Shown here: one piece after another, positions 1-64,000 of the stretch | Position numbering within the stretch: the stretch's first letter is position 1 | Layout: every line of letters starts with the position of its first letter | Origin: an uncultured Gammaproteobacteria bacterium | Lineage (GTDB): Bacteria > Patescibacteriota > Microgenomatia > Levybacterales > UBA12049 | NCBI GenBank assembly: GCA_964512695.1 | Contig: CAZEJU010000001.1 | Span: 7,803 to 71,802 of the forward strand | Length of the DNA: 64,000 nt | Reading direction: 5' to 3' | The notes under the pieces: generated by a model | What the model was told of the DNA's origin: nothing | Databases searched by the model: none | The model's input: only the letters and a program-made list of their open reading frames with translations | Position numbers and translations under genes: made by a program

Positions 1-54
1 ACAAAATATGCCTAATAGTGAAACCGCTACGAATAATAATAATTTTTTTCTCAT
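1..54 (-). CDS. 5' end of a secreted/lipoprotein-like gene leaving the window (partial)
   Basis: Minus-strand ATG at 54..52 followed by MRKKLLLFVAVSLLGIFC (basic n-region, hydrophobic core, Cys). Only 18 codons are visible. Confidence 0.3.
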   Translation of the reverse strand, partial: MRKKLLLFVAVSLLGIFC

Positions 55-93
55 CTATAGTCAGTATCACACGGTTTTCTAATAAAATCAAGC

Positions 94-567
94 ATGTTTC
101 TTGCCTACCTTTCAGAACTACTATACAATACAATTATGAACATGTTTAAAACTACATCAGCAAAAACTCCTGAAGAATATATTGCTATGATTGATGAGCC
201 CCGCAGATCTGAGATTAAAACGCTACATGAATTTATCACCAAGACTATTCCAGATCTCAAACCTCATATCATGGCAGGAATGATAGGTTATGGCACATAT
301 CATTATAAATACCCAAGTGGTAGAGAAGGGGACTGGGCTATCATAGCATTAGCAAATCAAAAACAATATATCTCCATTTATGTATGCGCGTCTGAAGGAA
401 AACAATATATTGCTGAGAAAAATAAAGAGAAGTTAGAAAATGCGAGTATAGGTAAAAGCTGCATTCGTTATAAGAGGTTATCAGATATTAACCTCGAAAA
501 GCTTAGTGAAGTAATAAAAGAAGGTGTCAAAATTGCTAAAGAACAAAATTTAACGACTAATCACTAG
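94..567 (+). CDS. DUF1801 / YdhG-like protein
   Basis: ORF translation (..TPEEYIAMIDEPRRSEIKTLHEFI..GYGTYHYKYPSGREGDWAIIALANQKQYISIYV) resembles the DUF1801 family. The true start may be an internal Met near 136. Confidence 0.45.
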   Translation: MFLAYLSELLYNTIMNMFKTTSAKTPEEYIAMIDEPRRSEIKTLHEFITKTIPDLKPHIMAGMIGYGTYHYKYPSGREGDWAIIALANQKQYISIYVCASEGKQYIAEKNKEKLENASIGKSCIRYKRLSDINLEKLSEVIKEGVKIAKEQNLTTNH

Positions 568-657
568 TACTTACTTCACTAAAAGCATTTGTGAACCTTT
601 GTTAAACTATAAGATATCTGATATAATATAAACATACCCCGTGTGAGGGGTTATTTT

Positions 658-2466
658 ATGAAAAACATACGAAACATAGCCATCATTGCGCACGTTGACC
701 ATGGAAAGACCACGTTAGTCGATGCACTACTGAAGCAATCAAATACAAAAATGCATAAAGACACTGCTGATTCTCTTATTATGGATAGTAATGAGTTAGA
801 GCAAGAAAGAGGAATAACAATTTTTTCAAAAAATGCTTCTGTTGTTTGGAAAGACATAAAAATAAACATTATCGACACCCCTGGACATGCAGACTTTGGC
901 GGAGAAGTAGAAAGAGTGCTTAAAATGGCAGATGGTTGTTTACTCCTCGTAGATGCTAAGGAAGGACCTATGCCACAAACCAGATTTGTTTTAAGAAAAG
1001 CACTTGAGATGAAATTAAAAACTATTGTAGTAGTCAATAAAATAGATAAAGCAGATGCGCGTATTCACCATGTACTTGACAAAACGCTCGACCTTTTTCT
1101 CGAGTTAGGTGCAGATGATAACTCCGCGGACTTTCCAATAGTTTATGCATCCGCCAAAGCAGGTAAAGCAGGACTTACAGAATCCCTTGAAGAAATGACT
1201 GATATTACTCCTCTTTTCAATACAATAATAGAGCAAGTCCCACCACCTTCGGGAGATGATAGTCAACCTCTACAAATCCTAATTACGACATTATCAAGCG
1301 ATTCTCATAAAGGAAGAATTGCTACGGGCAGAATATATAATGGTGTCATTAGAAATAATCAGGAAATTGCTCAAATAACTCGTGAAGGAGTTATTAAAAA
1401 GTGGCGTGTAACAAATCTTATAACTTTTGTAGGACTAGATAAAATAGAAACCCAGGAAGCATTCGCAGGAGATATTGTCGCAATTGCAGGTATAGAAAAC
1501 CCACAAATAGGAGAAACTATAGCTGACCCTATTAACCCTCTCCAACTACCTGTACTAAAAATAGAAGAACCGACAATAAGAATGCTTTTCACTGTAAATA
1601 ACTCTCCATTCGCTGGAAGAGAAGGAGAATTTAAGACGTCTCGACAAATTAGAGACAGACTATATAAAGAACTCGAAACTGACATGGCTTTACGAGTACA
1701 AGATGATCCGGGTGGAGGATGGATGGTTTCAGGCAGAGGAGAATTACATTTAGCAATTCTCATAGAGAGAATGCGAAGAGAGGGGTACGAATTCCAAGTA
1801 GGAAGACCACAGGTTATTGACAAAGTTGTAGATGGACAAATGCTAACTCCCTATGAAAGAGTATTCGTGGAAGTTCCTGAAGATCTTAGCGGAGTTGTTA
1901 TGCAAAAGCTTGGTGCAAGACGAGGAGAATTAAAAGATATGAATACGGATAATGGCATTGTATATATGGAGTTTATTATCTCAACTCGAGGACTTTTCGG
2001 TTATAGAAGTGAATTCGTTACAGATACAAGAGGTTTAGGAATAATTAATACTATGTTTCATGAATACTCTCCGGATAATGGATATACGCATGAACGTGAA
2101 CAAGGATCATTGGTAGCGTTTGAATCAGGAGCGTCAAATCTTTATGGCCTTACAAATATACAGGACAGAGGAACTCTATTTATAGGTCCTGGAGTTGAGG
2201 TATACAAAGGTCAAGTTGTAGGCCAAAATTCTCGTCTGGAGGACATGAGAGTAAATGTCTGTAAAGCAAAACAACTATCGAACATGCGTTCTAAAGGAGA
2301 AGGTACAATGGAACATTTTAATACCCCGAAAAAAATGGGGCTAGAAGACGCGCTTGAATTTATAGCTGATGATGAACTTGTAGAAGTAACGCCACAGAAT
2401 ATCCGTATCAGGAAAATCATCCTTGATGAAGTAGAAGAAAGAAGAAGACGTTCACAAAATCAATAA
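658..2466 (+). CDS. typA: Translational GTPase TypA/BipA
   Basis: MKNIRNIAIIAHVDHGKTTLVDALL.. DTPGHADFGGEVER.. NKIDK GTPase motifs and EF-G-like C-terminal domains. GAGGGG SD 7 nt upstream of the ATG at 658. Confidence 0.9.
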   Translation: MKNIRNIAIIAHVDHGKTTLVDALLKQSNTKMHKDTADSLIMDSNELEQERGITIFSKNASVVWKDIKINIIDTPGHADFGGEVERVLKMADGCLLLVDAKEGPMPQTRFVLRKALEMKLKTIVVVNKIDKADARIHHVLDKTLDLFLELGADDNSADFPIVYASAKAGKAGLTESLEEMTDITPLFNTIIEQVPPPSGDDSQPLQILITTLSSDSHKGRIATGRIYNGVIRNNQEIAQITREGVIKKWRVTNLITFVGLDKIETQEAFAGDIVAIAGIENPQIGETIADPINPLQLPVLKIEEPTIRMLFTVNNSPFAGREGEFKTSRQIRDRLYKELETDMALRVQDDPGGGWMVSGRGELHLAILIERMRREGYEFQVGRPQVIDKVVDGQMLTPYERVFVEVPEDLSGVVMQKLGARRGELKDMNTDNGIVYMEFIISTRGLFGYRSEFVTDTRGLGIINTMFHEYSPDNGYTHEREQGSLVAFESGASNLYGLTNIQDRGTLFIGPGVEVYKGQVVGQNSRLEDMRVNVCKAKQLSNMRSKGEGTMEHFNTPKKMGLEDALEFIADDELVEVTPQNIRIRKIILDEVEERRRRSQNQ

Positions 2467-2694
2467 GTTATTTTAAATTTTTAACATATTACTGTAATTC
2501 TTTAAGAATACCCATTGCTATTTCTTTATCTTTGTTTCCACTGTTTAAGTTTTTTTCGGAGAACAACTCCAGACTGTATAATCTTCCTTTTTTAAAACGT
2601 TAGAAAGGAAACGTTTTTTATCATCTTCAGACAATACAAAAAGAACTGTATCGAGTATTGCAGATTAGAATATAGACAAGCTATTATGTAGTAA

Positions 2695-3564
2695 ATGAAA
2701 AGTCCTAAAATTGGGTTAGCATTAGGGAGTGGAGGAGCGCGCGGTTTTGCTCATATAGGCGTCATTCAAACATTAGAAAAGTATAATATACCGATTGATT
2801 ATATAGCTGGATCGAGCATAGGTGCAGTTATAGGCGCACATTATGCTAAGTATAAAAGTAGTGAAAAATTAGTACATGATGCATTTATTTTAAATAGGAA
2901 GAAAGGATTACAATTATTTGATCCTGTTTTTAAATTCGGCATCTTTAAAGGGGAAAAATTCGAGAAACACATCCAGGAACTTCTGCAAACCACTAATTTT
3001 GATGCACTGCAAATACCCTTTGCAGCAGTTGCTACAGATTTACAAACAGCTAACTCTGTTGTTTTTAAAAGTGGTGATTTAATTAAAACGATTCGTGCAA
3101 GTAGTTCTATTCCAGGTTTTTTTCAACCGTTACAATATGAAAATAAAATTCTTGGAGATGGAGGATTATCTAACCCAGTTCCTCACGATGTGGTAAAAAA
3201 GATGGGAGCTGATATTGTAATCGCAGTGAATCTGGATCGAATTTTCGAGAACAGAGATGAAATAAAAATTCCTTCTTTATACAATATACCTATTCAATCT
3301 ATTAATATCTTACGTCATAATTTAGCCCACCACTCGCTTGCAAATGCAGATATTGTTTTATCTCCTCATGTATCCAGTGTCGGTTTAATAGGATTACAGC
3401 ACTTCGTAAATAAAAAAAAGATTGAAGAATTAATTCAAGAAGGTGTTACTGTAACCGAAGAAATGATTCCCTTCATTCTCCAAACTATTAATGAAAAAAA
3501 GAAACTTTCTATTCATGCAAAATTAAAAGGGTATTTTAGAAAAGCCAAAGATGTATTTTTTTAG
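2695..3564 (+). CDS. Patatin-like phospholipase
   Basis: GLALGSGGARGFAHIGV oxyanion motif, GSSIGA nucleophile elbow (GxSxG) and DGG motif. Confidence 0.8.
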   Translation: MKSPKIGLALGSGGARGFAHIGVIQTLEKYNIPIDYIAGSSIGAVIGAHYAKYKSSEKLVHDAFILNRKKGLQLFDPVFKFGIFKGEKFEKHIQELLQTTNFDALQIPFAAVATDLQTANSVVFKSGDLIKTIRASSSIPGFFQPLQYENKILGDGGLSNPVPHDVVKKMGADIVIAVNLDRIFENRDEIKIPSLYNIPIQSINILRHNLAHHSLANADIVLSPHVSSVGLIGLQHFVNKKKIEELIQEGVTVTEEMIPFILQTINEKKKLSIHAKLKGYFRKAKDVFF

Positions 3565-5414
3565 TGGAAAAGTTTATTGTAAACAAATGCCAGTCGTTCT
3601 CTTCTGGTACGCTGATAATGAAGTTCATCAACAGGAACGTAAATATATTTCGTTAATGGACAGTTAGCATCATCCATATGTTTATGTGATTCATTAATTT
3701 GTTTGAGAACGCTTTTTAAGGCCTGCAGCGTCGTAGGATAGAAGTTTTTTGCACCTATTACTTCATAAAGACCAGTTTTTTTGAAAATCTCGACTACTTG
3801 TGACTTTACTGTGGAGAAGAATATTTTCTTTCTTGTAACACGAAGAGTTTCTATAAAACCCGCTAGCAATTCTTCACCAGTTGCATCTATTTCGTTAATA
3901 CCGTTCGCAGAAAAAATAATATGCGTTACATGAGGATGTTGTGATAAATATCTAATAATTTCGTTTTCAAAAAAAGTTGCATTTGCGAAAAAAAGAGGAG
4001 CATCGAGACGTACAACAGCTATGTTTTCACATTGATCTAGATTATATAACTTATAATCATGTAAAAAACCATCTTTATACATAGATAAGAAAGCCACCTT
4101 AGGGCGTGTACTTCGAAAAACAAAATGTCCTATCGAAAAAACAATTCCAAGTAACAGTCCTTTCTCTAAGTCGGGCGCGAAGTATAACGTACCGAAGAAA
4201 GTTAATATTGCTGCAATACCATCATATAAACTAACACTAATAATAGGTTTAATTTTAGAAAAATCTATTAACGTTGAAACAGAGATGATGATAATCGCAG
4301 CGAGAACAACTTTTGGTAAATAGTAGAGTAAAGGAGTAAAAAACAGTAATGTGATAAGCACCATAAAAGAGGTAAAAAAACTAGAAAGCCATGTTTTAGC
4401 TCCCGCCTGATAATTAAGTGCTGTTCGAGAAAAAGAGCCTGAAACAGGATAACTAAGGCTAAATGAGCCTACGGCGTTCGCTATGCCTTGACCTATTAGT
4501 TCTTTATTCGGATCTAGCCGCTCTTTGGTCTTTAGAGCAATTGCTTGTGCTACAGAAACAGATTCTGTAAACCCTATAAGGGACATCGTAATAACAGGTA
4601 TAATTAAATGTCCTAGCACACCAGAATCAAAACGGGGAATGCCAATTATAGGTAAACCGTTTGGAATTGTCCCAACCAGAGCTACTGGATAGTTTAAAAA
4701 TTGTACAATGACAGAAAGCACGACAACAGTTATAAGCACATAAGGTATGTTCCGATTAATTTTTCGTAATATAAGCATCCAAGCGACAGCTATGCAACCT
4801 AGTATAAATGTCTGCCAATGAATTGCTGTTATAGCCTTTTGGAATAAAGCTATTATAGTTTGATAATGATGTTCCTGGTTAGGAACACTAATACCGAAAA
4901 AAGCTGATAGCTGTGTAGTAGCGATTATTAATGCCGCAGCATTCGTAAACGCATAAATAACAGGATGTGAAAGAAAACTAACAAGTCCCCCTAATTTCAA
5001 TGTACCAAGAAGAATTTGGAATAATCCTAATAAACAAGCTAAGAGAACAATATTTGAAATGTATTCGTTCGATCCGAGGGGACTAATGGGCGAAACAGCC
5101 GATAACGCTAAGAGAGATAAAACTGCGACAGGACCTGTTGCCAGCTGAGCGCTTGAACCAAATAATGCAGCTAAAAAAGGAGGTAATAAAGCTGCGTACA
5201 GTCCGTAATGTGGGGGCAAACCTGCCAGCTGAGCATACGCTAATGATTGGGGGATCAATACTAGACCCACTGTTATACCTGCAATAATATCTGCACGTAA
5301 AGTTACCTTATGGAGAAAAGGCCGGTAGACTTTAGCTAAAAATGAAGTGTTTCCTGGAAGTTGTTTCATTCTTTTCCTTATTACTAGCTTATCACAAGAT
5401 TTTTTCTCGCTCAA
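3561..5414 (-). CDS. SulP-family anion (sulfate/bicarbonate) permease with C-terminal STAS domain
   Basis: Polytopic membrane protein with SulP-like segments (AYAQLAGLPPHYGLYAALLPPFLAALFGSS) and a STAS-like C-terminus. Confidence 0.8.
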   Translation of the reverse strand: MSEKKSCDKLVIRKRMKQLPGNTSFLAKVYRPFLHKVTLRADIIAGITVGLVLIPQSLAYAQLAGLPPHYGLYAALLPPFLAALFGSSAQLATGPVAVLSLLALSAVSPISPLGSNEYISNIVLLACLLGLFQILLGTLKLGGLVSFLSHPVIYAFTNAAALIIATTQLSAFFGISVPNQEHHYQTIIALFQKAITAIHWQTFILGCIAVAWMLILRKINRNIPYVLITVVVLSVIVQFLNYPVALVGTIPNGLPIIGIPRFDSGVLGHLIIPVITMSLIGFTESVSVAQAIALKTKERLDPNKELIGQGIANAVGSFSLSYPVSGSFSRTALNYQAGAKTWLSSFFTSFMVLITLLFFTPLLYYLPKVVLAAIIIISVSTLIDFSKIKPIISVSLYDGIAAILTFFGTLYFAPDLEKGLLLGIVFSIGHFVFRSTRPKVAFLSMYKDGFLHDYKLYNLDQCENIAVVRLDAPLFFANATFFENEIIRYLSQHPHVTHIIFSANGINEIDATGEELLAGFIETLRVTRKKIFFSTVKSQVVEIFKKTGLYEVIGAKNFYPTTLQALKSVLKQINESHKHMDDANCPLTKYIYVPVDELHYQRTRRERLAFVYNKLFH

Positions 5415-5481
5415 TGATATAAAAAATTATGGTTCAAGGAAAATTTTAATGAAGTTTTATTATGTTTGAGGAAGCCTCTAC

Positions 5482-6477
5482 TTATTTTATTACTAAAACT
5501 TCATTTTTATCAGAAACTGTCAAACCTGGTTTAGGACCGCCTCCTATCGCATATATTTTACCGTCAACAGCCACAACTGCGAGACCGTGACGGGCAGTAG
5601 GAAGGGGAGGGAGTGAAAACCACTTTCCTTCTTCTATATGAAATGCCTCAACTCTATTAAAAGTCCCTAAGGCTTCTTCGCCACCAATTACTATAAATGC
5701 ATTACGAATAGTGACCCCTCCTATACCGCTTCGCTTCGATAACATTTTGGGTCCTGACGTCCAAACATCTGTAGTCGGATTATATATTTCCAAAGTATCA
5801 AGATTGGAAATTAGGGAATCTTGCCTTCCTCCAGCTACATACACTAATCCATCACTCATACCTATAGCTATATGATCACGCTTCGTAAATGCGCTTTTTT
5901 TCACAGTCCATATATCCGTAACTGTATCGTAGACATGAATACTACCCGTTACTCCATTTTTAGTCACTCCTCCCACAACATAAATTTTTGTCGCGATGGC
6001 AACAGCTGCATGCGCACCTCTCGCAAGAGGCATAGATTTTCCTTTTGTCCATTGTTTTGTTTCCGGGGAATAAATAAAGATATCGGAGGTCGGTGATGAA
6101 TCTTCTGAATATCCACCAAGAATAAATAACTTTCCCGCTACAGCTACTGCTGCAGTATGATGACGAGCCCCGGGCAAATCAGGAGCTGGACTCCATGAAT
6201 CATTCTTCGTATCATAAACCTCAACTTTAGAAGATGTGTTACCTGAATTCTCCAAACCTCCAATAATATAAATCTTACCATCTAACGAAGTACCAGCTAC
6301 TTCAGTCCGTGGTGTAGGAAGAGATTTTTTCACTGCCCATGTAGAAACTGTTTCTAAAAATGTCGTTTTATTTGTATATGATTTTTGTTTTTTTTCATTT
6401 GTAACGAATAGTATATAGAACGAAACAGTAAATAATAGTACAAAAAAAAGAGCAAAAACGAAAAGCTTTTTAATCAT
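5482..6477 (-). CDS. Kelch-repeat beta-propeller protein, N-terminally membrane anchored
   Basis: Repeated ..IYxxGG..(x)..vexYdpxtdxWt.. units (at least 5 blades) after an N-terminal hydrophobic helix. Confidence 0.7.
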   Translation of the reverse strand: MIKKLFVFALFFVLLFTVSFYILFVTNEKKQKSYTNKTTFLETVSTWAVKKSLPTPRTEVAGTSLDGKIYIIGGLENSGNTSSKVEVYDTKNDSWSPAPDLPGARHHTAAVAVAGKLFILGGYSEDSSPTSDIFIYSPETKQWTKGKSMPLARGAHAAVAIATKIYVVGGVTKNGVTGSIHVYDTVTDIWTVKKSAFTKRDHIAIGMSDGLVYVAGGRQDSLISNLDTLEIYNPTTDVWTSGPKMLSKRSGIGGVTIRNAFIVIGGEEALGTFNRVEAFHIEEGKWFSLPPLPTARHGLAVVAVDGKIYAIGGGPKPGLTVSDKNEVLVIK

Positions 6478-6585
6478 TTAATATAAGTATACATAGCTGT
6501 GACTGTTCAGAAAAGTACTCTGTATATTTTCTTTACTGACTCTAGTTCAGTAGATTTTCTAAAATAAGGAAATAATAACTGTTTT

Positions 6586-6700
6586 AGGGGTGTAGGTGGA
6601 CTCCCTCCAGGAGCTACAAACACACCTTCACCGACACCGCCTGATGGTTGCATGAACGGAGTGCAAGACCGAGCTTCAGGAAATCCTTAGTGGATTGTAA
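6586..6700. ncRNA. GC-rich island, candidate small structured RNA (class and strand unknown)
   Basis: About 115 nt, markedly GC-richer than the surrounding AT-rich intergenic DNA, with no ORF. Local hairpins, e.g. GGUGUAG..CUCC cucca GGAGCUAC..ACACC. Confidence 0.2.
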
Positions 6701-6715
6701 AGGAAAAAATAATAA

Positions 6716-7477
6716 TTATAAAATAAATTTTTCTAGAACATCTACTAAACCGTCTTCGTCGACAGTTGAAGCTATATAATCCGCAATTGCCTTTAAATCA
6801 TCTACTGCATTTCCCATAGCTACTTTAAGACCACAAGCCATTAATAATGGAAAATCGTTATACCCGTCACCCACACCTATTACATTATTCTTTTTTAAAT
6901 TCACCTTTTTCATTATGGTTTCAATACCATGAAGCTTTGTTGCATTAACATGCTCAACACTTAGACCATACATTCCCTGATTTCTATGGTGAGACTTTTG
7001 ACCTTTAACATGAGGTAGTTTACTTATTTTTTCTAGAACTTCCTCTACTGTCTGCAAATCATACAATTCATCGGCAAAGAACATATACGCTTTTTTTATT
7101 TCATCATCGTGCGTAAACCTTTTCTGGTAATCTGTGCCAATAACCTGCTGTTTAACATAAAAAGATATTTTTTTTTCTAAAAGTAAATCTTTAATCATAA
7201 TTGCTTCATCTACTGGAAGAGGACAATCATAAAGAAGTTCTCGTGACTTTAAATCCATAACTTGCGACCCATTATTTAAAACAACATAACCTTCATGCAT
7301 TTGTAACTTTGTTAAAACTGGTTCTAAAAAGCTATATGACCTGCCTGTAACAAGACAAACAATGACTTTCTCTTGCGCTTTTTTAATCGCATCAGTGACA
7401 CGTTCAGATGGGAGCGCATCATAATCATAAGGAACAATTGTTCCATCAACATCTAACATGAGTGCTTTATAATTCAT
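6716..7477 (-). CDS. HAD-IIB (Cof-type) phosphatase
   Basis: MLDVDGTI motif I, TGR motif II, GDGYNDFPLL motif IV. Confidence 0.75.
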   Translation of the reverse strand: MNYKALMLDVDGTIVPYDYDALPSERVTDAIKKAQEKVIVCLVTGRSYSFLEPVLTKLQMHEGYVVLNNGSQVMDLKSRELLYDCPLPVDEAIMIKDLLLEKKISFYVKQQVIGTDYQKRFTHDDEIKKAYMFFADELYDLQTVEEVLEKISKLPHVKGQKSHHRNQGMYGLSVEHVNATKLHGIETIMKKVNLKKNNVIGVGDGYNDFPLLMACGLKVAMGNAVDDLKAIADYIASTVDEDGLVDVLEKFIL

Positions 7478-7514
7478 TTTTCTAAGTTTAGCAGGAAAAT
7501 AGAAGCCTACTTGT

Positions 7515-7877
7515 TTAATATAAGTACTTTAGTGTAAAAACAAACGTTGCAAAACTAGAAAACGATGAAAATTTAACAAAGTTCACAGAAAAGTTATCTT
7601 TTTTTTGCATTTTTCTTAAAAGTAAGTATTCAATAACAAAAAGTACAGCTATATATATTCCTATTTTACTACAATAAACTATTGAAGAAGTTTTATCAGA
7701 TAATAAAGCTAATAGCGAACCTGTAATTACTTGCGTTGTGGCAATGGAAGCAATAATTATTGCTAATTTTTTATATGAAGAAAGTAAATTCTTTTTTAAA
7801 ACATACAATGATCTTATGCTAAACAGGAAAAGTAAAGACGCTCCTGTAAGGTGAAGAAGTAATATAAACGTGTACAT
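7515..7877 (-). CDS. Small integral membrane protein, unknown function
   Basis: 120-aa ORF with about 4 hydrophobic segments. No recognisable family. Confidence 0.4.
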   Translation of the reverse strand: MYTFILLLHLTGASLLFLFSIRSLYVLKKNLLSSYKKLAIIIASIATTQVITGSLLALLSDKTSSIVYCSKIGIYIAVLFVIEYLLLRKMQKKDNFSVNFVKFSSFSSFATFVFTLKYLY

Positions 7878-8121
7878 TCTATGAATAGTATACTAAAGCA
7901 AACCTAATTTCAATAAACTGGTTGGGAAGTTGATAGGTACGAATCTCTACGGGAAACCATTTATGAGGAGAAGCATCTTTTTTTGATAATAATGTCCATT
8001 TTTTAGGTGTCATAGCTATCCTTTAAGTAGAGTAAAACACAGTACTGATTTTAAGCCAGCTGCCTCTTCCATATAGAAATATATTTAATTTCTCCTAAAT
8101 ATGGTATTGTATTAGTAGAGT

Positions 8122-9525
8122 ATGAAATATGTTGTAGTTACTTTTGACGGATCAGGTACTCCAGTCGCACAACACTTGCAGTTGGAAGGCCAAGATGTTG
8201 TTTTGGCACAGATAGAAAACATGAGGAGTTTGGCATCTGAAGAGGATGATGAATATGCAGAAGGTCGAAATGATAAAGAACAACGTCTTTCAGTATTTGA
8301 AGGAGTTGTCAGGAAAAAACCCGCGGAAGAACTTTTGAAAGAAATGAAAACGTATAAAAATCCGCAGGATTATTTCGTTTACTTTGACACGAATGGTTTA
8401 TACGCTCTCGCAGAACAGATTAAAGACTTAGGATTCCACGGCAATTTTCCGACACGTGAAGACTATTTATATGAAGTTGACAGGGATAAAGCAAAAGAGT
8501 TTGTCAAAAAGCACTATTCTAAATTAAATATTGCAAGGAAAAAAGAATTTGCAAAAGTTTCCGATGCAAAAAAGTTCTTAACAGACACCGACGAAGTCTG
8601 GGTATTAAAAGGAAATAGTGATGCTTCAAGTGCTTTTGTGCCCGATGTCGATGATCCAATCCTTGCAGCACGACAAATAGTTGAGGTTTTGGATAATGAT
8701 TCGTCTTCATATGAATCAGAGGGATTCATTCTTGAATTACTTATTCCTTCTGTCATGGAACTTACCCCGGAGAAAATTTATTATGACGGCGAATTAATCG
8801 CTTGCACTTTAGATATTGAAAATAAGCCAATTGGCAGCGGTAACATTTCTGTTCAAACAGGTTGTGCTGCTGATTTGGTTTTTCCCATAGCAAATGACTC
8901 TCGGATTAACCAGATTGCATTTCCTCCAATTGTTGATGAATTAGCAAAAAAACACAAAGGGTTATTTTACTGGGATGCCTCAATTCTGATTAATAAACGG
9001 GATGGAAAAATGTACTTTGGAGAATTTTGTCCTAATAGGCCAGGCTACAATGCTTCATTTACAGAATTTGCTCAGTGCGGAAGTGTTCATGAGTTTTTTG
9101 AGAATGTAGTACAGAAAAAAAGTCCATTTAAATTGGGAACTGTCGCTTCCTCTATTCGCATCTTTAATCTTCATCGTGATAATGAAACCCAACAAATTCT
9201 TGGAGGATTAACTGTGGATTTTGCCCCAGAAGTGGAAAAAGATGTTTGGTTATGGGATGTGAAGAAAAAGGGAAAAAAACTGGTGAATATCGGTTATGGC
9301 GATGCAGTCGCGGCAATTACAGGTGCAGGAGATTCTGTTGAAGAAGCAGTCAGCAGGATGTACCGAAATCTAGAAAAGTTTTCTTTCTTAGGAGCTTATT
9401 ACCGTCCGAAAGCGGATTATTTATCTCTCGGGTATCCCACATCTATTCTTAATCGTTTGAATTACGGAATGGAAAGAGGGCTATATCAAATACCATTTAA
9501 TGTCAAAGTAGGGGATATCCTCTAG
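8122..9525 (+). CDS. PurD-like ATP-grasp protein
   Basis: Overall layout and the GEFCPNRPGYN segment (compare EfNxRfGDPE of phosphoribosylamine-glycine ligase). Recalled similarity only. Confidence 0.35.
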   Translation: MKYVVVTFDGSGTPVAQHLQLEGQDVVLAQIENMRSLASEEDDEYAEGRNDKEQRLSVFEGVVRKKPAEELLKEMKTYKNPQDYFVYFDTNGLYALAEQIKDLGFHGNFPTREDYLYEVDRDKAKEFVKKHYSKLNIARKKEFAKVSDAKKFLTDTDEVWVLKGNSDASSAFVPDVDDPILAARQIVEVLDNDSSSYESEGFILELLIPSVMELTPEKIYYDGELIACTLDIENKPIGSGNISVQTGCAADLVFPIANDSRINQIAFPPIVDELAKKHKGLFYWDASILINKRDGKMYFGEFCPNRPGYNASFTEFAQCGSVHEFFENVVQKKSPFKLGTVASSIRIFNLHRDNETQQILGGLTVDFAPEVEKDVWLWDVKKKGKKLVNIGYGDAVAAITGAGDSVEEAVSRMYRNLEKFSFLGAYYRPKADYLSLGYPTSILNRLNYGMERGLYQIPFNVKVGDIL

Positions 9526-9577
9526 AGTTTCAAAGCAGCAGAATGGCAAAGAACAACTTTAGAACTATTGTTTATCT

Positions 9578-10012
9578 TTACCGTACTTTCCAATTCTTCT
9601 TTGTCTTACTGCCTTTTTTCTTTGTAGGTTTTATTTTTACTTCCACACTATAGACTGCTTTTTGATAATTTTTCCAATCCATTCCCATATTCTCTATAAA
9701 GTGGCGCTCTACGTTATTCGCAATGCGGTGATATTTACAGTATAAATCATACTCTTTCTTGTGTTTTTCAGCAGCCGTATCAGTAGTGTCAAAAGCATCA
9801 ATCATAGCCACAGGAATACCAGCTGATCTAATTAAGGTATACTCAATAAACTCATGCAGCATAATAGCATTATTAATAATTGGGTTTTTCATATCATAAG
9901 CGATAATATGCGTGTCAAAATAGTCACCCACGTCATCATAGCGCATTGACTTACTAACCCTGAATTTAAGCTTAGAGTAATCAATTAATTTCGCTCGGTC
10001 TTTCTGTTTCAT
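9578..10012 (-). CDS. Hypothetical protein
   Basis: 144-aa ORF with a lysine-rich C-terminus. No recognised family. Confidence 0.4.
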   Translation of the reverse strand: MKQKDRAKLIDYSKLKFRVSKSMRYDDVGDYFDTHIIAYDMKNPIINNAIMLHEFIEYTLIRSAGIPVAMIDAFDTTDTAAEKHKKEYDLYCKYHRIANNVERHFIENMGMDWKNYQKAVYSVEVKIKPTKKKGSKTKKNWKVR

Positions 10013-10257
10013 AGTCGTTAATTATATCTCAATAGGTTACCTTAGTAAAGCAGTAAGAATCTGAGGCTAAAGCATAATATTATCCTATATTATTTATACA
10101 GAAGTATAATTTTACGAGTCTAATCTCGCAAGAAATAGTCCTATAATAACAGTTACGTTTAAACTAAATACAAGGAACTTAATCAGCTGCCCAACTATTT
10201 AAAAATTCCAACCGCAAGTTCCGCCCATACCATCCTTCCTCAACCAAGATTCAGCAC

Positions 10258-10440
10258 TCAAATTTCTTCTTGATCAATTTCATCATTTTTATACTCAAGA
10301 ATGTCTCCTGGCTGACAGTCTAAAGCTTTGCAAATCGCTTCCAAGGTTGAGAAACGAATAGCTTTTGCCTTTCCATTTTTCAAGATAGAAAGGTTAGCCA
10401 TGGTTATGCCAACTTTCTCAGTAAGTTCAGTAACACTCAT
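10258..10440 (-). CDS. Small XRE/Cro-type helix-turn-helix regulator
   Basis: MSVTELTEKVGITMANLSILKNGKAKAIRFSTLEAICKALDCQPGDILEY matches the YozG-like HTH pattern. I trimmed the ORF-track start to the internal ATG at 10440. Confidence 0.7.
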   Translation of the reverse strand: MSVTELTEKVGITMANLSILKNGKAKAIRFSTLEAICKALDCQPGDILEYKNDEIDQEEI

Positions 10441-10719
10441 TTTCCTTTTGACTAACAGGATACAGCCAGGAAAAGTTAGAAGCTCAGTTGAAAAAAGAAA
10501 CAGACTTTGAAACGTTCTTTGTAAATGCACCGCGACTGAATCCCTCGCGATCTTTAATCAAAGGCGTGATTTGTGGCGTCCGAGTGGAGGATAGTAAAGA
10601 ACCAATTATGCGCGAAATTCGCTATCTAGATAAATTAATCGATGAGCTAGCTGGAGGGAAAACGATGGAAAAGATTTTACGAAGGTGATATCTTACTGCC
10701 TTAACTTTTCCCAGTCAGA

Positions 10720-10790
10720 GCTGGGAAGCCTGGATTCGAACCAGAATAAACGGATCCAAAGTCCGTTGTCCTACCATTAGACGACTTCCC
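10720..10790 (-). tRNA. tRNA-Gln (anticodon UUG)
   Basis: Hand-folded cloverleaf: UGGGAAG/CUUCCCA acceptor with U1-A72, discriminator G73, anticodon loop CUUUGGA, T-loop UUCGAAU. CCA is not encoded. Confidence 0.85.
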
Positions 10791-10798
10791 AGCACTGA

Positions 10799-11050
10799 CT
10801 ACGAATTTTCCCTTGTTAAGATACTATCCAAATACTTTCTTCCTTGTCCAGTTTTTAAGAACTTTTCTCTTTTGACAGCTTCGCTTCTTGTATAAAACTG
10901 CTCTTGATAAATTAACTTCCATGGTTTTCTTCCTTTTGTATATCTAACTTTACCAGCATTGTGTGCAGCTAAGCGTATAGTTACATTTTCTGCACTTCCT
11001 ACATACCGCGTTCCATAGGTTATACTTTTCGGTACATATGCATACAACAT
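10799..11050 (-). CDS. Small GIY-YIG nuclease-family protein
   Basis: MLYAYVPKS..TRYVGSAENVTIRLAAHNAG..PWKLIYQEQFYTRSEAVKREKFLKTGQGRKYL matches the GIY..YVG..R..H..E pattern. The ORF-track N-terminal extension runs through tRNA-derived DNA, so I trimmed it. Confidence 0.7.
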   Translation of the reverse strand: MLYAYVPKSITYGTRYVGSAENVTIRLAAHNAGKVRYTKGRKPWKLIYQEQFYTRSEAVKREKFLKTGQGRKYLDSILTRENS

Positions 11051-11090
11051 AGTATGATTCTCCGCCGAAGGCGGATGCGCCTCTGGCGCA

Positions 11091-11175
11091 GAACCAGAAT
11101 AAACGGATCCAAAGTCCGTTGTCTCAGCCGGAGGCTGATCTGCCTCTGGCATGACTACCATTAGACGACTTCCCA
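11091..11175 (-). pseudogene. Disrupted second copy of tRNA-Gln
   Basis: Identical to nt 1-20 and 22-57 of the intact tRNA-Gln at 10720..10790. A 32-nt GC-rich insert (11124..11155) sits in the D-loop, and the copy is truncated in the T-loop. Confidence 0.75.
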
Positions 11176-11367
11176 ACGCAAACTCCAAGTTTATATTTTA
11201 AATACCATATCTAAATACTTCTTATATACCCATGAGTTTAAAGCCTTTCTCTCTTAGCGCTTTGCTTCTCATTTCTTCATTGTTCTTTATAAAGCAACAA
11301 CCATTCGATAACTTCAAATGAAAGTTAAAATTAACGCTCTGTTATTATAGCATTGAAAACCGTATAT

Positions 11368-12504
11368 CTAAAGGGTAGGGGAGCTAGCTTCAAAATATTT
11401 CTTCGCAGCGATAGTCCATAACTGAGGAGCATTGCCTTTCTTATGGACTTTAAATTCATCTACATGAAGTAACTCCGGAAAATCATGCAAGTAAGGAATA
11501 ATTCGTTCACAAACCTCCATTACATGCGGTAAATTAAACTTTTTCGCTCCAAGGTGAATAAATGCTTGTTCGAATGGCCAGACAGTATTCGTATGGTATC
11601 CATAATGGTGAGCTATATCATGTTGGAGAGAAATATCATGAGTACTTAATGTAAGATAACCTCGTTTCGTTTCTAAACTTTTAGTAGCTTCAACTATCTT
11701 TCTTACTTTTTCGGTTTTTATCTGATCAGGTTCAAGATAATATAAAATATGTAAGTTATCAGATGAAACACCGGGGAAAAAACCTTTTTGGTCCAGGCCT
11801 ATATGGAAAACTCCACGTTTATCATCAAAAAGAATAAATAAATGCTTATTCATCTCTTCAGCTTTCTTTTCTAAATCTTTCGCACCAAGAAGCCGAGCCG
11901 CACTTCGTAATGCTTTCATATTTTGGACATGTGCAAGTGTAAAAACTGCTGGATATGCTGGTATACCATGCTCGCGGTTGGAGATGTGCGAATCTTTCCA
12001 ATATGTAACCTTTAAAGCGTACCGTTTGGCATCGGCATATTTCGGATCTTCTACGAAAAGGTAATTAACCAGATGATGAAGGATATATGTTACTGCTTTT
12101 TCTAAATAATGGTGTTGTTTTTTAATGAAATAATCATCACCAGTCATATTAAGATATTCGTCATGACCAATAAGAAATAGTGCTGTCGTATCACATGCAT
12201 TATAATCAGTAGAATAGCCTTCTGTTAAAAATGGAGGCATTTCATGAAATATTTTTCCTGGCTCTTCACCTGTCTTTGAATCTTTTTTTGTTCCCTGCAA
12301 AAAGGAACAGTAAATTAATTGATCTCTCAGCATCTTCGCATCCCGCATCAAAATTGCAGAGAGAATTCCGTCCCTTGTAAAATTAGCTGGATAGCTGGGT
12401 AATCCTGCGCTATAGAGTGTTATATGGTTCAACTGGATTACTAATGAGTCAAGCGCTTCTTGAACAGTCATATGATGCTCGTGAAGAGGAGAGTGCTTAT
12501 ACAT
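11368..12504 (-). CDS. Glycogen-debranching-enzyme-like (six-hairpin) glycosidase
   Basis: Segments such as STDYNACDTTALFLIGHDEYL and TYWKDS resemble the amylo-alpha-1,6-glucosidase (GDE_C) family. Recalled similarity only. Confidence 0.35.
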   Translation of the reverse strand: MYKHSPLHEHHMTVQEALDSLVIQLNHITLYSAGLPSYPANFTRDGILSAILMRDAKMLRDQLIYCSFLQGTKKDSKTGEEPGKIFHEMPPFLTEGYSTDYNACDTTALFLIGHDEYLNMTGDDYFIKKQHHYLEKAVTYILHHLVNYLFVEDPKYADAKRYALKVTYWKDSHISNREHGIPAYPAVFTLAHVQNMKALRSAARLLGAKDLEKKAEEMNKHLFILFDDKRGVFHIGLDQKGFFPGVSSDNLHILYYLEPDQIKTEKVRKIVEATKSLETKRGYLTLSTHDISLQHDIAHHYGYHTNTVWPFEQAFIHLGAKKFNLPHVMEVCERIIPYLHDFPELLHVDEFKVHKKGNAPQLWTIAAKKYFEASSPTL

Positions 12505-12599
12505 AGTTCAATTGTATAGAAATGCAAGGAAGAAAAAAAGTAAGGTATTATACAACGAAGTAATGAAGCACAAGTTTTAGCAAGAACTATCTCTGGAGG

Positions 12600-12694
12600 A
12601 CTTTTGAGCGGGAGACGGGTAGTCCGATTAACATCGGACTCTCTTCTTTGAGCGGGAGACGGATAGTCCGATTAACATCGGACCCTCTTCTTTG
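12600..12694. repeat. Two 45-bp tandem copies of the tRNA-Gly 3' end
   Basis: TTTGAGCGGGAGACGG(G/A)TAGTCCGATTAACATCGGAC(T/C)CTCTTC occurs twice. GAGCGGGAGACGG is the complement of the tRNA-Gly 3' acceptor/T-stem, and a GTCCGAT..ATCGGAC hairpin replaces the T-arm. Confidence 0.85.
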
Positions 12695-12766
12695 AGCGGG
12701 AGACGGGTATCGCACCCGCGACCTCTTCCTTGGCAAGGAAGCATTCTACTGCTGAACTACTCCCGC
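12695..12766 (-). tRNA. tRNA-Gly (anticodon GCC)
   Basis: Hand-folded: GCGGGAG/CUCCCGC acceptor, discriminator U73, anticodon loop UUGCCAA. The T-loop is unusual (UGCGAUA, G at position 55). Confidence 0.75.
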
Positions 12767-12846
12767 AGTATCTCGCATTATAGCAAATTGACCTATAAAT
12801 AAAAAACCCCTTTACAAAATCATAAAATTTATCTTATCCTAAATAT

Positions 12847-13614
12847 GTGAAGAAAAAAATCAAGAGAAAAGTAGCCTCTAAAAAGAAACGAACTCCTATA
12901 GTACTTACCCGTACCCGATATATATTTATCGGGTTTGCAAGTGTCTGTCTTTTTCTTTTTAGCTTCTTACTGCTTAACCCAAAAACTGAAGAAAAGCATA
13001 GAGAATGCGCAAACTCCCTAAGCTGCGTAGATAATTTATCAGGTATCTACGAAGAAGACACGGTAGGTGTCTTCGCAGGGAGAAAAGTTAAAAGTCCACC
13101 AATAGCATCTCGACCATATATAAGAAACTTGTCTCAAAATATTACCCAGGCTAGTGTTCTCGGTGAAAATACTGATAGTAAACATATCTATGTGGATTTG
13201 ACTAATCAAAAGCTCTATGCCTTTGAGAATAATAGTCTCGTTTATGAATTCAAAGTATCCACAGGTAAACCATGGACACCTACCCCAACTGGTGATTTCC
13301 GCGTATGGATTAAATTGAAATATACCCGCATGAGAGGCGGAAGTGGTAGTGGATACTACGATTTACCAAATGTTCCCTATACTATGTTCTTTTATAACGA
13401 TAAAGTTGCTAAATCACGAGGATATGGGATTCATGGAGCGTATTGGCACGAGAATTTTGGATTTCCAATGAGTCACGGTTGCATTAATTTAGATGAACCG
13501 GATGCAGAGAAACTATATACTTGGGCTACACCCGTATCAGAAAAAAATACAGTGAATGCAACTGCAGAAAATCCTGGAACGCTCATTACTATCTATGGAG
13601 AAACACCAAAGTAA
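12847..13614 (+). CDS. L,D-transpeptidase (YkuD domain), membrane anchored
   Basis: GIHGAYWHENFGFPMSHGCINL contains the YkuD HxxxxxxxxxxxxSHGC active-site motif. N-terminal TM helix and GTG start. Confidence 0.8.
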   Translation: MKKKIKRKVASKKKRTPIVLTRTRYIFIGFASVCLFLFSFLLLNPKTEEKHRECANSLSCVDNLSGIYEEDTVGVFAGRKVKSPPIASRPYIRNLSQNITQASVLGENTDSKHIYVDLTNQKLYAFENNSLVYEFKVSTGKPWTPTPTGDFRVWIKLKYTRMRGGSGSGYYDLPNVPYTMFFYNDKVAKSRGYGIHGAYWHENFGFPMSHGCINLDEPDAEKLYTWATPVSEKNTVNATAENPGTLITIYGETPK

Positions 13615-13618
13615 AGAA

Positions 13619-13646
13619 TTTTCCATTTTCCACTTACCATTTGCCA
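13619..13646. repeat. Left heptamer array (TTTTCCA-type) of an inverted-repeat pair
   Basis: TTTTCCA TTTTCCA CTTACCA TTTGCCA is complementary to the TGGAAAA array at 14058..14085. Confidence 0.8.
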
Positions 13647-13682
13647 TTGATTTTTTAGTATAAAATTTATAGATTGGACATA

Positions 13683-14057
13683 ATGACATCTGATGAATTG
13701 TATAACCGGCTCCTTAATTTCGGTAGAGGTTGTCAAAAACATGTAAAAATGTTACCTAAAACAATTTATAACCTTGAATATGGAAGCCAACTTATTCGTT
13801 CTTCAGCATCAACCGATTCCAACTACATAGAAGCATTAGAAGCAGCTGGTTCGAAAGATTTTTGCTATAGGTTAAAAATCTGCAGAAAAGAGACAAGAGA
13901 ATCTAAGCATTGGTTGTATCTTCTTCTTAGTTCCAATCAAGAAATACAACATATTAATAATAATACTAAAGAACTATTATTAGAAGCATCAGAGCTAATT
14001 AGAATATTTACATCATCCATATTAACTTCTGAAAAAAATCAAAAAATGATTAAATAA
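13683..14057 (+). CDS. Four-helix-bundle protein (23S rRNA intervening-sequence protein family)
   Basis: ..LPKTIYNLEYGSQLIRSSASTDSNYIEALEAAGSKDFCYRLKICRKETRESKHWLYLL.. matches the family signature (QLxRSxxSixxNiaEg..). Flanked by inverted repeats. Confidence 0.7.
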   Translation: MTSDELYNRLLNFGRGCQKHVKMLPKTIYNLEYGSQLIRSSASTDSNYIEALEAAGSKDFCYRLKICRKETRESKHWLYLLLSSNQEIQHINNNTKELLLEASELIRIFTSSILTSEKNQKMIK

Positions 14058-14085
14058 TGGAAAATGATACTTGGAAAATGGAAAA
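14058..14085. repeat. Right heptamer array (TGGAAAA-type) of the inverted-repeat pair
   Basis: TGGAAAA TGATACT TGGAAAA TGGAAAA. Nearly identical to 46162..46189. Confidence 0.8.
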
Positions 14086-14088
14086 TAA

Positions 14089-14874
14089 TTAGTGACAATA
14101 CCCCTTTTCACAAGCTGCTAATAATGTTCCTGTCGTATTGCCTCCATAATACCGTAAACCTTGTTCGACTCCACCATGTTTAGCAAGATAGTTTGCTGCA
14201 CCGTGGATGGCATCTACAGCATTATTAATATCAGCAATCCCGTCTCCATTTCCATCAACACCATAGGCATTCCATGTACCAGGCATAAATTGCAGAGGAC
14301 CTTGCGCGCCAGATCCTTGGGCATTATAAATAGCTCCATCACGTAAACCTGTTTCAGTTAAATGAAGGCCATAGAGAATTTGCCAAGGTACACCATATTT
14401 TTCCCCTGCTTGCTTATAAATTTCGTCATAGTTAGTTGGCTCACCCTGGGTAGGGAGAATAGGGGAGGGACTTGGGAGAGTCTCCACTTGCGTAATTTGT
14501 GCTGAAAAATTTGTTTTATCTTCTTTATTTGATGCTTTTATAGAATTTTTAAGCAAACTTGCTAGTTTATCTGCCGGTATTTTGGCAACCAGGAGTGGTT
14601 TTTGTAAGGTAATGATTATTTTACTTCCTTCTGGCAAAACATTTGGATTGTTTATTTGAGGGTTATCTAACCAAATGTTCGTCCAGTAATCTTTACTCCC
14701 ATAATACTGTTGGGCCAAATCAGTTATAGTTTGTTGGGAAGAAACAACAAACTCTACCTCTGTAGGATAAAAAATAACAGGATAGGTAAAAGCGTAATAG
14801 TTAGGCTGTGAAAATAACGAGAATATAAAATATCCAAGGGCAGCGAGGGTATTTCCTAATACACCTTGCGTCAT
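14089..14874 (-). CDS. LysM-domain lytic transglycosylase (SLT-like)
   Basis: LysM-like TITDLAQQYYGSKDYWTNIWLDNP..LPEGSKIII, and a C-terminal ..GPLQFMPGTWNAYGVDGNGDGIADINNAVDAIHGAANYL transglycosylase motif. Confidence 0.75.
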   Translation of the reverse strand: MTQGVLGNTLAALGYFIFSLFSQPNYYAFTYPVIFYPTEVEFVVSSQQTITDLAQQYYGSKDYWTNIWLDNPQINNPNVLPEGSKIIITLQKPLLVAKIPADKLASLLKNSIKASNKEDKTNFSAQITQVETLPSPSPILPTQGEPTNYDEIYKQAGEKYGVPWQILYGLHLTETGLRDGAIYNAQGSGAQGPLQFMPGTWNAYGVDGNGDGIADINNAVDAIHGAANYLAKHGGVEQGLRYYGGNTTGTLLAACEKGYCH

Positions 14875-15005
14875 AATTGGGGAAATTCAACTATAGTGAA
14901 TTTCTATCGTGGAATTTTAACAATGTTCTTCTATCCTGTCAATAAAACTAATGACATATTACGTGTTTCTTACCCTAATCCATGATGTATGACAAGAGAA
15001 CTAAG

Positions 15006-15078
15006 TGCCGAGGATGTGAGTTGAACACATATCTGATGTTCTTCAGACACCCGCCGTGACCACCTTGGCTACCTCGGC
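15006..15078 (-). tRNA. tRNA-Phe (anticodon GAA)
   Basis: Hand-folded: GCCGAGG/CCUCGGC acceptor, A73, anticodon loop CUGAAGA, T-arm AUGUG-UUCAACU-CACAU, large D-loop. Confidence 0.7.
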
Positions 15079-15219
15079 TAATCGAACGAAACTATTGAAA
15101 CTAAGCTGTAACTGCTCTTAACTTATCCTGTATCATATTATAGCAAACGCTAAACGCATAGTGTAGATTGAAATTAGCAAGATGTGGTAAGGAGATTTTA
15201 TGAATGATATACTTGAGTA

Positions 15220-16203
15220 ATGGAATTGAAGCGCTACGCAGGCAATCCAATCCTCACCAAAAATCCGAAAAATCATTGGGAAGCAGGATCAGTACTTAAC
15301 CCGAACGTTCTTTACGATAATGGACTGTTCCGAATGGTTTACAGGGCTACAAATGACATTAAAACCGATGAGGATGGAGGGTATGTTTCGTCCATTGGTT
15401 ATGCAGAAAGTATTGATGGAATCCACTTTACTCGCTTCCCTCAGCCTCTTTTAGCACCTGATAAAGAGTATGAACTTAACGGGGGATGCGAAGATGCACG
15501 CGTGACAAAAATTGGGGATACGTATTTTCTCTATTATACCGCTTGCCACGTCGATAACGGAAAATGGAAAGTAAGAATAGCTTTAGCGACTAGTAAAGAT
15601 TTTAAGAACTGGAAAAAGCATGGGATTGTTGGCCCGCAGCACACAAAGTCAAAAGCGGCATGTCTTTTTCCTGAAAAAATAAACGGTAAATACACAATGC
15701 TTTATACATGGAAATCCGACAGTCCACTTTCCTCAATTATGCTTGCGCAATTTGAGACTTTGCAAGAAGTAATAAAACCTCCAAAAGGATTTATGGCAGA
15801 CAATATTGACCATTATCAAGATAATGTTGTATTTGAACCTCCGAAACCAGTATATCGTGGGGCAGAGGTCGGAGCTGTACCAATAAAAACAAAGGATGGT
15901 TGGCTCTTTATTTATTGCAATGCCAATGTATCCAATCATCCAGAATGGACTATTAATGCAGCGCTTCTTGACGTACATGACCCACGAAAGATATTGGCAG
16001 AAACAGAAAAGCCTCTTCTCAGACCCGAAACAGAGACAGAATTGAAAGGTGTGGTAAATAATGTCACATTTCCTGAAGGTGCAGCAGTTGTTGGTGATGA
16101 GTTATATGTTTACTATGGAAGTGGAGATCAGGGATGCTGTCTTGCGACCTGTAGTTTCAGCGAACTCATGAAGTATCTTACCTCGCGGATTCCTCGAAAA
16201 TAA
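15220..16203 (+). CDS. GH130-family glycoside phosphorylase/hydrolase (DUF377)
   Basis: NPILT..WE.GSVLNPNVLYDNGLFRMVYRA.. and the overall five-bladed propeller pattern typical of GH130. Confidence 0.65.
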   Translation: MELKRYAGNPILTKNPKNHWEAGSVLNPNVLYDNGLFRMVYRATNDIKTDEDGGYVSSIGYAESIDGIHFTRFPQPLLAPDKEYELNGGCEDARVTKIGDTYFLYYTACHVDNGKWKVRIALATSKDFKNWKKHGIVGPQHTKSKAACLFPEKINGKYTMLYTWKSDSPLSSIMLAQFETLQEVIKPPKGFMADNIDHYQDNVVFEPPKPVYRGAEVGAVPIKTKDGWLFIYCNANVSNHPEWTINAALLDVHDPRKILAETEKPLLRPETETELKGVVNNVTFPEGAAVVGDELYVYYGSGDQGCCLATCSFSELMKYLTSRIPRK

Positions 16204-16407
16204 ATTTATGTGGTTACCGTTATCGCTCACTACAGCCGTTGTTCTCTCTACGTATTTCTTTCTTAATAAACAACAAATAAAAACTGTTTCAATCTACACC
16301 AGCTTCAGCAAAGAAAAAAGTCTGTTTACAATTATGCCTACAATAATGATTACAATTATGTGAATTGGAGAAAACTATGTGGGTAGCACGAACAAGTATG
16401 GTTATTG

Positions 16408-16481
16408 TGGACGATTAGGGACTTGAACCCCAGACCTCTTCAGTGTAAATGAAGCGCTCTAGCCAGCTGAGCTAATCGTCC
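16408..16481 (-). tRNA. tRNA-Val (anticodon UAC)
   Basis: GGACGAU/AUCGUCC acceptor, GCUCAGCUGGCUAGAGC D-arm, anticodon loop UUUACAC, T-loop UUCAAGU. Confidence 0.85.
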
Positions 16482-16485
16482 AGTG

Positions 16486-16569
16486 TGCGGATGAGAGGAC
16501 TCGAACCTCCACGCTTTTTACGGCACTACCACCTCAAGGTAGCGTGTATACCAATTTCACCACATCCGC
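16486..16569 (-). tRNA. tRNA-Leu (anticodon GAG), type II
   Basis: GCGGAUG/CAUCCGC acceptor, anticodon loop UUGAGGU, long variable arm GCCGUAAAAAGCGU. Confidence 0.8.
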
Positions 16570-16575
16570 GTAAAA

Positions 16576-16666
16576 GCAAATAGCCTATGGCTAATAGCTT
16601 ATGGTTTGAAAATTATACCAAAATCTTCTTCCGCAAGCTATTAGCTATATATCCTTAGCCATTTGC
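16576..16666. repeat. Heptamer-periodic inverted repeat in the tRNA-Leu/tRNA-Leu spacer
   Basis: GCAAATA GCCTATG GCTAATA GCTT (16576..16600) is the imperfect reverse complement of AAGCTAT TAGCTAT ATATCCT TAGCCAT TTGC (16635..16666). Confidence 0.65.
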
Positions 16667-16674
16667 TATTTTTG

Positions 16675-16756
16675 TGCCCTGAGGGAGACTCGAACTCCCA
16701 CGGCTTTCGCCACTACCTCCTGAAGATAGCGTGTATACCAATTTCACCATCAGGGC
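16675..16756 (-). tRNA. tRNA-Leu (anticodon CAG), type II
   Basis: GCCCUGA/UCAGGGC acceptor, anticodon loop UUCAGGA, variable arm GGCGAAAGCCGU. Confidence 0.8.
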
Positions 16757-16936
16757 AATTCTGGACTCATTCTAACAAATGGCTGTAGAGGAAACAACAG
16801 AAAGTATCATATGAAATTATAAACTAGTAAAAAATTCACAAAGAAGATATCGAAGCTTAATTTTTACAGAGTGCGTGTGATTACCTACAATAGCCATTCA
16901 ACTTGACATTCTCAACTGTATCTGTAAATATGAAGA

Positions 16937-17521
16937 TTGATGAGAAAGGTTATACTGCTCATAACGTTTTCAATAATCTCACCCTCGCTGTTGATCTTCA
17001 GCCTTTTATTCTATCTTTTTCTATCTTACCATGGAGATACAACAACGTACGCAAACGCCCGGAAGGCAGCTCTCACACGCACCTATGCAGCTTTACCTCG
17101 TAAAAACGCTATAACAACTGATTCTATTACTATCGAAGAGGGCAGAGTAGAAATAGTAAGGCAATTTTTAGCTAAATATAAATCTCCACTTGAGGAACAT
17201 GCAGCATTTATAGTAAAAATTGCTGATAAATACGGGTTAGATTTTAGGCTAATTCCCGCTATTTCCATGCAAGAATCAAATGCTTGCAAAAAAATTCCTA
17301 AAGATTCATATAACTGCTGGGGATTTGGCATATATGGAGGCAAAGTAACGAGGTTTACTGACTATCCTGAGGCTATTGAAATTGTTACAAAAACTTTAGC
17401 CACAAAATACAGAAAGAAGGGCCTAATAACCCCAGAAGAGATTATGACTATGTATACACCCTCAAGTCCGAATGGTAGTTGGGCAAAAGGCGTTTCGCAC
17501 TTCATGGAAGAACTCCAATAA
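16937..17521 (+). CDS. Secreted glucosaminidase-like peptidoglycan hydrolase (paralogue 1)
   Basis: N-terminal TM/signal. LIPAISMQESNACKK..NCWGFGIYGG resembles the glucosaminidase/FlgJ motif. Paralogous to 17737..18279. Confidence 0.4.
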   Translation: MMRKVILLITFSIISPSLLIFSLLFYLFLSYHGDTTTYANARKAALTRTYAALPRKNAITTDSITIEEGRVEIVRQFLAKYKSPLEEHAAFIVKIADKYGLDFRLIPAISMQESNACKKIPKDSYNCWGFGIYGGKVTRFTDYPEAIEIVTKTLATKYRKKGLITPEEIMTMYTPSSPNGSWAKGVSHFMEELQ

Positions 17522-17736
17522 CTTCTGTAGTCAATTTTTCAGCTATTTGCTTATTGCTTAGATACAGGCTAGCCAGATTGCAAGACTAACCACCTGATAT
17601 GCCTTAATCCTATAGCAAACTACTTGACAAACCTATAGTTTAGTGATACAATCCACATCATGTACCTCGGCTAAAACTCCAAACTTTTGGCTGGGGTATA
17701 TTTTTACCAATATTTTAAATACTATAAGATTAAATT

Positions 17737-18279
17737 ATGAAGATTTTTTTAACTTTATTATTCTTTATTTTTCTTTCTACAGTACCTGCTTATGCTGAGA
17801 CTACAGCAGGAGCTTCTGCTATGCTTGTTCCTCAAAATATACCTTTTAAACAGGCTGATAAGAGAATACAAGTACTCAAGTCATATTTTAAAAAATATAA
17901 TTCTCCTTTAGAAAATGACGCTTCAGTTTTCATCGAAGTTGCTGATAAATATGATATTGACTATAGGATTTTACCGGCTATCGCTGGAGTAGAATCTGGT
18001 TTTGGAAAATTCATTCCATATAACTCTTTTAATGGTTGGGGATGGGGTATTTATGGTGGTAAAGTAACATATTTCTCATCATGGGAAGAAGCGATTCAAA
18101 CCATCTCTAAAGAATTACGGGAACGATATATGGATAAATGGGGAGCAAAAAATGTCTATGATATTGGTAAATATTATGCTTCAGATCCAGCATGGGCATA
18201 TAAAGTAAATAGGTTTATGGAAGATATTGAGAACTTTGCGCAGGAAAAAGAAGACAAAGCTATTTCCATTTCTATCTAA
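17737..18279 (+). CDS. Secreted glucosaminidase-like peptidoglycan hydrolase (paralogue 2)
   Basis: Signal peptide (..VPAYAET). ILPAIAGVESGFGKF..NGWGWGIYGG is colinear with the upstream paralogue. Confidence 0.4.
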   Translation: MKIFLTLLFFIFLSTVPAYAETTAGASAMLVPQNIPFKQADKRIQVLKSYFKKYNSPLENDASVFIEVADKYDIDYRILPAIAGVESGFGKFIPYNSFNGWGWGIYGGKVTYFSSWEEAIQTISKELRERYMDKWGAKNVYDIGKYYASDPAWAYKVNRFMEDIENFAQEKEDKAISISI

Positions 18280-18309
18280 ATAGATTATAATTAGCTAAAC
18301 TGTCTATGC

Positions 18310-18392
18310 GCGGATGTGGTGGAATGGTAGACACGTAAGGTTTAGGACCTTATGGCCGCAAGGCTGTGGAGGTTCAAGTCCTCTCATCCGCA
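18310..18392 (+). tRNA. tRNA-Leu (anticodon UAG), type II
   Basis: GCGGAUG/CAUCCGC acceptor, anticodon loop UUUAGGA, variable arm GGCCGCAAGGCUGU. Confidence 0.85.
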
Positions 18393-18423
18393 CTCATACG
18401 CGCACTATATCGCATGCAATACT

Positions 18424-19269
18424 ATGACTAAAGAAGCAACTATTACATCTCTTATAGATAAGAAAGAAGACGGTACTGTACAGTTAACGATAACAATACC
18501 CTGGGGTGATATCAGTAAAACTAAAGAAACAGTTATTCAAAAAGCTGTAGAGCAAGCTGAAGTCGCAGGATTCCGGAAAGGTAAAGCACCTCGAAATATA
18601 GTAGAACCAACTTTAGATACAGCGAAGATCAGAGAAGAAGTACTTCGCGCATTATTACCTGAAGCATATGTAAAAGCTGTTCAGGAACACCAATTACGTC
18701 CAATTATCAATCCCAAAATTCACGTGGAGAAGTTAGAAGATGAGAAAGATTGGGTTGTATCTGCATTAACATGCGAAATGCCTAAGGTCGAGCTTGGTAA
18801 ATACAAAGAAGCTGTTAAGAAGGTTACTGCTGGTTCGAAAATAGTCATACCTGGCAAAGAAAAAAAAGAACCATCACTTGATGAAATTGTTAAAGCCATA
18901 CTAGGTGAAATTACGGTTAAAGTTCCTTCTTTATTAATAGAGCAAGAAGTAGATAGACTATTATCGCAAACACTTGACGAGATTAAACGCTTAGGACTTA
19001 CATTAGACCAGTATTTAGCTTCAACTGGCAAAAATCCTAACCAGCTTCGCGAAGATTATATGAAAAAAGCTGAAGCAGATATTACGTTAGAGTTTGTACT
19101 ACAAGAGATTGCGGAAACAGAAAAAATTACAGTAGAGGAAACGGAAATCAATGAAGCAATTCAAAAAGCAAAAGATCCTATAGAAAAGGAGAACCTCGAA
19201 AGAAATCGATATATGCTTGCAAGCATCTTGAGGCAACAAAAAACACTTGATTTTTTGAAGAATTTATGA
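18424..19269 (+). CDS. tig: Short trigger-factor-like chaperone (N- and C-domains, apparently no PPIase domain)
   Basis: Ribosome-binding signature GFRKGKAP. Only 281 aa. I trimmed the ORF-track start (18352) because it overlaps tRNA-Leu. Confidence 0.6.
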   Translation: MTKEATITSLIDKKEDGTVQLTITIPWGDISKTKETVIQKAVEQAEVAGFRKGKAPRNIVEPTLDTAKIREEVLRALLPEAYVKAVQEHQLRPIINPKIHVEKLEDEKDWVVSALTCEMPKVELGKYKEAVKKVTAGSKIVIPGKEKKEPSLDEIVKAILGEITVKVPSLLIEQEVDRLLSQTLDEIKRLGLTLDQYLASTGKNPNQLREDYMKKAEADITLEFVLQEIAETEKITVEETEINEAIQKAKDPIEKENLERNRYMLASILRQQKTLDFLKNL

Positions 19270-19284
19270 TAACTTGCAGCCTAT

Positions 19285-20037
19285 ATGTCAAAACAGAAAA
19301 CGAATTATACCAAGTCATATGCTAATCCTATAGAAAAGGTAAACAACTCCGGAAGATTTTATAGTGGGGATAAACCAAAAACAGTTTCCCAGCAAGTAAA
19401 AGCCCAAATAGACGGCATCGAAGATGATTTCCTTGCTCAACTTCTAGGATACGATTATAAAGATCCAAAAACGAAAATGAGAATGCCTTCTGAACAAATA
19501 AAGAAGGATACCTCCGGAGATATGCAGCAAGGCCAATCTGTTGATTTTGCTTCACAATCAACAAACACTGACAGTATATCTTCATCCTATTCAGAATCAA
19601 TGTTTATCGAAAATACTGATTATTATTCTGAACAACGAGAGAGAAAACCAGAAGTTCTTGCAGGTATTGATTATAGAAGAGAGGTTATGTATGGAAGTGA
19701 ATCGCTTACGAAGAGAGAAGCAGCACAGCTACAACAAAGAGTCCAGGAAATTATTGATGAACTCTCAAGGCTGGTTAGTGCATCTGTCATATTACAAACA
19801 CAGTTCTCAGTATCCGTAGACCAAGCTCCACAAAGTGTCGGTAAATACCATATTAATTTTTTTGAATGGATGCTTATCTGGGTTAAAGAGTTACGAAGGA
19901 AAACAGAAGATGCGGGTTCTTGGTTGAGTGTTATGCAAAGCAAAAAATCCCAAAAAACGTATGGTAAAATGGCGAAAAAAATGGGTACGAAATTTACATT
20001 AGCCAACGAAAGAACCCCAGCAACGCAGACAGGTTAA
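19285..20037 (+). CDS. Hypothetical protein
   Basis: 250-aa ORF, Ser/Gln-rich middle, no recognised family. Confidence 0.4.
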   Translation: MSKQKTNYTKSYANPIEKVNNSGRFYSGDKPKTVSQQVKAQIDGIEDDFLAQLLGYDYKDPKTKMRMPSEQIKKDTSGDMQQGQSVDFASQSTNTDSISSSYSESMFIENTDYYSEQRERKPEVLAGIDYRREVMYGSESLTKREAAQLQQRVQEIIDELSRLVSASVILQTQFSVSVDQAPQSVGKYHINFFEWMLIWVKELRRKTEDAGSWLSVMQSKKSQKTYGKMAKKMGTKFTLANERTPATQTG

Positions 20038-20260
20038 TAATATTTAATTTCTATTTACCAAATACCATTTTCCATTTTGTTTCTTCAGATTTTTCCTTGA
20101 TGTATTAATTGAGGATGTACATATCCCGATTCCTATTAATGAAGCCAGTGCATTGGTTTGCCGATTTTTAGTACTATGCAATGGAAAATTGAAAAACGGA
20201 CAATGGGAAATTTTAATAGTTGTAGGCATAATAAGAATATGTTACAGTTACACAGGTTTT

Positions 20261-21430
20261 ATGATTTCACAACGTGTCGCAAATCTTACTCCCTCGCCTA
20301 CATTAACATTAGACGCAAAAGTAAAAACTTTACAAGCACAAGGACAAAGTGTTATTAACTTATGTGTAGGTGAACCTGATTTTGATACCCCACAGCACGT
20401 CCAAGATGCAGCTTTCCAAGCCATGCAAGACGGTTTCACTCATTACACTGTCACTGCAGGAATTCAAGAACTCAGGGAAGCAATCGTAGAAAAATTTAAA
20501 AAAGATAATACTATAACGTACAATCCTTCTGAAGTAATCGTAGGTATGGGTAGTAAACCACTACTGTACCTCGCTTTTTTATCTTTATTAAATAAAGATG
20601 ATGAGGTACTTATACCTACTCCCACATGGAACTCGTTCGTGGAACAAGTTAAATTGGTTGGGGGGAAACCAGTATTAGTACCTTTACAACCTCCTTTTAA
20701 ACTCCTAGCTGCTGATATTAAAGAGAAAATCACAAAGAAAACAAGAATGCTACTTGTCAATACACCTTCTAATCCTACAGGAGCAATGATAGATAGCATT
20801 GAGCTTGAAAAAATAGCCGAATTAGCAGTAGAAAATGATTTTTTTATTCTCGCAGATGAAATATATGAAAAAATTGTTTACACACAGCAGCATATTTCAA
20901 TCGCGTCACTATCTGCAGCTATTAAACAAAAGACTATTACTATTAACGGGTTCTCAAAAGCATACGCAATGACAGGATGGAGAATAGGCTATGCTGGAGG
21001 ACCTCAAGAGATTATTCAGGCAATGGTAGCTCTGCAAGGACAAATAACTTCAAACGTGGCTTCTTTTGTGCAGAGAGCAGGCATAGAAGCATTAAAAGGC
21101 GACCAGAATGATTTAATGAAAATGACGAAGGCATTTAGTGAACGGCGAAGGTTTGTTATTCAAACCTTAAAAAATATTCCTGGTATCACATTTTCCGAAC
21201 CAGAAGGGGCTTTTTATGTTTTTATATCAGTTGAAAAAAAATTAGGAAAAGTGTATAAGTCATCTTCAGAGTGGTGCGAAGCATTACTTGAAAAGCAAAG
21301 TGTGGCTGTAGTACCTGGAGAGGGATTCTTCCGCCCAGGCTATTTCAGACTAAGCTATGCTGCTTCGATGGAAGAGTTAAAGAGGGGAATAGAGGGAATA
21401 AAAAAGTTTATTTTGGATCAATATACATAG
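20261..21430 (+). CDS. PLP-dependent aminotransferase class I (aspartate aminotransferase-like)
   Basis: MISQRVANLTPSPTLTLDAKVKTLQAQGQSVINLCVGEPDFDTP.., NPSNPTG, SFSKAYAMTGWRIGY (PLP-Lys motif). Start moved to the ATG at 20261. Confidence 0.8.
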   Translation: MISQRVANLTPSPTLTLDAKVKTLQAQGQSVINLCVGEPDFDTPQHVQDAAFQAMQDGFTHYTVTAGIQELREAIVEKFKKDNTITYNPSEVIVGMGSKPLLYLAFLSLLNKDDEVLIPTPTWNSFVEQVKLVGGKPVLVPLQPPFKLLAADIKEKITKKTRMLLVNTPSNPTGAMIDSIELEKIAELAVENDFFILADEIYEKIVYTQQHISIASLSAAIKQKTITINGFSKAYAMTGWRIGYAGGPQEIIQAMVALQGQITSNVASFVQRAGIEALKGDQNDLMKMTKAFSERRRFVIQTLKNIPGITFSEPEGAFYVFISVEKKLGKVYKSSSEWCEALLEKQSVAVVPGEGFFRPGYFRLSYAASMEELKRGIEGIKKFILDQYT

Positions 21431-21554
21431 TCAGAATTTTTATTTGAAATTTTTAATTCAAAATCAAAATTTAATATTTAAATTTTTAAGTTTACATTAT
21501 TTGATATTGAATAAAAATTAAAAACTTAAAATTAAAAATTATACTCATATAAAT

Positions 21555-23063
21555 ATGGCGCGTAAAATACCAGCAACAATGGTCTCACAACATCCTGATA
21601 ATGCGAGTAAACCGTACTGGCATACGGAAGAATTTATTAGCACCCAACATGAAACATTTGAATGTTTCTTATCTTTCTCTGAACTTGGTGTCTCTGAATA
21701 TAAATGGGATTGGGAAGGAAAGCTCGTAGATGAGTCTATTATGGAACGGCTTTTTAGCCAGTATTATGAATTTTTTAAGACAAATCCACTAGGTTATAGC
21801 AAATTTCTCACATTCCGTCTTCCAAACCCAAAAGTAGAAACAGAATTCCGTATAGGGCGCGCTTTCATGGGTATTCTCAGTGCGGATATGTTAGCTCGTC
21901 AGCTTGGATTCTACAGTCCCTCCTTATTTGAAGTAATCTTACCAATGACAGAGTCAGCGCAAGAGATGATAGAAATTCAAGAAGCTTTTCGCGAAATGAG
22001 TGGATTAAAACATAAATTATATCGCATGGCAGATAAATCTCTTCGTCATATCGAATTGATTCCCTTATTTGAAGATGTACATACGATAATTAACTCTGCA
22101 AATATTCTCGAACAGTATATTAAACTTCACAAAAAGAAATTTAAATTTTTACCTTCATATATAAGGCCGTACATCGCTCGTTCTGATCCAGCATTAAACG
22201 CAGGAATTGTGCCTACGGTACTTGCAGCAAAAATCGCTCTTTCAAGATACAAAGCATTTTCAGAAAAAACTGGCATTCCTTTATATCCCGTTATAGGCTC
22301 TGCATCCTTACCGTTTCGCGGAGGGCTTACACCAGTAACTGTCGAAGCGTTTGCTAACGAATATAAAGGAGTCCGAACAGCTTTGCTCCAGAGCGCATTC
22401 CGATATGATTATGATAAAAATGTCGTTAAACAGGCAGTGGAACAGCTTGAAAAATTACTTCCTTCAAATAGTGCAATTTCAATACCCCAAAAAGACGAAA
22501 AAGTTATGATCGAGCTTATTAACTTATTCGAGGGATATTATAAACCTACTATAGAACAATTAGCAGATAAGATAAACGCAGTAGCCACATCTCTACCTCG
22601 CAGAAGAGAACGAGTGCAGCATGTGGGTTTATTCGGGTACTCAAGGGGTGTCGGAAAAGTAAAACTACCACGAGCCATAGGGTTTACCGCCGCTATGTAC
22701 TCACTGGGTATTCCTCCAGAAATAATAGGCACGGGACGAGGCATAAAAGAAGCAAAGGAACGCGGACTTCTGCCAGTACTCGAAAAGTATTATGTTAATC
22801 TACAAGCTGATCTCACTCGAGCAGGGAAATACGTTAATAAACCAGCAATTAAAAAACTCGCGAAAACTGATACGACATGGAATGATGTTTTAACAGATAT
22901 AACGGAAATCGAAAAATTCCTTAAGATAGCACTTGAACCTGAGACAGAAGAAGAGAAACAACATAAAACCATTACGGATGATATTACGAAGAAACTTGCT
23001 GCTGAGGAATCTATAGCAAAACTCATAGAACAAGCAGCAGTACTCCGAAAAAGTTTAGGATAG
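21555..23063 (+). CDS. Archaeal-type phosphoenolpyruvate carboxylase (PepcA family)
   Basis: N-terminus KIPATMVSQHPDN and a length of about 500 aa are characteristic of the short archaeal-type PEPC family. Recalled similarity only. Confidence 0.6.
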   Translation: MARKIPATMVSQHPDNASKPYWHTEEFISTQHETFECFLSFSELGVSEYKWDWEGKLVDESIMERLFSQYYEFFKTNPLGYSKFLTFRLPNPKVETEFRIGRAFMGILSADMLARQLGFYSPSLFEVILPMTESAQEMIEIQEAFREMSGLKHKLYRMADKSLRHIELIPLFEDVHTIINSANILEQYIKLHKKKFKFLPSYIRPYIARSDPALNAGIVPTVLAAKIALSRYKAFSEKTGIPLYPVIGSASLPFRGGLTPVTVEAFANEYKGVRTALLQSAFRYDYDKNVVKQAVEQLEKLLPSNSAISIPQKDEKVMIELINLFEGYYKPTIEQLADKINAVATSLPRRRERVQHVGLFGYSRGVGKVKLPRAIGFTAAMYSLGIPPEIIGTGRGIKEAKERGLLPVLEKYYVNLQADLTRAGKYVNKPAIKKLAKTDTTWNDVLTDITEIEKFLKIALEPETEEEKQHKTITDDITKKLAAEESIAKLIEQAAVLRKSLG

Positions 23064-23073
23064 ATCAGAATAA

Positions 23074-23658
23074 TTATTGAAACAACGGAACCGTACCAGA
23101 TCCTACTGAATAAGACTTTCTCTGCCATTCATAACCCATTTCTTCAGCTTTTCTTTCATGGACTTTGTTTAAATGTACTCTTACTGAATCTTGAAATCGA
23201 TATTCAGCTTCATCAGGGTCAAGATTTTCAGGAAATTCTGCAAATGGTCCTTCGCGTCTTCTAAACTGCTGATAATACTCACCACTAATCATACTTATTT
23301 CCTGAGGTTCAAGCACTAAGAGATCAGCCGCAAATTGAAATGTAGCACGAATGATTTGTATAGTTTTAGCTTCAGTAATATTTGTTGGGCCATTTCCGGT
23401 ATGCTTATGCGCTTTAACAGCTTTTTCCATAATTCTCCATACTAAGCTCCTGTCTTCAATTACTGCGTTTCCTAATAATCCCGGCTCAGAAAGCCCATCC
23501 CTTTTACAAATTTCAGCAATGACAGCAGCTTGAGCTGTAACAGATCCAGGCGTTCTTACACTTGCTTGGACAAATAAAGACTCTCCCAAAGTTTTTCTGT
23601 CATTTTCTGATACTTGAGAACCATCACGTGGTGTATATAACATTGCTTCTTTATTCAT
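23074..23658 (-). CDS. Hypothetical protein
   Basis: 194-aa ORF, convergent with the PEPC gene. No recognised family. Confidence 0.4.
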   Translation of the reverse strand: MNKEAMLYTPRDGSQVSENDRKTLGESLFVQASVRTPGSVTAQAAVIAEICKRDGLSEPGLLGNAVIEDRSLVWRIMEKAVKAHKHTGNGPTNITEAKTIQIIRATFQFAADLLVLEPQEISMISGEYYQQFRRREGPFAEFPENLDPDEAEYRFQDSVRVHLNKVHERKAEEMGYEWQRKSYSVGSGTVPLFQ

Positions 23659-23728
23659 AAATACTATAAGACAGAATTATACCAAGAATCTGCTTATTTG
23701 TATAGCACAATATTGAATGTAACACTTC

Positions 23729-23875
23729 TTGACAATAAGCAAAAAGTAGAGTATTATCGGATATAACGATATGCATTATATAAAAGTTGAAAACATGATG
23801 GCAATGATGATGACTTCCTAACGGAGGTGTATCACGTGCTGTTTGTGAACGACCTCCTTACTAGGAGGTTTTTTT
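23729..23875 (+). promoter_or_regulatory. Promoter plus Met-codon leader-peptide transcription attenuator
   Basis: TTGACA(23729)-17 nt-TATTAT(23752). Leader ORF 23771..23821 = MHYIKVENMMAMMMTS. GGAGGU (23823..28) can pair with ACCUCC (23852..57), which alternatively forms the terminator ACCUCCU-uacu-AGGAGGU + U6 (23852..23875). Confidence 0.7.
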
Positions 23876-23886
23876 ATTGTAAAAAT

Positions 23887-24684
23887 ATGTTTGTGACCAT
23901 TATTAACGACTGTACAGATCATAACGTAATAGGAAGGCAACTAACCAGAGCAGCTGTCTTATTTTACGCGCCTGTTATTCCGGTTGGGGTTCACAACGAG
24001 TTAGAAGCTGCCGGAAACCTCATAGATGTTCTCGATGCTGCAGAAAAGGGAAAAGGAGTAATCATTCTGAATGTCGCACCCCGACATGGTAACGCGAAAA
24101 AGTGGCCGAATGGAACACCATTTGCGTACTTTAACGTCAATAATATACTTATTATAGCCACAATAGATGGCTACTCCTTGTCTCTTATAAAAAAACTCAG
24201 GATAATAGATTCCGTGAATCTCCTTGATATTCCTGATGTAGTTAACAGGATGCAAGAAGAACATGTCATTTCTTCAGAACTACGAGATCAAATCATTCAT
24301 ACGCAATTTCGAAGTTTCGAGTTCGCTCCCCGCGTAGCAAAGTGGCTGACCGAAAGAATAGAAATCCCCAGCACACCGTATGCTTTATCCCAAGTTCCTG
24401 ATGTACCAAAAGCTATATGGTATATCGATAATTTCGGAAACTGTAAAACCACACTCCTACCAGAAGATGTAAACTTCCAGGCAGGCAAAAAAGTTCATAC
24501 GGAATTAGGTGAGTTAGCTTGCTATAACAGATTAAAAGATGTCCCTGATGGAAAAACAGCTCTTATCATTGGTAGTTCAGGTTATAAAGATAAACGATTT
24601 ATCGAGTTAATAATCCAAGGTAAAAGCGCAGCACAGATATATGGTCTGCAAGTCGGATCATTAATCATAAATACTATTGGTTAA
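23887..24684 (+). CDS. DUF62-family protein (SAM hydroxide adenosyltransferase / SAM hydrolase-like, divergent)
   Basis: C-terminal hallmark IWYIDNFGNCKTTLL (compare iDxFGNxxTN), NVAPRHG (compare VVDPGVG) and TIDGYSL (compare PDNG). N-terminal motif is divergent (IINDC versus lTDFG). Confidence 0.55.
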   Translation: MFVTIINDCTDHNVIGRQLTRAAVLFYAPVIPVGVHNELEAAGNLIDVLDAAEKGKGVIILNVAPRHGNAKKWPNGTPFAYFNVNNILIIATIDGYSLSLIKKLRIIDSVNLLDIPDVVNRMQEEHVISSELRDQIIHTQFRSFEFAPRVAKWLTERIEIPSTPYALSQVPDVPKAIWYIDNFGNCKTTLLPEDVNFQAGKKVHTELGELACYNRLKDVPDGKTALIIGSSGYKDKRFIELIIQGKSAAQIYGLQVGSLIINTIG

Positions 24685-24794
24685 ATTCGACACTACAGAA
24701 ATAACATTTATGGGAATTAAGATTACCATATTAAAAAATAACAGAAAAATACCTCAATGCCTGGACTAAAGGAATCTCGCATTACCGGCTATTA

Positions 24795-25107
24795 TTGACA
24801 AGCTCAGGCTGATAAGGTAAAGTATGGAAAGAATCAAGAGTGATGGGGAGACCCCAGTCTGATCTTCCTTTTCGCCTTAGTAGATTTCTACTTCGGCTTA
24901 AAGAGCGATCTTACCGGGGCGGGAGTTTTGGCTTCATGATCCATCCGGCAACCCTTCGGTAAGTTCAAACAATGCTTGAACAACGAGCAGGGTGCCAAAC
25001 CCAACCCAAGAGATGTGCTACCGAGTACATCTTCGTAAAGGAGGATTTGATCCTGAGACAATCGAAGGATAAACTATGTATTACCTCTCTTTACGAGAGG
25101 TTTTTTT
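24795..25107 (+). promoter_or_regulatory. Promoter plus S-box (SAM-I)-like riboswitch with extra insert, antiterminator and terminator
   Basis: TTGACA(24795)-17-TAAAGT. S-box-like strings AUCAAGAG (24833), GGGAGUUUUGGCUUCAUGAUCCAUCCGGCAACC (24921..53), GGUGCCAAACCC (24991), AAGAGAUG (25008). UUUGGC (24927) is complementary to GCCAAA (24994), like the SAM-I pseudoknot. Terminator ACCUCUC-uuuac-GAGAGGU + U7 (25083..25107). GUAAAGGAGG (25035) can pair with CCUCUCUUUAC as an antiterminator. Confidence 0.5.
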
Positions 25108-25113
25108 ATTTAT

Positions 25114-26868
25114 ATGGCTAAAGAAGGTGAAATAAAAGGCACATATCAGTTTAGTATAGATGGCCCTCAGCTGACCAGTGACGATATACAGAGGAAGTTC
25201 CCTGGTGTCAAAAATAATGGTCATCTCGGAAAGACTGGTGTAGTACTACATGATACAGCAATTCCTATCGCAGCTATCCGACATCCTCGACTTATACCTA
25301 CGCGGTTAGATGGAATTATACCTGTGTTTGGTGGCCCCCAAACACACAGTAAAATAGAGCATATCCGTATCCGACCAGCTGGTGGCTCAGAAGCGAAAAG
25401 AATAGCAAAAGCAGTCCGTGGAACAACCCCAACACTCGGACCAGAAGCAGAAGCATTTGTACATAACAGAAGAACAGGCAGACTTGTACCTACATTTAAA
25501 GGAAAACAAATTGAAACACAAAAAGCACTGAGAGAAGATGCACTTGGACATACGGGATCGCTTGAAGAACACATCGTAGCATCTGCTAAATTTACAGTTT
25601 TTAGAGCTAATCAAGAGCGCAGACGAGGACGTATCGCAGTTGAAACAAGTGTTCCTATAACCTATGGTGAAGGTAAAGATGCTCGAGATAGTGAAGGTCT
25701 CGCAGGTAGTGAAAATCCATATATTGTGGCTATGACACATCTGTTCCCTGAAAATATGCTCCCTACAGAGAAGCTTGATCCACAAGTTGCAAGCGTTTTA
25801 AATCAATACGCTCTTCGCCATGGGTTTGCGACTATTTCTGATATGACCAGCGCTCTCGGTCTTAACCGCACCTGGCACATGGCTGCAAGCCATCTGAGTC
25901 TTGGTCTACCGCAGGAACAACAACCAGATGGGAAATATATTACTTCTACTGAGATCGCGATAGGAGTTATGAATGTATTTATGAGTGACCTTAATATTTC
26001 GCATATGTTTACTCATGGAACACCTATGCTAGGCGGACAATTAGTAGATGTTCCAGCACGAAATCGTCAATCAGAACATGTGGCCTCAAATCAACCGTTA
26101 CGGGATGTACGACTTGGTGCATTTAAGCATATGTTAGGCACTGCTTATCCTGGCCCGCTTATCGCGAATGAAGAAGATCTCTATGATCGCTGGAGAAAGA
26201 TTGTTATTCCAGGGAAAGCCGCGACTGTAGATCGAGCATCGGCAATTAGTATAGCACCAAATGGAGAAATCTATGCCTCAATGCATGCACGGGCTCGTCT
26301 TCGTGTGGGAGGTGATCCCACAAAACAAACTGTACGAGTCGAATCAGTAGGAGATAGCGCTACACCTTCACGCTACGACTTAATAGCGCGTGACGCGTAT
26401 CTAGTAATGTTATGGAACGGTGCTATGGAGGCAATGGCAAAAGGAAAAACCCCACAAGATTTCTGGGGGGGAAATTATCCAGCAATAACTGACTGGAAAA
26501 AGCAGCAGGAAGCGACATTAGGATTTTCTGTTAATGGACCAGCGAATAGGGAAGCACATGTGCTGATTGAACAAAACCTGGGGTTTTTACGTGATATGAA
26601 AGCTCTCCAACCTACATTAGGTACGTACATCGATTATGTAACAGCACGTATTCGTAATTTTAGTAGACCGACAAAAGCACACACACTCGATGAGTATACA
26701 ACAGATCCATCAGGTAGCATAAGCGAGGTAATTCGACGCATGAAAGAAACCGGATATAAAGATGATGAAATCGTGCGAGCTATTGACACACATCAAACTG
26801 CAGTATCACGAAGAGTTGTTCAAGTTCATGGAGATTTTAAAGCGCTTCTACAAGATGTACAAAAGTAA
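25114..26868 (+). CDS. GCS2 / glutamine-synthetase-fold carboxylate-amine ligase-like protein, paralogue A (584 aa)
   Basis: Shares family landmarks with the other paralogues: GRIAVETSV (G-x-E-x-E-type strand), AASHLSLGLPQ, MHARARLRVGGDPTKQTVRVESVGDSA (R-x-R...E...D, compare HWxxRxx...xExRxxD of GCS2/YbdK). Confidence 0.55.
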   Translation: MAKEGEIKGTYQFSIDGPQLTSDDIQRKFPGVKNNGHLGKTGVVLHDTAIPIAAIRHPRLIPTRLDGIIPVFGGPQTHSKIEHIRIRPAGGSEAKRIAKAVRGTTPTLGPEAEAFVHNRRTGRLVPTFKGKQIETQKALREDALGHTGSLEEHIVASAKFTVFRANQERRRGRIAVETSVPITYGEGKDARDSEGLAGSENPYIVAMTHLFPENMLPTEKLDPQVASVLNQYALRHGFATISDMTSALGLNRTWHMAASHLSLGLPQEQQPDGKYITSTEIAIGVMNVFMSDLNISHMFTHGTPMLGGQLVDVPARNRQSEHVASNQPLRDVRLGAFKHMLGTAYPGPLIANEEDLYDRWRKIVIPGKAATVDRASAISIAPNGEIYASMHARARLRVGGDPTKQTVRVESVGDSATPSRYDLIARDAYLVMLWNGAMEAMAKGKTPQDFWGGNYPAITDWKKQQEATLGFSVNGPANREAHVLIEQNLGFLRDMKALQPTLGTYIDYVTARIRNFSRPTKAHTLDEYTTDPSGSISEVIRRMKETGYKDDEIVRAIDTHQTAVSRRVVQVHGDFKALLQDVQK

Positions 26869-27021
26869 CATTTGACAATATATTTGTAAATATAATTGAC
26901 AATATTACATATCTTTCAGTTAGTAATTATGAGTGCTGCCAATGCCTCTCAATACTTTTCGCACTCACTCACATCCTATAGTTGAATTTCTTCTCATATC
27001 TTTGTTACAATTTACCCCTAT

Positions 27022-28503
27022 ATGTCCCGAATACACGAATTACCAAGTATCCATACACTCTCTTCTACTGATGCTCAAAGATATTGGGATAAGTTACATC
27101 CAATAAAAGTTGTATCTCATGAGAGACCCCTGCAATACGGACATCCAGTTGAAATTCCTCCTAAACTCGCAGGAACTATTGGCAGATCAGCAAATCTCAT
27201 GGAAGAAATTGCGATAGATAGCATTATGCAACAAGGGGCCACTACATGGCTTGGAAATAATGCGGCTTCTTTCGCAGGTGATAGTCTTAACATACAAGAA
27301 ATCAACCACCAGCTCGAAGGTAGGCTTCTTCAAGGCTATCGATTACCTATTAGTTACGATGGAATGATAACAGTCTTTCGTGGAAGACCACATTATACAG
27401 TAGTGGAAGCACAATCTCTAGTTGCTCATGGCCCATGGATTCGGTCTATGCTTCAAGCAGCAGATAAAGATCCAGATGATCCATCATCATGGCAAGGGAA
27501 AGAAAATCCTACCCTCGTAGTTCAACAAATGAAAGACAATTTCGCGAAGGGTGAAGTTATAACAGTATTAGATACCACTCCACTTTCAGGTCCATTTATT
27601 CATGAACAAGTGGGTCTAGCGAAAGCATTAGGAACATCGGGAAGCGTGCCTATTTCTGCGCTTGATATCCAATTTAATCCTGAAATAGGTTATTTTCATT
27701 ACGGTTATGCAGTTGATACTAGAGGCTACCCTATACCAAATGGAAACGGCTTTTTAAGAACATCCGACCGAATACCAATCCGGCATGTGTTAAGCCGTAT
27801 GACGCAACCTGATCTGGATCATTTATACAATCTGGTCCGCGGTAACCCCCAACAAAGTGAACTTATACTCAAGTTCTTACGAGATGAAAAGATTAATTGG
27901 ATCTGGCATCCAGCATGGCAGTCCCTCATCGATAAATCGAGATTACCATATATCTGTAAAAAACTGGAAGAAAGACAAGAAAACGTAACACGCAATCAAT
28001 TTGTTCCGATTTTCGTAGCCGGTGAAACTCCACCCCTAGGAACGTATGTGCGTAAACCCGTAAGCAGCGTCCAAGGTGAAGGAGTAACAATTGTGCAAGT
28101 TAATGGCGTACCTCAACAAGTCGAAGAAGGCACAGTATACCAAAAGTATTTTTACCCGTATCCGTTTTCCATTCCCTTAGACGCAGAAATAGCACGGCAA
28201 TTTCCTGTAACACCCCATGCTCCCAGAAATGTCGCGTCTGGCTTCCAGGAACATTTCGGTTGGGGACAAACCACAACGCCTGCTAGTCTAGAATTATGTT
28301 ATATGGTGCCACCTTGGTGTAAAGGAGAACTTACGGGATATTTTATAGGGAGAGTAGCACCCAGGTATACAGGACCAGATTCAAGAAACATAACCCAAAC
28401 AAACCTCTCAAAAGCGCAAGCTGCGATGTACGAATATATCCGAGATCAGGATCATTGGAAAACACCCTTCGGCTTTTCCCCTGTAACTCTTCAAAAGACT
28501 TAA
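27022..28503 (+). CDS. ATP-grasp-like ligase (glutathionylspermidine-synthase-like flavour), 493 aa
   Basis: IWHPAWQSLIDKSRLPYI (compare the W..l.nKa.l..L motif of GspS-type pre-ATP-grasp proteins) and YVRKPVSSVQGEGVTIV (K-P-x-x-x-x-x-G-x-G-V ATP-grasp strand). Own TTGAAT-18-TACAAT promoter-like signal at 26982..27011. Confidence 0.45.
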   Translation: MSRIHELPSIHTLSSTDAQRYWDKLHPIKVVSHERPLQYGHPVEIPPKLAGTIGRSANLMEEIAIDSIMQQGATTWLGNNAASFAGDSLNIQEINHQLEGRLLQGYRLPISYDGMITVFRGRPHYTVVEAQSLVAHGPWIRSMLQAADKDPDDPSSWQGKENPTLVVQQMKDNFAKGEVITVLDTTPLSGPFIHEQVGLAKALGTSGSVPISALDIQFNPEIGYFHYGYAVDTRGYPIPNGNGFLRTSDRIPIRHVLSRMTQPDLDHLYNLVRGNPQQSELILKFLRDEKINWIWHPAWQSLIDKSRLPYICKKLEERQENVTRNQFVPIFVAGETPPLGTYVRKPVSSVQGEGVTIVQVNGVPQQVEEGTVYQKYFYPYPFSIPLDAEIARQFPVTPHAPRNVASGFQEHFGWGQTTTPASLELCYMVPPWCKGELTGYFIGRVAPRYTGPDSRNITQTNLSKAQAAMYEYIRDQDHWKTPFGFSPVTLQKT

Positions 28504-28528
28504 GCACACATACTCTTAAGTTTAAATA

Positions 28529-28675
28529 TTGACAATTTATAATTGATCTGGTAAGATTATAAGACAAATATGCAACATACGTTTAATTCTATTATTGTCG
28601 TCCTTCTCGTTACCCATTAATTGGGCGGAGGACTCGTGTTAAAAAACGTACCCGCTCAAAGAAGCGGGTTTTTTT
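28529..28675 (+). promoter_or_regulatory. Promoter plus Ile/Val/Leu-codon leader-peptide attenuator
   Basis: TTGACA(28529)-17-TAAGAT. Leader ORF 28570..28620 = MQHTFNSIIVVLLVTH (7 consecutive I/V/L codons). UUGGGCGG (28621) pairs with CCGCUCAA (28652) as antiterminator, versus terminator ACCCGCU-caaaga-AGCGGGU + U7 (28650..28675). Confidence 0.75.
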
Positions 28676-28696
28676 ATGTTTTAAAAGGAGAAATAT

Positions 28697-30556
28697 ATGA
28701 GTTCACATAAAGAATATGCAGGGCAAGCTGCTCTCAAATCCTTAGCTGAAAGATATATTAGAAGGTATGGCTTAAAAGCTGATTTTAATCCCGAAGAGAC
28801 AGGTGGAGTAATTTTCGCTCAAGACGGTACACCACTAAGGCAAGTCCGTGCTCCTTTCTGGAGAGCAGAAAAAGGTGCAAAGGGAACAGGCAGAAAAGAT
28901 ATGCCTAGAGTTTACACTGCTACAAATCCTGACCCGGATAAACCTAACTCAGGATTAGAATTAGAATTCCAAGCTTTCCATGCCATGACAGGAGAAATGG
29001 AACCAGTCATGGATGCAGACCACCCAGTACATCAGGGGTTATTGGAACACAATCGAAAAGCAAAAAATGGACACACTGAAAATAATGGAAATGGACTTGG
29101 AAACGGAAATGGGGTTAATGGATATGTTTTTGTAGAAGACGGCGCTGACTGGGACCATGACTTCCCAACTGGACCTAAAGAAGTAGGATTTAGCCCAGAG
29201 CTAACACGTCATACTTTGGAGGAAAACTTTCCTCCGAATGTAGATTCCGGAACACGAAACAGAGAGACATTATATGGTATTAGCACAGTTGTACAATTAG
29301 CAGAAGCAAATAACACACTTATCTCTCCGTTCTCGACTATACCGCATCGAGATATTACACAAATTGATACGAATCAACATCCATATGTCCAACGCATAGC
29401 GTTCGAACACATGGGTCCCGAAAAAGTTAAACACTTTACAGGTACTTCACTGCAAATTCACGTAGAAATCAAGGATTTAGAGTCAGCTTTACACGCTGCA
29501 AACCGTTGGCAGCTAGTTACACCTATTATGTATGCGGGAACACTTTCAGCACCTTTTATCGCAGGAGAAATAACACCCGATTTACAAGAACGGTATGGTC
29601 AAGTTCCCGACGTGGTTGGCGATCCACTAAAAGAAAGCACATTTGATACTATGACACAAGGACCCCATGAATCATATAGATATTATGGTAGATTAATAGG
29701 ATCACCTTCTGGAGGTGCAATGAGACAGCCTCTACCTGAAACATCTGAAGAATTTTGGTCTGCGGCTAATAATCTTCTAAAATCAGGAGAAAGTCCTTCC
29801 GTGGGTAGAGTAGCAGGACACCATGCAGATTTTCGTATTCGCCCTGACTTGGGACCGTATGGCACAATCGAGTTAGCAGTATTAGATACTGCCGGTGCGC
29901 GCATTCCAAATATCGTAGCCATTCAAGAATTCTCCAGAGCTTTGGGTTGGAAGTTACAGAGACAAGCAGGTAATTGGGAACAAATTATGGAAGATCCTCG
30001 TTTTAAATCGATATTCGGGCAAGCACCTTCTAAGGAAACATTCGAGACTGTTCACTGGAATACTATAGAGGTAGCAAAACATGGAAATAAGGCAATGATT
30101 ACTGGTATGGACGGAGAACAGCATTCTATAGCAGAGTTATGGAGTAAGTTAGTGGAATATGTACAAGAACCTATTGAAGAAACCGGTTATACTGGTTTAC
30201 CGGAAGGTATTATCGAGGTATTAGATAAAGCTTATCAAGACCCATCAGAACTATTTGATGTTTATAAAGACGAAAAAGGAGTTACTTCTGTCAAAGGATT
30301 CTATGAAACCGGAGTCGGAACTATGAGCCAGTGGGCCAGACAACGTGCAGAAGAGTTGAAAGCAAGAGGCTTAGCAGAAAAAGAAGCCATTATCGATACT
30401 ACACTTAATGTAGGCAAAAGCTTTCATGAACATGTAAAGTCAATGACACCCAAAGATCTTAATACTTTATATGTAAGCGCTAACAAGGATGTGGATAAAT
30501 CACCCCAATACAGCGCTAATGGTCAGAATCCATCATACCAAACCACTGCGTCCTAA
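28697..30556 (+). CDS. GCS2-fold carboxylate-amine ligase-like protein, paralogue B (619 aa)
   Basis: SGLELEFQAF, GTSLQIHVEIKD, GHHADFRIRPDLGPYGTIELAVLDTA (close to the GCS2 HWDVRP...T(I/V)E(V/L)RV.D signature). AAAGGAG SD 6 nt upstream. Confidence 0.65.
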   Translation: MSSHKEYAGQAALKSLAERYIRRYGLKADFNPEETGGVIFAQDGTPLRQVRAPFWRAEKGAKGTGRKDMPRVYTATNPDPDKPNSGLELEFQAFHAMTGEMEPVMDADHPVHQGLLEHNRKAKNGHTENNGNGLGNGNGVNGYVFVEDGADWDHDFPTGPKEVGFSPELTRHTLEENFPPNVDSGTRNRETLYGISTVVQLAEANNTLISPFSTIPHRDITQIDTNQHPYVQRIAFEHMGPEKVKHFTGTSLQIHVEIKDLESALHAANRWQLVTPIMYAGTLSAPFIAGEITPDLQERYGQVPDVVGDPLKESTFDTMTQGPHESYRYYGRLIGSPSGGAMRQPLPETSEEFWSAANNLLKSGESPSVGRVAGHHADFRIRPDLGPYGTIELAVLDTAGARIPNIVAIQEFSRALGWKLQRQAGNWEQIMEDPRFKSIFGQAPSKETFETVHWNTIEVAKHGNKAMITGMDGEQHSIAELWSKLVEYVQEPIEETGYTGLPEGIIEVLDKAYQDPSELFDVYKDEKGVTSVKGFYETGVGTMSQWARQRAEELKARGLAEKEAIIDTTLNVGKSFHEHVKSMTPKDLNTLYVSANKDVDKSPQYSANGQNPSYQTTAS

Positions 30557-30590
30557 CAAGTATCAACTATTGTTGTGATACAATAACAAC

Positions 30591-31676
30591 ATGATTCAAC
30601 AAGAAAGGCTTCTAAAAACATTCTTCGATCTTGTTTCAATCGATAGTCCTACAGGTGAAGAAGAACGCATTCGTAACGAACTCTCAAATCGTTTGAAAAA
30701 ACTTGGCGCTGAAACAGTGGAAAAAGATACCTATGGTAACCTCATAGCGAAATTCCATGGTGAAGGTGAACCGCTCATGATTAACTGCCATATGGACACT
30801 GTAGAGCCCGGTAGAGGCATAGTACCAATTATGAAAGGTGATAGAGTAGAAACCGACGGGAAGACAATTCTAGCGGGTGATGCAAAGGCAGGTTTAGCGA
30901 TTATCCTCGAAGCCTTAACTTCACTAAAAGAAGAAAATAAAAAACATGTACCTATCGAAATCGTCTTTACTGTAGAGGAGGAAACTGGACTTTATGGAGC
31001 TGTTAACCTCGACTATTCAAAAGTCTCCGCAAAAAAAGGATTTGTTTTTGATGGTTCAAAAGATCCTTGTACCTTAACCACATCAGCACCGGGATATTAT
31101 AGAGTCGATGTTACAATCATAGGAAGAGCGGCTCATGCGGGAGCCGAACCTGAAAAAGGTATTTCAGCTATTAAAATCGCTTCTGATATTATTACGAAGC
31201 TCGAGGTAGGCAGAATTGATGAAGAAACTACGGCAAACGTCGGTATTATAGAAGGCGGAAGCGCCCGGAATGCAGTACCAGAAAAAGCACATTTTAAGGC
31301 AGAAATTCGAAGTAGAAAGCTAGAAAAGCTTGAAAAACATGCAGGTCATTTCCAAGAAGTTTTTGAGGAAGCGATGAAGAAACATCCTGAAGCGAAAATA
31401 GAGATAGACATGCATTTAGAATTTAATCCATATATTTTCGATGAAAACCATCATGTTATTCAGCTTGCGAGTAAAGCGTTAAGCGAACTAGGACAAACAC
31501 CGAAACTTGCACCTTCGAATGGAGGATCCGATGTCAATATTTTTATTTCACACGATATAGAAACAGTGGCTGTAGGAATTGGCGATTATAATGCTCATAC
31601 AACCCGCGAATACGTCGTCATATCTGAAATAGTGTTAGGAGCTAGACTCTGCGAAAAACTCCTTGAGGCGAAGTAA
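30591..31676 (+). CDS. M20-family metallopeptidase (peptidase T / tripeptidase-like)
   Basis: SPTGEE, CHMDTVEPG, LAGDAKAGLA, EEETGLYGA, RAAHAGAEPEKGISA: M20 metal-ligand motifs. 34 nt after paralogue B, so likely the same operon. Confidence 0.75.
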   Translation: MIQQERLLKTFFDLVSIDSPTGEEERIRNELSNRLKKLGAETVEKDTYGNLIAKFHGEGEPLMINCHMDTVEPGRGIVPIMKGDRVETDGKTILAGDAKAGLAIILEALTSLKEENKKHVPIEIVFTVEEETGLYGAVNLDYSKVSAKKGFVFDGSKDPCTLTTSAPGYYRVDVTIIGRAAHAGAEPEKGISAIKIASDIITKLEVGRIDEETTANVGIIEGGSARNAVPEKAHFKAEIRSRKLEKLEKHAGHFQEVFEEAMKKHPEAKIEIDMHLEFNPYIFDENHHVIQLASKALSELGQTPKLAPSNGGSDVNIFISHDIETVAVGIGDYNAHTTREYVVISEIVLGARLCEKLLEAK

Positions 31677-31759
31677 ATTGGTATATTGCTAAACTGCTAA
31701 TTGTTACGTGAGAGTAACCATACAACAATACCCATATCAATAAATTTTCGCTACAAAAA

Positions 31760-32107
31760 TTGACACGTCATTAACCTCATGGTAGAATTACTATAACATA
31801 CGAATAACAGCGTTGATCCAGTATGGATGGGACTGGGGATTCTCCTTCATTAAAGTTACGCAAGGAGAGCGCTGGGTCTAATCAACCCCGGAGGCGAAAC
31901 CGTAAAAAGATCAGCAACATGTGTCATAGCTGCAGATAAGCACTGATTAAAAGCTGATTCTCGCTGATATAGAGCATGTCATGAATGAGAAGTCCTCCCA
32001 CGCCAAAGCTCCGGAGGATAAAACAAGGTGGCACCGTCCTTAAATAAACGTGGGACCCTTGTAAATAACTACAAAGTAATTTTGTGGTTGTTTACAAGGG
32101 TTTTTTT
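31760..32107 (+). promoter_or_regulatory. Promoter plus T-box-like leader (antiterminator bulge UGGC; specifier not resolved)
   Basis: TTGACA(31760)-17-TAGAAT. ACAAGG-UGGCACC-GUCC..GGAC-CCUUGU (32023..32062) is a T-box-type antiterminator with a 7-nt bulge. Its 3' strand is shared with a 14-bp terminator CCCUUGUAAAUAAC/GUUGUUUACAAGGG + U7 (32056..32107). Confidence 0.6.
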
Positions 32108-32108
32108 A

Positions 32109-33269
32109 ATGGTAAAAACTATGAAAGAAGGAGTTATTATACAAGTTGATCCGAGAATACCAGAGCCATATATAACATATATCCGGCAACGAAATGGGAA
32201 TGTCGGCAGAGATATAGCAGATCACCTTGGCCTACCCTATGTAGGAGACAGTCAGGGAGTACAACGTGCAGCTGATTATTATCCTGTACTTGCCAGAACT
32301 GTCACCAGAGAACATGCAAGAGTATTAGGTGCAGAAAATACAAGAGATTTCTATGGTCTTGCAGTTGAAGATTTAAATGTTGTGGGTAAATCTATACTCC
32401 ATCCTTCTATAAGCAGAAGACATCCTTTATTTCATAGAGAACAATTCGCACGAAAAGTCTTAGGTCAAACCCTTCCTGGTATAACCGGTTTCTCTAAAGA
32501 AGATTTATTAGCAGGGTATGAAAATGGTTACGCTGGATCACTGGATCATGCTTTAGATTACGAGCAGTATGGATTACGTGTTAAACTTCCAAATGAATCC
32601 GACGGCGTAGGACAATTTACTATACAAAGCAAGGATGATCTGGTTACTCTTCTAGAAGCTATTGAGGATAAAGATATCCACGAACAAGGACTGGTTCTGG
32701 AAGCTGATGTACAGAAACCTGAGACTATATCAGTCGGATTCGCGAGAATCGGTGATGAACAATTAAGTTTCATAGCCCAACAAAAAGATGCACGTGTGTT
32801 AGTAGATCATAAGGGCAAAACAATAGAGCAGAATAGATATGGTGGGGCATACGTCGTTGTGGCAAAAGGCCCTTTACAGTTACTATGCCAAGCCACGGAA
32901 GCAACTTCGCGTGAGAGATCTGCTGTAGAAAAAACACTGGCGTTTCATGAAGCCTATCAACGCATCTATGATCCTTTAGCTTCGAGATTAAGTTTCGATG
33001 TCATTTTCGGAGAAGGGAAAAACGGTCTCCCACTTGCAGGAATAAGTGACATTACTGGTAGGCTAGGTGGAACGTGTCCAGCACTCATGCAAGCTGCTGA
33101 AGAGTTCAGGAAAAACCCTTCTATTCAAATGGTAGGAACAGAAGTATCTCTTAATTATACTCCCCATGTACGATTTCCCTATGAAGATGAAGCTAAGGTG
33201 TATGTAGACCACCCAACACTCAGACTTACAGCAAGAGTAAACTCAAAACACAGAAGACTCGCAGCATAG
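32109..33269 (+). CDS. ATP-grasp-like protein (386 aa from the ATG at 32109)
   Basis: GLRVKLPNESDGVGQFTIQSKDDLVTLLE.. and ..GLVLEADVQKPETISVGFARIG.. fit ATP-grasp central-domain strands. I rejected the ORF-track start (32028) because it overlaps the leader terminator. Confidence 0.4.
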   Translation: MVKTMKEGVIIQVDPRIPEPYITYIRQRNGNVGRDIADHLGLPYVGDSQGVQRAADYYPVLARTVTREHARVLGAENTRDFYGLAVEDLNVVGKSILHPSISRRHPLFHREQFARKVLGQTLPGITGFSKEDLLAGYENGYAGSLDHALDYEQYGLRVKLPNESDGVGQFTIQSKDDLVTLLEAIEDKDIHEQGLVLEADVQKPETISVGFARIGDEQLSFIAQQKDARVLVDHKGKTIEQNRYGGAYVVVAKGPLQLLCQATEATSRERSAVEKTLAFHEAYQRIYDPLASRLSFDVIFGEGKNGLPLAGISDITGRLGGTCPALMQAAEEFRKNPSIQMVGTEVSLNYTPHVRFPYEDEAKVYVDHPTLRLTARVNSKHRRLAA

Positions 33270-33278
33270 ACATGAATC

Positions 33279-33422
33279 TTGACATTACACATGGGCTATC
33301 CTATAATCATTTATATGATACGACAAGCAGTAAATTTCTTTTTCTTTTTTACCCCACTCGCGGGGAGGTAATTTCGTGATCACACGAAATACTCTATACC
33401 CCGCATAAGGCGGGGTTTTTTT
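33279..33422 (+). promoter_or_regulatory. Consensus promoter plus Phe-codon leader-peptide attenuator
   Basis: TTGACA(33279)-17-TATAAT(33302). Leader ORF 33315..33371 = MIRQAVNFFFFFTPLAGR, with its ATG only 7 nt after the -10 (leaderless). CCCC/GGGG (33352/33362) 1:2 hairpin. GCGGGG (33360) can pair with CCCCGC (33399), versus terminator CCCCGC-auaag-GCGGGG + U7 (33399..33422). Confidence 0.8.
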
Positions 33423-33435
33423 ATGGAGGAATTCT

Positions 33436-35136
33436 ATGGCAATGACTGAACAAGACATACTAAAAGGTACAATGAACGGCCGAGTTGATTCAGGTTTAAA
33501 GGCAACTGATAACACAGCAGTACCTTTAGGTGAACAATCTCATGGCGGCATAGTCCGAAATACCGATGGACTATGGTGGCTACCTGCCTCACCACATCGC
33601 GGAAGGGGTTTCGAATGGCAAGACTCAAAGGATCCTAGATATAACGCAACACATTTAAGTGAAGTTGGCTACCACCCTGAACCTCTAGAACCACAGAGAA
33701 CCGTAGAAGTATTAGCTGAACATTTACAAGAAAAAGTTGAAGGAAGAATTCCGGAAACAGAAACCCATGGAGTTGAAGTTGAAGGGACTACCTATGATCG
33801 AGAAGGCAATCTCTTAGCAATTCCTGTCGATCAGAAAACAAATCCCGAATTATTAGCTTCTACACATGAAGAAGCCACAAAACTGGAAAACGGACAGTAC
33901 CCGAGAAAACCATTTGAAATAGCTCGAGCAGTAGCCAGTGCAACCCAGCGGGGTATCGCAATCGCTGAAAATCATAGCGGAATACTTGTCCTCACAGAAG
34001 TACCAGAAGGTGGAACATTTCATGATGCTGAAAACAGTACATTTCCATATATAGTACGTCAACAAGGAAGAATTCGAAGACACGCATTAGCACACCTTGA
34101 TGAGATACCTGAAGAAACATGGGCTCTCTATCGACGTTACGGCGTAGATATTCGAGAACTACTGGAATCTAATAGACCGCTCAATTGGCCTACTCATGGA
34201 TTGCATCATCATGCCGGTGCGCCACAAATAGAAGGATTAGTCGACCCGAGAGCCGCACTGGTTATGGGAAAAATGCGTCAAACACTTTTTGCAAAATTAC
34301 TGCAATACCCAGCATTTAATAGCAGTAGATTATATGAAAAAGAAACTGATCTCCGCGGAGTCCGATCTGTCGCAAAACACGCGCTTGCTACAACAGTTAA
34401 TAATGATTTACCTGATAGTGCTGAAGAGCTAATGTGGGATGTGCAACGGGCAATGAGAGAGGGAGAAATCGCTACGCCTTCACGATATCCTTATAAAGGC
34501 CAACACGATGTCGTTCGATTTAGGATGGATGGAAAACATAAAACTGTCGAGTCTATTAAAGATCCTATGACACCTGACCTATTAACAGCGCTTCATCTCG
34601 TGTTCGGCAATCAACTCCTGGATACCATCGGCCAGCAAGCTCTCGTACAAGTAGGTGGAGATGAAAGCAAAGTTATGGGTTATTTACAATCTATACATCC
34701 TGAGCTTTTTGCCACATTGCCTTCATTAGGTCCTGAGTCATCACATAGTGCAGATATGCAGTTTAATAAAGCAGGGTATCTAGGAACATTCCGCGGGAAA
34801 ACTTATGCTGAGCTTATAAGAGATGCACGTGCTGTCGTGGAAGGGGTAGGCAAACATTATACAGCACTTGAGACACAAGCTAAAATTGTAAATCACGTAC
34901 TAGGATACCAAACAGATATTCCTCATCCACAGACTGATCTAGCAACATTTATGGGAATAAAAAATGGAGTTTACCAACCAAATAGTATGAGAGCAGGAAT
35001 TCTAACGGATTATAAAACGGGTATTCCTACAAATGAACTGTTAGTTGTCCAGGCTGAAGCAACGAAATTACAAGCTCAAGCTTTAGCACAAGTGAGAGAT
35101 GATAAAGATCTTCTCGAAGTGTATGGATTACAGTAA
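33436..35136 (+). CDS. GCS2-fold carboxylate-amine ligase-like protein, paralogue C (566 aa)
   Basis: HGVEVEGTTY, THGLHHHAGAP, GQHDVVRFRMDGKHKTVESIKDPM. GGAGG SD 6 nt upstream. Confidence 0.55.
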   Translation: MAMTEQDILKGTMNGRVDSGLKATDNTAVPLGEQSHGGIVRNTDGLWWLPASPHRGRGFEWQDSKDPRYNATHLSEVGYHPEPLEPQRTVEVLAEHLQEKVEGRIPETETHGVEVEGTTYDREGNLLAIPVDQKTNPELLASTHEEATKLENGQYPRKPFEIARAVASATQRGIAIAENHSGILVLTEVPEGGTFHDAENSTFPYIVRQQGRIRRHALAHLDEIPEETWALYRRYGVDIRELLESNRPLNWPTHGLHHHAGAPQIEGLVDPRAALVMGKMRQTLFAKLLQYPAFNSSRLYEKETDLRGVRSVAKHALATTVNNDLPDSAEELMWDVQRAMREGEIATPSRYPYKGQHDVVRFRMDGKHKTVESIKDPMTPDLLTALHLVFGNQLLDTIGQQALVQVGGDESKVMGYLQSIHPELFATLPSLGPESSHSADMQFNKAGYLGTFRGKTYAELIRDARAVVEGVGKHYTALETQAKIVNHVLGYQTDIPHPQTDLATFMGIKNGVYQPNSMRAGILTDYKTGIPTNELLVVQAEATKLQAQALAQVRDDKDLLEVYGLQ

Positions 35137-35139
35137 GCT

Positions 35140-35982
35140 TTATTCTCCTGACCAGGACATGGCATTCATAGCTATTTGAGAATCCATATCCAAATTCTTC
35201 AAAGTAAGTGGCAGAAAAGATACATTACTTAATAAGACAGCTCGTTCTAAGGGGGTATTTTCCAGAATAGGAGCATACAGTCGTCCTTCAATACCATCTC
35301 GGACTTCCTTCACATTAACAGAATCAGTAACACCAACCACAGGTACTGTAATTGAGTGTTTTTCTATCTGTAAATATTTCGAGGGCCAGATAAGATCTGG
35401 ATTTTCACTATCTGAAACGAAAAACTGTCTACCATTCGCAGGAACTACTAAACCTGATACAGCAGGTCTGGTATCAAAACTCTGGCCTTCATCACCCCAT
35501 AACATCTCACGAATGTCCTGGTGTACGTAACCTCTTCCACCTGAAAGGAGCGCAGCGCCATTCGCGTTGGAATAGAGCAATCCGAATGCTATACCTATCT
35601 CATCTAATTCTATGGCAGCAGGGGATGCAGCACGCTCTGAAAGTGATAAAGAAGCAGTACGCATTTGTTGCATCTGACTTATAGCACCTCTATGCTTCTG
35701 CATAACCATTTCTCTAACAGATTCACGTTCTTTATTAAAAGCTGACCATGTAGCAGGGAGAACGTCTATATATGCAGTTATACCCAATTCTTCGCGAATT
35801 GTTTTCTCTAATGCAGCCACCCTATCCATAGCGATCAATCGCTCACGGTCAGCGTGGATACTAGCGCCAATATCCTTACCTGCCAGAGCTTTTAAATAAG
35901 CAGCATGATACTCAGCATATAACGTGCGTAGTTGTTGGGTGTAGATTTGCAGCAATCTCGAATTTTCTCTACGTTCTATCAT
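35140..35982 (-). CDS. Hypothetical protein (280 aa) embedded in the ligase cluster
   Basis: Long ORF convergent with paralogue C (stops 3 nt apart), with cluster-like GC-rich codon usage. No recognised family. Confidence 0.45.
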   Translation of the reverse strand: MIERRENSRLLQIYTQQLRTLYAEYHAAYLKALAGKDIGASIHADRERLIAMDRVAALEKTIREELGITAYIDVLPATWSAFNKERESVREMVMQKHRGAISQMQQMRTASLSLSERAASPAAIELDEIGIAFGLLYSNANGAALLSGGRGYVHQDIREMLWGDEGQSFDTRPAVSGLVVPANGRQFFVSDSENPDLIWPSKYLQIEKHSITVPVVGVTDSVNVKEVRDGIEGRLYAPILENTPLERAVLLSNVSFLPLTLKNLDMDSQIAMNAMSWSGE

Positions 35983-36100
35983 GGGTAATATTATATATTA
36001 TAGGATCTAATTCACACAAGCATACGGGTCGGTATTTTCCAGCACAGTTATTTATTAAGCAGTTTGTAATATTAGGAAGACTATTGTAGTTAGTAAAGTG

Positions 36101-36174
36101 TGGGGCCAAGTGGACTTGAACCACTGACCTTTTCAATGTCAATGAAACGCTCTAGCCAACTGAGCTATGGCCCC
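36101..36174 (-). tRNA. tRNA-Val (anticodon GAC)
   Basis: GGGGCCA/UGGCCCC acceptor, A73, D-arm GCUCAGUUGGCUAGAGC, anticodon loop UUGACAU, T-loop UUCAAGU. Confidence 0.85.
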
Positions 36175-36306
36175 ATTTTTTACAATCACCATTCTAACAA
36201 AATAGTACTTGTAAAACAATCTTTCTCGTTTTCTAGCATTGTTAATATTTTTACTGTATTTATTGACATAGCTTTATGACCTTCTGTTATACTATCTGCA
36301 TACTTA

Positions 36307-36900
36307 TTGGGGCAACAAATGACAAGATCTGAAGCATATACAATGCTTACAAAATATCTCCATAATAAAAACCTTATTAAGCATTGTCTTGCTGCTGAAG
36401 CGACAATGAAAGCTTTATATAAACGCCTGACTCCACAGCATGAACAAAACCCAGCAGATGAGGAAAAATGGGGGATTGTGGGACTCATGCATGATGCGGA
36501 TTATGAAATTGCACAACAGACAAACCAGCTTGATAAACATGGATTGTTACTCTTTGAAAAAGAACAGGGAACAATACCAGATGATATCGCGCATGCTATT
36601 AAATCTCACAATTTTTTAAACACGAGAGTAATGCCAGAGAATGCCATGGATTGGGCTATAGAAACATGTGATCAACTAACAGGGCTTATCGTCGCAGCCG
36701 CGCTCATCCACCCTGATAGAAAATTATCCTCACTAGATACACAATTCGTATTAAACCGATTTCACGAAAAATCATTTGCGAAGGGAGCAAAACGTGAGGC
36801 GATTATTCTCGCTGAAAAAAAGCTAGGGTTACAGCTAGAAGAATTCATAACAGTTACATTAAAGGCAATGCAAGGAATTAGTACAGAATTGGGATTGTAA
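36307..36900 (+). CDS. HD-domain phosphohydrolase
   Basis: ..HCLAAEATMKAL.. and GLMHDADYE (H..HD motif). About 197 aa, HDIG-like. Confidence 0.65.
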   Translation: MGQQMTRSEAYTMLTKYLHNKNLIKHCLAAEATMKALYKRLTPQHEQNPADEEKWGIVGLMHDADYEIAQQTNQLDKHGLLLFEKEQGTIPDDIAHAIKSHNFLNTRVMPENAMDWAIETCDQLTGLIVAAALIHPDRKLSSLDTQFVLNRFHEKSFAKGAKREAIILAEKKLGLQLEEFITVTLKAMQGISTELGL

Positions 36901-36930
36901 TTTATACTTTTATTCTCCATAATATTTTTA

Positions 36931-37152
36931 ATGTCTTCCGAAAAATATCATCATGTACATAAAGGAAAGATTGAGATTTTCATCAATAATTTTACAGGCG
37001 GAATTGCCTGGGGATTAGGAGCAAGTGTAGGTGTATCAATCCTATTTACGATTCTCGGTTTTATAGCAACTCAAGCAAATCTCGTTCCCTATATAGGAAC
37101 ATTTGTTTCACAAATTATCGACTTCGTGTTAAAACATAACAAACATTTTTAA
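36931..37152 (+). CDS. Small membrane protein
   Basis: 73-aa ORF with two hydrophobic helices (GGIAWGLGASVGVSILFTILGFIA..). Confidence 0.4.
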   Translation: MSSEKYHHVHKGKIEIFINNFTGGIAWGLGASVGVSILFTILGFIATQANLVPYIGTFVSQIIDFVLKHNKHF

Positions 37153-37163
37153 TAACTGCTGTA

Positions 37164-37296
37164 TTGACGAACTGTATGACTCATGGTATATTGCTCAAAT
37201 ATATGAAATCCACTTTTTTAGTTTGTTGTGTTACAACTCTGCTTTAAGGGGTTGTAGTTATCGTGGAATATGCACCCCGCCAAGCGGGGTTTTTTT
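37164..37296 (+). promoter_or_regulatory. Promoter plus leader-peptide attenuator with tandem Cys codons (specificity tentative)
   Basis: TTGACG(37164)-17-TATATT. Leader ORF 37203..37247 = MKSTFLVCCVTTLL. GGGG (37248) immediately after the stop can pair with CCCC (37275), versus terminator CCCCGC-caa-GCGGGG + U7 (37275..37296), directly abutting the gene's ATG. Confidence 0.55.
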
Positions 37297-38289
37297 ATGA
37301 GAAACTTATTAGAATTAGGAATTTTCGAAACATACGGAAATGGTGGAGGAGCAATTACCAAAGATAGAGTATCTCCTCCTATTTATCCAGTAGATGCTAA
37401 TTTAGGTGAATGGAGGATACTAGCAACTGATCATGAAAGAGAATTCCCGGGCGAGCATCTCGAACGTGCTTTTGAAGTGATAAAGCAATGGCAGGAAGTA
37501 TTTCCTCGGGAAGATACCTGGATTAATCGTGCGTATGGTATTCCGTCACCGATTATTAAACTCGATGCAACAATTACTAATAATGAATTACAGGTGTATG
37601 AAGTAGAAGATAGACCAGCAGGAATGGGTTATAGCGAATTAATAAATCCTGACTTACGAACAAATTTTGCTGATATTGTATCTACTTGGCCAGATTTCCG
37701 AGTCGTCGTTTCTCCTCAAAGATCTGGAAATGACGATCATTTATGGGCAAAGCCAGCAGAAGCAGATTGGCATGGTCTAGTTCTCGTCCGGGCAGAACCG
37801 TCTGAAGAAGAATTCCATGCATTACAGCGAAGATCCATAAGTACTCTGCTTACAGAAGGAGACAAATCGTATGGTGAAAAAATGGGTTTATGGAAAAGAG
37901 TTCATACAGCAGATGAGATAGATTTTTCACAAGGTTTTGTCGTCAAGCCCACCCAAGGAAGCAAAGGGAATGGTGTGTATGTATCTTTACCGAAACAATA
38001 CATGAAAGAACATGGGATCGACCCAGGTAGAAATGGCGTAGCTACTGCAGGGAAAATACGAGGTGTAATCGATACTGCAGCAGCAAATGGAGGAGTCTTC
38101 GTACAACAATATCATCCTCCTATGGAAACAGGTATCCCGACCCATCCCTGGGCAGTAAACCGGTTATTCTTCGGGTATGATATGCAAAATGGAGAATGGA
38201 GATATATAGGGGGAACATGGAATGCTCGAAATAATTTGAAAATTCATGGAGCTAGTGATACATTAACTGGCCCGTTAAAAACGGTATAA
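37297..38289 (+). CDS. ATP-grasp-like ligase (330 aa)
   Basis: GFVVKPTQGSKGNGVYVSL (ATP-grasp K-P-x-x-G-S-x-G-x-G-V strand), ..VFVQQYHPP... Start set at the ATG abutting the terminator U-tract. Confidence 0.5.
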   Translation: MRNLLELGIFETYGNGGGAITKDRVSPPIYPVDANLGEWRILATDHEREFPGEHLERAFEVIKQWQEVFPREDTWINRAYGIPSPIIKLDATITNNELQVYEVEDRPAGMGYSELINPDLRTNFADIVSTWPDFRVVVSPQRSGNDDHLWAKPAEADWHGLVLVRAEPSEEEFHALQRRSISTLLTEGDKSYGEKMGLWKRVHTADEIDFSQGFVVKPTQGSKGNGVYVSLPKQYMKEHGIDPGRNGVATAGKIRGVIDTAAANGGVFVQQYHPPMETGIPTHPWAVNRLFFGYDMQNGEWRYIGGTWNARNNLKIHGASDTLTGPLKTV

Positions 38290-38346
38290 AAAAAATTGAT
38301 TAGATTTTACTTCACTTACCCTCGGTTCGTAAACGTAAATGCTCTC

Positions 38347-38492
38347 TTGACGTCCAAATAGATATAACTCTATAATACAAAGTGTTCTATATGAATATCA
38401 TGAATAACAATGGAGCAGTAAAGAAGAACCTCTCGTAAGAGGGGTCTTTCTGTTGTCTGCACAATAGTACCCCTTACAGAAGGGGTTTTTTT
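38347..38492 (+). promoter_or_regulatory. Promoter plus Asn-codon leader-peptide attenuator
   Basis: TTGACG(38347)-18-TATAAT(38371). Leader ORF 38391..38438 = MNIMNNNGAVKKNLS (5 Asn in 15 aa). CCUCU/AGAGG hairpin over the stop codon. GAGGGG (38439) can pair with CCCCUU (38470), versus terminator CCCCUU-acag-AAGGGG + U7 (38470..38492). Confidence 0.65.
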
Positions 38493-38615
38493 ATGGATTT
38501 TTTGCTGAACCAATAGTTCTACTTAGAAATCCAAATCCTCCAAAAAGCGCTCTTCGAGCCGCAGTTCAAATGAACTAAAGCGGAAAGGAAGCTTAGGAGG
38601 ACAAAGCTTTACATT

Positions 38616-39899
38616 ATGAAAGAAGGACTAAAAGTATTATCACACTCATCTATAGAGGAATATCTATTCGATACTGATGTCGAAGACCGATATTATATTC
38701 CGTGGCGTGCAGCCGCAGAAGCAGCAGCAAGAATCGAACTAGGACAACAAGTTTTGACAATCCTTCCAAAACGTGAAGCTTTTAACGAATACCTCACCCT
38801 TTTACAAATGAAATTACTGGGAGGAAGAAGTATTCCAACGCTGTTTACACCTGATGAAGATTATCTTATGGATACTGATATTAAAAAATATCTTATGGAT
38901 ACTCTTCGTGGCAGATTTAACAGAAGTACCACTATTCATCCCTATCAAGCAACACCTGAATTTTATGATTGGGCGGGGGAGTTAGAACAGAAAGGCGTTA
39001 AAATTTACGCAGATAGAAAACGCAAAGACTTACGTGACTGGTGGGGACATAAAGGAGCATATCATCGATGGATAGATGATCTCGATACTCCCACTCAATT
39101 TGAAGGATTACATTTACCAATACCTCGAGGATACGTGGCTCAAAACCATGGAGAATTACTTGTAGCGAAAAAACTTCTACCAACTGACACTGTTGTGGCA
39201 AAACCAATTTTCGGAGCTGGTGGATTTCAAATAGAGTTCTTAGACGACGATAATATCGATACATATGAATGGCCTACCGACCCCACAACGGAAAAACCCA
39301 TGCCAGTTGCTGTACAAGAAAGACTAAGAATTGGTCGAGATGAATTCGGCGAACGTGTTTTTTCCTACCAGTTTGAGGGCCCACAACCAATGGGACGATT
39401 AACACGACAAATTATGGATCAGGAAACTGGGAAAGTCTGGAGTGGGAATAGAGTACCAGCAGATGTTACACCTGAGTTTGAACGAAGAGCAAAGGATGTA
39501 GTTCATACTTTAGTCATGAAAACAAAACCAAAAGGAGACGGGGGAGTCGATATAGCAGATGTAGATGGAGAACCAGTAATCATCGAAGTAAACGGAGGAA
39601 GGCCAACTGGCGCACATATGCCGAAACGATTTCAACAAGCCTTCGCGCCTGAAGCTCCACATTTCGTATTTCAGAAAGTAGAACCAAACGGATATTCACC
39701 ATTCGATATTTGGGATAGACTCGAAGGAGGAAACTTGCCTCGCACGAATGAAACTCTAGTATTTCAGCGTGAAAGACAACGCGGGGTTTTTCCATTAGTT
39801 TGGTTACCGAACTCTTGGGGAATGCTTGCAAGCTTCGGAGGATCATTCGAAGAAGCAAATAATCAGTTACTCGCAGCTCGTGATAGAATAGGCGTATGA
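38616..39899 (+). CDS. ATP-grasp-like ligase (427 aa)
   Basis: VVAKPIFGAGGFQIEFL, ..GGVDIADVDGEPVIIEVNGGRPTG.. (ATP-grasp C-terminal E-x-N region). AGGAGG SD. Confidence 0.5.
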   Translation: MKEGLKVLSHSSIEEYLFDTDVEDRYYIPWRAAAEAAARIELGQQVLTILPKREAFNEYLTLLQMKLLGGRSIPTLFTPDEDYLMDTDIKKYLMDTLRGRFNRSTTIHPYQATPEFYDWAGELEQKGVKIYADRKRKDLRDWWGHKGAYHRWIDDLDTPTQFEGLHLPIPRGYVAQNHGELLVAKKLLPTDTVVAKPIFGAGGFQIEFLDDDNIDTYEWPTDPTTEKPMPVAVQERLRIGRDEFGERVFSYQFEGPQPMGRLTRQIMDQETGKVWSGNRVPADVTPEFERRAKDVVHTLVMKTKPKGDGGVDIADVDGEPVIIEVNGGRPTGAHMPKRFQQAFAPEAPHFVFQKVEPNGYSPFDIWDRLEGGNLPRTNETLVFQRERQRGVFPLVWLPNSWGMLASFGGSFEEANNQLLAARDRIGV

Positions 39900-40966
39900 C
39901 TGAGAAAAGGGTAGTACAAATATTTTTCGATTTAGTAAAAATTGACAGCCCTTCTGGACATGAAGAGAACGTTTTAGAGTATATAGAAGCATATTGCAAA
40001 AAACTCTCACTAAATACACAGAGGGATTCTTATGGAAACCTCATCGTTAAAAAAGAAGGAGTAGGTGAACCACTACTTCTCTGTTCACATGCCGATACAG
40101 TAGAACCAGGGAAAAATATTCAACCACGAATAGAGAACGGAATTATAAAAAGCGATGGTACGACGATACTTGGTGCTGATAATAAATCGTCTATTGCAGC
40201 GATTCTCGAGGCTGTGAAACAATTAGTTGAAGAAAAAAAACACCATAGGCCTCTAGAGCTTGTGTTTACAAAATCTGAAGAAGTTGCTAGCTGGGGAGCA
40301 GTATATCTGGACTACAAACAACTTCAAGCAAAAGAAGGATATACGATAGATAACGCAAATCCTGTAGGAACAATTGTCTACGCGTCTCCTTTTTACTATC
40401 GTTTCGATATTACAGTATTCGGTAAAGATGCCCATGCTTCAAGACCGCATGAAGGAATTCATGCTTTAAAAATCGCTGCAAGCGCCATTCATAAAATAAA
40501 ACTTGGAAAAATTGATACAAATACACTTGCCAATATCGGCATGATCCAATCAGGCCATGTACGCAACACAATTCCAGGTTCAGTAGTGCTTATGGGAGAA
40601 GTACGAAGCTATTCCGATGAGAAAGCTCAAAGGTACTTAAACAAAATTATTGATACATTTAGAAAAACTGCAGAAAAAACGGGAGGATCTATAACGTACG
40701 AAACGCTGAAAGAAAATGCTGGGTATATATATAAAACAAATGATCCCTTTGTAAAAAAAACGATGCAGATTATGAAAAAGATTGGAGTAGAAACGAACTT
40801 AATTAAAACTCTGGGCTGTGCCGATGCAAATGTGATCCAAGAGCATGGAATTAAAATGCTCGACCTGGGCGACGGCTCACGCAGAGCGCATACACTAAAG
40901 GAGTCAATACCGGTAGCACAGTTACAAAGAGTCGTTGAGCTAGTATTAGCTCTTGCTGGAGCATAA
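39896..40966 (+). CDS. M20-family metallopeptidase (second copy, peptidase T-like)
   Basis: SPSGHE, SHADTVEPG, LGADNKSSIA, KDAHASRPHEGIHA. ATGA start/stop overlap with the upstream ATP-grasp gene. Paralogue of 30591..31676. Confidence 0.75.
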   Translation: MTEKRVVQIFFDLVKIDSPSGHEENVLEYIEAYCKKLSLNTQRDSYGNLIVKKEGVGEPLLLCSHADTVEPGKNIQPRIENGIIKSDGTTILGADNKSSIAAILEAVKQLVEEKKHHRPLELVFTKSEEVASWGAVYLDYKQLQAKEGYTIDNANPVGTIVYASPFYYRFDITVFGKDAHASRPHEGIHALKIAASAIHKIKLGKIDTNTLANIGMIQSGHVRNTIPGSVVLMGEVRSYSDEKAQRYLNKIIDTFRKTAEKTGGSITYETLKENAGYIYKTNDPFVKKTMQIMKKIGVETNLIKTLGCADANVIQEHGIKMLDLGDGSRRAHTLKESIPVAQLQRVVELVLALAGA

Positions 40967-41085
40967 AACCATACACTCTTCACCCTCCCTTTTCGAATTT
41001 ACGTGAACACTTCCCGAGGTTTGAATAGAAACCAACCTCCCAGGTTGGCAACTAGTAATTTGAGGACTTGCTTAAGGGAGCGTTT

Positions 41086-41204
41086 ATGCGATATACTTTC
41101 TTCAACATGAGTAAATCAGTTTTCGGAACTACCACTACAACAACCCTTTCCTAAGGGAGGTTGGCGTGGTATTATTTAACAACCTCCTTAATAGGAGGTT
41201 TTTT
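41086..41204 (+). promoter_or_regulatory. Thr-codon leader-peptide attenuator
   Basis: AGGGAG SD, then leader ORF 41086..41154 = MRYTFFNMSKSVFGTTTTTTLS (6 consecutive Thr codons). CCCUU/AAGGG 1:2 hairpin. AAGGGAGGUUG (41153) pairs with CAACCUCCUU (41180), versus terminator CCUCCU-uaau-AGGAGG + U6 (41183..41204). The terminator is nearly identical to that of the Met leader. Confidence 0.8.
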
Positions 41205-41322
41205 ATTGGGGAGAACACGTATCCGTCAGCTGAGGGATACCACGATAGAATCCCATGGATTATTGCATGGAATCCTATCGCCCCGGTGTACGTCAGGACT
41301 GAAAGCTGACCACAAATAACAT

Positions 41323-43107
41323 ATGACAAACGAACAAGAACTAAAAATAGGAGGACAAAAATCAGCGACGAAAGTTGATTTCGCTCATGCTGAGCATCCT
41401 TTAACCCATGCACGTCTTTATGAAGCAGTAGAAGAACGACGTGGTACCGTAGGTCCTGTAGGAGATGTTCCCAGAGCATATATAAGGGACTCTGCAACTG
41501 CGGCAATTATAGTAAGCACACCTTCAAAAGAGGTGGTTGCTGCTGTTCGATCACCTCTATGGATTCCTAGTGGTGTACGAAATGGAAGAGTAGAATTTGG
41601 TGGAAGACCAGATAAAGATCATATCGAATTTTCTTACTTACGTGAAACTGATTGGGAGTATGTAAAAGAATCTGCGAGGAAAAGATTAGACGCACTTAAA
41701 AAAGCCACAAAACTTAACGAATTTGTTGCTGAGCATGGAGGCTATCTCGGTATAGGAACAGAGCCGGAAGCATTTCTCCTTCATGAAGATGGCAGTGTCG
41801 TACAGATAAACGCTGGAGAGTCATTTTTAGGCCAGAGAGAAGACGCTCTGCCACCGATAGCGACACCCAGAGAGTATGCCCGCGCACGAGCGGAACTTAT
41901 TCAAAATCGAAGACAGCAATTACAGGCTGGTCAAATTGCCTTCGACGGCTCAGTTCGACCTACGGGGAAGATGAGCGAAACAAGAATAACCCAAGAAGGT
42001 GATGAAGCAATATATAATGTAGCTATCACGCAAGCGCTCCATACACGATACACCCATTGTGCAGATCCATTAACACGACAAATCATGGATCAGCTTGCTA
42101 AAACAGAAAACTATAGAGATTTTGACGAAATCTATAATCATGCTTCAACGATAACATACTGGGGTCCTCCCTCTGCATCGCATGCAGCTATAGGAATGCA
42201 TCAAAGACGCGAAAATGGGACAACCTTTGTACCAGAATGGGAAGCAGTAGCTCATGCAGATGTCATAAATAGCGATTTCGCAACTGCTGATGAACTACTG
42301 ATGATGTCAACGCCAGTCATATTCGGAGAACAACCTCAAGTTTTACATAAAGGTACATGGAGAAAACCACGCGACTATCGTCATTTTATGCGACATGTCG
42401 TTGACACTACCTATCCAGCACCTTTTGTCGGCTCGCCAGAAGCATTACGAGCAAATGTTACCGACAGTATACTCTCCGGCAGATCGCACACACTTGATAG
42501 ATCTGCATATACTGCAGATGTACATGGTTTATTAGTCCCTAACTATCATGGAAGAGTACGGATTAGACAAAAGGTTGATGTTACTCATAAAGGAGAAATT
42601 AAACAATCATGCCGTATAGAAGAAACAGGATGTTCACAGTCCGCATCTTTACCTGATGAATTGGCAAGAAATGCACTTATGCAGCTTAGAGCTGTTGCTG
42701 TCGACGAAGCCCTCGCAGCAGGTATGCATCCCTCTGAATTCTATAAAGAGAAATATCCGCATATGACAACTTGGCAAAAGCAGCAAGATATCGTACTCCA
42801 TGCAAATCTCTATGGTTTCCGACATCCTTTACCATCTGCTGTGATAATGGAAAATATTAGGCTTGTACGAGATATCGGTAAGAGATATCCTGTACTCGGT
42901 CTTCAAGCCGTACTCGCAGAAACACGCTTGAGAAATTTATTTGATGATCCAGCACGCTCTTTAGAAGTTTATGAACAAAAACCTATTGGTCCATTTAGCG
43001 AAGTTCTCCAGAATGAATTACATAATGGTACTTCACCTGTAGAACTCGCTCAAAAAGTAGCCGCTTACCAGGATACAGTAGCGGAAAAGATATTAAGAGT
43101 TCCATAG
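41323..43107 (+). CDS. GCS2-fold carboxylate-amine ligase-like protein, paralogue D (594 aa)
   Basis: YLGIGTEPEAFLLHEDG, SASHAAIGMHQ, NYHGRVRIRQKV...SCRIEETGCSQSA. Lies between the Thr attenuator and thrS. Confidence 0.55.
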   Translation: MTNEQELKIGGQKSATKVDFAHAEHPLTHARLYEAVEERRGTVGPVGDVPRAYIRDSATAAIIVSTPSKEVVAAVRSPLWIPSGVRNGRVEFGGRPDKDHIEFSYLRETDWEYVKESARKRLDALKKATKLNEFVAEHGGYLGIGTEPEAFLLHEDGSVVQINAGESFLGQREDALPPIATPREYARARAELIQNRRQQLQAGQIAFDGSVRPTGKMSETRITQEGDEAIYNVAITQALHTRYTHCADPLTRQIMDQLAKTENYRDFDEIYNHASTITYWGPPSASHAAIGMHQRRENGTTFVPEWEAVAHADVINSDFATADELLMMSTPVIFGEQPQVLHKGTWRKPRDYRHFMRHVVDTTYPAPFVGSPEALRANVTDSILSGRSHTLDRSAYTADVHGLLVPNYHGRVRIRQKVDVTHKGEIKQSCRIEETGCSQSASLPDELARNALMQLRAVAVDEALAAGMHPSEFYKEKYPHMTTWQKQQDIVLHANLYGFRHPLPSAVIMENIRLVRDIGKRYPVLGLQAVLAETRLRNLFDDPARSLEVYEQKPIGPFSEVLQNELHNGTSPVELAQKVAAYQDTVAEKILRVP

Positions 43108-43197
43108 GTACAAAGATGCAAGGTTCTACCGTAGTTCTCTGTAACATAAGATCTTCGTAACTATGCAACTATTCGCAGGTATGTTATAGTACAGCTT

Positions 43198-44937
43198 ATG
43201 GATAATAACGAAAAATTACAAAACTTACGACACTCAACAGCGCATTTACTTGCGGCTGCAGTCATGGAATTATGGCCTGATACGAAAAGAACAATAGGTC
43301 CTGCGATAGAAACTGGATTTTACTATGACTTCGATTTCGTAAAACCAATCTCAGTGGAAGACCTTCCTAAAATCGAACAAAAAATGCGGGAAATTCTTAA
43401 GTCATGGACAGGATTTATCAAAGAAGAAGTCTCAATAGAAGAAGCAAAAAAGAAAGTAGCAGGAAATGAATATAAACTCGAACTTATAGAAGAATTCGCG
43501 AAAGATAATAAAACCCTTACATTCTATACATCAGGTAATTATGAAGATTTATGTAAAGGCGGTCATGTAGAAAATCCAAAAATGGAAATCGGAGCATTTA
43601 AACTCCTCTCTCTCGCAGGCGCGTACTGGCGGGGAGACGAGAAAAACAAGATGTTAACTCGCATCTATGGTACTGCTTTTCCGACGAAACAAGAATTAGA
43701 AGAGTACCTAACCATGCTTGAGGAAGCGAAAAAACGAGACCATAAAAAATTGGGGAAGGAACTAGATCTCTTTATTTTTTCTCCTCTTGTAGGAGGGGGA
43801 CTTGCACTCTGGACACCCCGGGGGACAATTATTCGTGAAGAATTAGATAATTTTATTTGGCATATAAGAAAAAAGTTCGGTTATCAGAAAGTAACAATTC
43901 CTCATATTACAAAAAAAGATCTCTATGAGACATCCGGACACTGGGAAAAATTTGCAAATGAACTATTTAAAATCCAAACCCGTGAAGAAGATTTATTTGC
44001 GATGAAGCCTATGAATTGTCCTCACCATACACAACTCTACGCTTATAAACCTCGAAGCTACCGAGAGTTGCCACTACGTTATTCAGAAACAACTATGTGC
44101 TATAGAGACGAGCAAAGCGGAGAACTAGCTGGTTTATCCCGAGTTCGTGCTTTTACACAAGACGATGCGCATGTTTTTCTCAGAAAATCGCAAATAGAAG
44201 AAGAATTCTTACGAACTTGGGATATCGTAGATGATTTCTATAAAACTTTTGGCTTTGAGCTGAGAGTAAGGCTCTCACTTCATGATCCTGAACATATGGA
44301 AAAGTATCTAGGCGATGCGGGAATTTGGAAGGATGCTGAATCAAAAATTCGGGCGGTAGCAGAAAAAAGAAAAGCTAATACTTTTGAAGGAATTGGTGAA
44401 GCTGCAATGTATGGACCTAAACTAGACTTTATGACAAAAGATGCTCTTGGACGTGAATGGCAAGTAGCTACCATTCAACTTGATTTAAATCAACCAAAAC
44501 GCTTTGGCTTAACATGTATTAATGAAGAAGGAAAACAAGAAGACATCGTCATGATGCATTGTGCGGTTATGGGATCAATCGAAAGATTTGCTTCGATTTT
44601 AATCGAACATTACGCGGGAGCATTTCCACTCTGGCTTGCGCCAGTTCAAATCGAACTTTTACCAATAGCTGATCGCCATACAGAATATGCCCAATCAGTG
44701 TATAATCAGCTATCTGCAGCCAATATTCGTGTAAATCTTAATACCGAAAAAGCAACACTCCAGGCAAAAATACGTGAGGCTACTTTACAAAAAGTACCAT
44801 TTATGGGTATAATAGGCGATAAGGAAATTGCTGCAGAAGCGATTTCAGTCCGAACAAGAGAAGGAAAAGATGTCGGCCAACAACAGGTTGGTACATTTAT
44901 AACGGAGTTACAGGAAAAAATTGATAAAAAAGAATAG
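43198..44937 (+). CDS. thrS: Threonyl-tRNA synthetase (no N-terminal TGS domain)
   Basis: HSTAHLLAAAV editing-domain motif, class II motifs (..FRDEQSGELAGLSRVRAFTQDDAH.., ..GSIERF..) and an anticodon-binding C-terminus. TATAGT sits 7 nt before the ATG and there is no SD. Confidence 0.9.
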   Translation: MDNNEKLQNLRHSTAHLLAAAVMELWPDTKRTIGPAIETGFYYDFDFVKPISVEDLPKIEQKMREILKSWTGFIKEEVSIEEAKKKVAGNEYKLELIEEFAKDNKTLTFYTSGNYEDLCKGGHVENPKMEIGAFKLLSLAGAYWRGDEKNKMLTRIYGTAFPTKQELEEYLTMLEEAKKRDHKKLGKELDLFIFSPLVGGGLALWTPRGTIIREELDNFIWHIRKKFGYQKVTIPHITKKDLYETSGHWEKFANELFKIQTREEDLFAMKPMNCPHHTQLYAYKPRSYRELPLRYSETTMCYRDEQSGELAGLSRVRAFTQDDAHVFLRKSQIEEEFLRTWDIVDDFYKTFGFELRVRLSLHDPEHMEKYLGDAGIWKDAESKIRAVAEKRKANTFEGIGEAAMYGPKLDFMTKDALGREWQVATIQLDLNQPKRFGLTCINEEGKQEDIVMMHCAVMGSIERFASILIEHYAGAFPLWLAPVQIELLPIADRHTEYAQSVYNQLSAANIRVNLNTEKATLQAKIREATLQKVPFMGIIGDKEIAAEAISVRTREGKDVGQQQVGTFITELQEKIDKKE

Positions 44938-45502
44938 ATATCAACAAGAAAATAAAAAGTTTTATCGGACGAATGAGCGGATATTCGCACAAACGCTCAG
45001 GGTTGTCGATTCTGAGGGAAAGCAAATAGGTGTTTTCTCCAAACAAGAAGCGTTAGAAAAAGCGCGAGAAGAAGAGTTAGACCTTGTTGAAATAGCGCCA
45101 CAAGCGCAACCACCTGTAGCAAAAATCATAGATTTCCGAAAATTCCTCTATCAAGAAGAAAAAAAGAAAAAAGAAGAGAAAAAGAAAGCTAAAACCAGTG
45201 ATACAAAAGAAGTTCGACTCGGTCCTTTCATGTCTGACAACGATTTACAGGTCATGATAAACCGATGTAGAGATTTCCTAACAGAAGGAGATAAAGTACG
45301 ATTAGTCGTTAAGTTTCGAGGAAGACAAGTTACTCGATCAGATTTCGGTTTCGGTGTCGTCAAAAAAGTGATAGCAGCCGTTAACGATATTTCAAAAGTC
45401 GATAAAGATGCAAAAATGGAGGGGAGACAAATAGTAGCCGTTCTCTCTCCAGAAAGGAAAAAACAACATGGGCAAGATCAAAGTGAGAAAATCAGCAGCT
45501 AA
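44921..45502 (+). CDS. infC: Translation initiation factor IF-3
   Basis: ..NERIFAQTLRVVDSEGKQIGVFSKQEALEKAREEELDLVEIAPQAQPPVAKIIDF... The start codon is uncertain (non-ATG, overlapping the thrS end), as is usual for infC. Confidence 0.8.
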   Translation: MIKKNRYQQENKKFYRTNERIFAQTLRVVDSEGKQIGVFSKQEALEKAREEELDLVEIAPQAQPPVAKIIDFRKFLYQEEKKKKEEKKKAKTSDTKEVRLGPFMSDNDLQVMINRCRDFLTEGDKVRLVVKFRGRQVTRSDFGFGVVKKVIAAVNDISKVDKDAKMEGRQIVAVLSPERKKQHGQDQSEKISS

Positions 45503-45665
45503 ACGTTTTAAAGTTACAAAAACAGGTAAAGTCATGCATGGTTCACAATATAGTAGTCATTTAAAACTACATAAGTCAAAAAGACGACTACGACGACAAA
45601 AAGAACCAACTGCATTAACAGGTGAATTTGCAAAGAAAATTAAAAGAATGCTCGCAGTGGGGTAA
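45468..45665 (+). CDS. rpmI: Ribosomal protein L35
   Basis: MGKIKVRKSAAKRFKVTKTGKVMH.. Confidence 0.9.
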   Translation: MGKIKVRKSAAKRFKVTKTGKVMHGSQYSSHLKLHKSKRRLRRQKEPTALTGEFAKKIKRMLAVG

Positions 45666-45737
45666 CGATTTTCACTGATCAGAAGCGGATTAACACGGAT
45701 CCGCGAAAATCTGTATAGAATCCGTGTAAATCATAAC

Positions 45738-46085
45738 ATGAGAATAAAAAGAGGGATGGTATCCCGAAGAAAACACAACAAACTATTAGGATTAACCAAA
45801 GGGTATCGTGGAACGAAAAGTAAACTCATAAAAGTGGCTCACGAAGCTGCGCTACATGCTGGCGCATACGCATTCCACGGTAGGAAACTTCGTAAACAGA
45901 ATTTCCGATCACTCTGGACTGTCCGTATAAGCGAGGCTTTAAAAACTGAAGACATGTCTTACAGTGTATTCATCAATAAATTAAAAAAGGCCAACATCAC
46001 ACTTGATAGAAAAATTCTCAGTGATCTCGTCGTAAACGATCCAGCCACATTTAAACACATTGTCAATTCGGTAAAAACAGAATAA
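45738..46085 (+). CDS. rplT: Ribosomal protein L20
   Basis: MRIKRGMVSRRKHNKLLGLTKGYRG.. Confidence 0.9.
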   Translation: MRIKRGMVSRRKHNKLLGLTKGYRGTKSKLIKVAHEAALHAGAYAFHGRKLRKQNFRSLWTVRISEALKTEDMSYSVFINKLKKANITLDRKILSDLVVNDPATFKHIVNSVKTE

Positions 46086-46086
46086 A

Positions 46087-46189
46087 CTCCCATTCTCCAT
46101 TGTCCATCTTCCATTTACCATTTATTCTCATTTATCTCATTTTTTGAATTTATTCTTTTCAATGGAAATGATACCTGGAAAATGGAAAA
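46087..46189. repeat. Heptamer-periodic inverted repeat pair with no cargo (long hairpin between rplT and pheS)
   Basis: Left: CTCCCAT TCTCCAT TGTCCAT CTTCCAT TTACCAT. Right: ATGGAAA TGATACC TGGAAAA TGGAAAA, which is near-identical to 14058..14085. Confidence 0.75.
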
Positions 46190-46211
46190 TAAGTATGTTA
46201 TCCTTAAGCCT

Positions 46212-47315
46212 ATGGAAGAGCGATTATTAACAATAAAAAATAATGCACTACCTCTCATATTCGATGCTGAATCACTTAAGGAACTTGAAGCAGCAAGGAT
46301 TCAGATTTTAGGAAAAAATGGAACATTAACTCTTATAATGAAGGAAATAGCGAAAGCTGATCCAGAAGACCGGCCGAGATTCGGAAAGGCAGCAAATGAA
46401 ATAAAAAGTGTTCTTGAAAATGCAATCTCTGAAAAATTATCAGACCTCAACCGTCAGCAGACAGATCAATTCTCCAGCAAAAAAGTAAAATTGGATGTCA
46501 CAGAACCTGGAATCCGGCCGCAGTTAGGGCATCTCCATCTTATTACACAAGCAATTTATGAAATTACTACTATTTTTGAGAAAATAGGTTTTACACGTGT
46601 CCGATACCCTGAAGTAGAGTGGGATTGGTTTGCATTCGAGGCATTAAACTTTCCTGAAAACCACCCAGCCAGGGATGACTGGGAAACTTTTTTTATAAAA
46701 GAAAAACCAGATCCCAAACTCGGTCCTATGCTACTTACTCCACACACCTCATCAGGACAAGTAAGAGAAATGCAAAAACACATGGAACAAAAGTTAAAAG
46801 TCAAAAGTCAAAAGTCAAAAGTTCAAGAAAATGAAGTTAACACAATTAATATTAAAATGTTAAATATTGCGAAGTGTTATCGCCGTCAATCTGATGTATC
46901 CCATACACCTATGTTTCACCAGTTCGAAGGATTGGTCGTAGGAAAGGATATAGCAATTACACATCTAAAAGGAACTTTGGATTACTTCGTAAGATCATAT
47001 TTCGGAGAGAATAGGAAAGCCCGTATTCGACCCTATCATTTTCAATTCACTGAACCTTCATTCGAAGTTGATGTTTCATGTGGGGTTTGTAATGGTAACG
47101 GATGCAGATTATGTAAAGCTGGATGGCTGGAGATGGGCGGAGCAGGTATGGTACACCCTAATGTACTAAAAGCTGGAGGAATAGACCCTAAAGAATATAC
47201 TGGTTTCGCGTTCGGATGGGGAGTAGAAAGAGTACTGATGATGAAAGAAGGAATTGAAATAGATGATTTACGATTGCTGTATTCGAATAAACTAGAATTT
47301 CTTGAACAGTTCTAA
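46212..47315 (+). CDS. pheS: Phenylalanyl-tRNA synthetase alpha subunit
   Basis: ..LTPHTSSGQVREM.., ..CYRRQSDVSHTPMFHQFEGLVV.., ..GFAFGWGVERVLM... Start set at the ATG at 46212, outside the repeat. Contains an in-frame (AAAAGTY)x5 array. Confidence 0.9.
   Translation: MEERLLTIKNNALPLIFDAESLKELEAARIQILGKNGTLTLIMKEIAKADPEDRPRFGKAANEIKSVLENAISEKLSDLNRQQTDQFSSKKVKLDVTEPGIRPQLGHLHLITQAIYEITTIFEKIGFTRVRYPEVEWDWFAFEALNFPENHPARDDWETFFIKEKPDPKLGPMLLTPHTSSGQVREMQKHMEQKLKVKSQKSKVQENEVNTINIKMLNIAKCYRRQSDVSHTPMFHQFEGLVVGKDIAITHLKGTLDYFVRSYFGENRKARIRPYHFQFTEPSFEVDVSCGVCNGNGCRLCKAGWLEMGGAGMVHPNVLKAGGIDPKEYTGFAFGWGVERVLMMKEGIEIDDLRLLYSNKLEFLEQF
46789..46823 (+). repeat. Five tandem heptamers (AAAAGTT AAAAGTC x3 AAAAGTT) inside the pheS coding sequence
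   Basis: Read directly. Encodes ..KLKVKSQKSKVQ.. in a loop between conserved PheS motifs. The same heptamer, as its reverse complement TTTTGAC, occurs in the T-box leader at 56186..56220. Confidence 0.85.
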
Positions 47316-47383
47316 TAAAAATCCTACATCACAAGTGATTGAGTTAGGACTCATAAATGATAACTTTTTAACTATTATAAATT

Positions 47384-49372
47384 ATGAATATTAAAATACT
47401 TGATTCTTGGTTACGGGAGTATGTAAAAACAGATGCGACACCGCAAAAAATCGCTGAGGTTATGTCCTTAACAAGTGTCTCAATAGAAAAAATTGAGAAA
47501 TGGGAAAATGATTATGCCTATGATATTGAAGTAACGACAAACAGACCAGATTTAATGTCTGTAACTGGCTTAGCCAGAGAAGCAGCAGCTGTATTACCAC
47601 ACTTCGGAATACCAGCAACTTTTGAACAACTACATCTGCAGCGTCATCCTGATAAAGCGGCAATCCAAGATAGAATCTCGTCTTCACTCCAGCATGACAA
47701 CAAGGTCAAGTTTGAAATTGAAAACAATCCGGAACTGGTCAATAGAGTGAGTGGCGTTGTGATGGAAGTACAAGTTAAAGATACCCCCAAAGATATTAAA
47801 AAGAGATTGGAAGCTTCAGGAATACGCAGTCTAAATAACCTTATCGATATTACAAATTATGTTATGAGAGTCATCGGACACCCTACGCATGTTTTCGATT
47901 ATGACCGGTTACAATCTCAAAAACTCCGCATTCGGGAATCGAAAAAAGGAGAAAAGATAATAACGCTAGATGGAAAAACATATGAACTACCAGGAGGGGA
48001 CATCATCGCAGTCGATGAAAAGGGAAGAATAGTAGATCTCCTCGGTATCATGGGGCTCGAAAATAGCGTGGTAACTGACGAAACGAAAAGAATTTTATTC
48101 TTCATCGATAATAATGACCCTGAAAGAATGAGAAAAACATCTATGACTTTAGGGATACGTTCTGAAGCAGTACAGCTAAATGAAAAAGCGATTGATCCTC
48201 ATTTAATAGAAGATGCTCTGTATTATGGAATATCCCTGTATGAACAATTCGCAGATGGGAAAATTATCTCAAATATTTTCGATCACTTTCCCAACCAATA
48301 TAAAAAAAAGGTTCTGATCGTTAGTGAAAATCTTATTAATACAGTAATTGGTATTGAAATACCTTTAAATCAAGCTGCTACAATAGTAACTTCTTTAGGA
48401 TTCGATGTAAAAATAGGTAAAGATATTCTTGATATCACCGTACCTTCATTCCGATATAACGATATCAATAATGAAGAAGATATCATCGAGGAAATAGCGC
48501 GTATTTATGGCTACCATAAAATACCATCTGCTTTGCCACCCCTTTCTCCCAGCAATCTAGCTCATTATACAAATGAATTCTACTGGGAACAGCGAATCAA
48601 AGACGCGTTTAAATATTGGGGTTTTTCTGAAGTATATACCTATTCGATGGTAGGAGAAAATCTTTTCGAGGGCGAGTTATCAGAGGCTGTTACTATTCAG
48701 AATCCGCTTACAGAAGATATGGTCTATATGCGGAAAACTCTCATTCCGAATCTTCTACAAGTTATTCACGAAAACAAAACTAGAGAAGAAATTAAAATAT
48801 TCGAAATAGCAAATATTTACAGAAAACAAATAAACAGTTTGCCTCACGAAAAACTACACTTGGCAGGAATCATGAAAAAACCTAATGTTTCTTTCTTCGA
48901 AGTAAAAGGATTATTCGAACAGCTAGCAGAAGATCTTGGAATTAATGGATTAAAATTTAAAGCAATTGATAACGGTAGTACAGGTGCAGAAATATATATA
49001 CATTCAGAAAGAATTGGAGATATTGAAATACTTGATGCGCAAGTCATTGATTTCGAAATAGACTTCGGATTACTTATAGAACATGCTACCGCGAAAAAAA
49101 CCTACGAACCACTCGCGAAGTATCCACCAATAATTGAAGATATGGCTTTTCTACTACCTGATACAGTTTCAATTGGAGAAATAATTGAAACCATAAAAGC
49201 TCAGAATCAACTTATTAAAACAGTAACATTATTGGATAAATACAAAGATACCAGAACCTTTAGAATAACCTACCAAAACCCAGAGAAAAATTTAACATCA
49301 GAAGATGTAACACCAGTACGAGAAAAAATCGAAAAAGTTTTAAAAGAGAAACTTCAAATTCAACTGAAATAA
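47384..49372 (+). CDS. pheT: Phenylalanyl-tRNA synthetase beta subunit (short form)
   Basis: B3/4 domain (..TNRPDLMSVTGLAREAAA..), B5 domain, and a C-terminal ferredoxin-fold anticodon-binding domain. At 662 aa it lacks the usual N-terminal OB-fold tRNA-binding domain. Confidence 0.85.
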   Translation: MNIKILDSWLREYVKTDATPQKIAEVMSLTSVSIEKIEKWENDYAYDIEVTTNRPDLMSVTGLAREAAAVLPHFGIPATFEQLHLQRHPDKAAIQDRISSSLQHDNKVKFEIENNPELVNRVSGVVMEVQVKDTPKDIKKRLEASGIRSLNNLIDITNYVMRVIGHPTHVFDYDRLQSQKLRIRESKKGEKIITLDGKTYELPGGDIIAVDEKGRIVDLLGIMGLENSVVTDETKRILFFIDNNDPERMRKTSMTLGIRSEAVQLNEKAIDPHLIEDALYYGISLYEQFADGKIISNIFDHFPNQYKKKVLIVSENLINTVIGIEIPLNQAATIVTSLGFDVKIGKDILDITVPSFRYNDINNEEDIIEEIARIYGYHKIPSALPPLSPSNLAHYTNEFYWEQRIKDAFKYWGFSEVYTYSMVGENLFEGELSEAVTIQNPLTEDMVYMRKTLIPNLLQVIHENKTREEIKIFEIANIYRKQINSLPHEKLHLAGIMKKPNVSFFEVKGLFEQLAEDLGINGLKFKAIDNGSTGAEIYIHSERIGDIEILDAQVIDFEIDFGLLIEHATAKKTYEPLAKYPPIIEDMAFLLPDTVSIGEIIETIKAQNQLIKTVTLLDKYKDTRTFRITYQNPEKNLTSEDVTPVREKIEKVLKEKLQIQLK

Positions 49373-49450
49373 TAAAGAAAGTTATTCAAAACCACTTGCG
49401 TATGGTTTAGTCCCAAAACTGAAATATTTCTTTCTCTCTCCGACCAGTAT

Positions 49451-51802
49451 TCATGTAGGAGAAGGGGCATCACTAGGAGGGATAGTCGGTGTAGGTGTTT
49501 GTTCTTCTTTCTTTTCCTCCTCCTTCTTCTCTTCCTTTTTCACTTCCAGAATATCACCTGGAGGATGATATTTCTTATCATCTTTATGGGACTGTTCTAT
49601 CCATGCGTTGATACCTTCTTGCCAACGGTTTTTTCCATCATTTGAGGTAAAATCATCTTCACGGAAAACGAAGTAATCCTGACCATCTTTGTTCTGAAAA
49701 ACACGAGATTTCGTGGTAGGTTCTGTTCCTTTTACGAAATATTCAGTACGTGCCTGTAAACCATCTGTAGCCAATCCTCCAGCTAATGTGTCTACTTGTA
49801 CTGCTATGACATTATCTGGTTTTTTAAATTCCTCATTTGGTTTATCTTTTAAAGCCAATTTCATTAATTTGTTCCAGATAGAAGAAGCGCCTGTCGTTCC
49901 TGAAGCTATAGTGGGATTCATAGCACTATTATCGTTATTTCCTACCCATACACCTACTACGAAAGATGGGGTGTAACCCACAGTCCAGTTATCGCGTTTT
50001 TCGTCAGTAGTACCAGTTTTAACTGCAACAGTTTTTCCAGGAATGACGAGCAGCGAATTAGCACCGAACTCCTGTACACGGGCGTTATTATCAAGCAATA
50101 TATGAGAAATGATATAGCTAATCTCTTCTGATAATACTCGGGAACCTTCACGATTTTTATGTTCAAAAAGAATCTTCCCTTTAACATCTTTTACGTTTAT
50201 GAACGATATCAAATCTTTTCTAACTCCACTATTTGCGAAAACACCATATGCTTTTACTTCATCAAGTAATGATGTTTCTCTTCCTCCCAGAACTAACGAA
50301 TAGCCAACATTCTTCATAGTCTCCGTAGTAGGTTCCCAATTTTCTATACCCATTTCATACCCTTTTTGCATTGCGTCTTTTAGACCTACCATAGCAAGCA
50401 TCTTAACGGCAGGGATATTAAGAGAATTTCCTAAAGCGAAACGCATTTGAACAGGACCTTGGAATTTACCGCTATAGTTATTCGGCAGGTATGAATTCTC
50501 ATTTTCATTTGCTCGAAATTCTGTCTTTACATCCATAAACATGGTAGCTGCGGTATATCCTTTTTCTAAACCTTTAGCATAAATAATGGGCTTTAGTGAA
50601 GAGCCAGGTTGTCGTTTACCGATAGCGGCATTAAAATTCGGCTCGAAAACGCAATTCTTTCCCGGAGTACAACCTTCCGGAAGAGGATCGCTAAAATAGT
50701 CTTTACTTCCTACCATAGCAAGAATCTCTCCTGTTTTCGGATTTGTAATCACAGCTGAACCATTACCCACCTTATACTTCTCTAAATTATCAATCTCATC
50801 CTTTAAAATCTCTTGTGCTTCAGTTTGTAGCTTATAATCAAGAGTCGTAGTTACTTGTAAACCACCACGTTCCACCATCTGTTCACCGAACTGCCGCGCA
50901 AGTTGTTCTTTCACATACAAAACGAAGTGGGGGGCTTTAATCGTAGTATCCCGCTGAGAAAAAGTCATTTTCTCAATTTTTTTAATTGTCTCATCTGACT
51001 GTTTCTGTGTGATATATTTATTAGCTACCATTTGCTTTAAGACTGCTTTTGAACGGTCTATATAAAATTTATTACCAGTAAGCGGAGAATAAATGCTCGG
51101 ATTTTGAGGTAAACCTGCCATAAAAACAGACTCTGCTAAGGTTAAATCTTTCGCTGATTTATTAAAATACATTTGCGCTGCTGCCTCAACACCGACCGAG
51201 GTACCACCATAACCGATGTTATTTAGATACATCTCGAGAATCTGGTCTTTACTGAATTTGCTATCTACCTGAATAGCCAAAATTAACTCTTTAATCTTAC
51301 GAGGTAAACTTCTTTCGCTAGAAAGAAGAACATTCTTAACTAACTGTTGCGTAATACTCGAAGCACCGATTGCACGTCTTTTAAAAACGAGATTATATGC
51401 TATTCTCAAAGGACCCATAGGATCAAATCCTTTATTTTTATAGAAGTTTTCATCTTCTATAGCTACAGTAGCATTGCGGAGATTTTTCGCGATGTTATCT
51501 ATCGTGACATATGTCCTGTTTTGTTCAGCGTATACGGAATAGAGTAACTCGCCATTTCTGTCATAAATTCTCGTAGCATCTGAATATTTCGATTCAGCTA
51601 TCTTTCCTGGCTGCGGTAATTGGAAACTATAGTAAACGAAAAGACCCGCCACAAATATAATTCCAGCGATCACTGCAAAGAGAAGATACTTCATAAGCTT
51701 ATTAACAGTGATAACATCGAGAAGTTTTATTTTCCTTTTTGGAAAGCGAGATCTAAAGCGGTTAATCGCCCGGAGATTCCTTCTTCGTGACCGATAATCC
51801 AT
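49451..51802 (-). CDS. Class A penicillin-binding protein (glycosyltransferase + transpeptidase)
   Basis: GT51 motifs (AIEDENFYKNKGFD, GASSITQQLVKN, RKIKELILA), transpeptidase SxxK (GSSLKP) and KTGTT. Pro/Glu/Lys-rich C-terminal tail. Confidence 0.85.
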   Translation of the reverse strand: MDYRSRRRNLRAINRFRSRFPKRKIKLLDVITVNKLMKYLLFAVIAGIIFVAGLFVYYSFQLPQPGKIAESKYSDATRIYDRNGELLYSVYAEQNRTYVTIDNIAKNLRNATVAIEDENFYKNKGFDPMGPLRIAYNLVFKRRAIGASSITQQLVKNVLLSSERSLPRKIKELILAIQVDSKFSKDQILEMYLNNIGYGGTSVGVEAAAQMYFNKSAKDLTLAESVFMAGLPQNPSIYSPLTGNKFYIDRSKAVLKQMVANKYITQKQSDETIKKIEKMTFSQRDTTIKAPHFVLYVKEQLARQFGEQMVERGGLQVTTTLDYKLQTEAQEILKDEIDNLEKYKVGNGSAVITNPKTGEILAMVGSKDYFSDPLPEGCTPGKNCVFEPNFNAAIGKRQPGSSLKPIIYAKGLEKGYTAATMFMDVKTEFRANENENSYLPNNYSGKFQGPVQMRFALGNSLNIPAVKMLAMVGLKDAMQKGYEMGIENWEPTTETMKNVGYSLVLGGRETSLLDEVKAYGVFANSGVRKDLISFINVKDVKGKILFEHKNREGSRVLSEEISYIISHILLDNNARVQEFGANSLLVIPGKTVAVKTGTTDEKRDNWTVGYTPSFVVGVWVGNNDNSAMNPTIASGTTGASSIWNKLMKLALKDKPNEEFKKPDNVIAVQVDTLAGGLATDGLQARTEYFVKGTEPTTKSRVFQNKDGQDYFVFREDDFTSNDGKNRWQEGINAWIEQSHKDDKKYHPPGDILEVKKEEKKEEEKKEEQTPTPTIPPSDAPSPT

Positions 51803-51869
51803 ATATCACCTACAGTATAACAAAAATAGTACCCGCGAGGCAAAATCTACGGAGTGATATACTTCAGGT

Positions 51870-52526
51870 ATGGAAGAAAAATATTTTAAAGCATTCAAAG
51901 AAAAAAGAGATAAACAATTAGAAAACCTGCAACCTGAAGATGTTATTCCTTTTGACTTCACACCAATTCCTACAAGCTATTCACTGATTCTTCGACCTGA
52001 TCAAGGAACGTATATGAAACTTTCCGCATTACAAGACGAACTGAAAATTATAGATAATGATCAATATTATTATCCTAAGGATAGACTCCACCTAACACTT
52101 ATTGGTGGATTTTCAAGTGCTTTAAACGAAGAATTGATTGTTACAGCGATTAGAGATTCGTTATCTAAATATAATCCTATACGTTTTACGTTAGGAGTTA
52201 TCGCAAGTAACCAGTATTGTTCGTCAGTTTCAGCATTGCCAATTAGTTTTTCACTACATGATTTCCGAGAAGAAATCCGAGCAAAAGTTGGAGAAAACGG
52301 AGATGATTATTACCAGCATGTTTTTTACTATGAATATGTAGGATGGATAAACTATTTGCGTTATCTAAAGCAGCCTAAAGAAGCATTACTTAATGCATTA
52401 AGAGAAAAAAAAGAATATTCGGTTGGTGAGATGACTCCATCATCAATTAGCTTATTTAAAACTTCTAGCAGAATATTACATCCTAAAGAAACAACCATAA
52501 TTCATGAATTTGATGTCTATGCATAA
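51870..52526 (+). CDS. Hypothetical protein (possible 2H-phosphoesterase/LigT-like)
   Basis: One H-x-T-x motif (RLHLTLIG). A second is not evident. Confidence 0.25.
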   Translation: MEEKYFKAFKEKRDKQLENLQPEDVIPFDFTPIPTSYSLILRPDQGTYMKLSALQDELKIIDNDQYYYPKDRLHLTLIGGFSSALNEELIVTAIRDSLSKYNPIRFTLGVIASNQYCSSVSALPISFSLHDFREEIRAKVGENGDDYYQHVFYYEYVGWINYLRYLKQPKEALLNALREKKEYSVGEMTPSSISLFKTSSRILHPKETTIIHEFDVYA

Positions 52527-52710
52527 GTTCCGATATATATTAGGCCTAATGATAAAAGTTGTACGGAACGACCGTGGATATAATGTACTTACTATTACTA
52601 AACCTGAGAGTAGGGAATCACATGAAACTAAAAAGAAAAATTACCTCGTAACAAACTTGCGTTGCACAAAGATAACTTCATTAATAATATATTCAATACT
52701 TATTTTGCGA

Positions 52711-54291
52711 TTAGGTTGATTCAACAGCATCAAGTTGAGGAGTTATGATAACCGTGTGCATGGTATCGCTACCAACTTGATATGAATCAAGTTCTTTTAC
52801 TTCGAAATGCACTCCAGATCCATGCGTAAATCTATTTAAAAGTCCCCGGGAAATCAGGCGATATGAAGTATCTCCACGCATTTGAGAAAAAATCGGCAAT
52901 AATTTTCCTTTTTTAGCATACTCTTCAACATATTTTTCTATAAATGCTTGAATTAACTTTATGCCACCCATACCTGTGCTGCTATCAAATCTATCGGTAG
53001 CAAAATCCATTATATATATACAAGATTGATCTGCATATTCAGGGTTATCAGCTATTGATATATCACGCATTTTCCCTTCATACGCTAATAAATACCCTTT
53101 AAGCCTTCCCTCTGATGTTCTATATGCAAAACTCATATTAGGTCTACCTTGTCTTGCGTTATTAATATCTTTCGCAATAAGTGTATTTTCCATCCCGTGC
53201 AAACCTAATAATAATCCATCATTTTCTTTGTATATACGGCTTTCTAGAAAACCTACTTGCAAAGAATCTTCAAATGTAAGAGGCGTTATTTGTTGATCTA
53301 AAGCTGGAGGAGTTTTTTTATCTGTTTGGCTAACATGAACCGTTTTATTTCTTATTTGATGTTTTCTCTTACGTTTTTCTTGAAGACCCAATTCGTATAC
53401 TTCATCATCGATATTATCTGAATAGCTCATCGGTGCTTGGGGAGCGAATGTGTTAGGACGCTTTGGAAGTTGGGTAAGTGCATCAGAATATCCCATACCA
53501 ATCACGACTCTTCCCTTTTCTACTCCAAGTTGATCACCGTATTGATCAACATATTCTTTAAAAAAGTCACTATAGAGTAACTCTAATACTTCATCTTTTC
53601 CCTTAAAATTTGGTGTAATTTCAATATTATCGCAGGCAATTATCCCTTCTTGTTTATCAAGAACGGTTTCTGGAAGGACTTCGTCAAGTGGTGTCTTTTG
53701 CTGTAGTGCTCTCGTGACATTTGGTATTGGTATATTCATATTTTTATCCTTAGTTACGACACTTTGTGCAACTGTCCTTTTCTTTCCATTTTTTTGTACA
53801 ATTTGAATAAGAAGTTGACTACAATTTGGATTAAATGTATACACCGTGTTTTTCCCATCCCCGAACGGCATACAACACGCTGTATCATTGCCTGCTACTG
53901 TTGCTTCGGGATCAGACTTTACTGCTATTTCAACAATATATTTAGTAGTTTGTGCCTCGGATTTCGGTATTCCAAATTCTGGATTATATATAAGACTCTC
54001 AAGTCTGGCTGCAATGTCAGCAGGTAAATCAATCCCAGATTCAAGATAGTCATTAAGCGAAATGTTGGGTATACGGAAAATTGCGGCGATTTCTTTATAG
54101 AGTCTCTGAGGATTACGCGCTTCTCCTGCAATTCGACGAGAACGTGATCCTAATGCTTTTTGAGCAACTTCATTTAAAGCGATAGATTCCTTATAATCTT
54201 CAACTTCATATTCAATTCGCATTGGAGGAAATACTTGTAAAGTATCTATTGTTCCTTCCACTAATGCATCGCGTAAATCTTCCGATGTCAT
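52711..54291 (-). CDS. Hypothetical protein, downstream ORF of a frameshift-linked pair (C-terminal GNAT-like region)
   Basis: 526 aa from the ATG at 54291, but the frame stays open upstream to 54480 with no start codon. The C-terminal ..CIYIMDFATDR..GMGGIKLIQAFIEKYVEEY.. looks acetyltransferase-like. Confidence 0.5.
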   Translation of the reverse strand: MTSEDLRDALVEGTIDTLQVFPPMRIEYEVEDYKESIALNEVAQKALGSRSRRIAGEARNPQRLYKEIAAIFRIPNISLNDYLESGIDLPADIAARLESLIYNPEFGIPKSEAQTTKYIVEIAVKSDPEATVAGNDTACCMPFGDGKNTVYTFNPNCSQLLIQIVQKNGKKRTVAQSVVTKDKNMNIPIPNVTRALQQKTPLDEVLPETVLDKQEGIIACDNIEITPNFKGKDEVLELLYSDFFKEYVDQYGDQLGVEKGRVVIGMGYSDALTQLPKRPNTFAPQAPMSYSDNIDDEVYELGLQEKRKRKHQIRNKTVHVSQTDKKTPPALDQQITPLTFEDSLQVGFLESRIYKENDGLLLGLHGMENTLIAKDINNARQGRPNMSFAYRTSEGRLKGYLLAYEGKMRDISIADNPEYADQSCIYIMDFATDRFDSSTGMGGIKLIQAFIEKYVEEYAKKGKLLPIFSQMRGDTSYRLISRGLLNRFTHGSGVHFEVKELDSYQVGSDTMHTVIITPQLDAVEST

Positions 54292-54419
54292 ATCTAAATT
54301 AGGAAGGCGTGTATAATTAGAAGGTTTTTTTCTATCTTGAATCCAGTCAGGAGTATGGGAAGCTTGAGCATTTAGAACAAGATCGGGATTAAAGGCAAAA
54401 TTTAGTACTGCAGTTTGAT

Positions 54420-55760
54420 CTACTTTACTATTGGGATGAAAGCCGACAGTTGTAACCCATTGATATAATTTTGCTTTTTTTCATCTTTTTTTCCTTCTCT
54501 TCCTAACGTGTTTAATTTTATTAACAAATATTTCTTTTGCAGAAGTTCAGCAAGTTTCGCGAAACGTTTTAGATTATTCCAACTCTCAAAAACTTTTTTC
54601 GGATTTTGAAACTCTGATGCCAGTGCAGAAACTTCTGGTGTATCTTTAGCTTCCTCTAGTAATTGTATGCAAGTCTCCCAATTCGTTAGGATTGTTTGAG
54701 CAATAGGAATAAAAAAGTCATAAGAGGTATATTCAGCTACCTCATCATCATCGCTCAACTTATACCTTCCACGGTCAAGTGAAACTTGATGGAGAATATT
54801 TGCCCAGAATTCATCAGGTGTCAGACCACTGACTTCATATAGCTTTAAGACATCTGGAAATGCATGGATTGCATCATGGGTACTTATATCTTGTTCAAAT
54901 GTTGCTTCATGAGTTTTTGGATCAAGGTGATAGCGTCGTATATATTTAAACATTCTATCATAACCAAATATTTCTCCTGCTGCTCTGAAATTAGTAATGT
55001 CTAACTCCTTCCATTCATTGATCCATGATTCTAAGTTTTTTGATCCACTAGTTATTGCATCAAATGCTCTTTTAAAATCTTCTGAAGATCTTAAGTTAAG
55101 AATGTCAATTCCCGCTTTCTTTACAAACTCTGCATCTATAGGAGATATACCGACTTTATGTGCATAATCAATTTCACTCCTTGTTAAACCAGAAGGTTCA
55201 ATAATTTTATTTAACAAAGCGTAAGCATGATCAAACGGTAAGACATATTCACAAATTGCATAAAGATCTGAGAAGGAATTAACGTTATATGATGCAAAAA
55301 GAGATTGAAGCTGCGGTGGCATATCCTTTTTATATTCTTCTAATAAACCTTTTGAATCGATATCTTTGAACACCTGCATGATCTGACCATTTAGATCGGA
55401 CTCTCTTCCGTAGTTTGTTATTAAGAAATTGGAAAGTACGTTTAAAGGGGGAGGTGTCTGGGAGTGATCATAAATATATTTATAAAAATCAAACCTTTTA
55501 ACTTGTCTAGACCCAGTTCTATTATCATCAGTTAATAATTCATAGGTTTTAGCTGCCTCATCTGGTGTAAGAACTAGGCCATTATATTGAGTTTGTAATT
55601 CTTCTACTAACTTTGTATTATCTTCTCCTTCGACTGTGGAAAATTTTCTAAAAAGATCTTCGAATTTTGCTTTTCTTTCTATTTCAGCAGGATTAACTTC
55701 TACAACACTATTAGTATCTGATATCTGATATCTGATATCTGATATCGACAATATCTTCAT
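54420..55760 (-). CDS. Hypothetical protein, upstream ORF of the frameshift-linked pair (446 aa)
   Basis: Long ORF with no recognised family. It ends 17 codons after the A7 tract. Confidence 0.5.
   Translation of the reverse strand: MKILSISDIRYQISDTNSVVEVNPAEIERKAKFEDLFRKFSTVEGEDNTKLVEELQTQYNGLVLTPDEAAKTYELLTDDNRTGSRQVKRFDFYKYIYDHSQTPPPLNVLSNFLITNYGRESDLNGQIMQVFKDIDSKGLLEEYKKDMPPQLQSLFASYNVNSFSDLYAICEYVLPFDHAYALLNKIIEPSGLTRSEIDYAHKVGISPIDAEFVKKAGIDILNLRSSEDFKRAFDAITSGSKNLESWINEWKELDITNFRAAGEIFGYDRMFKYIRRYHLDPKTHEATFEQDISTHDAIHAFPDVLKLYEVSGLTPDEFWANILHQVSLDRGRYKLSDDDEVAEYTSYDFFIPIAQTILTNWETCIQLLEEAKDTPEVSALASEFQNPKKVFESWNNLKRFAKLAELLQKKYLLIKLNTLGREGKKDEKKQNYINGLQLSAFIPIVK
54474..54480 (-). 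promoter_or_regulatory. Candidate -1 frameshift heptamer A_AAA_AAG
   Basis: Zero-frame codons GAA AAA AAG of the 446-aa ORF. The -1 frame has TGA immediately upstream (54483..54481) and is open from 54480 into the 526-aa ORF. Confidence 0.45.
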
Positions 55761-55810
55761 TCATGCTTTATATTATTACATATTTAAAAACATTTTTTTG
55801 AATCGGTCTA

Positions 55811-56331
55811 TTGACGTACTATAGGGAATATAGTATCATTATTTAACAATTTATAAAGGCTATGACGAAGTCAAAGTAGTTTTCGCAGAGTGACACCAGA
55901 GAGAAGACGTCGCTGCAAGATCTTCCGTATCTTCGAAAATGAATTACGCTTCTGAGCTGTATGCCGAATCCGTTAACCGATGGATAGGCAGAACCGGGTT
56001 CGCACCGTGATAGCGAAAGAATGTGTCGCAGAAGAAGTGGAGCATTCGAAAATAAGCGTTTATCGTATTACTTCGAATCCCTTCATAAGGGATTTTTTAT
56101 TGCTAAGATAAGCGAAACCGAGGTGGTACCACGGAGAAAAATTAAAAGGTAAAAGGTAAAAATTGTATAAGGAAAGATAGTAGTAATTTTACTTTGGACT
56201 TTTGACTTTACACTTTTAACTTTCTTGTTCCGTCCTTGAGAATCATTATTGTTCGAGTGAAGTGAGAGTTATTTTTTACACATAAACTTCTCATTTTGTT
56301 CGAAGAATAGTATTTCTGGGACGGTTTTTTT
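55811..56331 (+). promoter_or_regulatory. Promoter plus T-box leader, probable Tyr (UAC) specifier, with unusually large inserts
   Basis: TTGACG(55811)-17-TATCAT. Stem I base GCUAUGACGAAG/CUUCUGAGC with AGUA...GAA flank and UAC+G at 55945..48. AGAGA box. F-box CCGUUA (55970). T-box GAGGUGGUACCACGG (56119..34). CGAGG-UGGUACC-ACGG pairs with CCGU-CCUUG (56230..38). Terminator arm CCGUCC/GGGACGG + U7 (56230..56331). Confidence 0.6.
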
Positions 56332-57711
56332 ATGAAAGACAATGTACTATCAACTGAGCAAGAACAAGAAAACGAGTTAGAGATGCATGAAGCTTTCCAC
56401 AAGCAAGTACATGCAGTTCTAGAATCTGAAGACAGATTCAGAAAAGCTGAAAGAACAACGAGAATTGGCCTTGAAGCCGAATATAGTGTCATAAATGCAA
56501 CGTGTGATCAAGTAGACCAAACAGTCAGAGATCAAATTATTGAAGACAATAGAGACTTCGCTACCCAAGAGTTAGGGGCAGCACAAATTGAATTACGAAC
56601 TGACCCTATTATCCTTTCTGATGGAGGAATCTGGCAGGTATTTGACCAGATGGCATCTAGAGATGACGCTATAAGGAATGCGGCACATAGACGGGGTGCG
56701 CGTATACTGAGAAGCGGCACAAACCCCTTAGTCGATCTTCATGACATACTAAGAACTGATAAACCAAAATACCGGCAAGTACCTGATTTCCATAATAGAA
56801 AGAGAAAGTTTGGCACAGACACAACAATTGGCAATGGAAAAAGAGTTGATGTAGGAGACGCTGCTGTAGTTGCACTCTTAAACTCTTTGCAGACGAATAT
56901 AGAAGCTGTAGATTTCGCAGATGCCACAGATAAATTAAACAGATCGTTAATGATTGGACCGTATGTTACTGCAGTCAGTTCCGGGGCACGGTATATCGCT
57001 CATCAAGACGCAGGCTTAGCTGATTTACGAATTCTTGCTTGGGAAACGAGTCATGACACGAGAACTGACTCAGAGAGAACACTAGGTGAAAAAACCAGAG
57101 TCGGACTGCCAGCACGATACTATACTGATGTAAAGGATTACTTTACACAAGTGGGATCATATCCATTTATTCTCCATAATCCAGAGGCAGCACTTCAAAT
57201 AGGAATCGGTCTTCATTGGAGAGATACACGGTTAAAAGTAATAGGGGACAGCCTTGTGGTAGAATTCCGTCCCATATCTGCACAGCCAACATCTGCAGAA
57301 AATGTAGCTTCTGCTTTATTTTATACAGGAAGACTACATTGGTCTCAAGCCACAAACGAACCATTGCTGCCGTTTGATAAAGTAGAACATAATAGAAAAC
57401 AAGCACTACACGAAGGCCCTAGAGGGACTATGTACTATACAGAAGACAATAATGTACAGCGATATAAAGCTCCAGAAATCATAAAACTAGAATTAGCGAG
57501 AGCAAAACATGGATTAGAGATGATAGGTTGTCACCCAAAAGATATTGAACCATTCTTTTCAGTTCTAGAAAAAAATCTCGATGAAGGTACACCTGCTGAA
57601 CGGATGCACAATGTCGTATCACGTCTCACAGAAAATGTTTCTGAGAAAGATAAAAAAGAGGCTACACATGATGCTCTTATCACAGCCATTCAAGTCTTAC
57701 AATTCGTATGA
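56332..57711 (+). CDS. GCS2-family carboxylate-amine ligase-like protein, paralogue E (459 aa, the most canonical copy)
   Basis: RIGLEAEYSVIN, GLHWRDTRLKVIGDSLVVEFRPISAQPTSAENVASALFYTG matches the GCS2/YbdK signature closely. Confidence 0.7.
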   Translation: MKDNVLSTEQEQENELEMHEAFHKQVHAVLESEDRFRKAERTTRIGLEAEYSVINATCDQVDQTVRDQIIEDNRDFATQELGAAQIELRTDPIILSDGGIWQVFDQMASRDDAIRNAAHRRGARILRSGTNPLVDLHDILRTDKPKYRQVPDFHNRKRKFGTDTTIGNGKRVDVGDAAVVALLNSLQTNIEAVDFADATDKLNRSLMIGPYVTAVSSGARYIAHQDAGLADLRILAWETSHDTRTDSERTLGEKTRVGLPARYYTDVKDYFTQVGSYPFILHNPEAALQIGIGLHWRDTRLKVIGDSLVVEFRPISAQPTSAENVASALFYTGRLHWSQATNEPLLPFDKVEHNRKQALHEGPRGTMYYTEDNNVQRYKAPEIIKLELARAKHGLEMIGCHPKDIEPFFSVLEKNLDEGTPAERMHNVVSRLTENVSEKDKKEATHDALITAIQVLQFV

Positions 57712-57723
57712 TATACTTTCGAT

Positions 57724-58920
57724 ATGGATAAAATAGAAGAAGTACTCACCAGAGGAGTTGCAAACATTATTCCAGGAAAACAAGTCCTAAAGGACGTTTT
57801 AACTTCAGGTAGAAAAATAAATATCTATCTCGGTATCGATCCTACAGCACCGAGAATCCATCTCGGTCATGCAGTTTCTATTCGAAAACTACAAAACTTC
57901 GTCGACTTAGGTCATAAAGTAACATTTCTTATTGGTAATTTTACTTCGCTTATCGGCGATACCTCTGATAAGGATTCAGAAAGGCCCATTCTCACAGAAA
58001 AAGAAATAGAACAAAACTTCCAGACATATAAAGAACAAGCAGAGAAGTTACTTGATTTTTCAAAAGTACACATAGTACGTAACAGAGATTGGTTAAATAC
58101 ATTAACATTTGCCGAAATTGTACGATTAACACAAAACTTTTCAGTTAATGACTTTATCAGTAGAGAGTTAATTAGAAAACGTTTAGATGAAGGCAAACGT
58201 GTACGACTCGATGAGGTACTCTATCCAATTATGCAGGGATATGACAGTTATTTTATGGATACAGATCTACAGATAGGGGGTACTGATCAAACGTTTAATA
58301 TGCAAGCTGGGAGAACATTACAAAAAGTGATGAGAAATAAAGAATCTTTTGTCTTATCTACTGTTTTCCTAACAGGAACAGATGGTCGAAAAATGAGTAA
58401 ATCGTGGGGGAATGCAATCTGGATAAGCGATTCAGCTGAAGATATGTTTGCGAAAGTAATGGCTGTCAGAGATGACCTTCTCCTAGAATATTTCTTATTA
58501 GCTACAAATGTCCCCTTACACCAGGTCGAGGCTATAAAAGAACGGTTACAATCCGGTGCAAATCCTATGGAAATTAAAAAAGAACTCGCTTTTATAATTG
58601 TCGAGGAATTACATGATAAAACTGCCGCGGTAGCAGCTCAAGAAAAATTCGAAAAAACTGTACAGAACAGAGAATTACCCGAAGAGATACCTGTGGTCAT
58701 TATTCCGGAAACACTACAATCAGAAATTGCTATTGCAGACGTTTTAAGCACACTGGGATTAGTAGAAAGTAAATCAGAAGCCAAACGTTTAGTAGATCAA
58801 GGTGGTGTGGAAATAGATGGACAAAAAGTAACGAATACAAATGAAATAATTAGTGTAAAAGATGATATGATAATAAAAGTAGGAAAGAGAAGAATTGTTA
58901 AACTGACAACGACGAAATAA
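57724..58920 (+). CDS. tyrS: Tyrosyl-tRNA synthetase
   Basis: GIDPTAPRIHLGH (HIGH), KMSKS, and a C-terminal S4-like domain (..SKSEAKRLVDQGGVEIDGQKV..). Starts 12 nt after paralogue E. Confidence 0.85.
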   Translation: MDKIEEVLTRGVANIIPGKQVLKDVLTSGRKINIYLGIDPTAPRIHLGHAVSIRKLQNFVDLGHKVTFLIGNFTSLIGDTSDKDSERPILTEKEIEQNFQTYKEQAEKLLDFSKVHIVRNRDWLNTLTFAEIVRLTQNFSVNDFISRELIRKRLDEGKRVRLDEVLYPIMQGYDSYFMDTDLQIGGTDQTFNMQAGRTLQKVMRNKESFVLSTVFLTGTDGRKMSKSWGNAIWISDSAEDMFAKVMAVRDDLLLEYFLLATNVPLHQVEAIKERLQSGANPMEIKKELAFIIVEELHDKTAAVAAQEKFEKTVQNRELPEEIPVVIIPETLQSEIAIADVLSTLGLVESKSEAKRLVDQGGVEIDGQKVTNTNEIISVKDDMIIKVGKRRIVKLTTTK

Positions 58921-59080
58921 TATGAACTTCGCACGAAAACATCAAAAAATATTCAGAGTGATCATGCTTATTGCTATTATAGCGATGATTCTGTCATCAT
59001 TCCTCATGTACCTACCATACTTCTAACCCTTAGTTTGAAAACTAAAACAAGGCTAAAATAATCTGCTACAATTGCAACAT

Positions 59081-61168
59081 ATGACTTTACAAACTCCAGT
59101 TGCGACATTAGGACGAGCCTTTAAAATGTATGCAGGGAGATTAGCTAAGCTGGGAATATTTACAATCGAAGACCTATTTTTTCACTTTCCTTTTCGTTAT
59201 GATAACTTTTCTTTGATTTCTAAAATTGCCAGCATTCAGCCCGGAGAGGTCGTAACAGTTCAAGGACAAGTTTTAACAATTGATAATATCTATACTCGAA
59301 ACAACAAAAAAATCCAGAAAGGTATGGTTGCTGATGAAACTGGTTCACTAGAAGTCGTTTGGTATAACCAACCTTTTCTTACGAAATATATTCATGTAAA
59401 CGACAAGATTTCTCTTTCTGGCACGGCAGAAATGTTTCAAAATAAAGTAGTTCTTACATCCCCAGAGTACGAGCTTATCCACGCAGAAGGCAAAACCTTA
59501 CATACAGGGAGATTAGTACCAATATATCCAGAAACAGCTGGCGTCACATCTAAATGGCTACGACGGCAAATTTATAAACTACTCGATGAAACGCAAGCCA
59601 GCATTCGAGATTACTTACCAGCTAGTCTGTTAATAAAATACAATTACCCGCCTCTCCGTGAAGCATTGTGGCAGATTCATTTTCCTCAAACGCTAGAACA
59701 AGCACAACGGGCAAGAGAAAGACTTTCTTTTGATGAATTATTGCTGATACAACTGAAGTCTCAAGAGCGACGAAAAGAATGGGAAAAAGACTTACGTGGG
59801 TATAAGTTATCAGTTGTAGGTTATCAGAAGGAACTCGACAATTTTATACAATCCTTACCTTTTACCTTAACACAATCACAATCAAGGGCTGTTGATGAAA
59901 TATTTCGAGATATGACAAAAGAAAAACCGATGAATACACTTTTACAAGGTGACGTCGGTAGTGGAAAAACAATAGTTGGTGCTTTTGCTATATATCTCGC
60001 TTATTTAAATGGTTTTCAATCAGTTTTCATGGCTCCTACTGAAATCCTCGCACAACAACACTATGAAACGATTAAAAAGTTTTTAGAGCCTTTTGGTGTA
60101 AAAATTGCGTTGGCAACAGGAAGTAAAAGAGAAGGATTTAAGATTCAAGATTCAGGATTCAAGAATAAAAAGACAAAAGAACATACATCTTTAATCTTAA
60201 ATCATGAATCTTTTCATGTATTAGTCGGTACTCATGCTGTACTTTCGGACAAAATCAAACTCGATAACCTTGGACTTGTGATCATCGACGAGCAACAACG
60301 TTTCGGCGTAGAACAACGGGGAATAATCAGGGAAAAAGGAACAAATCCTCACTTTCTTACCATGACTGCCACACCAATACCGCGAACTGTTGCACTTACA
60401 ATGTACGGAGATCTTGAGGTAGTATTTCTAGGTGATATGCCTAAAGGCAGAAAGCCAATTAAGACATGGCTCGTACCACCAGAGAAAAGAGAGGGGGCAT
60501 ATGGATGGATTCGAAAGCAGATTACTGACACGCATTCGCAAATATTTATTATCTGTCCTTTTATAGAAGAATCAGAAAATATGCAAACAGTAAAAGCTGC
60601 AAAAGTAGAATTTGAAAGACTTCAAAAAGAAGTGTTTCGGGATTTACGGTTAGGATTACTCCATGGAAAATTAAAAGCAAAAGAAAAAGACCAGGTATTA
60701 ACTGATTTTCGTGAAAATAAGTTTGATATCCTTGTAGCTACACCAGTCGTAGAAGTAGGAATAGATATTCCCAATGCGACAGTTATTATGATAGAAGCAG
60801 CTGACCGGTTCGGCCTAGCGCAATTACACCAGTTACGAGGAAGAGTAGGAAGAGGAGAGAAACAATCATACTGTTTACTTTTTACAGAGTCTCCATCACA
60901 GCAAACGTTTACTCGTCTAAAAGCAATGGAAACGAAACACCAGGGTGCAGAACTGGCTGAACTGGATCTTAAGCTACGAGGTCCAGGAGATATTTTCGGT
61001 ACAGCACAGTCAGGACTACCAACATTAAAAATAGCGACATTTTCAGATTTCCCACTCATAGAAAGAACAAGACAAGAGGCTCACAACTTATTTCCAATGG
61101 TAGAAAAATATCCTGCGTTGCAGGAAAAAGTGACAGAGATTACATCAACAATAGTCTCCCCAGACTAA
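59081..61168 (+). CDS. recG: ATP-dependent DNA helicase RecG
   Basis: Wedge/OB N-terminus and helicase motifs (LLQGDVGSGKT, DEQQRFGV, TATPIPRT, QLHQLRGRVGRG). Confidence 0.85.
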   Translation: MTLQTPVATLGRAFKMYAGRLAKLGIFTIEDLFFHFPFRYDNFSLISKIASIQPGEVVTVQGQVLTIDNIYTRNNKKIQKGMVADETGSLEVVWYNQPFLTKYIHVNDKISLSGTAEMFQNKVVLTSPEYELIHAEGKTLHTGRLVPIYPETAGVTSKWLRRQIYKLLDETQASIRDYLPASLLIKYNYPPLREALWQIHFPQTLEQAQRARERLSFDELLLIQLKSQERRKEWEKDLRGYKLSVVGYQKELDNFIQSLPFTLTQSQSRAVDEIFRDMTKEKPMNTLLQGDVGSGKTIVGAFAIYLAYLNGFQSVFMAPTEILAQQHYETIKKFLEPFGVKIALATGSKREGFKIQDSGFKNKKTKEHTSLILNHESFHVLVGTHAVLSDKIKLDNLGLVIIDEQQRFGVEQRGIIREKGTNPHFLTMTATPIPRTVALTMYGDLEVVFLGDMPKGRKPIKTWLVPPEKREGAYGWIRKQITDTHSQIFIICPFIEESENMQTVKAAKVEFERLQKEVFRDLRLGLLHGKLKAKEKDQVLTDFRENKFDILVATPVVEVGIDIPNATVIMIEAADRFGLAQLHQLRGRVGRGEKQSYCLLFTESPSQQTFTRLKAMETKHQGAELAELDLKLRGPGDIFGTAQSGLPTLKIATFSDFPLIERTRQEAHNLFPMVEKYPALQEKVTEITSTIVSPD
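60135..60213. repeat. Inverted pair of heptamer arrays inside the recG coding sequence
   Basis: GATTTAA GATTCAA GATTCAG GATTCAA (60135..62), and CATCTTT AATCTTA AATCATG AATCTTT (60186..60213). GATTTAAGATT is exactly complementary to AATCTTAAATC. Confidence 0.75.
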
Positions 61169-61248
61169 TGATATAATTACGAAAATTATATTTATAATTT
61201 TTATATATTCACTGACTTATAGGCCAATAGTACTGATATAATATTTTT

Positions 61249-61575
61249 ATGCAATCAATTTGGATTCTCATAAACTGCAATTCTCAGGAAGAAGCCGAAA
61301 AAATAGGAGATAGACTCCTGCATGAATTAATAATTAACTGTTACAATATTTTTGACAGAAAACTCTCAAAGTACTTTTGGCCGCCAAAATCTCATCAGCT
61401 TGAGGCAGCAAAAGGTGCATTATTAATTGCAGAAACTTTTGAACCTTATTATGAACAAGTTCGGACACTAGTAAAATCATTACATAGTGATAAACTCGCA
61501 TTTATAGGATATATTCCAATATATGGATTGGAGAAAGACTTCGTGGATTGGATGAGAGGAGAATTAAAAAAGTAA
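61249..61575 (+). CDS. CutA1-like protein
   Basis: Pattern ..EEAEKIGDRLL.ELIINCYNIF...SKYFW....LLIAET....HSDKLAFI...FVDWM is colinear with CutA1. Confidence 0.45.
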   Translation: MQSIWILINCNSQEEAEKIGDRLLHELIINCYNIFDRKLSKYFWPPKSHQLEAAKGALLIAETFEPYYEQVRTLVKSLHSDKLAFIGYIPIYGLEKDFVDWMRGELKK

Positions 61576-61578
61576 TTT

Positions 61579-62016
61579 ATGAGGTGTAACTTCTGTTATC
61601 CTAATAAATCATTTAAACACTTATGTATTAAACAATATAGATTTTGGAGACTAGAGTTAGGTTGTAATCAATATTTCCTCGGAAAGTCGCTACTAATCCT
61701 TAATAGACACTTAGAAGATTTTATGGAAATATCTACTGAAGAACAAAAAGAGCTGTTTATAATTAGTAAAAAAGTAAAAAAAGCTTTAAATATTTTATTT
61801 AAACCTGATAAATTTAATTATTCTAGTTTGGGAAATGAACAGAACCATGTACATTGGCACATCGTTCCTCGTTATATGCGAAGCAGAAACTATAATGGTG
61901 TTTACTTCGAAGATAAAATTTGGGGCAGAAACTATGCTCATTATGATAAAACTTTTACAATCTCTAAAGAGATTGAGCAATATATTGTTCAGGCAATACA
62001 AAAAAACTTACAATGA
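61579..62016 (+). CDS. HIT-family hydrolase
   Basis: Histidine triad HVHWHIVPR. Confidence 0.7.
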   Translation: MRCNFCYPNKSFKHLCIKQYRFWRLELGCNQYFLGKSLLILNRHLEDFMEISTEEQKELFIISKKVKKALNILFKPDKFNYSSLGNEQNHVHWHIVPRYMRSRNYNGVYFEDKIWGRNYAHYDKTFTISKEIEQYIVQAIQKNLQ

Positions 62017-62555
62017 AACTCTTACTCATCCGACATGGACAAACAGATATAAATGGAACTGGTTATATGCATAAAATTCATGATCCTGTTAGCTTAAACG
62101 ATACTGGAAAGAAACAAGCGAAAGCATTAGTACCTATCTTAGAAATGCACCAAGTAGAGGCTATTTATTCTTCGCCAGAAAGAAGAGCTATAGATACAGC
62201 AGAAACACTTTCAGCTTCACTCAATATTCCAGTTATAACAACACCTAATCTGGAAGAGAGAAACTTCGGAGAGCTGCAGAAACTGCCTTATAGAGAAATA
62301 AAAGAAAAACTTGATGCCCTGTCCATCGAAAAACGGTATTTATTTAAACCTCCTGGGGGAGAGTCATGGGAAGAAATGGATAAAAGACTCCAACTTTTCT
62401 TAAAGGAAATAAAGAAAAAATCATACGCATCAATCGCTATGGTCACGCACGAAGGCGTACTACGGGCACTCATAACATTAATCAACCAAGAACCAAAAGA
62501 AAAAAGTCTCGAAAAACACTTTGATAACGGTTCATGTAGTGTAATTGAAATATAA
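62013..62555 (+). CDS. Histidine phosphatase (phosphoglycerate-mutase-like) family protein
   Basis: LLLIRHGQTD (RHG motif), SSPERRAIDTA, THEGVLRAL. Confidence 0.75.
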   Translation: MKLLLIRHGQTDINGTGYMHKIHDPVSLNDTGKKQAKALVPILEMHQVEAIYSSPERRAIDTAETLSASLNIPVITTPNLEERNFGELQKLPYREIKEKLDALSIEKRYLFKPPGGESWEEMDKRLQLFLKEIKKKSYASIAMVTHEGVLRALITLINQEPKEKSLEKHFDNGSCSVIEI

Positions 62556-62560
62556 AACTT

Positions 62561-63250
62561 CTAAAGAATCCTTAGTCCCTGGAGTAGTTTTTCGGTTGAT
62601 TCTTCGTCTGAGCCACCAGCGATATAAAATGCACGATTACTATCTATTACGACCATACAAAGTATATTCGTCATAGAAAGATCAACATTATACATACATA
62701 AACCAGATTTACCATTAACTGTGTAATTTTTTTCATATGTCCTGTCTGTAATCATACCTTCTCCATTAGAAGACGATTGTTTATAGAGAAATTGATGTCT
62801 CGAACCCCCATCATACGCTCGAATATTTACTGTATATACGAGGAATTGATATCCTTCTTTCAAGTTAAGAGTAACATAATCACTTGTAGCTGTCGCTTTG
62901 TATATTTGTGGATCATATGCGACTTCAAACGTTTTATCTCCACTTTGCATAGTGGTCCATCCTGCCGGTACTGAATAGGTAAGAGATTTAATTGATTCCT
63001 TTTTACTATTTTGTCCGGGGTTTATTGTCTCTGAAATATATGCCGTAGCGACCGGAGACGCGGTCGCTTGTTTATTCATCTCTCCCGTCTCAGTTGGTGG
63101 TATGTCAACCTTAGAAGAACCATGACGTAAACCTGCAGAATATGATAAATAAGACACCAATAACACAAAAACAATGCCAGCAATAATGAAAAATATTTTT
63201 TTAAATTTATTTGTACTTTGTGGTTCCTGTATCGTGCTTCGCTCTTCCAT
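62561..63250 (-). CDS. Membrane-anchored hypothetical protein
   Basis: 229-aa ORF with one N-terminal TM helix. No recognised family. Confidence 0.4.
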   Translation of the reverse strand: MEERSTIQEPQSTNKFKKIFFIIAGIVFVLLVSYLSYSAGLRHGSSKVDIPPTETGEMNKQATASPVATAYISETINPGQNSKKESIKSLTYSVPAGWTTMQSGDKTFEVAYDPQIYKATATSDYVTLNLKEGYQFLVYTVNIRAYDGGSRHQFLYKQSSSNGEGMITDRTYEKNYTVNGKSGLCMYNVDLSMTNILCMVVIDSNRAFYIAGGSDEESTEKLLQGLRIL

Positions 63251-63316
63251 ATAACACTACGATAATATACGAAAAGAACACTGTCAACAAGGAAAAGCTG
63301 TGTTATAATCACATTC

Positions 63317-64000
63317 ATGCAGCCTCAGAGATACTTTATAATTGACTTTGATAGTACACTTGTAACAGTAGAAGCATTGGACGAACTTGCAAAAATCGTA
63401 TTGAAAAATAATGCAAAGAAAGAAACGGTTTTGGAAGAAATAAAACGAACGACTTCTTTAGGTATGGATGGTACAATAAGTTTTCCAGAATCCTTAGCTA
63501 AACGACTTGTATTATTTCAACCTAATAAAGAACATATCCAAAAACTTATAACACATTTAAAGAAACAAATTACACCTTCTATACTCTCGAACAAAGCGTT
63601 TTTTAAAGAAAATGCACAATGTATCTATATTATTTCAGGCGGATTTAAGGAGTATATTTACCCAGTTATAAAAGGATTTGGTATTCCCGAAGATCATATT
63701 TTAGCTAATACGTTCACATTCGCTAAAAATGGAAATGTTACAGGTTTTGATAAAACAAACCCCCTCAGCCAAGAAGATGGAAAAGTAAAACAAATAAGAA
63801 AACTTAAGCTTCAAGGAGAAGTGTATGTGATAGGAGATGGATTTACTGATTATCAAATTAGGGAAAAAGGTCAAGCAACAAAATTTTTCGCTTTTACAGA
63901 AAATGTTAAGAGAGAAATTATTACAGAGAAAGCAGACGATATTGTCAAATCATTTGACGAATTACTTTACAAACTACAGATGCCACGTTCTTTATCTTTT
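63317..64000 (+). CDS. HAD-IB hydrolase, phosphoserine-phosphatase-like (3' end outside the window)
   Basis: My translation from the ATG at 63317: MQPQRYFIIDFDSTLVTVEALDEL.. (DxDxT motif) ..ISGGF.. ..VIGDGFTDYQ... The frame is open to the window end and is absent from the ORF track because it has no stop. Confidence 0.6.
   Translation, partial: MQPQRYFIIDFDSTLVTVEALDELAKIVLKNNAKKETVLEEIKRTTSLGMDGTISFPESLAKRLVLFQPNKEHIQKLITHLKKQITPSILSNKAFFKENAQCIYIISGGFKEYIYPVIKGFGIPEDHILANTFTFAKNGNVTGFDKTNPLSQEDGKVKQIRKLKLQGEVYVIGDGFTDYQIREKGQATKFFAFTENVKREIITEKADDIVKSFDELLYKLQMPRSLSF

What the first reader, a model, noticed from the sequence alone, without database searches (positions are those of the whole stretch)
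24795..25113. S-box/SAM-I-like riboswitch with a large insert, controlling a ligase-like gene rather than a Met/Cys biosynthesis gene
- The leader contains strings that match the conserved SAM-I core: AUCAAGAG, GGGAG..UUUGGC..AUGA..CCGGCAACC, GGUGCCAAA.CC and AAGAGAUG.
- P2-loop UUUGGC is complementary to J3/4 GCCAAA. This is an extended version of the known UGGC:GCCA pseudoknot.
- The expression platform fits the S-box logic: GUAAAGGAGG can pair with the terminator 5' arm.
- It is unusual in three ways:
  - About 75 nt is inserted after the first AAGAG, including a second AAAGAGCGAUC copy.
  - P4 is doubtful.
  - The regulated gene is the 584-aa GCS2-fold paralogue.
- The terminator 3' arm (GAGAGG) is also the only SD-like element for the gene.
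Basis: partly seen in the sequence, partly recalled or inferred. Interest (0 to 1): 0.6.

Follow-up and report, generated by a model that had tools for sequence, protein, structure and literature searches.

The report
SAM-I riboswitch with inserted P2 arm
This leader is a genuine S-box (SAM-I) riboswitch that standard databases miss because a 73-base extra hairpin sits in one of its arms, and it probably switches off an orphan ligase-type enzyme gene when S-adenosylmethionine is plentiful.

Summary
Rfam finds no SAM-clan hit in the leader at any threshold.

A metagenome pattern scan recovered eight sister RNAs, and Rfam certifies four of them as SAM-I. A covariance model built only from six sisters matches the window end to end: 24829-25049, 54 bits, E about 2e-12. 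It places inserts of 81 nt in P2, 24 nt in P3 and 30 nt in P4. With the block 24852-24924 removed, the 5' core is 50/54 identical to a certified SAM-I. Covariation supports the helices.

The extra arm is a stable hairpin. [quoted passage not shown] The antiterminator and terminator follow S-box logic.

The regulated 584-aa protein has a glutamate-cysteine ligase/YbdK fold. Its rare family sits next to ahcY, metK and a homocysteine methyltransferase.

Three details needed correcting:
- The pseudoknot is UUGG:CCAA.
- "AAGAGAUG" lies in a dispensable P4 hairpin.
- P1 is GAAUC:GAUUU.

Verdict: a new structural variant of a known class, of moderate interest.

The parts
24795..24823 (+). Promoter-like site: TTGACA, 17-nt spacer, TAAAGT. 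Sequence conservation with L001 begins just downstream, at about 24831.
   Evidence: 10 of 12 consensus matches; alignment with L001. Consensus match only; function not shown.
24831..24835 (+). P1 5' strand, GAAUC. It pairs with 25044-25048.
   Evidence: Model alignment; all five pairs are standard or G-U.
24836..24839 (+). J1/2, AAGA, part of the conserved AUCAAGAG box.
   Evidence: aligns with the invariant caAGAG of RF00162.
24840..24849 (+). P2a 5' strand (G24840 and GAUGG 24842-46), followed by the non-bulged K-turn strand GGA (24847-49).
24850..24922 (+). Inserted arm with its linkers. It is an irregular hairpin made of CCCC 24852-55 with GGGG 24916-19, GAUC 24861-64 with GAUC 24907-10, CUUU 24868-71 with AAAG 24900-03, GCC 24874-76 with GGC 24895-97, and AGUAG 24879-83 with CUACU 24888-92. 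Its 3' part (AAAGAGCGAUC..GGGGCGGGAG) resembles a partial duplicate of the 5' half of the aptamer.
   Evidence: -27.7 kcal/mol, z = -3.9; same architecture in L001. (two compensatory pairs in the apical stem between window and L001). (81-nt insert relative to the sisters). (no other copy in 588 kb).
24923..24934 (+). P2b (the C-helix): GAG 24923-25 with CUU 24932-34, with loop UUUUGG 24926-31. Within the loop, UUGG (24928-31) is the 5' half of the pseudoknot.
   Evidence: P2b covaries among the sisters (GAG:CUC, AUG:CAU, CAGG:CCUG).
24935..24946 (+). Bulged K-turn strand CAU-GA-U (24935-40), then the P2a 3' strand CCAUCC (24941-46).
24947..24995 (+). J2/3 and P3. GC 24948-49 pairs with GC 24994-95, A24950 is bulged, and ACCCU 24951-55 pairs with AGGGU 24989-93. 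A long extension ends in the hairpin 24963-24981.
   Evidence: One search shows a compensatory U:A to C:G change in the apical hairpin between window and L001.
24996..25004 (+). J3/4, CAAAC (24996-25000), then the pseudoknot 3' half CCAA (25001-04).
   Evidence: CCAA aligns with the consensus CCug and UUGG with cuGG. PMC3064774 places the pseudoknot in the 3' part of J3/4.
25005..25041 (+). P4. Its base is CC 25005-06 paired with GG 25040-41. It carries an inserted 10-bp hairpin (25010-19 with 25024-33) that L001 lacks; P4 in L001 is CC-GUAA-GG.
25042..25048 (+). J4/1 (AG), then the P1 3' strand GAUUU (25044-48).
25032..25044 (+). Antiterminator 5' strand, UUCGUAAAGGAGG. It overlaps the P4 3' strand, J4/1 and the first base of the P1 3' strand, and pairs with 25084-25097 when the aptamer is not closed.
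   Evidence: free platform -20.0 kcal/mol in the antiterminator form. The same arrangement occurs in L054, L052, L051 and, in a run cut before its terminator, L056.
25050..25070 (+). Spacer hairpin: AUCCU 25050-54 with AGGAU 25066-70. Its position between aptamer and terminator is conserved in the sisters.
25083..25107 (+). Intrinsic terminator: ACCUCUC-UUUAC-GAGAGGU followed by U7. It ends 6 nt before the start codon.
25114..26868 (+). Regulated gene. It encodes a 584-aa orphan protein with a glutamate-cysteine ligase/YbdK-type carboxylate-amine ligase fold. Downstream lie genes of 493 aa, 619 aa (weakly YbdK-like), an M20 peptidase and a DUF3182 protein.

Best explanation
The leader at 24831-25107 is a SAM-I (S-box) riboswitch that acts by transcription termination.

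The aptamer (24831-25048, 218 nt) keeps the complete S-box core:
- P1 is GAAUC paired with GAUUU.
- J1/2 is AAGA(G).
- P2 has the K-turn nucleotides GGA on one strand and CAU-GA-U on the other.
- The P2 loop UUGG forms the pseudoknot with CCAA in J3/4.
- The GGCAACC and GGUGCC pocket lies in P3.
- P4 is present.

It differs from ordinary S-boxes in three ways. [quoted passage not shown] This turns the kink into a three-way junction with k-junction topology. P3 is extended, and P4 carries an extra hairpin.

Proposed mechanism, inferred by homology and not shown experimentally. When SAM is bound, P1 and P4 are closed and hold the strand UUCGUAAAGGAGG. The terminator (25083-25101 plus U7) then forms, and transcription stops 6 nt before the gene. 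Without SAM, that strand pairs with the 5' arm of the terminator and the polymerase reads through into the 584-aa ligase-fold gene, and probably into the genes after it.

Shown here: homology to certified SAM-I RNAs, covariation, and the alternative pairings with their energies. Inferred: SAM binding, the direction of regulation, and the three-dimensional shape of the junction.
For: - No Rfam hit in the leader. A pattern scan nevertheless found eight sister RNAs, and Rfam scores four of them as RF00162 at 45-57 bits against a gathering score of 44.4 (alignment).
- Model R1, built from six sisters only, hits window 24829-25049 over model positions 1-103 with 54.4 bits and E = 2.3e-12. The inserts are 81, 24 and 30 nt.
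- With 24852-24924 removed, the 5' core is 50/54 identical to the certified L056 aptamer. The J3/4 block is identical to those of L053 and L049.
- Covariation on 12 sequences: 94% of cells paired, against 28-49% in slid controls; 11 pairs changed on both sides; 0 of 500 shuffles reach this.
- All 23 modelled pairs are standard or G-U in the window.
- The leader is about 90% identical between window and L001 from about 24831 onward, while the proteins are 67% identical. There are compensatory changes in the inserted arm and in P3.
- The inserted arm is a stable hairpin in both sequences.
- Platform energies: antiterminator -20.0 kcal/mol, against -16.2 for spacer hairpin plus terminator when the P1 3' strand is held. 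L054, L052 and L051 show the same free/held switch.
- Gene context ties the locus to the SAM cycle: an ahcY fragment upstream in L001 with a decayed remnant in the window, a homocysteine S-methyltransferase downstream in L001, metK downstream in L002, and a gene with a SAM hydroxide adenosyltransferase domain upstream in the window.
Against: - RF00162, RF00634 and RF01725 give no hit even at E <= 10 on 156 nt.
- The S-box secondary structure of the aptamer (-67.5 kcal/mol) lies 10.5 kcal/mol above the unconstrained MFE (-78.0). That MFE uses pairings that are disrupted in L001, and the calculation ignores the pseudoknot, the K-turn and the ligand.
- Only two sequences carry the insert, so its structure rests on two compensatory pairs.
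- The pseudoknot is invariant within the lineage, so covariation inside the lineage cannot test it.
- P1 is short (5 bp, one of them G-U).
- An insertion at the K-turn might impair the kink that the pseudoknot needs.
- No binding or termination experiment exists.
Confidence: 0.85

Rival explanations
1. The aptamer is a decayed S-box. The insertion destroyed ligand sensing, and the leader now acts only as a constitutive or otherwise controlled terminator.
For: - The insert sits at the K-turn, which is needed for the pseudoknot (PMC3064774).
- The Rfam models fail.
- The MFE of the aptamer is not the S-box fold.
Against: - Every conserved core nucleotide and all 23 modelled pairs are intact.
- The leader is more conserved than the protein it precedes between window and L001.
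- The differences in the stems are compensatory.
- The insert itself is conserved as a hairpin in both sequences.

A dead aptamer would not be held this tightly.
Confidence: 0.07
2. The inserted arm is a functional module of its own. It could be a second input (a site for a protein or another ligand), or part of the switch. Its 5' strand AUCUUCCUUU (24862-71) is complementary to the antiterminator strand AAAGGAGGAU (25037-46), so it could act as an extra anti-antiterminator.
For: - The whole-leader MFE in the window uses this 10-11 bp pairing.
- The arm is long and conserved.
- It contains a partial copy of the aptamer's 5' half, which model R1 even prefers when aligning L001.
Against: - In L001 the complementarity is interrupted: a C to A change plus a deleted A, read directly. 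The MFE of L001 keeps the arm as a local hairpin.
- No Rfam family matches the arm.
- J1/2 of the second copy lacks the conserved AAGAG.
- The arm would fold locally during transcription, before the 3' partner is made.
Confidence: 0.2
3. The aptamer senses a relative of SAM (SAH or another adenosyl-sulfur compound) rather than SAM. This would fit its unusual regulon and the neighbouring ahcY.
For: - This lineage controls non-canonical genes: a methyltransferase, a Fic-domain protein, small unknown proteins and ligase-fold enzymes.
- There is an ahcY fragment or remnant upstream.
Against: - The pocket positions that align with RF00162's invariant nucleotides are unchanged: the AUC/GAU of P1, J1/2 AAGAG, GGCAACC and GGUGCC.
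- Four sisters pass the SAM-I gathering threshold.
- SAM-I discriminates against SAH through P1 U carbonyls (established knowledge), and those U residues are retained.
Confidence: 0.07
4. The resemblance to SAM-I is chance, and the region is some other structured RNA or only a terminator.
For: No Rfam hit.
Against: - E = 2e-12 full-length match to a model of certified relatives.
- 50/54 identity once the insert is removed.
- 0 of 100 shuffles contain the core string pair.
Confidence: 0.01

Closest known systems
SAM-I / S-box riboswitch (Rfam RF00162), transcription-termination type
   Same: - The order of P1-P4 around a four-way junction.
- The conserved boxes AUCAAGAG, GGCAACC, GGUGCC-A-A and (A)GGAU.
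- The K-turn nucleotides in P2.
- A pseudoknot between the P2 loop and J3/4.
- An antiterminator that shares the P4/P1 3' strand, followed by an intrinsic terminator.
- Direct sequence homology to certified members.
   Different: [quoted passage not shown]
- P3 is extended by about 24 nt.
- P4 has a 2-bp base and carries a 10-bp hairpin.
- P1 is only 5 bp.
- The pseudoknot is UUGG:CCAA rather than the consensus CUGG:CCAG.
- RF00162 does not detect it.
- The regulated gene is an orphan ligase-fold enzyme.
The insert-free sister S-boxes of Patescibacteria (L047, L049, L051-L056; L059 from a Patescibacteria MAG, L061 from Candidatus Curtissbacteria)
   Same: - A near-identical core: AAUCAAGAG(U/A)GAUGGGGAGAG..UUGGC..GAUCCAUCCGGCAACC..GGUGCCA(A/C)ACCCAACC..AGGAUU.
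- A spacer hairpin and a terminator.
- Non-canonical regulated genes.
   Different: - None has the P2 insert.
- Only L053 shares the long P3 that begins CCCUUCG.
- Their downstream genes have clear Shine-Dalgarno sequences, whereas the window and L001 genes do not.
k-junction (TPP riboswitches of Arabidopsis and E. coli; DUF-3268 RNA)
   Same: The topology. [quoted passage not shown] In the two insert-bearing RNAs L1 is C, which could pair with G24850 next to A1n. L1 is paired in known k-junctions. The nine insert-free sisters have G, U or A at L1.
   Different: - Linkers of 2 and 3 nt flank the third helix.
- The three-dimensional fold has not been tested.
- In the papers read, known k-junctions are those of TPP riboswitches and DUF-3268, and none in a SAM-I riboswitch is mentioned.
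SAM-I/IV (RF01725) and SAM-IV (RF00634)
   Same: A related SAM pocket (the GGCAACC and GGUGC elements). In L001 P4 is reduced to CC-GUAA-GG.
   Different: Here P4 still lies inside the junction, between J3/4 and the P1 3' strand. The K-turn nucleotides are present. Neither model gives a hit.
Glutamate-cysteine ligase / YbdK (GCS2) carboxylate-amine ligases (for the regulated protein)
   Same: The fold. Foldseek gives probability 1.00 to GshA (1v4g, 2d32) and YbdK (1r8g, 1tt4), with TM-scores of 0.67-0.70 on the YbdK length. Invariant G-x-E-x-E, Glu, His and Arg positions fit a ligase of this type (inference).
   Different: - No Pfam, NCBIfam or PDB sequence match.
- hhalign against the YbdK-like 619-aa neighbour gives 2.3% probability.
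- It is about 200 residues longer than YbdK, with a helical C-terminal domain.
- The substrate is unknown.

Membership tests
SAM-I / S-box riboswitch (RF00162) | Four helices, P1-P4, around one junction, in the canonical order, with P4 between J3/4 and the P1 3' strand. | tested here: met
   Global alignment to model R1 over positions 1-103. All 23 modelled pairs form in the window.
SAM-I / S-box riboswitch (RF00162) | Conserved junction and pocket nucleotides: AUC-AAGAG, GGCAACC, GGUGCC-A(A), and GAU in the P1 3' strand. | tested here: met
   Rfam consensus line against sister L054; 50/54 and 19/19 identity blocks.
SAM-I / S-box riboswitch (RF00162) | Score at or above Rfam's gathering threshold of 44.4 bits. 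| tested here: not met
   No hit at the gathering threshold, nor at E <= 10 on 551 nt or 156 nt. Four sisters pass with 45-57 bits. This criterion is operational. The failure is attributed to inserts of 81, 24 and 30 nt, but a rescan with the insert deleted could not be run.
SAM-I / S-box riboswitch (RF00162) | Helices supported by compensatory changes among homologues. | tested here: met
   94% paired, 11 pairs changed on both sides, 0 of 500 shuffles, slid controls 28-49%. The alignment was fitted to the model, which favours the structure.
SAM-I / S-box riboswitch (RF00162) | K-turn in P2: a 3-nt bulge followed by tandem sheared G.A pairs. | tested here: inconclusive
   The nucleotides are present: GGA at 24847-49 opposite CAU-GA-U at 24935-40. 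The non-bulged strand is interrupted by the inserted arm immediately after A1n, so whether it kinks cannot be judged from sequence.
SAM-I / S-box riboswitch (RF00162) | Pseudoknot between the P2 loop and the 3' part of J3/4. | tested here: met
   UUGG 24928-31 is complementary to CCAA 25001-04. These align with the consensus cuGG and CCug, so both sides have changed relative to the family consensus. The pairing is invariant within the lineage, which gives no internal covariation.
SAM-I / S-box riboswitch (RF00162) | Expression platform in which the P1/P4 3' strand alternates between the aptamer and an antiterminator that competes with an intrinsic terminator. | tested here: met
SAM-I / S-box riboswitch (RF00162) | Selective binding of S-adenosylmethionine. 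| not testable with these tools
   Requires in-line probing, ITC or a termination assay.
SAM-I / S-box riboswitch (RF00162) | Association with sulfur, methionine or SAM metabolism genes. | tested here: inconclusive
   The regulated gene has unknown function. Its family neighbours ahcY, a homocysteine S-methyltransferase and metK. The window has a gene with a SAM hydroxide adenosyltransferase domain upstream.
SAM-I/IV (RF01725) and SAM-IV (RF00634) | No P4 inside the junction, and a P4 hairpin 3' of P1 (with a second pseudoknot in SAM-IV). | tested here: not met
   P4 lies between J3/4 and the P1 3' strand. Neither Rfam model gives a hit.
k-junction | A third helix inserted in the non-bulged strand of a K-turn, opposite the loop, with the G.A pairs retained. 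| tested here: met
   Sequence topology only. The arm 24852-24919 enters 2 nt after A1n (A24849). The G.A nucleotides are retained. The definition comes from PMC4005666 and PMC10573300.
k-junction | Kinked three-dimensional geometry with coaxial C and T helices and the cross-strand A-minor hydrogen bonds. | not testable with these tools
   Needs FRET, crystallography or cryo-EM.
Glutamate-cysteine ligase / YbdK (GCS2) superfamily (regulated protein) | The carboxylate-amine ligase fold. | tested here: met
   AlphaFold2 model with a 34-sequence alignment, pLDDT 93.3. Foldseek against PDB puts GshA and YbdK on top, with probability 1.00 and E about 1e-6.
Glutamate-cysteine ligase / YbdK (GCS2) superfamily (regulated protein) | Sequence-level membership (Pfam or NCBIfam GCS2/YbdK models). 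| tested here: not met
   No Pfam or NCBIfam hit. No PDB sequence hit with the family profile. hhalign against the YbdK-like neighbour gives 2.3%.

The most novel reading that the evidence does not exclude
The inserted arm converts the SAM-I K-turn into a genuine k-junction. This would be the first riboswitch class seen with both forms: a simple K-turn in the sisters and a k-junction in the window and L001. It would offer a natural before-and-after pair showing how a K-turn evolves into a three-way junction without loss of ligand sensing. The riboswitch would also point to a role in methionine or SAM metabolism for an orphan ligase family found almost only in uncultured bacteria.
Probability: 0.3. 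Interest if true: 0.6.

Novelty: new variant of a known kind. Interest (0 to 1): 0.42.

Why it matters
1. Annotation. This is a real riboswitch that the standard Rfam model cannot see. The whole sub-lineage, whose only copies among 185,579 species-representative genomes lie in two Patescibacteria MAGs, sits at or below the gathering threshold. S-box regulons in these organisms are therefore under-annotated.

2. RNA structure. If the aptamer still binds SAM, it shows that the P2 K-turn tolerates a roughly 70-nt helix in its non-bulged strand, and possibly becomes a k-junction. The insert-free sisters serve as natural controls.

3. Gene function. Three independent regulatory or contextual clues tie an extremely rare ligase-fold family to methionine and SAM supply. 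The family has six close members among 5.8 billion proteins and about 79 distant ones.
   - An S-box precedes the gene in two loci.
   - A Met-Met-Met leader ORF with an attenuator-like structure precedes it in two others.
   - It sits next to ahcY, metK and a homocysteine methyltransferase.
   Together these give a testable lead for an enzyme with no annotation.

Tried and rejected
- **Rfam at three sensitivities**: no SAM-clan hit.
- **Protein-guided search for homologous leaders.** The first genome scan found nothing. Two searches of 5.8 billion proteins returned only six family members, which yielded one homologous leader (L001).
- **An 18-base pattern in viral contigs:** 41 hits, all chance. 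Two further viral scans were empty.
- **Chance hits in the larger scans.** L048 and L050 in the metagenome scan, and five of the seven genome hits, are GC-rich coding DNA.
- **The whole-leader MFE and the 10-bp stem CUUACCGGGG with CCUUCGGUAAG**. Rejected because L001 breaks the stem with two adjacent mismatches.
Rejected because the hairpin that contains it is absent from L001.
- **The pseudoknot UUUGGC:GCCAAA.** Rejected because the GC closes P3, the As correspond to the triple-forming J3/4 adenosines, and one pair is lost in the sequences that read GCCACA (PMC3064774).
- **The second copy (24900-25) as the working 5' half.** Rejected because it lacks the AAGAG J1/2 and the GGA of the K-turn, although model R1 prefers it in L001.
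- **A leader peptide in the window leader.** The AUG at 24936 is GCG in L001.
- **The insert as a repeat or mobile element:** no other copy in 588 kb.
- **AlphaFold with six sequences:** pLDDT 48, unusable.
- **BLASTP and hhalign between the 584-aa protein and its neighbours:** not significant.
- **Source organism:** could not be named.
Full report
**1. The observation**

A sigma-70-like promoter lies at 24795-24823, and an intrinsic terminator at 25083-25101 is followed by seven U residues, ending 6 nt before the ATG at 25114. The string pair GGCAACC..GGTGCCAA occurs once in the window and in none of 100 shuffles. The leader folds better than its shuffles (z = -3.6).

**2. The Rfam test fails**

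cmscan against all 4227 families, which include RF00162, RF00634 and RF01725, gives no hit in the leader in any of three runs:
- at the gathering threshold
- at E <= 10 on 551 nt
- at E <= 10 on the 156-nt core

**3. Homologous leaders through the protein**

The 584-aa product has no Pfam or NCBIfam match. It has only five relatives among 5.8 billion proteins, even when searched with a profile.

The contigs of these relatives show three kinds of leader:
- L001 (protein 67% identical) has a clearly homologous leader, about 90% identical from 24831 onward.
- L002 and L003 have a different, small leader.
- L004 and L005 have no structured leader.

It differs by compensatory changes in the apex of the extra arm and in the P3 apical hairpin.

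**4. Sister RNAs through a DNA pattern**

An 18-base pattern gave only chance hits in viral contigs. I then scanned with a 23-base pattern that joins the P2 3' strand, J2/3, a P3-sized gap and J3/4.

In JGI metagenomes this recovered eight true relatives and two chance hits. In GTDB genomes it recovered two true relatives, a Patescibacteria MAG and a Candidatus Curtissbacteria MAG, and five chance hits.

The relatives share this layout, followed by a spacer hairpin and a terminator:

AAUCAAGAG(U/A)GAUGGGGAGAG - loop ..UUGG - CUC - GAU-GA-U - CCAUCC - GGCAACC - P3 - GGUGCCA(A/C)ACCCAACC - P4 (CCC..GGG) - AGGAUU

Rfam scores four of them as RF00162 at 45-57 bits, against a gathering score of 44.4 (alignment). 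Two complete relatives, L049 and L055, fall below the threshold. The lineage is thus borderline for the Rfam model even without any insert.

**5. Direct homology test**

I built covariance model R1 from six sisters, with the S-box structure written explicitly and without the window or L001.
- R1 matches window 24829-25049 over all 103 model positions at 54.4 bits, E = 2.3e-12.
- It opens an 81-nt insert inside P2, 24 nt in P3 and 30 nt in P4.
- This is the only hit in the 64-kb window.
- With the block 24852-24924 removed, the 5' core is 50/54 identical to the certified L056 aptamer.
- The J3/4 block AGGGUGCCAAACCCAACCC is identical to those of L053 and L049.

On the model-based alignment of 12 sequences:
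- 94% of cells pair, against 28-49% when partners are slid.
- Eleven pairs change on both sides.
- No shuffle out of 500 reaches the observed values.

The alignment was fitted to the model, which favours the structure. All 23 modelled pairs are standard or G-U in the window.

**6. Anatomy in the window**

| Element | Coordinates and sequence |
|---|---|
| P1 | GAAUC 24831-35 with GAUUU 25044-48 |
| J1/2 | AAGA(G) 24836-40 |
| P2a | GAUGG 24842-46 with CCAUC 24941-45, plus G24840:C24946 |
| K-turn | GGA 24847-49 opposite CAU-GA-U 24935-40 |
| C-helix (P2b) | GAG 24923-25 with CUU 24932-34 |
| P2 loop | UUUUGG 24926-31 |
| P3 | GC/A/ACCCU 24948-55 with AGGGU/GC 24989-95, plus a long extension |
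| J3/4 | CAAAC 24996-25000 |
| Pseudoknot | UUGG 24928-31 with CCAA 25001-04 |
| P4 | CC 25005-06 with GG 25040-41, carrying the 10-bp hairpin 25010-33 |

Rfam's own alignment of sister L054 shows that UUGG corresponds to the consensus cuGG and CCAA to the consensus CCug. PMC3064774 places the pseudoknot in the 3' part of J3/4, after two adenosines that form base triples with P2.

**7. The insert**

The region 24850-24922 folds into an irregular hairpin made of CCCC:GGGG, GAUC:GAUC, CUUU:AAAG, GCC:GGC and AGUAG:CUACU. Its energy is -27.7 kcal/mol (z = -3.9), and L001 folds to the same architecture. It has no other copy in 588 kb of fetched DNA.

Its 3' part (AAAGAGCGAUC...GGGGCGGGAG) looks like a diverged duplicate of the 5' half of the aptamer. 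Model R1 even prefers this copy in L001. However, the copy lacks the AAGAG of J1/2 and the GGA of the K-turn, so the first copy is the functional one (inference).

The arm enters the non-bulged strand two nucleotides after A1n, opposite the K-turn loop. [quoted passage not shown] In those papers the known k-junctions are in TPP riboswitches and the DUF-3268 RNA, and no k-junction in a SAM-I riboswitch is mentioned.

In the two insert-bearing RNAs L1 is C, which could pair with G24850. The insert-free sisters have G, U or A at L1. The topological match is shown here. The three-dimensional fold is not.

**8. Expression platform**

With the P4/P1 3' strand free, UUCGUAAAGGAGG (25032-44) pairs with 25084-97, the 5' arm of the terminator, at -20.0 kcal/mol. 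With that strand held, the spacer hairpin 25050-70 and the terminator form at -16.2 kcal/mol. L054, L052 and L051 show the same free/held switch. This is the classical S-box off-switch.

SAM binding itself is inferred from the unchanged pocket nucleotides.

The S-box fold of the aptamer lies 10.5 kcal/mol above the secondary-structure MFE. That MFE relies on two long pairings that L001 disrupts. It also ignores the pseudoknot, the K-turn and the ligand.

**9. The regulated gene**

A shallow alignment gave an unusable model (pLDDT 48). A full profile search found 79 distant relatives. A 34-sequence alignment then gave a confident model, with pLDDT 93.3 and pTM 0.94.

The best PDB matches of this model are gamma-glutamylcysteine synthetases and YbdK, with probability 1.00 and TM-scores of 0.67-0.70 on the YbdK length. 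The "GCS2-fold" description therefore holds at fold level. No sequence method supports it.

The family is tied to the SAM cycle in several ways:
- L001 has an ahcY C-terminal fragment upstream (PF05221, E = 5e-4) and a homocysteine S-methyltransferase downstream.
- The window keeps a decayed remnant of that ahcY end at about 24710-24790. It also has a gene with a SAM hydroxide adenosyltransferase domain upstream.
- L002 has metK downstream, preceded by its own divergent S-box.
- L002 and L003 carry a leader with a 16-codon ORF that starts Met-Met-Met and overlaps attenuator-like alternative hairpins.

Parts of the downstream cluster recur in the other loci: the 493-aa gene, the weakly YbdK-like 619-aa gene and a DUF3182 gene.

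**10. Verdict**

The leader is a SAM-I riboswitch by descent and by architecture.

It is a new structural variant of a known class. A large arm at the K-turn hides it from Rfam. It lies in a little-studied lineage whose other members in reference genomes are Patescibacteria, and it controls an orphan ligase-fold enzyme.

Interest is moderate. The mechanism is conventional. The junction, and the functional lead for the enzyme family, are the parts worth following up.

Noticed in passing
L002 500-628 (ORF 530-580) and L003 700-828 (ORF 731-781): A second, small leader precedes two other members of the ligase family. It has a promoter and a 16-codon ORF that starts Met-Met-Met (MMMATFLWEACRFTKK*, MMMQTFLGEACCFIKQ*). 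It also has alternative hairpins of the 1:2, 2:3 and 3:4 type, a terminator, and compensatory changes in an outer stem (GCGACA/UGUCGC against ACAACA/UGUUGU). It has no meaningful Rfam match. It is a candidate methionine leader-peptide attenuator or a small unknown riboswitch.
   Followed up: partly
L002 2439-2564: A divergent S-box-like element (UUAUCAAGAG...GACAACC...GGUGCCAU...AAGAUAAG) lies just upstream of metK. Lineage model R1 found it (30 bits, E about 1e-5), but Rfam did not report it at E <= 1.
   Followed up: partly
window 24710-24790: The intergenic DNA upstream of the riboswitch promoter is a decayed, frame-shifted remnant of the 3' end of an S-adenosylhomocysteine hydrolase gene. 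It aligns with the intact gene end in L001 1-113.
   Followed up: yes
window 24953-24960 with 25061-25068: RNAalifold proposes an 8-bp long-range helix between the P3 5' strand (CCUUCGGU) and the 3' side of the spacer hairpin (AUCGAAGG). It has one compensatory change in L001 (U:A to C:G). It would compete with P3. With only two sequences this may be chance.
   Followed up: partly
window 24861-24871 with 25037-25047: The 5' strand of the inserted arm (GAUCUUCCUUU) is complementary to the antiterminator and P1 3' strand (AAAGGAGGAUU) over 10-11 bp. The window's MFE uses this pairing. In L001 the complementarity is interrupted.
   Followed up: partly
window 41323-43107: A second, distant paralogue (594 aa, about 25-28% identical to the family members in L001-L005) of the ligase-fold family lies 14 kb downstream. 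Model R1 finds no S-box in front of it.
   Followed up: partly
window 27022-33269; L005 3781-10150; L001 4467-6023: The genes after the regulated one recur beside other family members: the 493-aa gene (similar to L001 518 aa), the 619-aa gene with weak YbdK/GCS2 similarity (similar to L005 589 aa) and the 413-aa DUF3182 gene (similar to L005 359 aa). Together with an M20 peptidase this looks like a small pathway for forming or cleaving amide bonds.
   Followed up: partly
L056 5314-5430 and 6583-6692: One metagenomic contig carries a SAM-I/IV riboswitch (RF01725, 52.6 bits) before a 369-aa ORF. About 1.2 kb further on it carries a SAM-I of the lineage studied here, before a 134-aa unknown ORF. 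Two SAM classes sit side by side.
   Followed up: no
L047, L049, L051, L052, L054, L055, L056 (genes downstream of the sister S-boxes): The sister riboswitches control a class-I methyltransferase, a Fic-domain protein and several small proteins with no Pfam match, rather than classical Met or Cys biosynthesis genes.
   Followed up: partly
window 25046-25055: UUUGAUCCUG in the leader is, from my own knowledge, the same 10-mer as the conserved 5' end of 16S rRNA (the 27F primer site), and AAGGAGG sits just before it. This is probably chance.
   Followed up: no
window 10721-18392 and 36101-36174: There are eight tRNA genes in the window, seven of them within about 8 kb. Many protein genes here lack an obvious Shine-Dalgarno sequence.
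   Followed up: no

Follow-up and report, generated by a model that had tools for sequence, protein, structure and literature searches.

Attenuators of the pheL, thrL and ilvL/leuL type combine a short open reading frame, in which codons for one and the same amino acid are repeated, with a terminator placed directly before the gene. A G+C excess arising from codon positions 1 and 2 has been described for RcGTA-like clusters, where it was attributed to cheaper proteins and nutrient limitation (Kogay, Wolf, Koonin, and Zhaxybayeva 2020; PMC7360931). Operons with multiple amidoligases, combining ATP-grasp and COOH-NH2 ligases, were summarised by Burroughs, Zhang, and Aravind (2015; PMC4431377). 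The array analysed here occupies positions 25114-43107 of a 64-kb stretch of DNA, hereafter the window, from a Levyibacteriota (CPR) MAG. In our main reading, to which we assign a probability of about 80%, its elevated G+C content is caused by the amino acid composition of its products, this composition is a property of the protein families, the array has a mosaic history, and its expression is probably gated by leader peptides.

The name "ligase cluster", used in the original prediction, is correct: the array encodes eight ligases, four with the GCL/YbdK fold and four of the ATP-grasp type, as well as two PepT-like peptidases. The GCL/YbdK-fold set comprises A1 (25114-26868), C (28697-30556), E (33436-35136), and A2 (41323-43107), all on the plus strand. 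Three of these four (A1, A2, and E) belong to a family without a Pfam model; they gave no match in Pfam and NCBIfam (PF04107/TIGR02050), and 0 of 61 members of the A/E family match any Pfam model. A1 and A2 are paralogues (26% identical), and only 90 representatives of the family were found among 1.84 billion proteins. A glutamine-synthetase-like ligase fold was found for A1 and A2 and, indirectly by hhalign (98.3%, E = 1.4e-14), for the remote paralogue E. Residues G145, E147, E149, E166, E173, R393, R413, and E433 are invariant in the family alignment and may include counterparts of the metal- and ATP-binding Glu/Arg residues of the active-site cradle. C is a divergent GCS2/YbdK-family carboxylate-amine ligase (TIGR02050, 4.5e-6, below the cut-off), and its homologues have PF04107.

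Assignment to the ATP-grasp fold or family was obtained for B (27022-28503), D (32109-33269), G (37297-38289), and H (38616-39899), again all on the plus strand. B, a probable acid-amine ligase of the YgiC/GspS-like type, is the weakest case because its evidence consists of a PDB match to YgiC (E = 1e-4) and a weak Pfam match to GSP_synth. D belongs to DUF3182 (Pfam, 8e-48), which has been described as ATP-grasp (PMC4431377); its probable start is the ATG at 32109, the ORF list having a GTG at 32028. G is a ligase of the GspS/YjfC/glutathione-synthetase type from another family without a Pfam model, and its predicted structure (AF2, pLDDT 90.5) matched YjfC/GspS/GSH synthetase in Foldseek with a probability of 1.00. 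The start of G was corrected to 37297, and the database copy has 330 aa. H scored 37.9 bits with ATP-grasp_3 (PF02655; cut-off 23.2) and an orthologue of it (61%) is situated between HD and thrS at the related locus L005. The M20 PepT-like peptidases M1 (30591-31676, plus strand, also matched in Pfam) and M2 (39896-40966, plus strand) reached 297.2 and 297.6 bits with TIGR01883, above the cut-off of 274.25. F (35140-35982, minus strand) is a 280-aa protein that is Arg-rich as the ligases are; profile and database searches with it gave no match.

The interior of the array also contains native genes, namely tRNA-Val(gac) (36100-36174, minus strand), an HD-domain gene (36307-36900, plus strand), and a 73-aa membrane ORF (36931-37152, plus strand). 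The left neighbour is a SAM hydroxide adenosyltransferase-like gene (SAM_HAT, Pfam SAM_HAT_C; 23887-24684, plus strand), referred to below as the SAM hydrolase. Its probable true start is the ATG at 23887, after a terminator, the ORF list having a GTG at 23827. The right neighbour is thrS (43198-44937, plus strand), which starts 90 nt past A2 and has no leader of its own.

The G+C content was 41.09% in the array versus 36.71% in positions 1-25113 and 36.29% in positions 43108-64000, i.e. an excess of about 4.5 points. A two-change-point likelihood scan placed steps at 24,800 and 44,900, with an optimum that was flat across 23.8-24.8 kb and 44.7-44.9 kb. The log-likelihood ratio was 60.7, while none of 100 block permutations exceeded 21.7, indicating that the step is real and well past chance. 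The computed profile thus has a step at about 24.8 kb and at 43-45 kb. A GC-richer cluster had been predicted from hand counts, and this holds for the existence of the step and for its left edge (about 24.8 kb), but the step is far smaller than those counts implied and the right edge is only loosely defined (43.1-44.9 kb). The five 60-nt counts themselves were arithmetically correct (51.7, 55.0, 41.7, 43.3, and 33.3%), but the two lines inside the cluster are unrepresentative peaks; the highest 500-nt window there has 46.2% G+C. The profile does not form one plateau, since it dips to 35.6-37.6% at 36,001-37,500, over tRNA-Val, the HD gene, and the small membrane ORF.

The excess is confined to codon positions 1 and 2. 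GC1 amounted to 0.564 in the cluster versus 0.472 in the flanks (p = 1e-6) and GC2 to 0.398 versus 0.346 (p = 1e-3), while GC3 was 0.281 versus 0.272 (Mann-Whitney p = 0.45). The corresponding values were 0.273 and 0.262 for GC3 at four-fold sites, and 0.365 and 0.347 for spacer G+C. In synonymous codon usage the cluster stood at a distance of 0.0428 from the flanks; sets of 12 genes drawn at random gave 0.0473 ± 0.0076, and 71.5% of them differed at least as much as the cluster does. The claim that the cluster genes use more G/C-ending codons is therefore wrong, because GC3, four-fold sites, synonymous choice, and spacers all match the host. "Host-like" here means judged against the 39 flank genes of the window, which served as the yardstick because these 64 kb are the whole sample of this genome. 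The tetranucleotide correlation was 0.50 between cluster and flank and 0.70 between flanks. When the cluster proteins were back-translated with the codon usage of the flanks, r was 0.357 versus 0.51 for the flank control, so that protein sequences alone reproduce the tetranucleotide deficit.

Amino acid composition is the cause of the GC excess of the array and raises GC1 and GC2 only. Broken down by residue, the GC12 excess of 0.078 was due to fewer Lys (20%), more Gly (15%), more Pro (14%), fewer Ile (12%), more Ala (11%), more Arg (10%), and fewer Phe (6%). Nine of the 12 array genes, the eight predicted amide-bond ligases and F, raise the G+C content because Gly, Pro, Ala, and Arg are abundant in their products, whereas Lys, Ile, Phe, Asn, and Tyr are sparse. 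The bias is limited to these nine within the array (GARP 0.27-0.31, R/(R+K) 0.48-0.69); the Lys-rich peptidases M1 and M2, as well as HD, are flank-like (GARP 0.21-0.24, R/(R+K) 0.27-0.32, for flank medians of 0.218 and 0.34).

The same bias was found elsewhere. At 13 other loci, in hosts with 30-56% GC, genes of the A, C, and E types had a higher GC2 than their unrelated neighbours in 13 cases, a higher GC1 in 12, and a higher GC3 in 3. The median R/(R+K) of A-family homologues was 0.60 (n = 59), and the co-travelling PepT-like M20 peptidases were Lys-rich at every locus seen; in L099, GC2 was 0.413 in a G-like gene and 0.295 in the adjoining M20 gene. A control was available within the window itself, 13 kb from the array. 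There, a GCS2-family gene (56332-57711) combines high GC1 and GC2 with a native GC3, as in the array (0.561/0.387/0.278), and has an R/(R+K) of 0.61 versus 0.41 for the adjoining TyrRS. The GC1/GC2 bias is a property of the ligase protein families. It is no absolute constraint, as R/(R+K) is 0.39 in an A2-like gene of L003 and 0.28-0.33 in some family members. The suggestion of a distinct amino-acid-composition regime was thus well founded, both by the residue breakdown and by the recurrence of the bias in genomes of 30-56% GC.

We considered the possibility that the array was transferred long ago from a GC-richer donor, its silent sites having since drifted to the equilibrium of the AT-rich host while the slower, selected positions 1 and 2 kept the Gly/Ala/Arg/Pro-rich composition of the donor. 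The array is accessory and patchy, a tRNA gene is present in the locus with a transposase (L002) or an integrase (L085) near it in relatives, and in GC1/GC2, A2 (0.597/0.427) and E (0.614/0.406) come very close to their homologues in the 56%-GC contig L001 (0.618/0.442 and 0.640/0.432). Yet the GC1/GC2 excess over neighbours was seen in 13/13 loci, including the GC-rich one, and GC3 was below that of the neighbours in 10 of them. Furthermore, a donor signature would mark the whole cassette, but the M20 genes of the same operons are never biased. Neither an integrase nor a transposase is encoded in the window, and the block edges lack a tRNA-derived direct repeat, mobility genes being found in relatives only. 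An old transfer is therefore unlikely as an explanation of the composition.

Recent import of the whole 18-kb array as a single island, one of the two readings that the original prediction had offered, is far less probable still. It would account for the step in G+C, whose left side lies at about 24.8 kb, and for the absence of the array at the thrS locus of the closest relative, L002 (ThrRS 89% identical), where HD directly adjoins thrS. Presence is indeed patchy, with parts of the array in L003, L005, L012, and L029. However, a recently acquired island should also deviate at silent sites and carry mobility genes or repeats, and neither was found here. The host-like composition of M1, M2, and HD also argues against this proposal, and so does the core of tRNA-Val, HD, and small ORF that interrupts the array and adjoins thrS in relatives: HD lies upstream of thrS in 33 of 80 loci, tRNA-Val is present in 10 of the 11 checked, and the 73-aa ORF stands between HD and thrS also in L002, L003, L012, and L029. 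In addition, orthologues of H+M2 (61/53%) and of M1 (62%) share the locus in L005, L012, and L029, having diverged about as much as a housekeeping protein has (ThrRS 64% and 61%), and A2 is wired into host regulation by its position between a Thr leader and thrS. Host-like silent sites and the native core together contradict a recent whole-array island.

Gain or loss of genes at this site is nevertheless real, given that L002 differs in locus content; its upstream region contains another set of ligase and M20 genes together with a transposase. These comparisons suggest that the array is a mosaic built around a native tRNA-Val/HD/small-ORF/thrS backbone rather than one imported block, and that the ligase and peptidase content of the region varies among Levyibacteriota relatives.

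As judged from sequence, most transcription units of the array begin with a candidate leader-peptide attenuator containing Phe, Ile/Val/Leu, Thr, or Met runs (all features plus strand). A codon run combined with an intrinsic terminator was found for the SAM hydrolase, C, E, and A2. The SAM hydrolase gene is preceded by the Met-rich leader ORF MHYIKVENMMAMMMTS (23771-23821) and a terminator hairpin (23851-23870), and an antiterminator forms in folds that simulate a ribosome occupying the Met codons. C is preceded by the Ile/Val/Leu leader ORF MQHTFNSIIVVLLVTH (28570-28620; terminator 28650-28669), and E by the Phe leader ORF MIRQAVNFFFFFTPLAGR (33315-33371; terminator 33398-33416), ahead of which lies a perfect TTGACA-17-TATAAT promoter (33279-33307). 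Upstream of A2 is the Thr leader ORF MSKSVFGTTTTTTLS (41107-41154, possible start 41086; terminator 41181-41200), whose predicted antiterminator captures 9/9 nt of the terminator 5' arm. The cases of G (MKSTFLVCCVTTLL, 37203-37247; terminator 37274-37290) and H (MNIMNNNGAVKKNLS, 38391-38438; hairpins 38428-38445 and 38469-38486) are weaker, the architecture of the latter being ambiguous. The 429-nt leader of A1 (24685-25113) is GC-rich (41%) and has a promoter-like site (24795-24823) and a terminator (25083-25101), but no codon run and no Rfam match. In the leader of D (31677-32108), with a promoter-like site (31760-31788) and a 20-bp hairpin followed by a T-run (32055-32101), no codon run was found either.

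The leader ATG stands only 10-14 nt past the -10 box, in which these leaders differ from attenuators of the pheL, thrL, and ilvL/leuL type. In silico folding constrained to mimic a stalled ribosome paired the segment containing the stop codon with the terminator 5' arm in six of the seven leaders, that of H being the exception. A Phe run was present upstream of E-like genes in 5/5 loci, one of them in a host of 56% GC, and the Phe leader recurs in L001, L086, L088, and L091; in 10 loci, A2-like and C-like genes have leaders rich in Ile, Val, and Leu ahead of them. The terminator stems of conserved leaders differ in a compensatory manner. Away from the cluster, the GCS2-family ligase gene is preceded by a T-box-like leader (55853-56072 and downstream, plus strand) and directly followed by tyrS (57724-58920, plus strand). 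This leader scored 58.2 bits with RF00230, below the gathering threshold of 93 (E = 4e-12 in a 585-nt search); UAC (Tyr) is found in the aligned specifier region, and GGTGGTACCACGG, a candidate T-box sequence, was spotted by eye farther downstream. Two GCL-fold genes lie between a predicted amino-acid sensor and an aminoacyl-tRNA synthetase gene, A2 (Thr leader, thrS) and GCS2 (T-box-like leader, tyrS). A limited literature search found no report of leader-peptide attenuators in Patescibacteria.

The amino-acid codon runs in the leaders suggest that a lack of particular charged tRNAs probably induces the ligases and peptidases, and the composition of these enzymes may in part reflect selection on proteins that are made while amino acids are short. 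Such adaptive economy, as an ultimate cause, would complement our main reading, not replace it; we regard it as possible but doubtful. Residues that are scarce or expensive (Phe, Ile, Lys, Tyr, Asn) would be used less and the cheap Gly, Ala, and Pro more; G+C would rise as a by-product, the codons of these cheap residues being GC-rich. Besides the leader peptides, which point to induction at amino-acid shortage, the proposal draws on the depletion of the cognate residue in four of the five cases that could be tested. E (Phe leader) has the lowest Phe content among the ligases (2.1% versus 4.5% in the flanks), C (Ile/Val/Leu leader) the lowest Ile+Leu+Val content (17.0% versus 23.2%), and H the lowest Asn content (2.8%), and the SAM hydrolase (Met leader) contains 0.7% Met versus 2.2%. 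Yet A2 (Thr leader) is not Thr-poor, Val is not depleted, the M20 peptidases of the same operons are unbiased, and sample sizes are tiny. The mean biosynthetic cost, based on residue costs attributed to Akashi and Gojobori (2002), was 23.3 versus 24.4 ~P per residue (p = 0.006), but this difference is small, and it is doubtful what such costs mean for a CPR organism that is auxotrophic. A precedent is provided by the GTA clusters, in which a GC1/GC2 excess has been tied to cheaper proteins and nutrient limitation (PMC7360931).

More tentatively, the array and the GCS2-tyrS unit could represent an undescribed response to amino-acid shortage with a role in salvage, combining GCL-fold ligases (in part from the family without a Pfam model), GspS-like ATP-grasp ligases, PepT-like tripeptidases, and amino-acid-specific gating. 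If so, each unit would be gated by a leader peptide or a T-box for one amino acid, and two units would be co-transcribed with the cognate aminoacyl-tRNA synthetase. Small peptides of the gamma-glutamyl type would be made and broken, salvaging or buffering single amino acids in an auxotrophic CPR bacterium, and the Lys/Ile/Phe-poor composition would be an adaptation to synthesis during shortage.

The locus resembles tRNA-associated islands in having variable genes beside a tRNA gene and mobile-element genes at the equivalent site in relatives, but the window differs from them in lacking an integrase or transposase, a flanking tRNA-derived repeat, and a silent-site deviation. Like RcGTA-like clusters, the array owes a G+C content above that of its genome to codon positions 1 and 2. 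However, those clusters encode phage-derived particles in GC-rich alphaproteobacteria, whereas we deal here with metabolic ligase genes in an AT-rich CPR genome, and with a bias that tracks the protein family across hosts. A1, A2, and E exceed YbdK (PF04107) in length by about 200 residues and share about 11-13% identity with it. The side-by-side presence of GCL-fold ligases and ATP-grasp ligases resembling GSH synthetase and GspS, together with a peptidase, recalls amidoligase operons and the two-step logic of GshA/GshB. Neither a carrier protein nor a precursor peptide or a tailoring enzyme was detected with the array ligases. Unlike amidoligase operons, eight ligases are assembled here in one array, most units having their own amino-acid-specific candidate leader. 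As in attenuators of the pheL, thrL, and ilvL/leuL type, the leader stop codon lies inside a segment able to pair with the terminator 5' arm; in contrast to these, the leaders of the array precede ligases, peptidases, and a SAM hydrolase rather than biosynthetic operons.

The G+C content of the window is 37.8% overall and rises to 41.09% across the ligase cluster (25114-43107), compared with 36.71% in the left flank and 36.29% in the right flank. A two-change-point likelihood scan placed the transitions at 24,800 and 44,900, with an optimum that was flat at 23.8-24.8 kb and 44.7-44.9 kb. The LLR for this model (60.7) was far above the maximum reached in 100 permutations of 200-nt blocks (≤21.7), indicating that the step is real. 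Its left edge lies at 24.8 kb, as claimed in the original prediction of a GC-richer cluster, but the step is modest in size and its right edge is soft, because the adjoining thrS gene (43198-44937) is intermediate in G+C. The five 60-nt counts behind this prediction were arithmetically correct, though the two lines taken inside the cluster (52-55%) turned out to be local peaks, 500-nt windows of the cluster reaching at most 46.2%. Within the cluster, G+C dips to 35.6-37.6% at 36.0-37.5 kb.

A regional rise in GC points to foreign DNA only if silent sites share it. The question was settled here by splitting GC by codon position and by looking at how these protein families behave in other genomes. 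In the 12 cluster ORFs, GC1 amounted to 0.564 versus 0.472 in the 39 flank ORFs (p = 1e-6) and GC2 to 0.398 versus 0.346 (p = 1e-3), whereas GC3 was indistinguishable (0.281 versus 0.272, p = 0.45). Four-fold sites (0.273 in the cluster, 0.262 in the flanks) and spacers (0.365 and 0.347) had similar G+C. The distance in synonymous codon usage between the cluster and the rest was 0.0428, no larger than for random 12-gene sets (0.0473 ± 0.0076, 71.5% of them differing at least as much). The cluster genes therefore do not favour G/C-ending codons, contrary to the original claim. For the ligase genes, GC1+2 was 0.499 versus 0.420, an excess to which depletion of Lys contributes 20%, of Ile 12% and of Phe 6%, and enrichment in Gly 15%, in Pro 14%, in Ala 11% and in Arg 10%. 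The cluster also deviated in tetranucleotide z-score profile (r about 0.50 between cluster and flank, versus 0.70 between flanks). Yet this deficit was reproduced by the protein sequences alone: back-translation with flank codon frequencies gave r = 0.357 for the cluster proteins and 0.51 for flank proteins treated equally. The real cluster DNA was closer to the host profile than the back-translated cluster DNA.

We compared genes of the A, C and E ligase families with unrelated neighbours at 13 loci from metagenomes and genomes with a host G+C of 30-56%, corresponding to about 11-12 independent cases since L088 and L089 are near-duplicates. The ligase genes had a higher GC2 at all 13 loci and a higher GC1 at 12, but a higher GC3 at only 3. 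At the 10 other loci (L003, L086, L088, L091, L093, L094 and others), GC3 was below that of the neighbours, opposite to the GC1/GC2 excess (for instance 0.230 versus 0.396 in L094). The M20 peptidase genes of the same operons were Lys-rich at all loci, with R/(R+K) of 0.14-0.35; in the window this ratio was 0.28-0.32 for the M20 genes versus 0.48-0.69 for the ligases. A control was provided by a GCS2-family gene of the window located 13 kb outside the cluster (56332-57711), with GC1/2/3 of 0.561/0.387/0.278 and R/(R+K) of 0.61, versus 0.496/0.318/0.256 and 0.41 for the adjoining TyrRS gene. Taken together, the 13-locus comparison, the contrast with the M20 genes and this control show that the GC1/GC2 excess belongs to the ligase protein families. 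A less likely alternative, long-past acquisition from a donor of higher G+C, would account for the match in GC1/GC2 between the A2 and E genes and their homologues in a 56%-GC contig (L001), and for the relaxation of the composition bias in some AT-rich hosts. It explains the data less well, as a donor signature would mark every gene of the cassette alike, and the disparity between Lys-rich M20 genes and ligases argues that there is no such signature. A distinct amino-acid-composition regime, one of the explanations first put forward, is thus supported by an excess that is confined to GC1/GC2 and recurs for these families in 13 loci, and the GC anomaly as such is ordinary and explained.

The flanks encode ThrRS, IF3, L20, PheS, PheT and others, a bacterial housekeeping context. 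The thrS gene found its best match in a MAG assigned to Candidatus Levyibacteriota, whose ThrRS is 89% identical; the next matches were other Patescibacteria. The HD gene (36307-36900) has a counterpart just upstream of thrS in 33 of 80 loci of relatives, accompanied by tRNA-Val(gac) at 10 of 11 inspected thrS loci and by a 73-aa membrane ORF in all four relatives in which the spacer was read (L002, L003, L012, L029). In the window, these three elements occupy the centre of the cluster, with a flank-like composition. This native core divides the array into two blocks, 25114-35982 and 37203-43107. In the closest relative, L002, HD, the small ORF and thrS lie side by side, and the upstream set differs, comprising a GSP-synthetase-like ligase, an M20 gene, an APH-like gene, two unknowns and an rve transposase. 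More distant relatives retain parts of the array: orthologues of the ligase H (38616-39899) and the peptidase M2 (39896-40966) are found between HD and thrS in L005 (61% and 53% identity; ThrRS 64%). The same site holds orthologues of the peptidase M1 (30591-31676) in L012 (62%; ThrRS 61%) and L029 (56%; ThrRS 56%), and an A2-like gene with 35% identity in L003. A module of the left block (DUF3182, A1-like, a 486-aa protein, C-like, M20) recurs in L082, and a core of A2-like, E-like and M20 genes in L001, L086, L088/L089 and L091. A repeat search for integration scars yielded only terminator-like hairpins and short chance matches, and no copy of the tRNA-Val 3' end. With a native core splitting the array, orthologues at the same site in relatives and a host-like GC3, the proposal that the whole array was recently acquired by horizontal transfer is not supported. 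The picture is one of a variable region, the ligase and peptidase genes being long resident, gained and lost piecemeal, not one recent import.

The tRNA-Val/HD site looks like a recombination hot spot. The orientation of the tRNA-Val(gac) gene (36100-36174) varies: most relatives carry it on the plus strand, but the window, L029 and L014 have it on the minus strand. L085 has a C-like/E-like/M20 module immediately next to tRNA-Val and then a phage-type integrase; in L002, the rve transposase sits beside tRNA-Val. Elsewhere in the window, a GIY-YIG endonuclease ORF (10799-11188, minus strand) adjoins tRNA-Gln, and its 5' region overlaps a second, interrupted tRNA-Gln copy consisting of 21-nt and 33-nt segments, each 100% identical, with a 31-nt insert between them. 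This arrangement (10720-11188) suggests a putative mobile-element insertion with tRNA duplication. An archaeal-type phosphoenolpyruvate carboxylase gene (21555-23063; PEPcase_2, E = 5e-134) had no counterpart among the fetched loci of relatives.

Strong hairpin and T-run terminators directly 5' of start codons numbered 8 in 23.8-41.2 kb, compared with at most 1 in each 20-kb flank. Six of the genes are preceded by a leader ORF, in each case ending in a hairpin and T-run immediately before the gene. The encoded peptides contain a Met run before the SAM hydrolase gene (leader at 23771-23870, MHYIKVENMMAMMMTS; gene at 23887-24684), an Ile/Val/Leu run before the C ligase (28570-28669, MQHTFNSIIVVLLVTH; 28697-30556), a Phe run before the E ligase (33315-33416, MIRQAVNFFFFFTPLAGR; 33436-35136) and a Thr run before the A2 ligase (41107-41200, MSKSVFGTTTTTTLS; 41323-43107). 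The leaders of the ligases G (37203-37290, MKSTFLVCCVTTLL; perhaps Cys) and H (38391-38486, MNIMNNNGAVKKNLS; perhaps Asn/Lys) are weaker cases. A promoter-like site precedes five of the six leader ORFs, with the leader ATG 10-14 nt past the -10 box in each of the five; the A2 leader has no predicted one. Such sites were not enriched overall (45 versus 52.6 expected), so the promoter assignments rest on position relative to the leader ORFs and not on counts. Constrained folding predicts that a ribosome sitting on the codon run frees the leader-stop segment to pair with the 5' arm of the terminator in 6 of 7 cases. For the SAM hydrolase, C and A2 leaders, this segment would otherwise pair with the run itself, as in the classical four-segment design. 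RNAalifold, applied to the aligned leaders, missed the terminators owing to differing loop registers, and per-sequence folds were used instead. The Phe leader is conserved in front of the E-like gene at all 5 loci, the 56%-GC host included, and leaders rich in Ile/Leu/Val stand before A2-like or C-like genes at 10 loci, with compensatory changes in the terminator stems. A Met leader on an enzyme releasing methionine from SAM is biologically sensible and supports the view that the leaders report amino-acid shortage. The cluster presents predicted leader-peptide attenuators in a CPR genome, on ligases, peptidases and a methionine-releasing SAM hydrolase, and they offer a testable lead on how amino-acid-auxotrophic bacteria respond to shortage of one particular amino acid.

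The SAM hydrolase and A2 leaders share a 40-nt stretch (23835-23874 and 41165-41204, 83% identical) with a CCTCC...GGAGG terminator hairpin, the 3' arm of which is the Shine-Dalgarno-like GGAGG. In L099 (5758-5990), a G-like ligase and M20 pair lies behind two tandem attenuators with aromatic- and Cys-rich leader peptides (MKINLCKFWHYTFLNGR; ...KTCQYWFNYHFLKKGG...).

Genes with a given leader tend to encode proteins containing little of the leader's amino acid. Among the ligases, E has the lowest Phe, C the lowest Ile+Leu+Val and H the lowest Asn content, and the SAM hydrolase contains 0.7% Met; A2, with its Thr leader, is the exception. The ligases are also slightly cheaper to make (23.3 versus 24.4 ~P per residue, p = 0.006), and in a published case a GC1/GC2 excess of gene clusters has been linked to low-cost proteins synthesised when nutrients are limiting (PMC7360931). 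We regard amino-acid economy, that is, cheap or cognate-poor proteins under shortage, as a plausible though tentative contributor to the composition, less probable than not.

In L002, a Thr leader (MKKLFKINTTTFF) with a terminator (9859-9946) belongs to thrS itself. In the window (41107-44937), the Thr leader precedes A2, and thrS starts 90 nt after A2 without a leader of its own, as if A2 were inside the thrS regulatory unit. Similarly, a T-box-like leader from 55853, sub-threshold (RF00230, 58 bits versus 93) and with the Tyr codon UAC in its specifier region, is followed by the GCS2-family ligase gene (56332-57711) and then directly by tyrS (to 58920); L002 does not have the GCS2-family gene. 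Further downstream of the specifier region is GGTGGTACCACGG. A general link of A-family operons with aminoacyl-tRNA synthetases was considered and rejected, as neighbours at other loci were not consistently synthetases, the only one being CysRS, upstream in L093. At the gathering threshold, Rfam returned nothing apart from tRNAs; its matches to the A1 leader and to the cluster as a whole were no better than chance. The A1 (24685-25113, 429 nt) and D (31677-32108, 432 nt) leaders are long and relatively GC-rich, with stable folds and, at the 3' end of the D leader, a 20-bp perfect hairpin. Neither contains a codon-run ORF or matches Rfam, and they could be riboswitch-like elements of a new type.

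The designation "ligase cluster" proved correct, the array encoding four ligases of the GCL fold, four of the ATP-grasp type and two M20 enzymes resembling tripeptidases. A1 (25114-26868) and A2 are paralogues with 26% identity, and their family is very small, 1.84 billion proteins yielding only 90 representatives; none of 61 A-family members matched any Pfam model. The metagenome profile search was built from a 9-sequence A-family alignment, the 61-sequence alignment being too diverse, and a scan of genome contigs with A2 yielded no relative. E is distantly paralogous to the A family (hhalign 98.3%). C is probably a divergent GCS2/YbdK-family protein, judging from weak GCS2 matches; as hhalign detected no relation between C and the A family, we infer a common fold for A and E only. 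Among the ATP-grasp ligases, H belongs to ATP-grasp_3 and D (32109-33269) to DUF3182, which has been placed in the ATP-grasp fold (PMC4431377). G (start corrected to 37297; 37297-38289) has a predicted fold like those of YjfC, glutathionylspermidine synthetase and glutathione synthetase, and B (27022-28503) resembles YgiC. Both M1 and M2 score above the cut-off of the PepT-like model TIGR01883. F (35140-35982, minus strand) had no family match and no similarity to minus-strand genes 3' of E-like genes at other loci, and the cluster spacers contained no Pup-like, LysW-like or RiPP-like small ORF as a precursor peptide. In L100 (5022-6891), an AstE/AspA-family deacylase is found directly 5' of a G-like ligase in place of M20, so the pairing of ligase and amidohydrolase recurs with a different hydrolase family. 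One possibility is that the ligases and PepT-like peptidases make or break small gamma-glutamyl-type peptides. The cluster reveals a very rare GCL-fold enzyme family outside all Pfam models, and the array is a variant of known amidoligase operons, with Pfam-less rare GCL-fold ligases, ATP-grasp ligases, PepT-like peptidases and predicted amino-acid-specific attenuators in a CPR genome.

Follow-up and report, generated by a model that had tools for sequence, protein, structure and literature searches.

This locus sits within a 64,000-nucleotide window, the whole stretch of DNA that was analysed, and all of its features are on the plus strand. A promoter, a short open reading frame, and a series of RNA pairing elements (28529-28697) lead into a gene for a 619-amino-acid (619-aa) protein. 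Counted from its Shine-Dalgarno sequence (AAGGAG, 28683-88), this gene spans 28683..30556, with its ATG at 28697. A second gene, at 30591..31676, begins 35 nt past the end of the first. It encodes a PepT-like peptidase, assigned to the M20 family in the earlier note, and it matches both Pfam M20 and M20_dimer as well as TIGR01883 (297 bits against a cutoff of 274). Because the 35-nt gap contains no terminator, the two genes are taken to form one operon. An M20 gene also lies downstream of the ligase-like gene in five other loci (L008, L011, L013, L014, and L027).

What kind of protein is the 619-aa product? It matches no Pfam family at E<=0.001, and PF04107 is absent among the matches listed up to E 1. 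TIGR02050 gives E 4.5e-6 and 26 bits, which is below its cutoff of 176, and sequence searches against the PDB returned nothing for the family. A precomputed PF04107 match is found in 6 of 12 homologues. The AF2 model (pLDDT 85, pTM 0.87) has YbdK as its top Foldseek matches (1r8g at E 1e-12 and 1tt4, spanning E 1e-12 to 1e-11, with a TM score of 0.80 on the target), followed by glutamate-cysteine ligases, the Pup ligase PafA, the depupylase Dop, and glutamine synthetases. On the strength of this model, the protein has the YbdK/GCS2 carboxylate-amine-ligase fold, as had been proposed from the sequence. Since the same fold includes the hydrolase Dop, ligase activity cannot be assumed. The protein is also rare: a search of 5.8 billion clustered proteins found 13 homologues at E<=0.001.

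The promoter (28529..28557) is of the sigma-70 type and scores 10/12. Its -35 element, TTGACA (28529-28534), is separated by a 17-nt spacer from the -10 hexamer, TAAGAT (28552-28557), which is extended by a TG at 28549-50 (TGgTAAGAT, 28549-57). Promoter-like sites in the scanned region are no commoner than in shuffled sequences. Exactly 12 nt after the -10 hexamer is the ATG (28570) of a leader open reading frame (uORF), MQHTFNSIIVVLLVTH, whose 16 codons and UAA stop (28618-20) occupy 28570..28620. The uORF lacks a Shine-Dalgarno sequence, and its predicted 5' untranslated region of about 4-6 nt makes it near-leaderless. The earlier note had singled out the spacing of about 12 nt; it turns out to be a conserved property and no oddity, being 6-12 nt in most loci. 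That note had also described seven consecutive branched-chain codons in the 16-aa leader, and these are indeed present as codons 8-14 (28591..28611), in which AUU AUU GUC GUC CUU CUC GUU specify Ile-Ile-Val-Val-Leu-Leu-Val.

Four RNA regions can be recognized around and beyond the uORF. Region 1 (28597..28616) overlaps the Val and Leu codons and is the 5' strand of an anti-antiterminator hairpin in minimum free energy (MFE) folds. Region 2, UUGGGCGGAGGAC (28621..28633), adjoins the stop codon at about +1 to +3 nt and has two alternative partners, region 1 and region 3. Region 3 (28650..28659) comprises the terminator 5' arm, ACCCGCU, together with the loop bases CAA, and region 4 (28663..28675) the terminator 3' arm, AGCGGGU, and a U7 tract. 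Regions 3 and 4 make up an intrinsic terminator, ACCCGCU-CAAAGA-AGCGGGU plus U7 (28650-28675), with a GC-rich 7-bp stem in a hairpin at 28650-28669. The U-tract ends 21 nt ahead of ATG 28697. An A-tract lies on the 5' side of the hairpin and a U-tract on its 3' side, as in a bidirectional terminator.

The strand abutting the stop codon had been said to be complementary, with one G-U, to the terminator 5' arm. The analysis bears this out: UUGGGCGG (28621-28628) pairs with CCGCUCAA (28652-28659) through 8 base pairs, one of them G-U, at about -14.6 kcal/mol versus about -11 kcal/mol for the terminator hairpin (RNAduplex; p=0.017 against shuffles). This antiterminator (2:3) and the terminator (3:4) are mutually exclusive. 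Folding of the complete leader at minimum free energy gives two hairpins, the terminator and the 1:2 pairing, in which GUCCUUC (28600-06) pairs with GGAGGAC (28627-33) and CCCA with UGGG. When the 5' part is masked in folding, as it would be by a stalled ribosome, the pairing of UUGGGCGG with CCGCUCAA comes to -14.5 kcal/mol and is stronger than the terminator. MFE folds show the 1:2 pairing in the window and at most orthologous loci; shuffle tests of this pairing alone were weak (p 0.04-0.37 in a partial run). Taken by itself, the window locus is modestly above chance, with a fold z of -2.2 and 6 of 200 shuffles folding equally well.

Is the same arrangement found elsewhere? Three sources supplied the orthologous loci: exact look-up of four homologues, species-representative genomes (Candidatus Woesebacteria, Roizmanbacteria, Daviesbacteria, a Microgenomates-group MAG, and one MAG labelled Gammaproteobacteria), and JGI metagenomes. 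The same design occurs in 15 leaders at 13 orthologous loci, mostly in Microgenomates-group MAGs, and the device is present at every orthologous locus with enough upstream sequence. Besides the window peptide, the set consists of MTSKASQNIFVLLITP (L014), MTSFKLKSPAQRSFSVVGIFVLLITP (L013), MKNNTILSILVLILIVLA (L011), MQSKVYSNIFVLLFIAR (L003), MKIRSLSVLFVLLLTPAKAE (L002), MKSLSLTTKRAMLRAGSQALLTVVITILLLGA (L001), MRNMCLVIVSILLFKEGV (L015), MRNMELIIVSVLLFKGEV (L016), MKINSLIVVSFFLLIEG (L020), MNKNFSLLVMFVLIIGLI (L021), and two tandem pairs, MVHKSLSVLFIQLITPKRAE then MTESVLNLVLVIIILTLYIAG in L004 and MNSFGFSLIITQLVLLTEAGA then MNQTKYKLELIIVVLILIFRSGG in L005. At all of these loci, the Ile/Leu/Val-rich leader and the predicted antiterminator pairing are kept, which is what the earlier note had suggested examining in orthologues.

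The peptides range from 16 to 32 residues. Their sequences cannot be aligned outside the part constrained by RNA pairing, and only the class of amino acid is conserved. No conserved core or leader sequence of the kind expected of a RiPP precursor or a conserved small protein was found across the homologous clusters, and a conserved arrest motif is absent among the compared peptides. The most conserved bases are instead those of the RNA strands GUCCUCC and GGCGGAGGAC. In most first-in-line leaders, the -10 hexamer ends 6-12 nt before the ATG, so the uORFs should be leaderless or nearly so. At the other end of the element, the gap from the U-tract to the start codon of the gene is 5-28 nt across loci. 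Because this leaves no room for another promoter, the downstream gene should be transcribed only by read-through.

A few loci depart from the simplest layout. In L008, L009, and L012, the ligase-like gene overlaps the preceding gene. All three were for this reason taken to lack a leader, a reading that was rejected for L008 when a leader, MKQIDQKFILILLITR, and a terminator were found one gene further upstream, ahead of a 486-aa gene that overlaps the ligase-like gene. The idea that this 486-aa gene is the counterpart of the 493-aa gene upstream of the leader in the window was likewise rejected, as BLASTP showed no similarity. Comparable leaders are also found ahead of more distantly related family members in L006, L024, and L027 and ahead of a different gene in L029. 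Four further attenuator-controlled genes, in L001, L007, and L023, have no match in Pfam.

The composition of the 15 peptides is strongly skewed. Pooled, they contain 19.6% Leu, 12.9% Ile, and 11.5% Val, or 44% for the three together; the mean Ile/Leu/Val fraction is 0.40, compared with 0.275+-0.026 in shuffled ORF bodies and a maximum of 0.36 in 2000 shuffles. Phe, Thr, and Ser codons are interspersed in the runs. RNA pairing accounts for part of this hydrophobic bias, since GUCCUYC must remain complementary to GGAGGAC. None of the 15 frames is interrupted, whereas on average 5.7 stay open after shuffling. Over the last 12 codons, U makes up 115 of the 180 bases at codon position 2 and 22 of the 180 at position 1, a three-base periodicity that is expected of codons and not of an RNA strand that is merely rich in U.

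The pairings were also compared across the set. RNAalifold predicted no pairs on MAFFT alignments of the 15 leaders, because variable spacers misalign the arms; alignment-free duplex energies combined with shuffles and permutations were used in its place. Each of the 15 leaders has a predicted antiterminator duplex, at -11 to -22 kcal/mol (each p<=0.04 against shuffles; mean z -3.8), and in most of them it is at least as stable as the terminator. In every case it joins the zone of the stop codon to the terminator 5' arm plus adjoining loop or flank, and region 2 starts between -13 and +8 nt from the stop codon in 15 of 15. The two partners change together. Terminators of the CCCGCC/GGCGGG type go with a GGCGG-type region 2, while those of the CCUCUC/GAGAGG type go with a GUG(G/U)GAGAGG-type region 2. 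Beyond the arm itself, the predicted pairs take in bases of the terminator loop (CAA in the window, ACAC in L021, AACAC in L001, and CCA in L020) or of the 5' flank (UCAGA in L015, AGCA and UUUUAU in L005), which are free of any constraint from the terminator itself. When terminators were permuted among leaders, none of 20000 permutations was as good as the observed mean energy; cognate pairs average -15.3 kcal/mol and noncognate pairs -11.4 kcal/mol, with cross-lineage combinations about 4 kcal/mol weaker. The recurrence of the design in 13 loci is far beyond chance.

The earlier note had called the architecture ilv-leader-type, a description now supported by the number of leaders and loci, their covariation, and their codon bias. 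From these sequence features, there is a strong case that the element is a ribosome-mediated leader-peptide transcription attenuator reporting the supply of charged tRNA-Ile, tRNA-Val, and tRNA-Leu, and that the operon is most likely switched on when Ile, Val, and Leu run short; the operon itself may have a role in branched-chain supply. How might such a device work? Transcription would start a few bases ahead of AUG 28570, and a ribosome would load at once on the near-leaderless uORF. Translation of the uORF would have to depend on this near-leaderless initiation, as there is no Shine-Dalgarno sequence. With ample Ile, Val, and Leu, the ribosome would reach the UAA and either cover region 2 or, on release, free region 1 to re-pair with region 2. 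In both cases the hairpin and its U7 tract would form, and transcription would end at about 28675. With any of these amino acids scarce, the ribosome would stall within 28591-28608 (Ile8 to Leu13 in the A site), sitting on region 1 and leaving region 2 free. The UUGGGCGG strand could then pair with CCGCUCAA, the terminator would be blocked, and RNA polymerase would enter the operon of the 619-aa and M20 genes.

A ribosome protects about 12-15 nt downstream of its A-site codon, the footprint assumed here. Going by such known footprint sizes, a ribosome at the stop codon should occlude region 2, and one stalled at the last Val codon would already reach into it. A uORF that carries no ribosome would be expected to pair its regions 1 and 2 and to let the terminator form. 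In transcripts arriving from the upstream gene, the uORF would be internal and without a Shine-Dalgarno sequence, and these should therefore default to termination. The element would thereby also insulate the two transcription units from each other.

The ligase-like gene is not alone in having such a leader. Three divergent paralogs are found in the same window, encoding proteins of 566, 594, and 584 aa. The 566-aa gene (33436-35136) is related to the 619-aa family with an hhalign probability of 98.2% (E 5.5e-14, 392 columns), and its AF2 model (pLDDT 91) matches YbdK in Foldseek at E 1e-8. It is preceded by a leader rich in Phe codons, MIRQAVNFFFFFTPLAGR (33315-33371), whose promoter has the consensus TTGACA-17-TATAAT and ends 7 nt before the ATG. 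A Phe run precedes this paralog in all eight loci, namely the window and seven others (for example, MKITFFRFFFFAFNPENAG and MSKKLISFFFFAFNPTKAG). Homologues of the 566-aa gene are also the genes most often found next to the ligase-like gene in other genomes. The 566-aa family is rare too: word-indexed searches returned only the query itself, and an exhaustive HMMER search found 42 cluster representatives among 1.84 billion. The 594-aa gene (41323-43107; hhalign 98.0%, E 1.5e-13) lies behind a Thr leader, MRYTFFNMSKSVFGTTTTTTLS, at 41086, with thrS downstream. The 584-aa gene (25114-26868; hhalign 95.8%, E 7.5e-9) follows a leader of about 280 nt that ends in a terminator and matches no family.

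Related devices extend to other kinds of genes. A Met leader, MHYIKVENMMAMMMTS (23771-23821), precedes a SAM-hydrolase-like gene whose product contains a SAM hydroxide adenosyltransferase C-terminal domain (SAM_HAT_C, PF20257, 2.3e-9); the logic of this leader would be plain if methionine is what the protein frees from S-adenosylmethionine. Upstream of an ATP-grasp gene and a second M20 gene is a weaker leader that is rich in Asn. A DUF3182 gene has a T-box-like antiterminator that is kept in L020, and for the Pfam-GCS2 gene at 56332 the T-box match stays below threshold (58 of the required 93 bits, E 3.8e-12). Genes for Peptidase_C26, the gamma-glutamyl hydrolase family, lie downstream of family members in L024 and L028. 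The Phe, Met, and Thr runs of the siblings speak for an Ile/Val/Leu run made up of regulatory codons rather than one encoding a membrane peptide, and they are the strongest argument for this view. A further suggestion from them is amino acid specificity of the individual paralogs.

Could the short frame nonetheless mean something else? It might encode a small hydrophobic membrane peptide as a gene in its own right, with the operon expressed through a leaky terminator or from another promoter. The peptide does resemble a short transmembrane segment, and a promoter, short ORF, and terminator do add up to a complete small transcription unit. This explanation is nevertheless very improbable. Sixteen residues are too short to span a membrane, the runs of Phe, Met, or Thr in the siblings are not membrane-like, and what varies across loci is the peptide sequence, with the amino acid class alone conserved. 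The stop codon, moreover, is always at the antiterminator strand, which covaries with the terminator, and the short interval between U-tract and gene start is too little for a promoter. Somewhat less improbable, though still poorly favoured, is a translation-independent attenuator or riboswitch, responding to a protein, small molecule, or tRNA ligand, in which case the ORF would be incidental to a pyrimidine-rich strand. That the most conserved bases belong to RNA strands speaks for it, as do the T-box-like leaders nearby. It would not explain why U recurs so regularly at codon position 2, why every frame is open, why the ATG keeps a fixed short distance from the -10 hexamer in most loci, or why the stop holds its place relative to region 2. 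The leader, at about 110 nt, also has no conserved ligand pocket and no match to an Rfam family.

Two further explanations can be considered. Short hydrophobic leader peptides, such as the erm and cat leaders, also regulate resistance genes, and the mixed Ile/Leu/Val/Phe content is unspecific for any single amino acid. The leader could on these grounds be sensing general translation status or a ribosome-targeting compound in place of branched-chain supply. Given that a conserved arrest motif is absent, that the regulated genes are metabolic-type enzymes, and that Phe or Thr runs at the paralogs and a Met run at the SAM-hydrolase-like gene fit amino-acid-specific sensing, there is little to recommend this idea, which we judge no likelier than the membrane peptide. 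Least credible of all is that the hairpin does no more than terminate the upstream 493-aa gene, with promoter-like hexamers and an ORF beside it by chance. The A- and U-tracts on its two sides and the frequency of promoter-like sites in shuffles are in keeping with it; against it, the leader recurs at loci whose upstream gene is unrelated, points the other way, or is missing (for example, L011, where the neighbour is divergent, and L013/L014), and the statistics over 15 leaders exclude chance.

What is the operon for? It does not look biosynthetic: the leader is predicted to control a GCS2-fold protein, from a very rare family with no assigned function, and a PepT-like M20 peptidase, neither of which is known to be connected with Ile, Val, or Leu. 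It would also be counterintuitive for starvation to induce a ligase whose presumed substrate is the missing amino acid. One tentative proposal, to which we give rather less than even weight, is that the leaders act as substrate-specificity labels for these rare GCS2-fold enzymes of about 560-620 aa, and that the paralogs, together with the M20 and C26 hydrolases, ATP-grasp ligases, and SAM hydrolase, make up a system for starvation-induced amino acid salvage or capture. If so, the labels would read Ile/Leu/Val for the 619-aa enzyme, Phe for the 566-aa enzyme, and Thr for the 594-aa type, with T-box-like leaders marking others. Different amino-acid-specific leaders on paralogs would in this way provide a direct and cheap hypothesis on the substrate of each enzyme.

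The proposal concerns Microgenomates-type bacteria, members of the candidate phyla radiation that are thought to lack amino acid biosynthesis; it is the relatives of these genes that point to a Microgenomates affiliation for the window. Bacteria with reduced genomes may, it is suggested, sense shortages of individual amino acids and answer them with dedicated enzymes, which bears on how they acquire amino acids. The literature searched contained no link of attenuators, leader peptides, or T-boxes with the candidate phyla radiation or Microgenomates, and leader-peptide attenuation in Microgenomates-type genomes appears to be undescribed, as do the placing of so rare a GCS2-fold family under a leader of this type and the occurrence of different amino acid runs in front of its paralogs.

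How does the element compare with known systems? Among the closest parallels is the ilvGMEDA operon of Escherichia coli and Salmonella with its multivalent ilvL leader. It likewise has a short uORF with a mixed run of Ile, Val, and Leu codons, exclusive 1:2, 2:3, and 3:4 hairpins, and an intrinsic terminator just before the first gene, and for both leaders a shortage of any one of the three charged tRNAs is predicted to cause read-through. The leader in the window differs in having 16 codons versus 32 for ilvL, in being near-leaderless and without a Shine-Dalgarno sequence, in showing no sequence similarity to it and no Rfam match, and in controlling a GCS2-fold protein and an M20 peptidase, in Microgenomates-type genomes, rather than ilv biosynthetic enzymes. 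A similar comparison can be made for the sibling MIRQAVNFFFFFTPLAGR. Like the leaders of pheA (pheL) and pheST in E. coli, it has a run of Phe codons within about 15-20 codons followed by a terminator; unlike them, it regulates a 566-aa GCS2-fold paralog and not a gene for Phe biosynthesis or charging.

T-box riboswitches also provide amino-acid-specific antitermination when charged tRNA is scarce, and T-box-like leaders precede other genes of this cluster. The element described here, by contrast, has no Stem I, specifier loop, or T-box sequence, and would read tRNA charging via the translating ribosome. Rfam searches gave no T-box match at E<=10 in 27500-29500 and, apart from tRNAs, no family at gathering score in the 64-kb window. 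The best scores among Rfam leaders (Leu_leader RF00512, Thr_leader RF00506, Trp_leader RF00513, and others) were 15.7-17.2 bits against thresholds of 41-55, with E values of 3-5. Two of the best leader matches are on the wrong strand, and it is the terminator that accounts for the weak matches to P9 and the Leu, Thr, and Trp leaders.

Other attenuators share parts of the design. A leucine-rich attenuator is reported at ilv-leu of Staphylococcus aureus (PMC5794164) and a uORF attenuator at Corynebacterium ilvBNC (PMC10272879, PMC11857589). Both attenuate transcription through a leader peptide with Leu/Ile/Val codons, for which a model of three hairpins applies, and both regulate branched-chain biosynthesis, whereas the leader in the window regulates an uncharacterised family. 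A precedent for the near-leaderless uORF comes from Deinococcus deserti, in which mapping of transcription start sites led to 14 predicted leaderless leader peptides, expected to attenuate aminoacyl-tRNA synthetase and amino acid biosynthesis genes (PMC4007540). In both bacteria the uORF starts at or next to the 5' end of the transcript, a position that is predicted from sequence in the window; the phylum and the regulated genes differ. Overall, the mechanism is a classical one, while the sequence family, the lineage, and the regulated enzymes are new.

The rare GCS2/YbdK-fold family, whose members are roughly 560 to 620 amino acids long, is represented by four divergent paralogs inside 18 kb of the window (25114-26868, 28697-30556, 33436-35136, and 41323-43107), and each has its own leader upstream. 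A fifth gene, at 56332-57711, has a Pfam GCS2 match. The paralog at 33436-35136, encoding 566 amino acids, is preceded by a phenylalanine leader-peptide attenuator (33279-33425; leader ORF 33315-33371; MIRQAVNFFFFFTPLAGR) with the consensus promoter TTGACA-17-TATAAT. Because this promoter ends only 7 nt ahead of the ATG, the leader ORF is, as read from the sequence, truly leaderless. The terminator, CCCCGC-ATAA-GGCGGGG, is followed by U7. A Phe-run leader also precedes the homologue of the 566-amino-acid gene in each of seven comparison loci (L003, L007, L013, L014, L015, L016, and L022). What might such proteins make? In two other loci, Peptidase_C26 (gamma-glutamyl hydrolase, GATase-like) genes come after members of the 566-like family (L024, 4848-5576; L028, 4524-5402), an adjacency that hints at gamma-glutamyl amides as the products.

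The 594-amino-acid paralog at 41323-43107 is followed by the threonyl-tRNA synthetase gene thrS (43198-44937), and upstream of both is a threonine leader-peptide attenuator (MRYTFFNMSKSVFGTTTTTTLS; 41086-41204). Its antiterminator is predicted to form by pairing of AAGGGAGGUUGG with ACAACCUCCUUA (-17 kcal/mol, p=0.002). An asparagine-rich candidate leader, MNIMNNNGAVKKNLS (38347-38492), likewise has promoter, antiterminator, and terminator elements, and lies upstream of genes for an ATP-grasp_3 protein and a second M20 peptidase (38616-39899 and 39896-40966). It is possibly an attenuator too, the case being weaker because the codon run is short.

Ahead of the 584-amino-acid paralog (24795-25107, upstream of 25114-26868) come a promoter (TTGACA-17-TAAAGT), a leader of about 280 nt, and a terminator (CCUCUC-UUUAC-GAGAGG plus U7), with the gene directly after. 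The leader has no Rfam match and no short ORF with an amino acid run, and may be a riboswitch of unknown kind or a leader that senses tRNA.

Genes outside the family carry leaders as well. A methionine leader-peptide attenuator (MHYIKVENMMAMMMTS; 23729-23875, leader ORF 23771-23821) lies upstream of the ATG at 23887. The gene encodes 265 amino acids, and its product has the C-terminal domain of SAM hydroxide adenosyltransferases (PF20257, 2.3e-9). The start listed for it, GTG 23827, is probably wrong, since it would overlap the attenuator's terminator. Just upstream of the attenuator-controlled cluster, the gene at 21555-23063 encodes an archaeal-type phosphoenolpyruvate carboxylase (TIGR02751, 8.5e-147), and the one at 20153-21430 encodes a class I/II aminotransferase.

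How widespread is this form of control among relatives? L004 and L005 carry tandem Ile/Leu/Val leader-peptide attenuators, two per ligase-like gene (5718-5946 and 5671-5975, respectively), and L005 has a third small ORF between its two. Other attenuators, of the Phe (MTITRNGFFFFFTS), Ile/Leu/Val (MTIISLILVNFVLFIEG), Met (MTHNMKSAYLNMMNMMAMPQKRGGLFR), and Leu (MKNVTKGVLYLLNLLLLKENFGRPF) types, are found in L001 (213-323), L007 (3427-3557), and L023 (1260-1389 and 2900-3025), ahead of genes to which Pfam assigns no family. Judging from these sequences, the genomes seem to use leader-peptide attenuation throughout.

Two further leaders invite comparison with T-boxes. The leader of the DUF3182 gene, about 300 nt (31760-32107), contains a T-box-like antiterminator, ACAAGG-UGGCACC-GUCC...GGAC-CCUUGU (32023-32062), that overlaps a 20-bp terminator, along with a conserved block, GGAGGCGAAACCGUA, at 31890-31904. 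Its counterpart in L020 (3357-3672) keeps both blocks, with GUUC/GAAC as the inner helix. The Rfam T-box model gives no match to the window's DUF3182 leader at E<=10. The listed GTG start (32028) falls within the leader, and the true start is therefore probably ATG 32109. The leader at 55853-56330 has a sub-threshold T-box match at 55853-56072 (58.2 bits versus a gathering threshold of 93; E 3.8e-12). A terminator stands immediately ahead of the Pfam GCS2 gene at 56332-57711, and a canonical T-box sequence, GAGGUGGUACCACGG, lies beyond the match, at 56120-56134; this leader is possibly a T-box of divergent or composite form.
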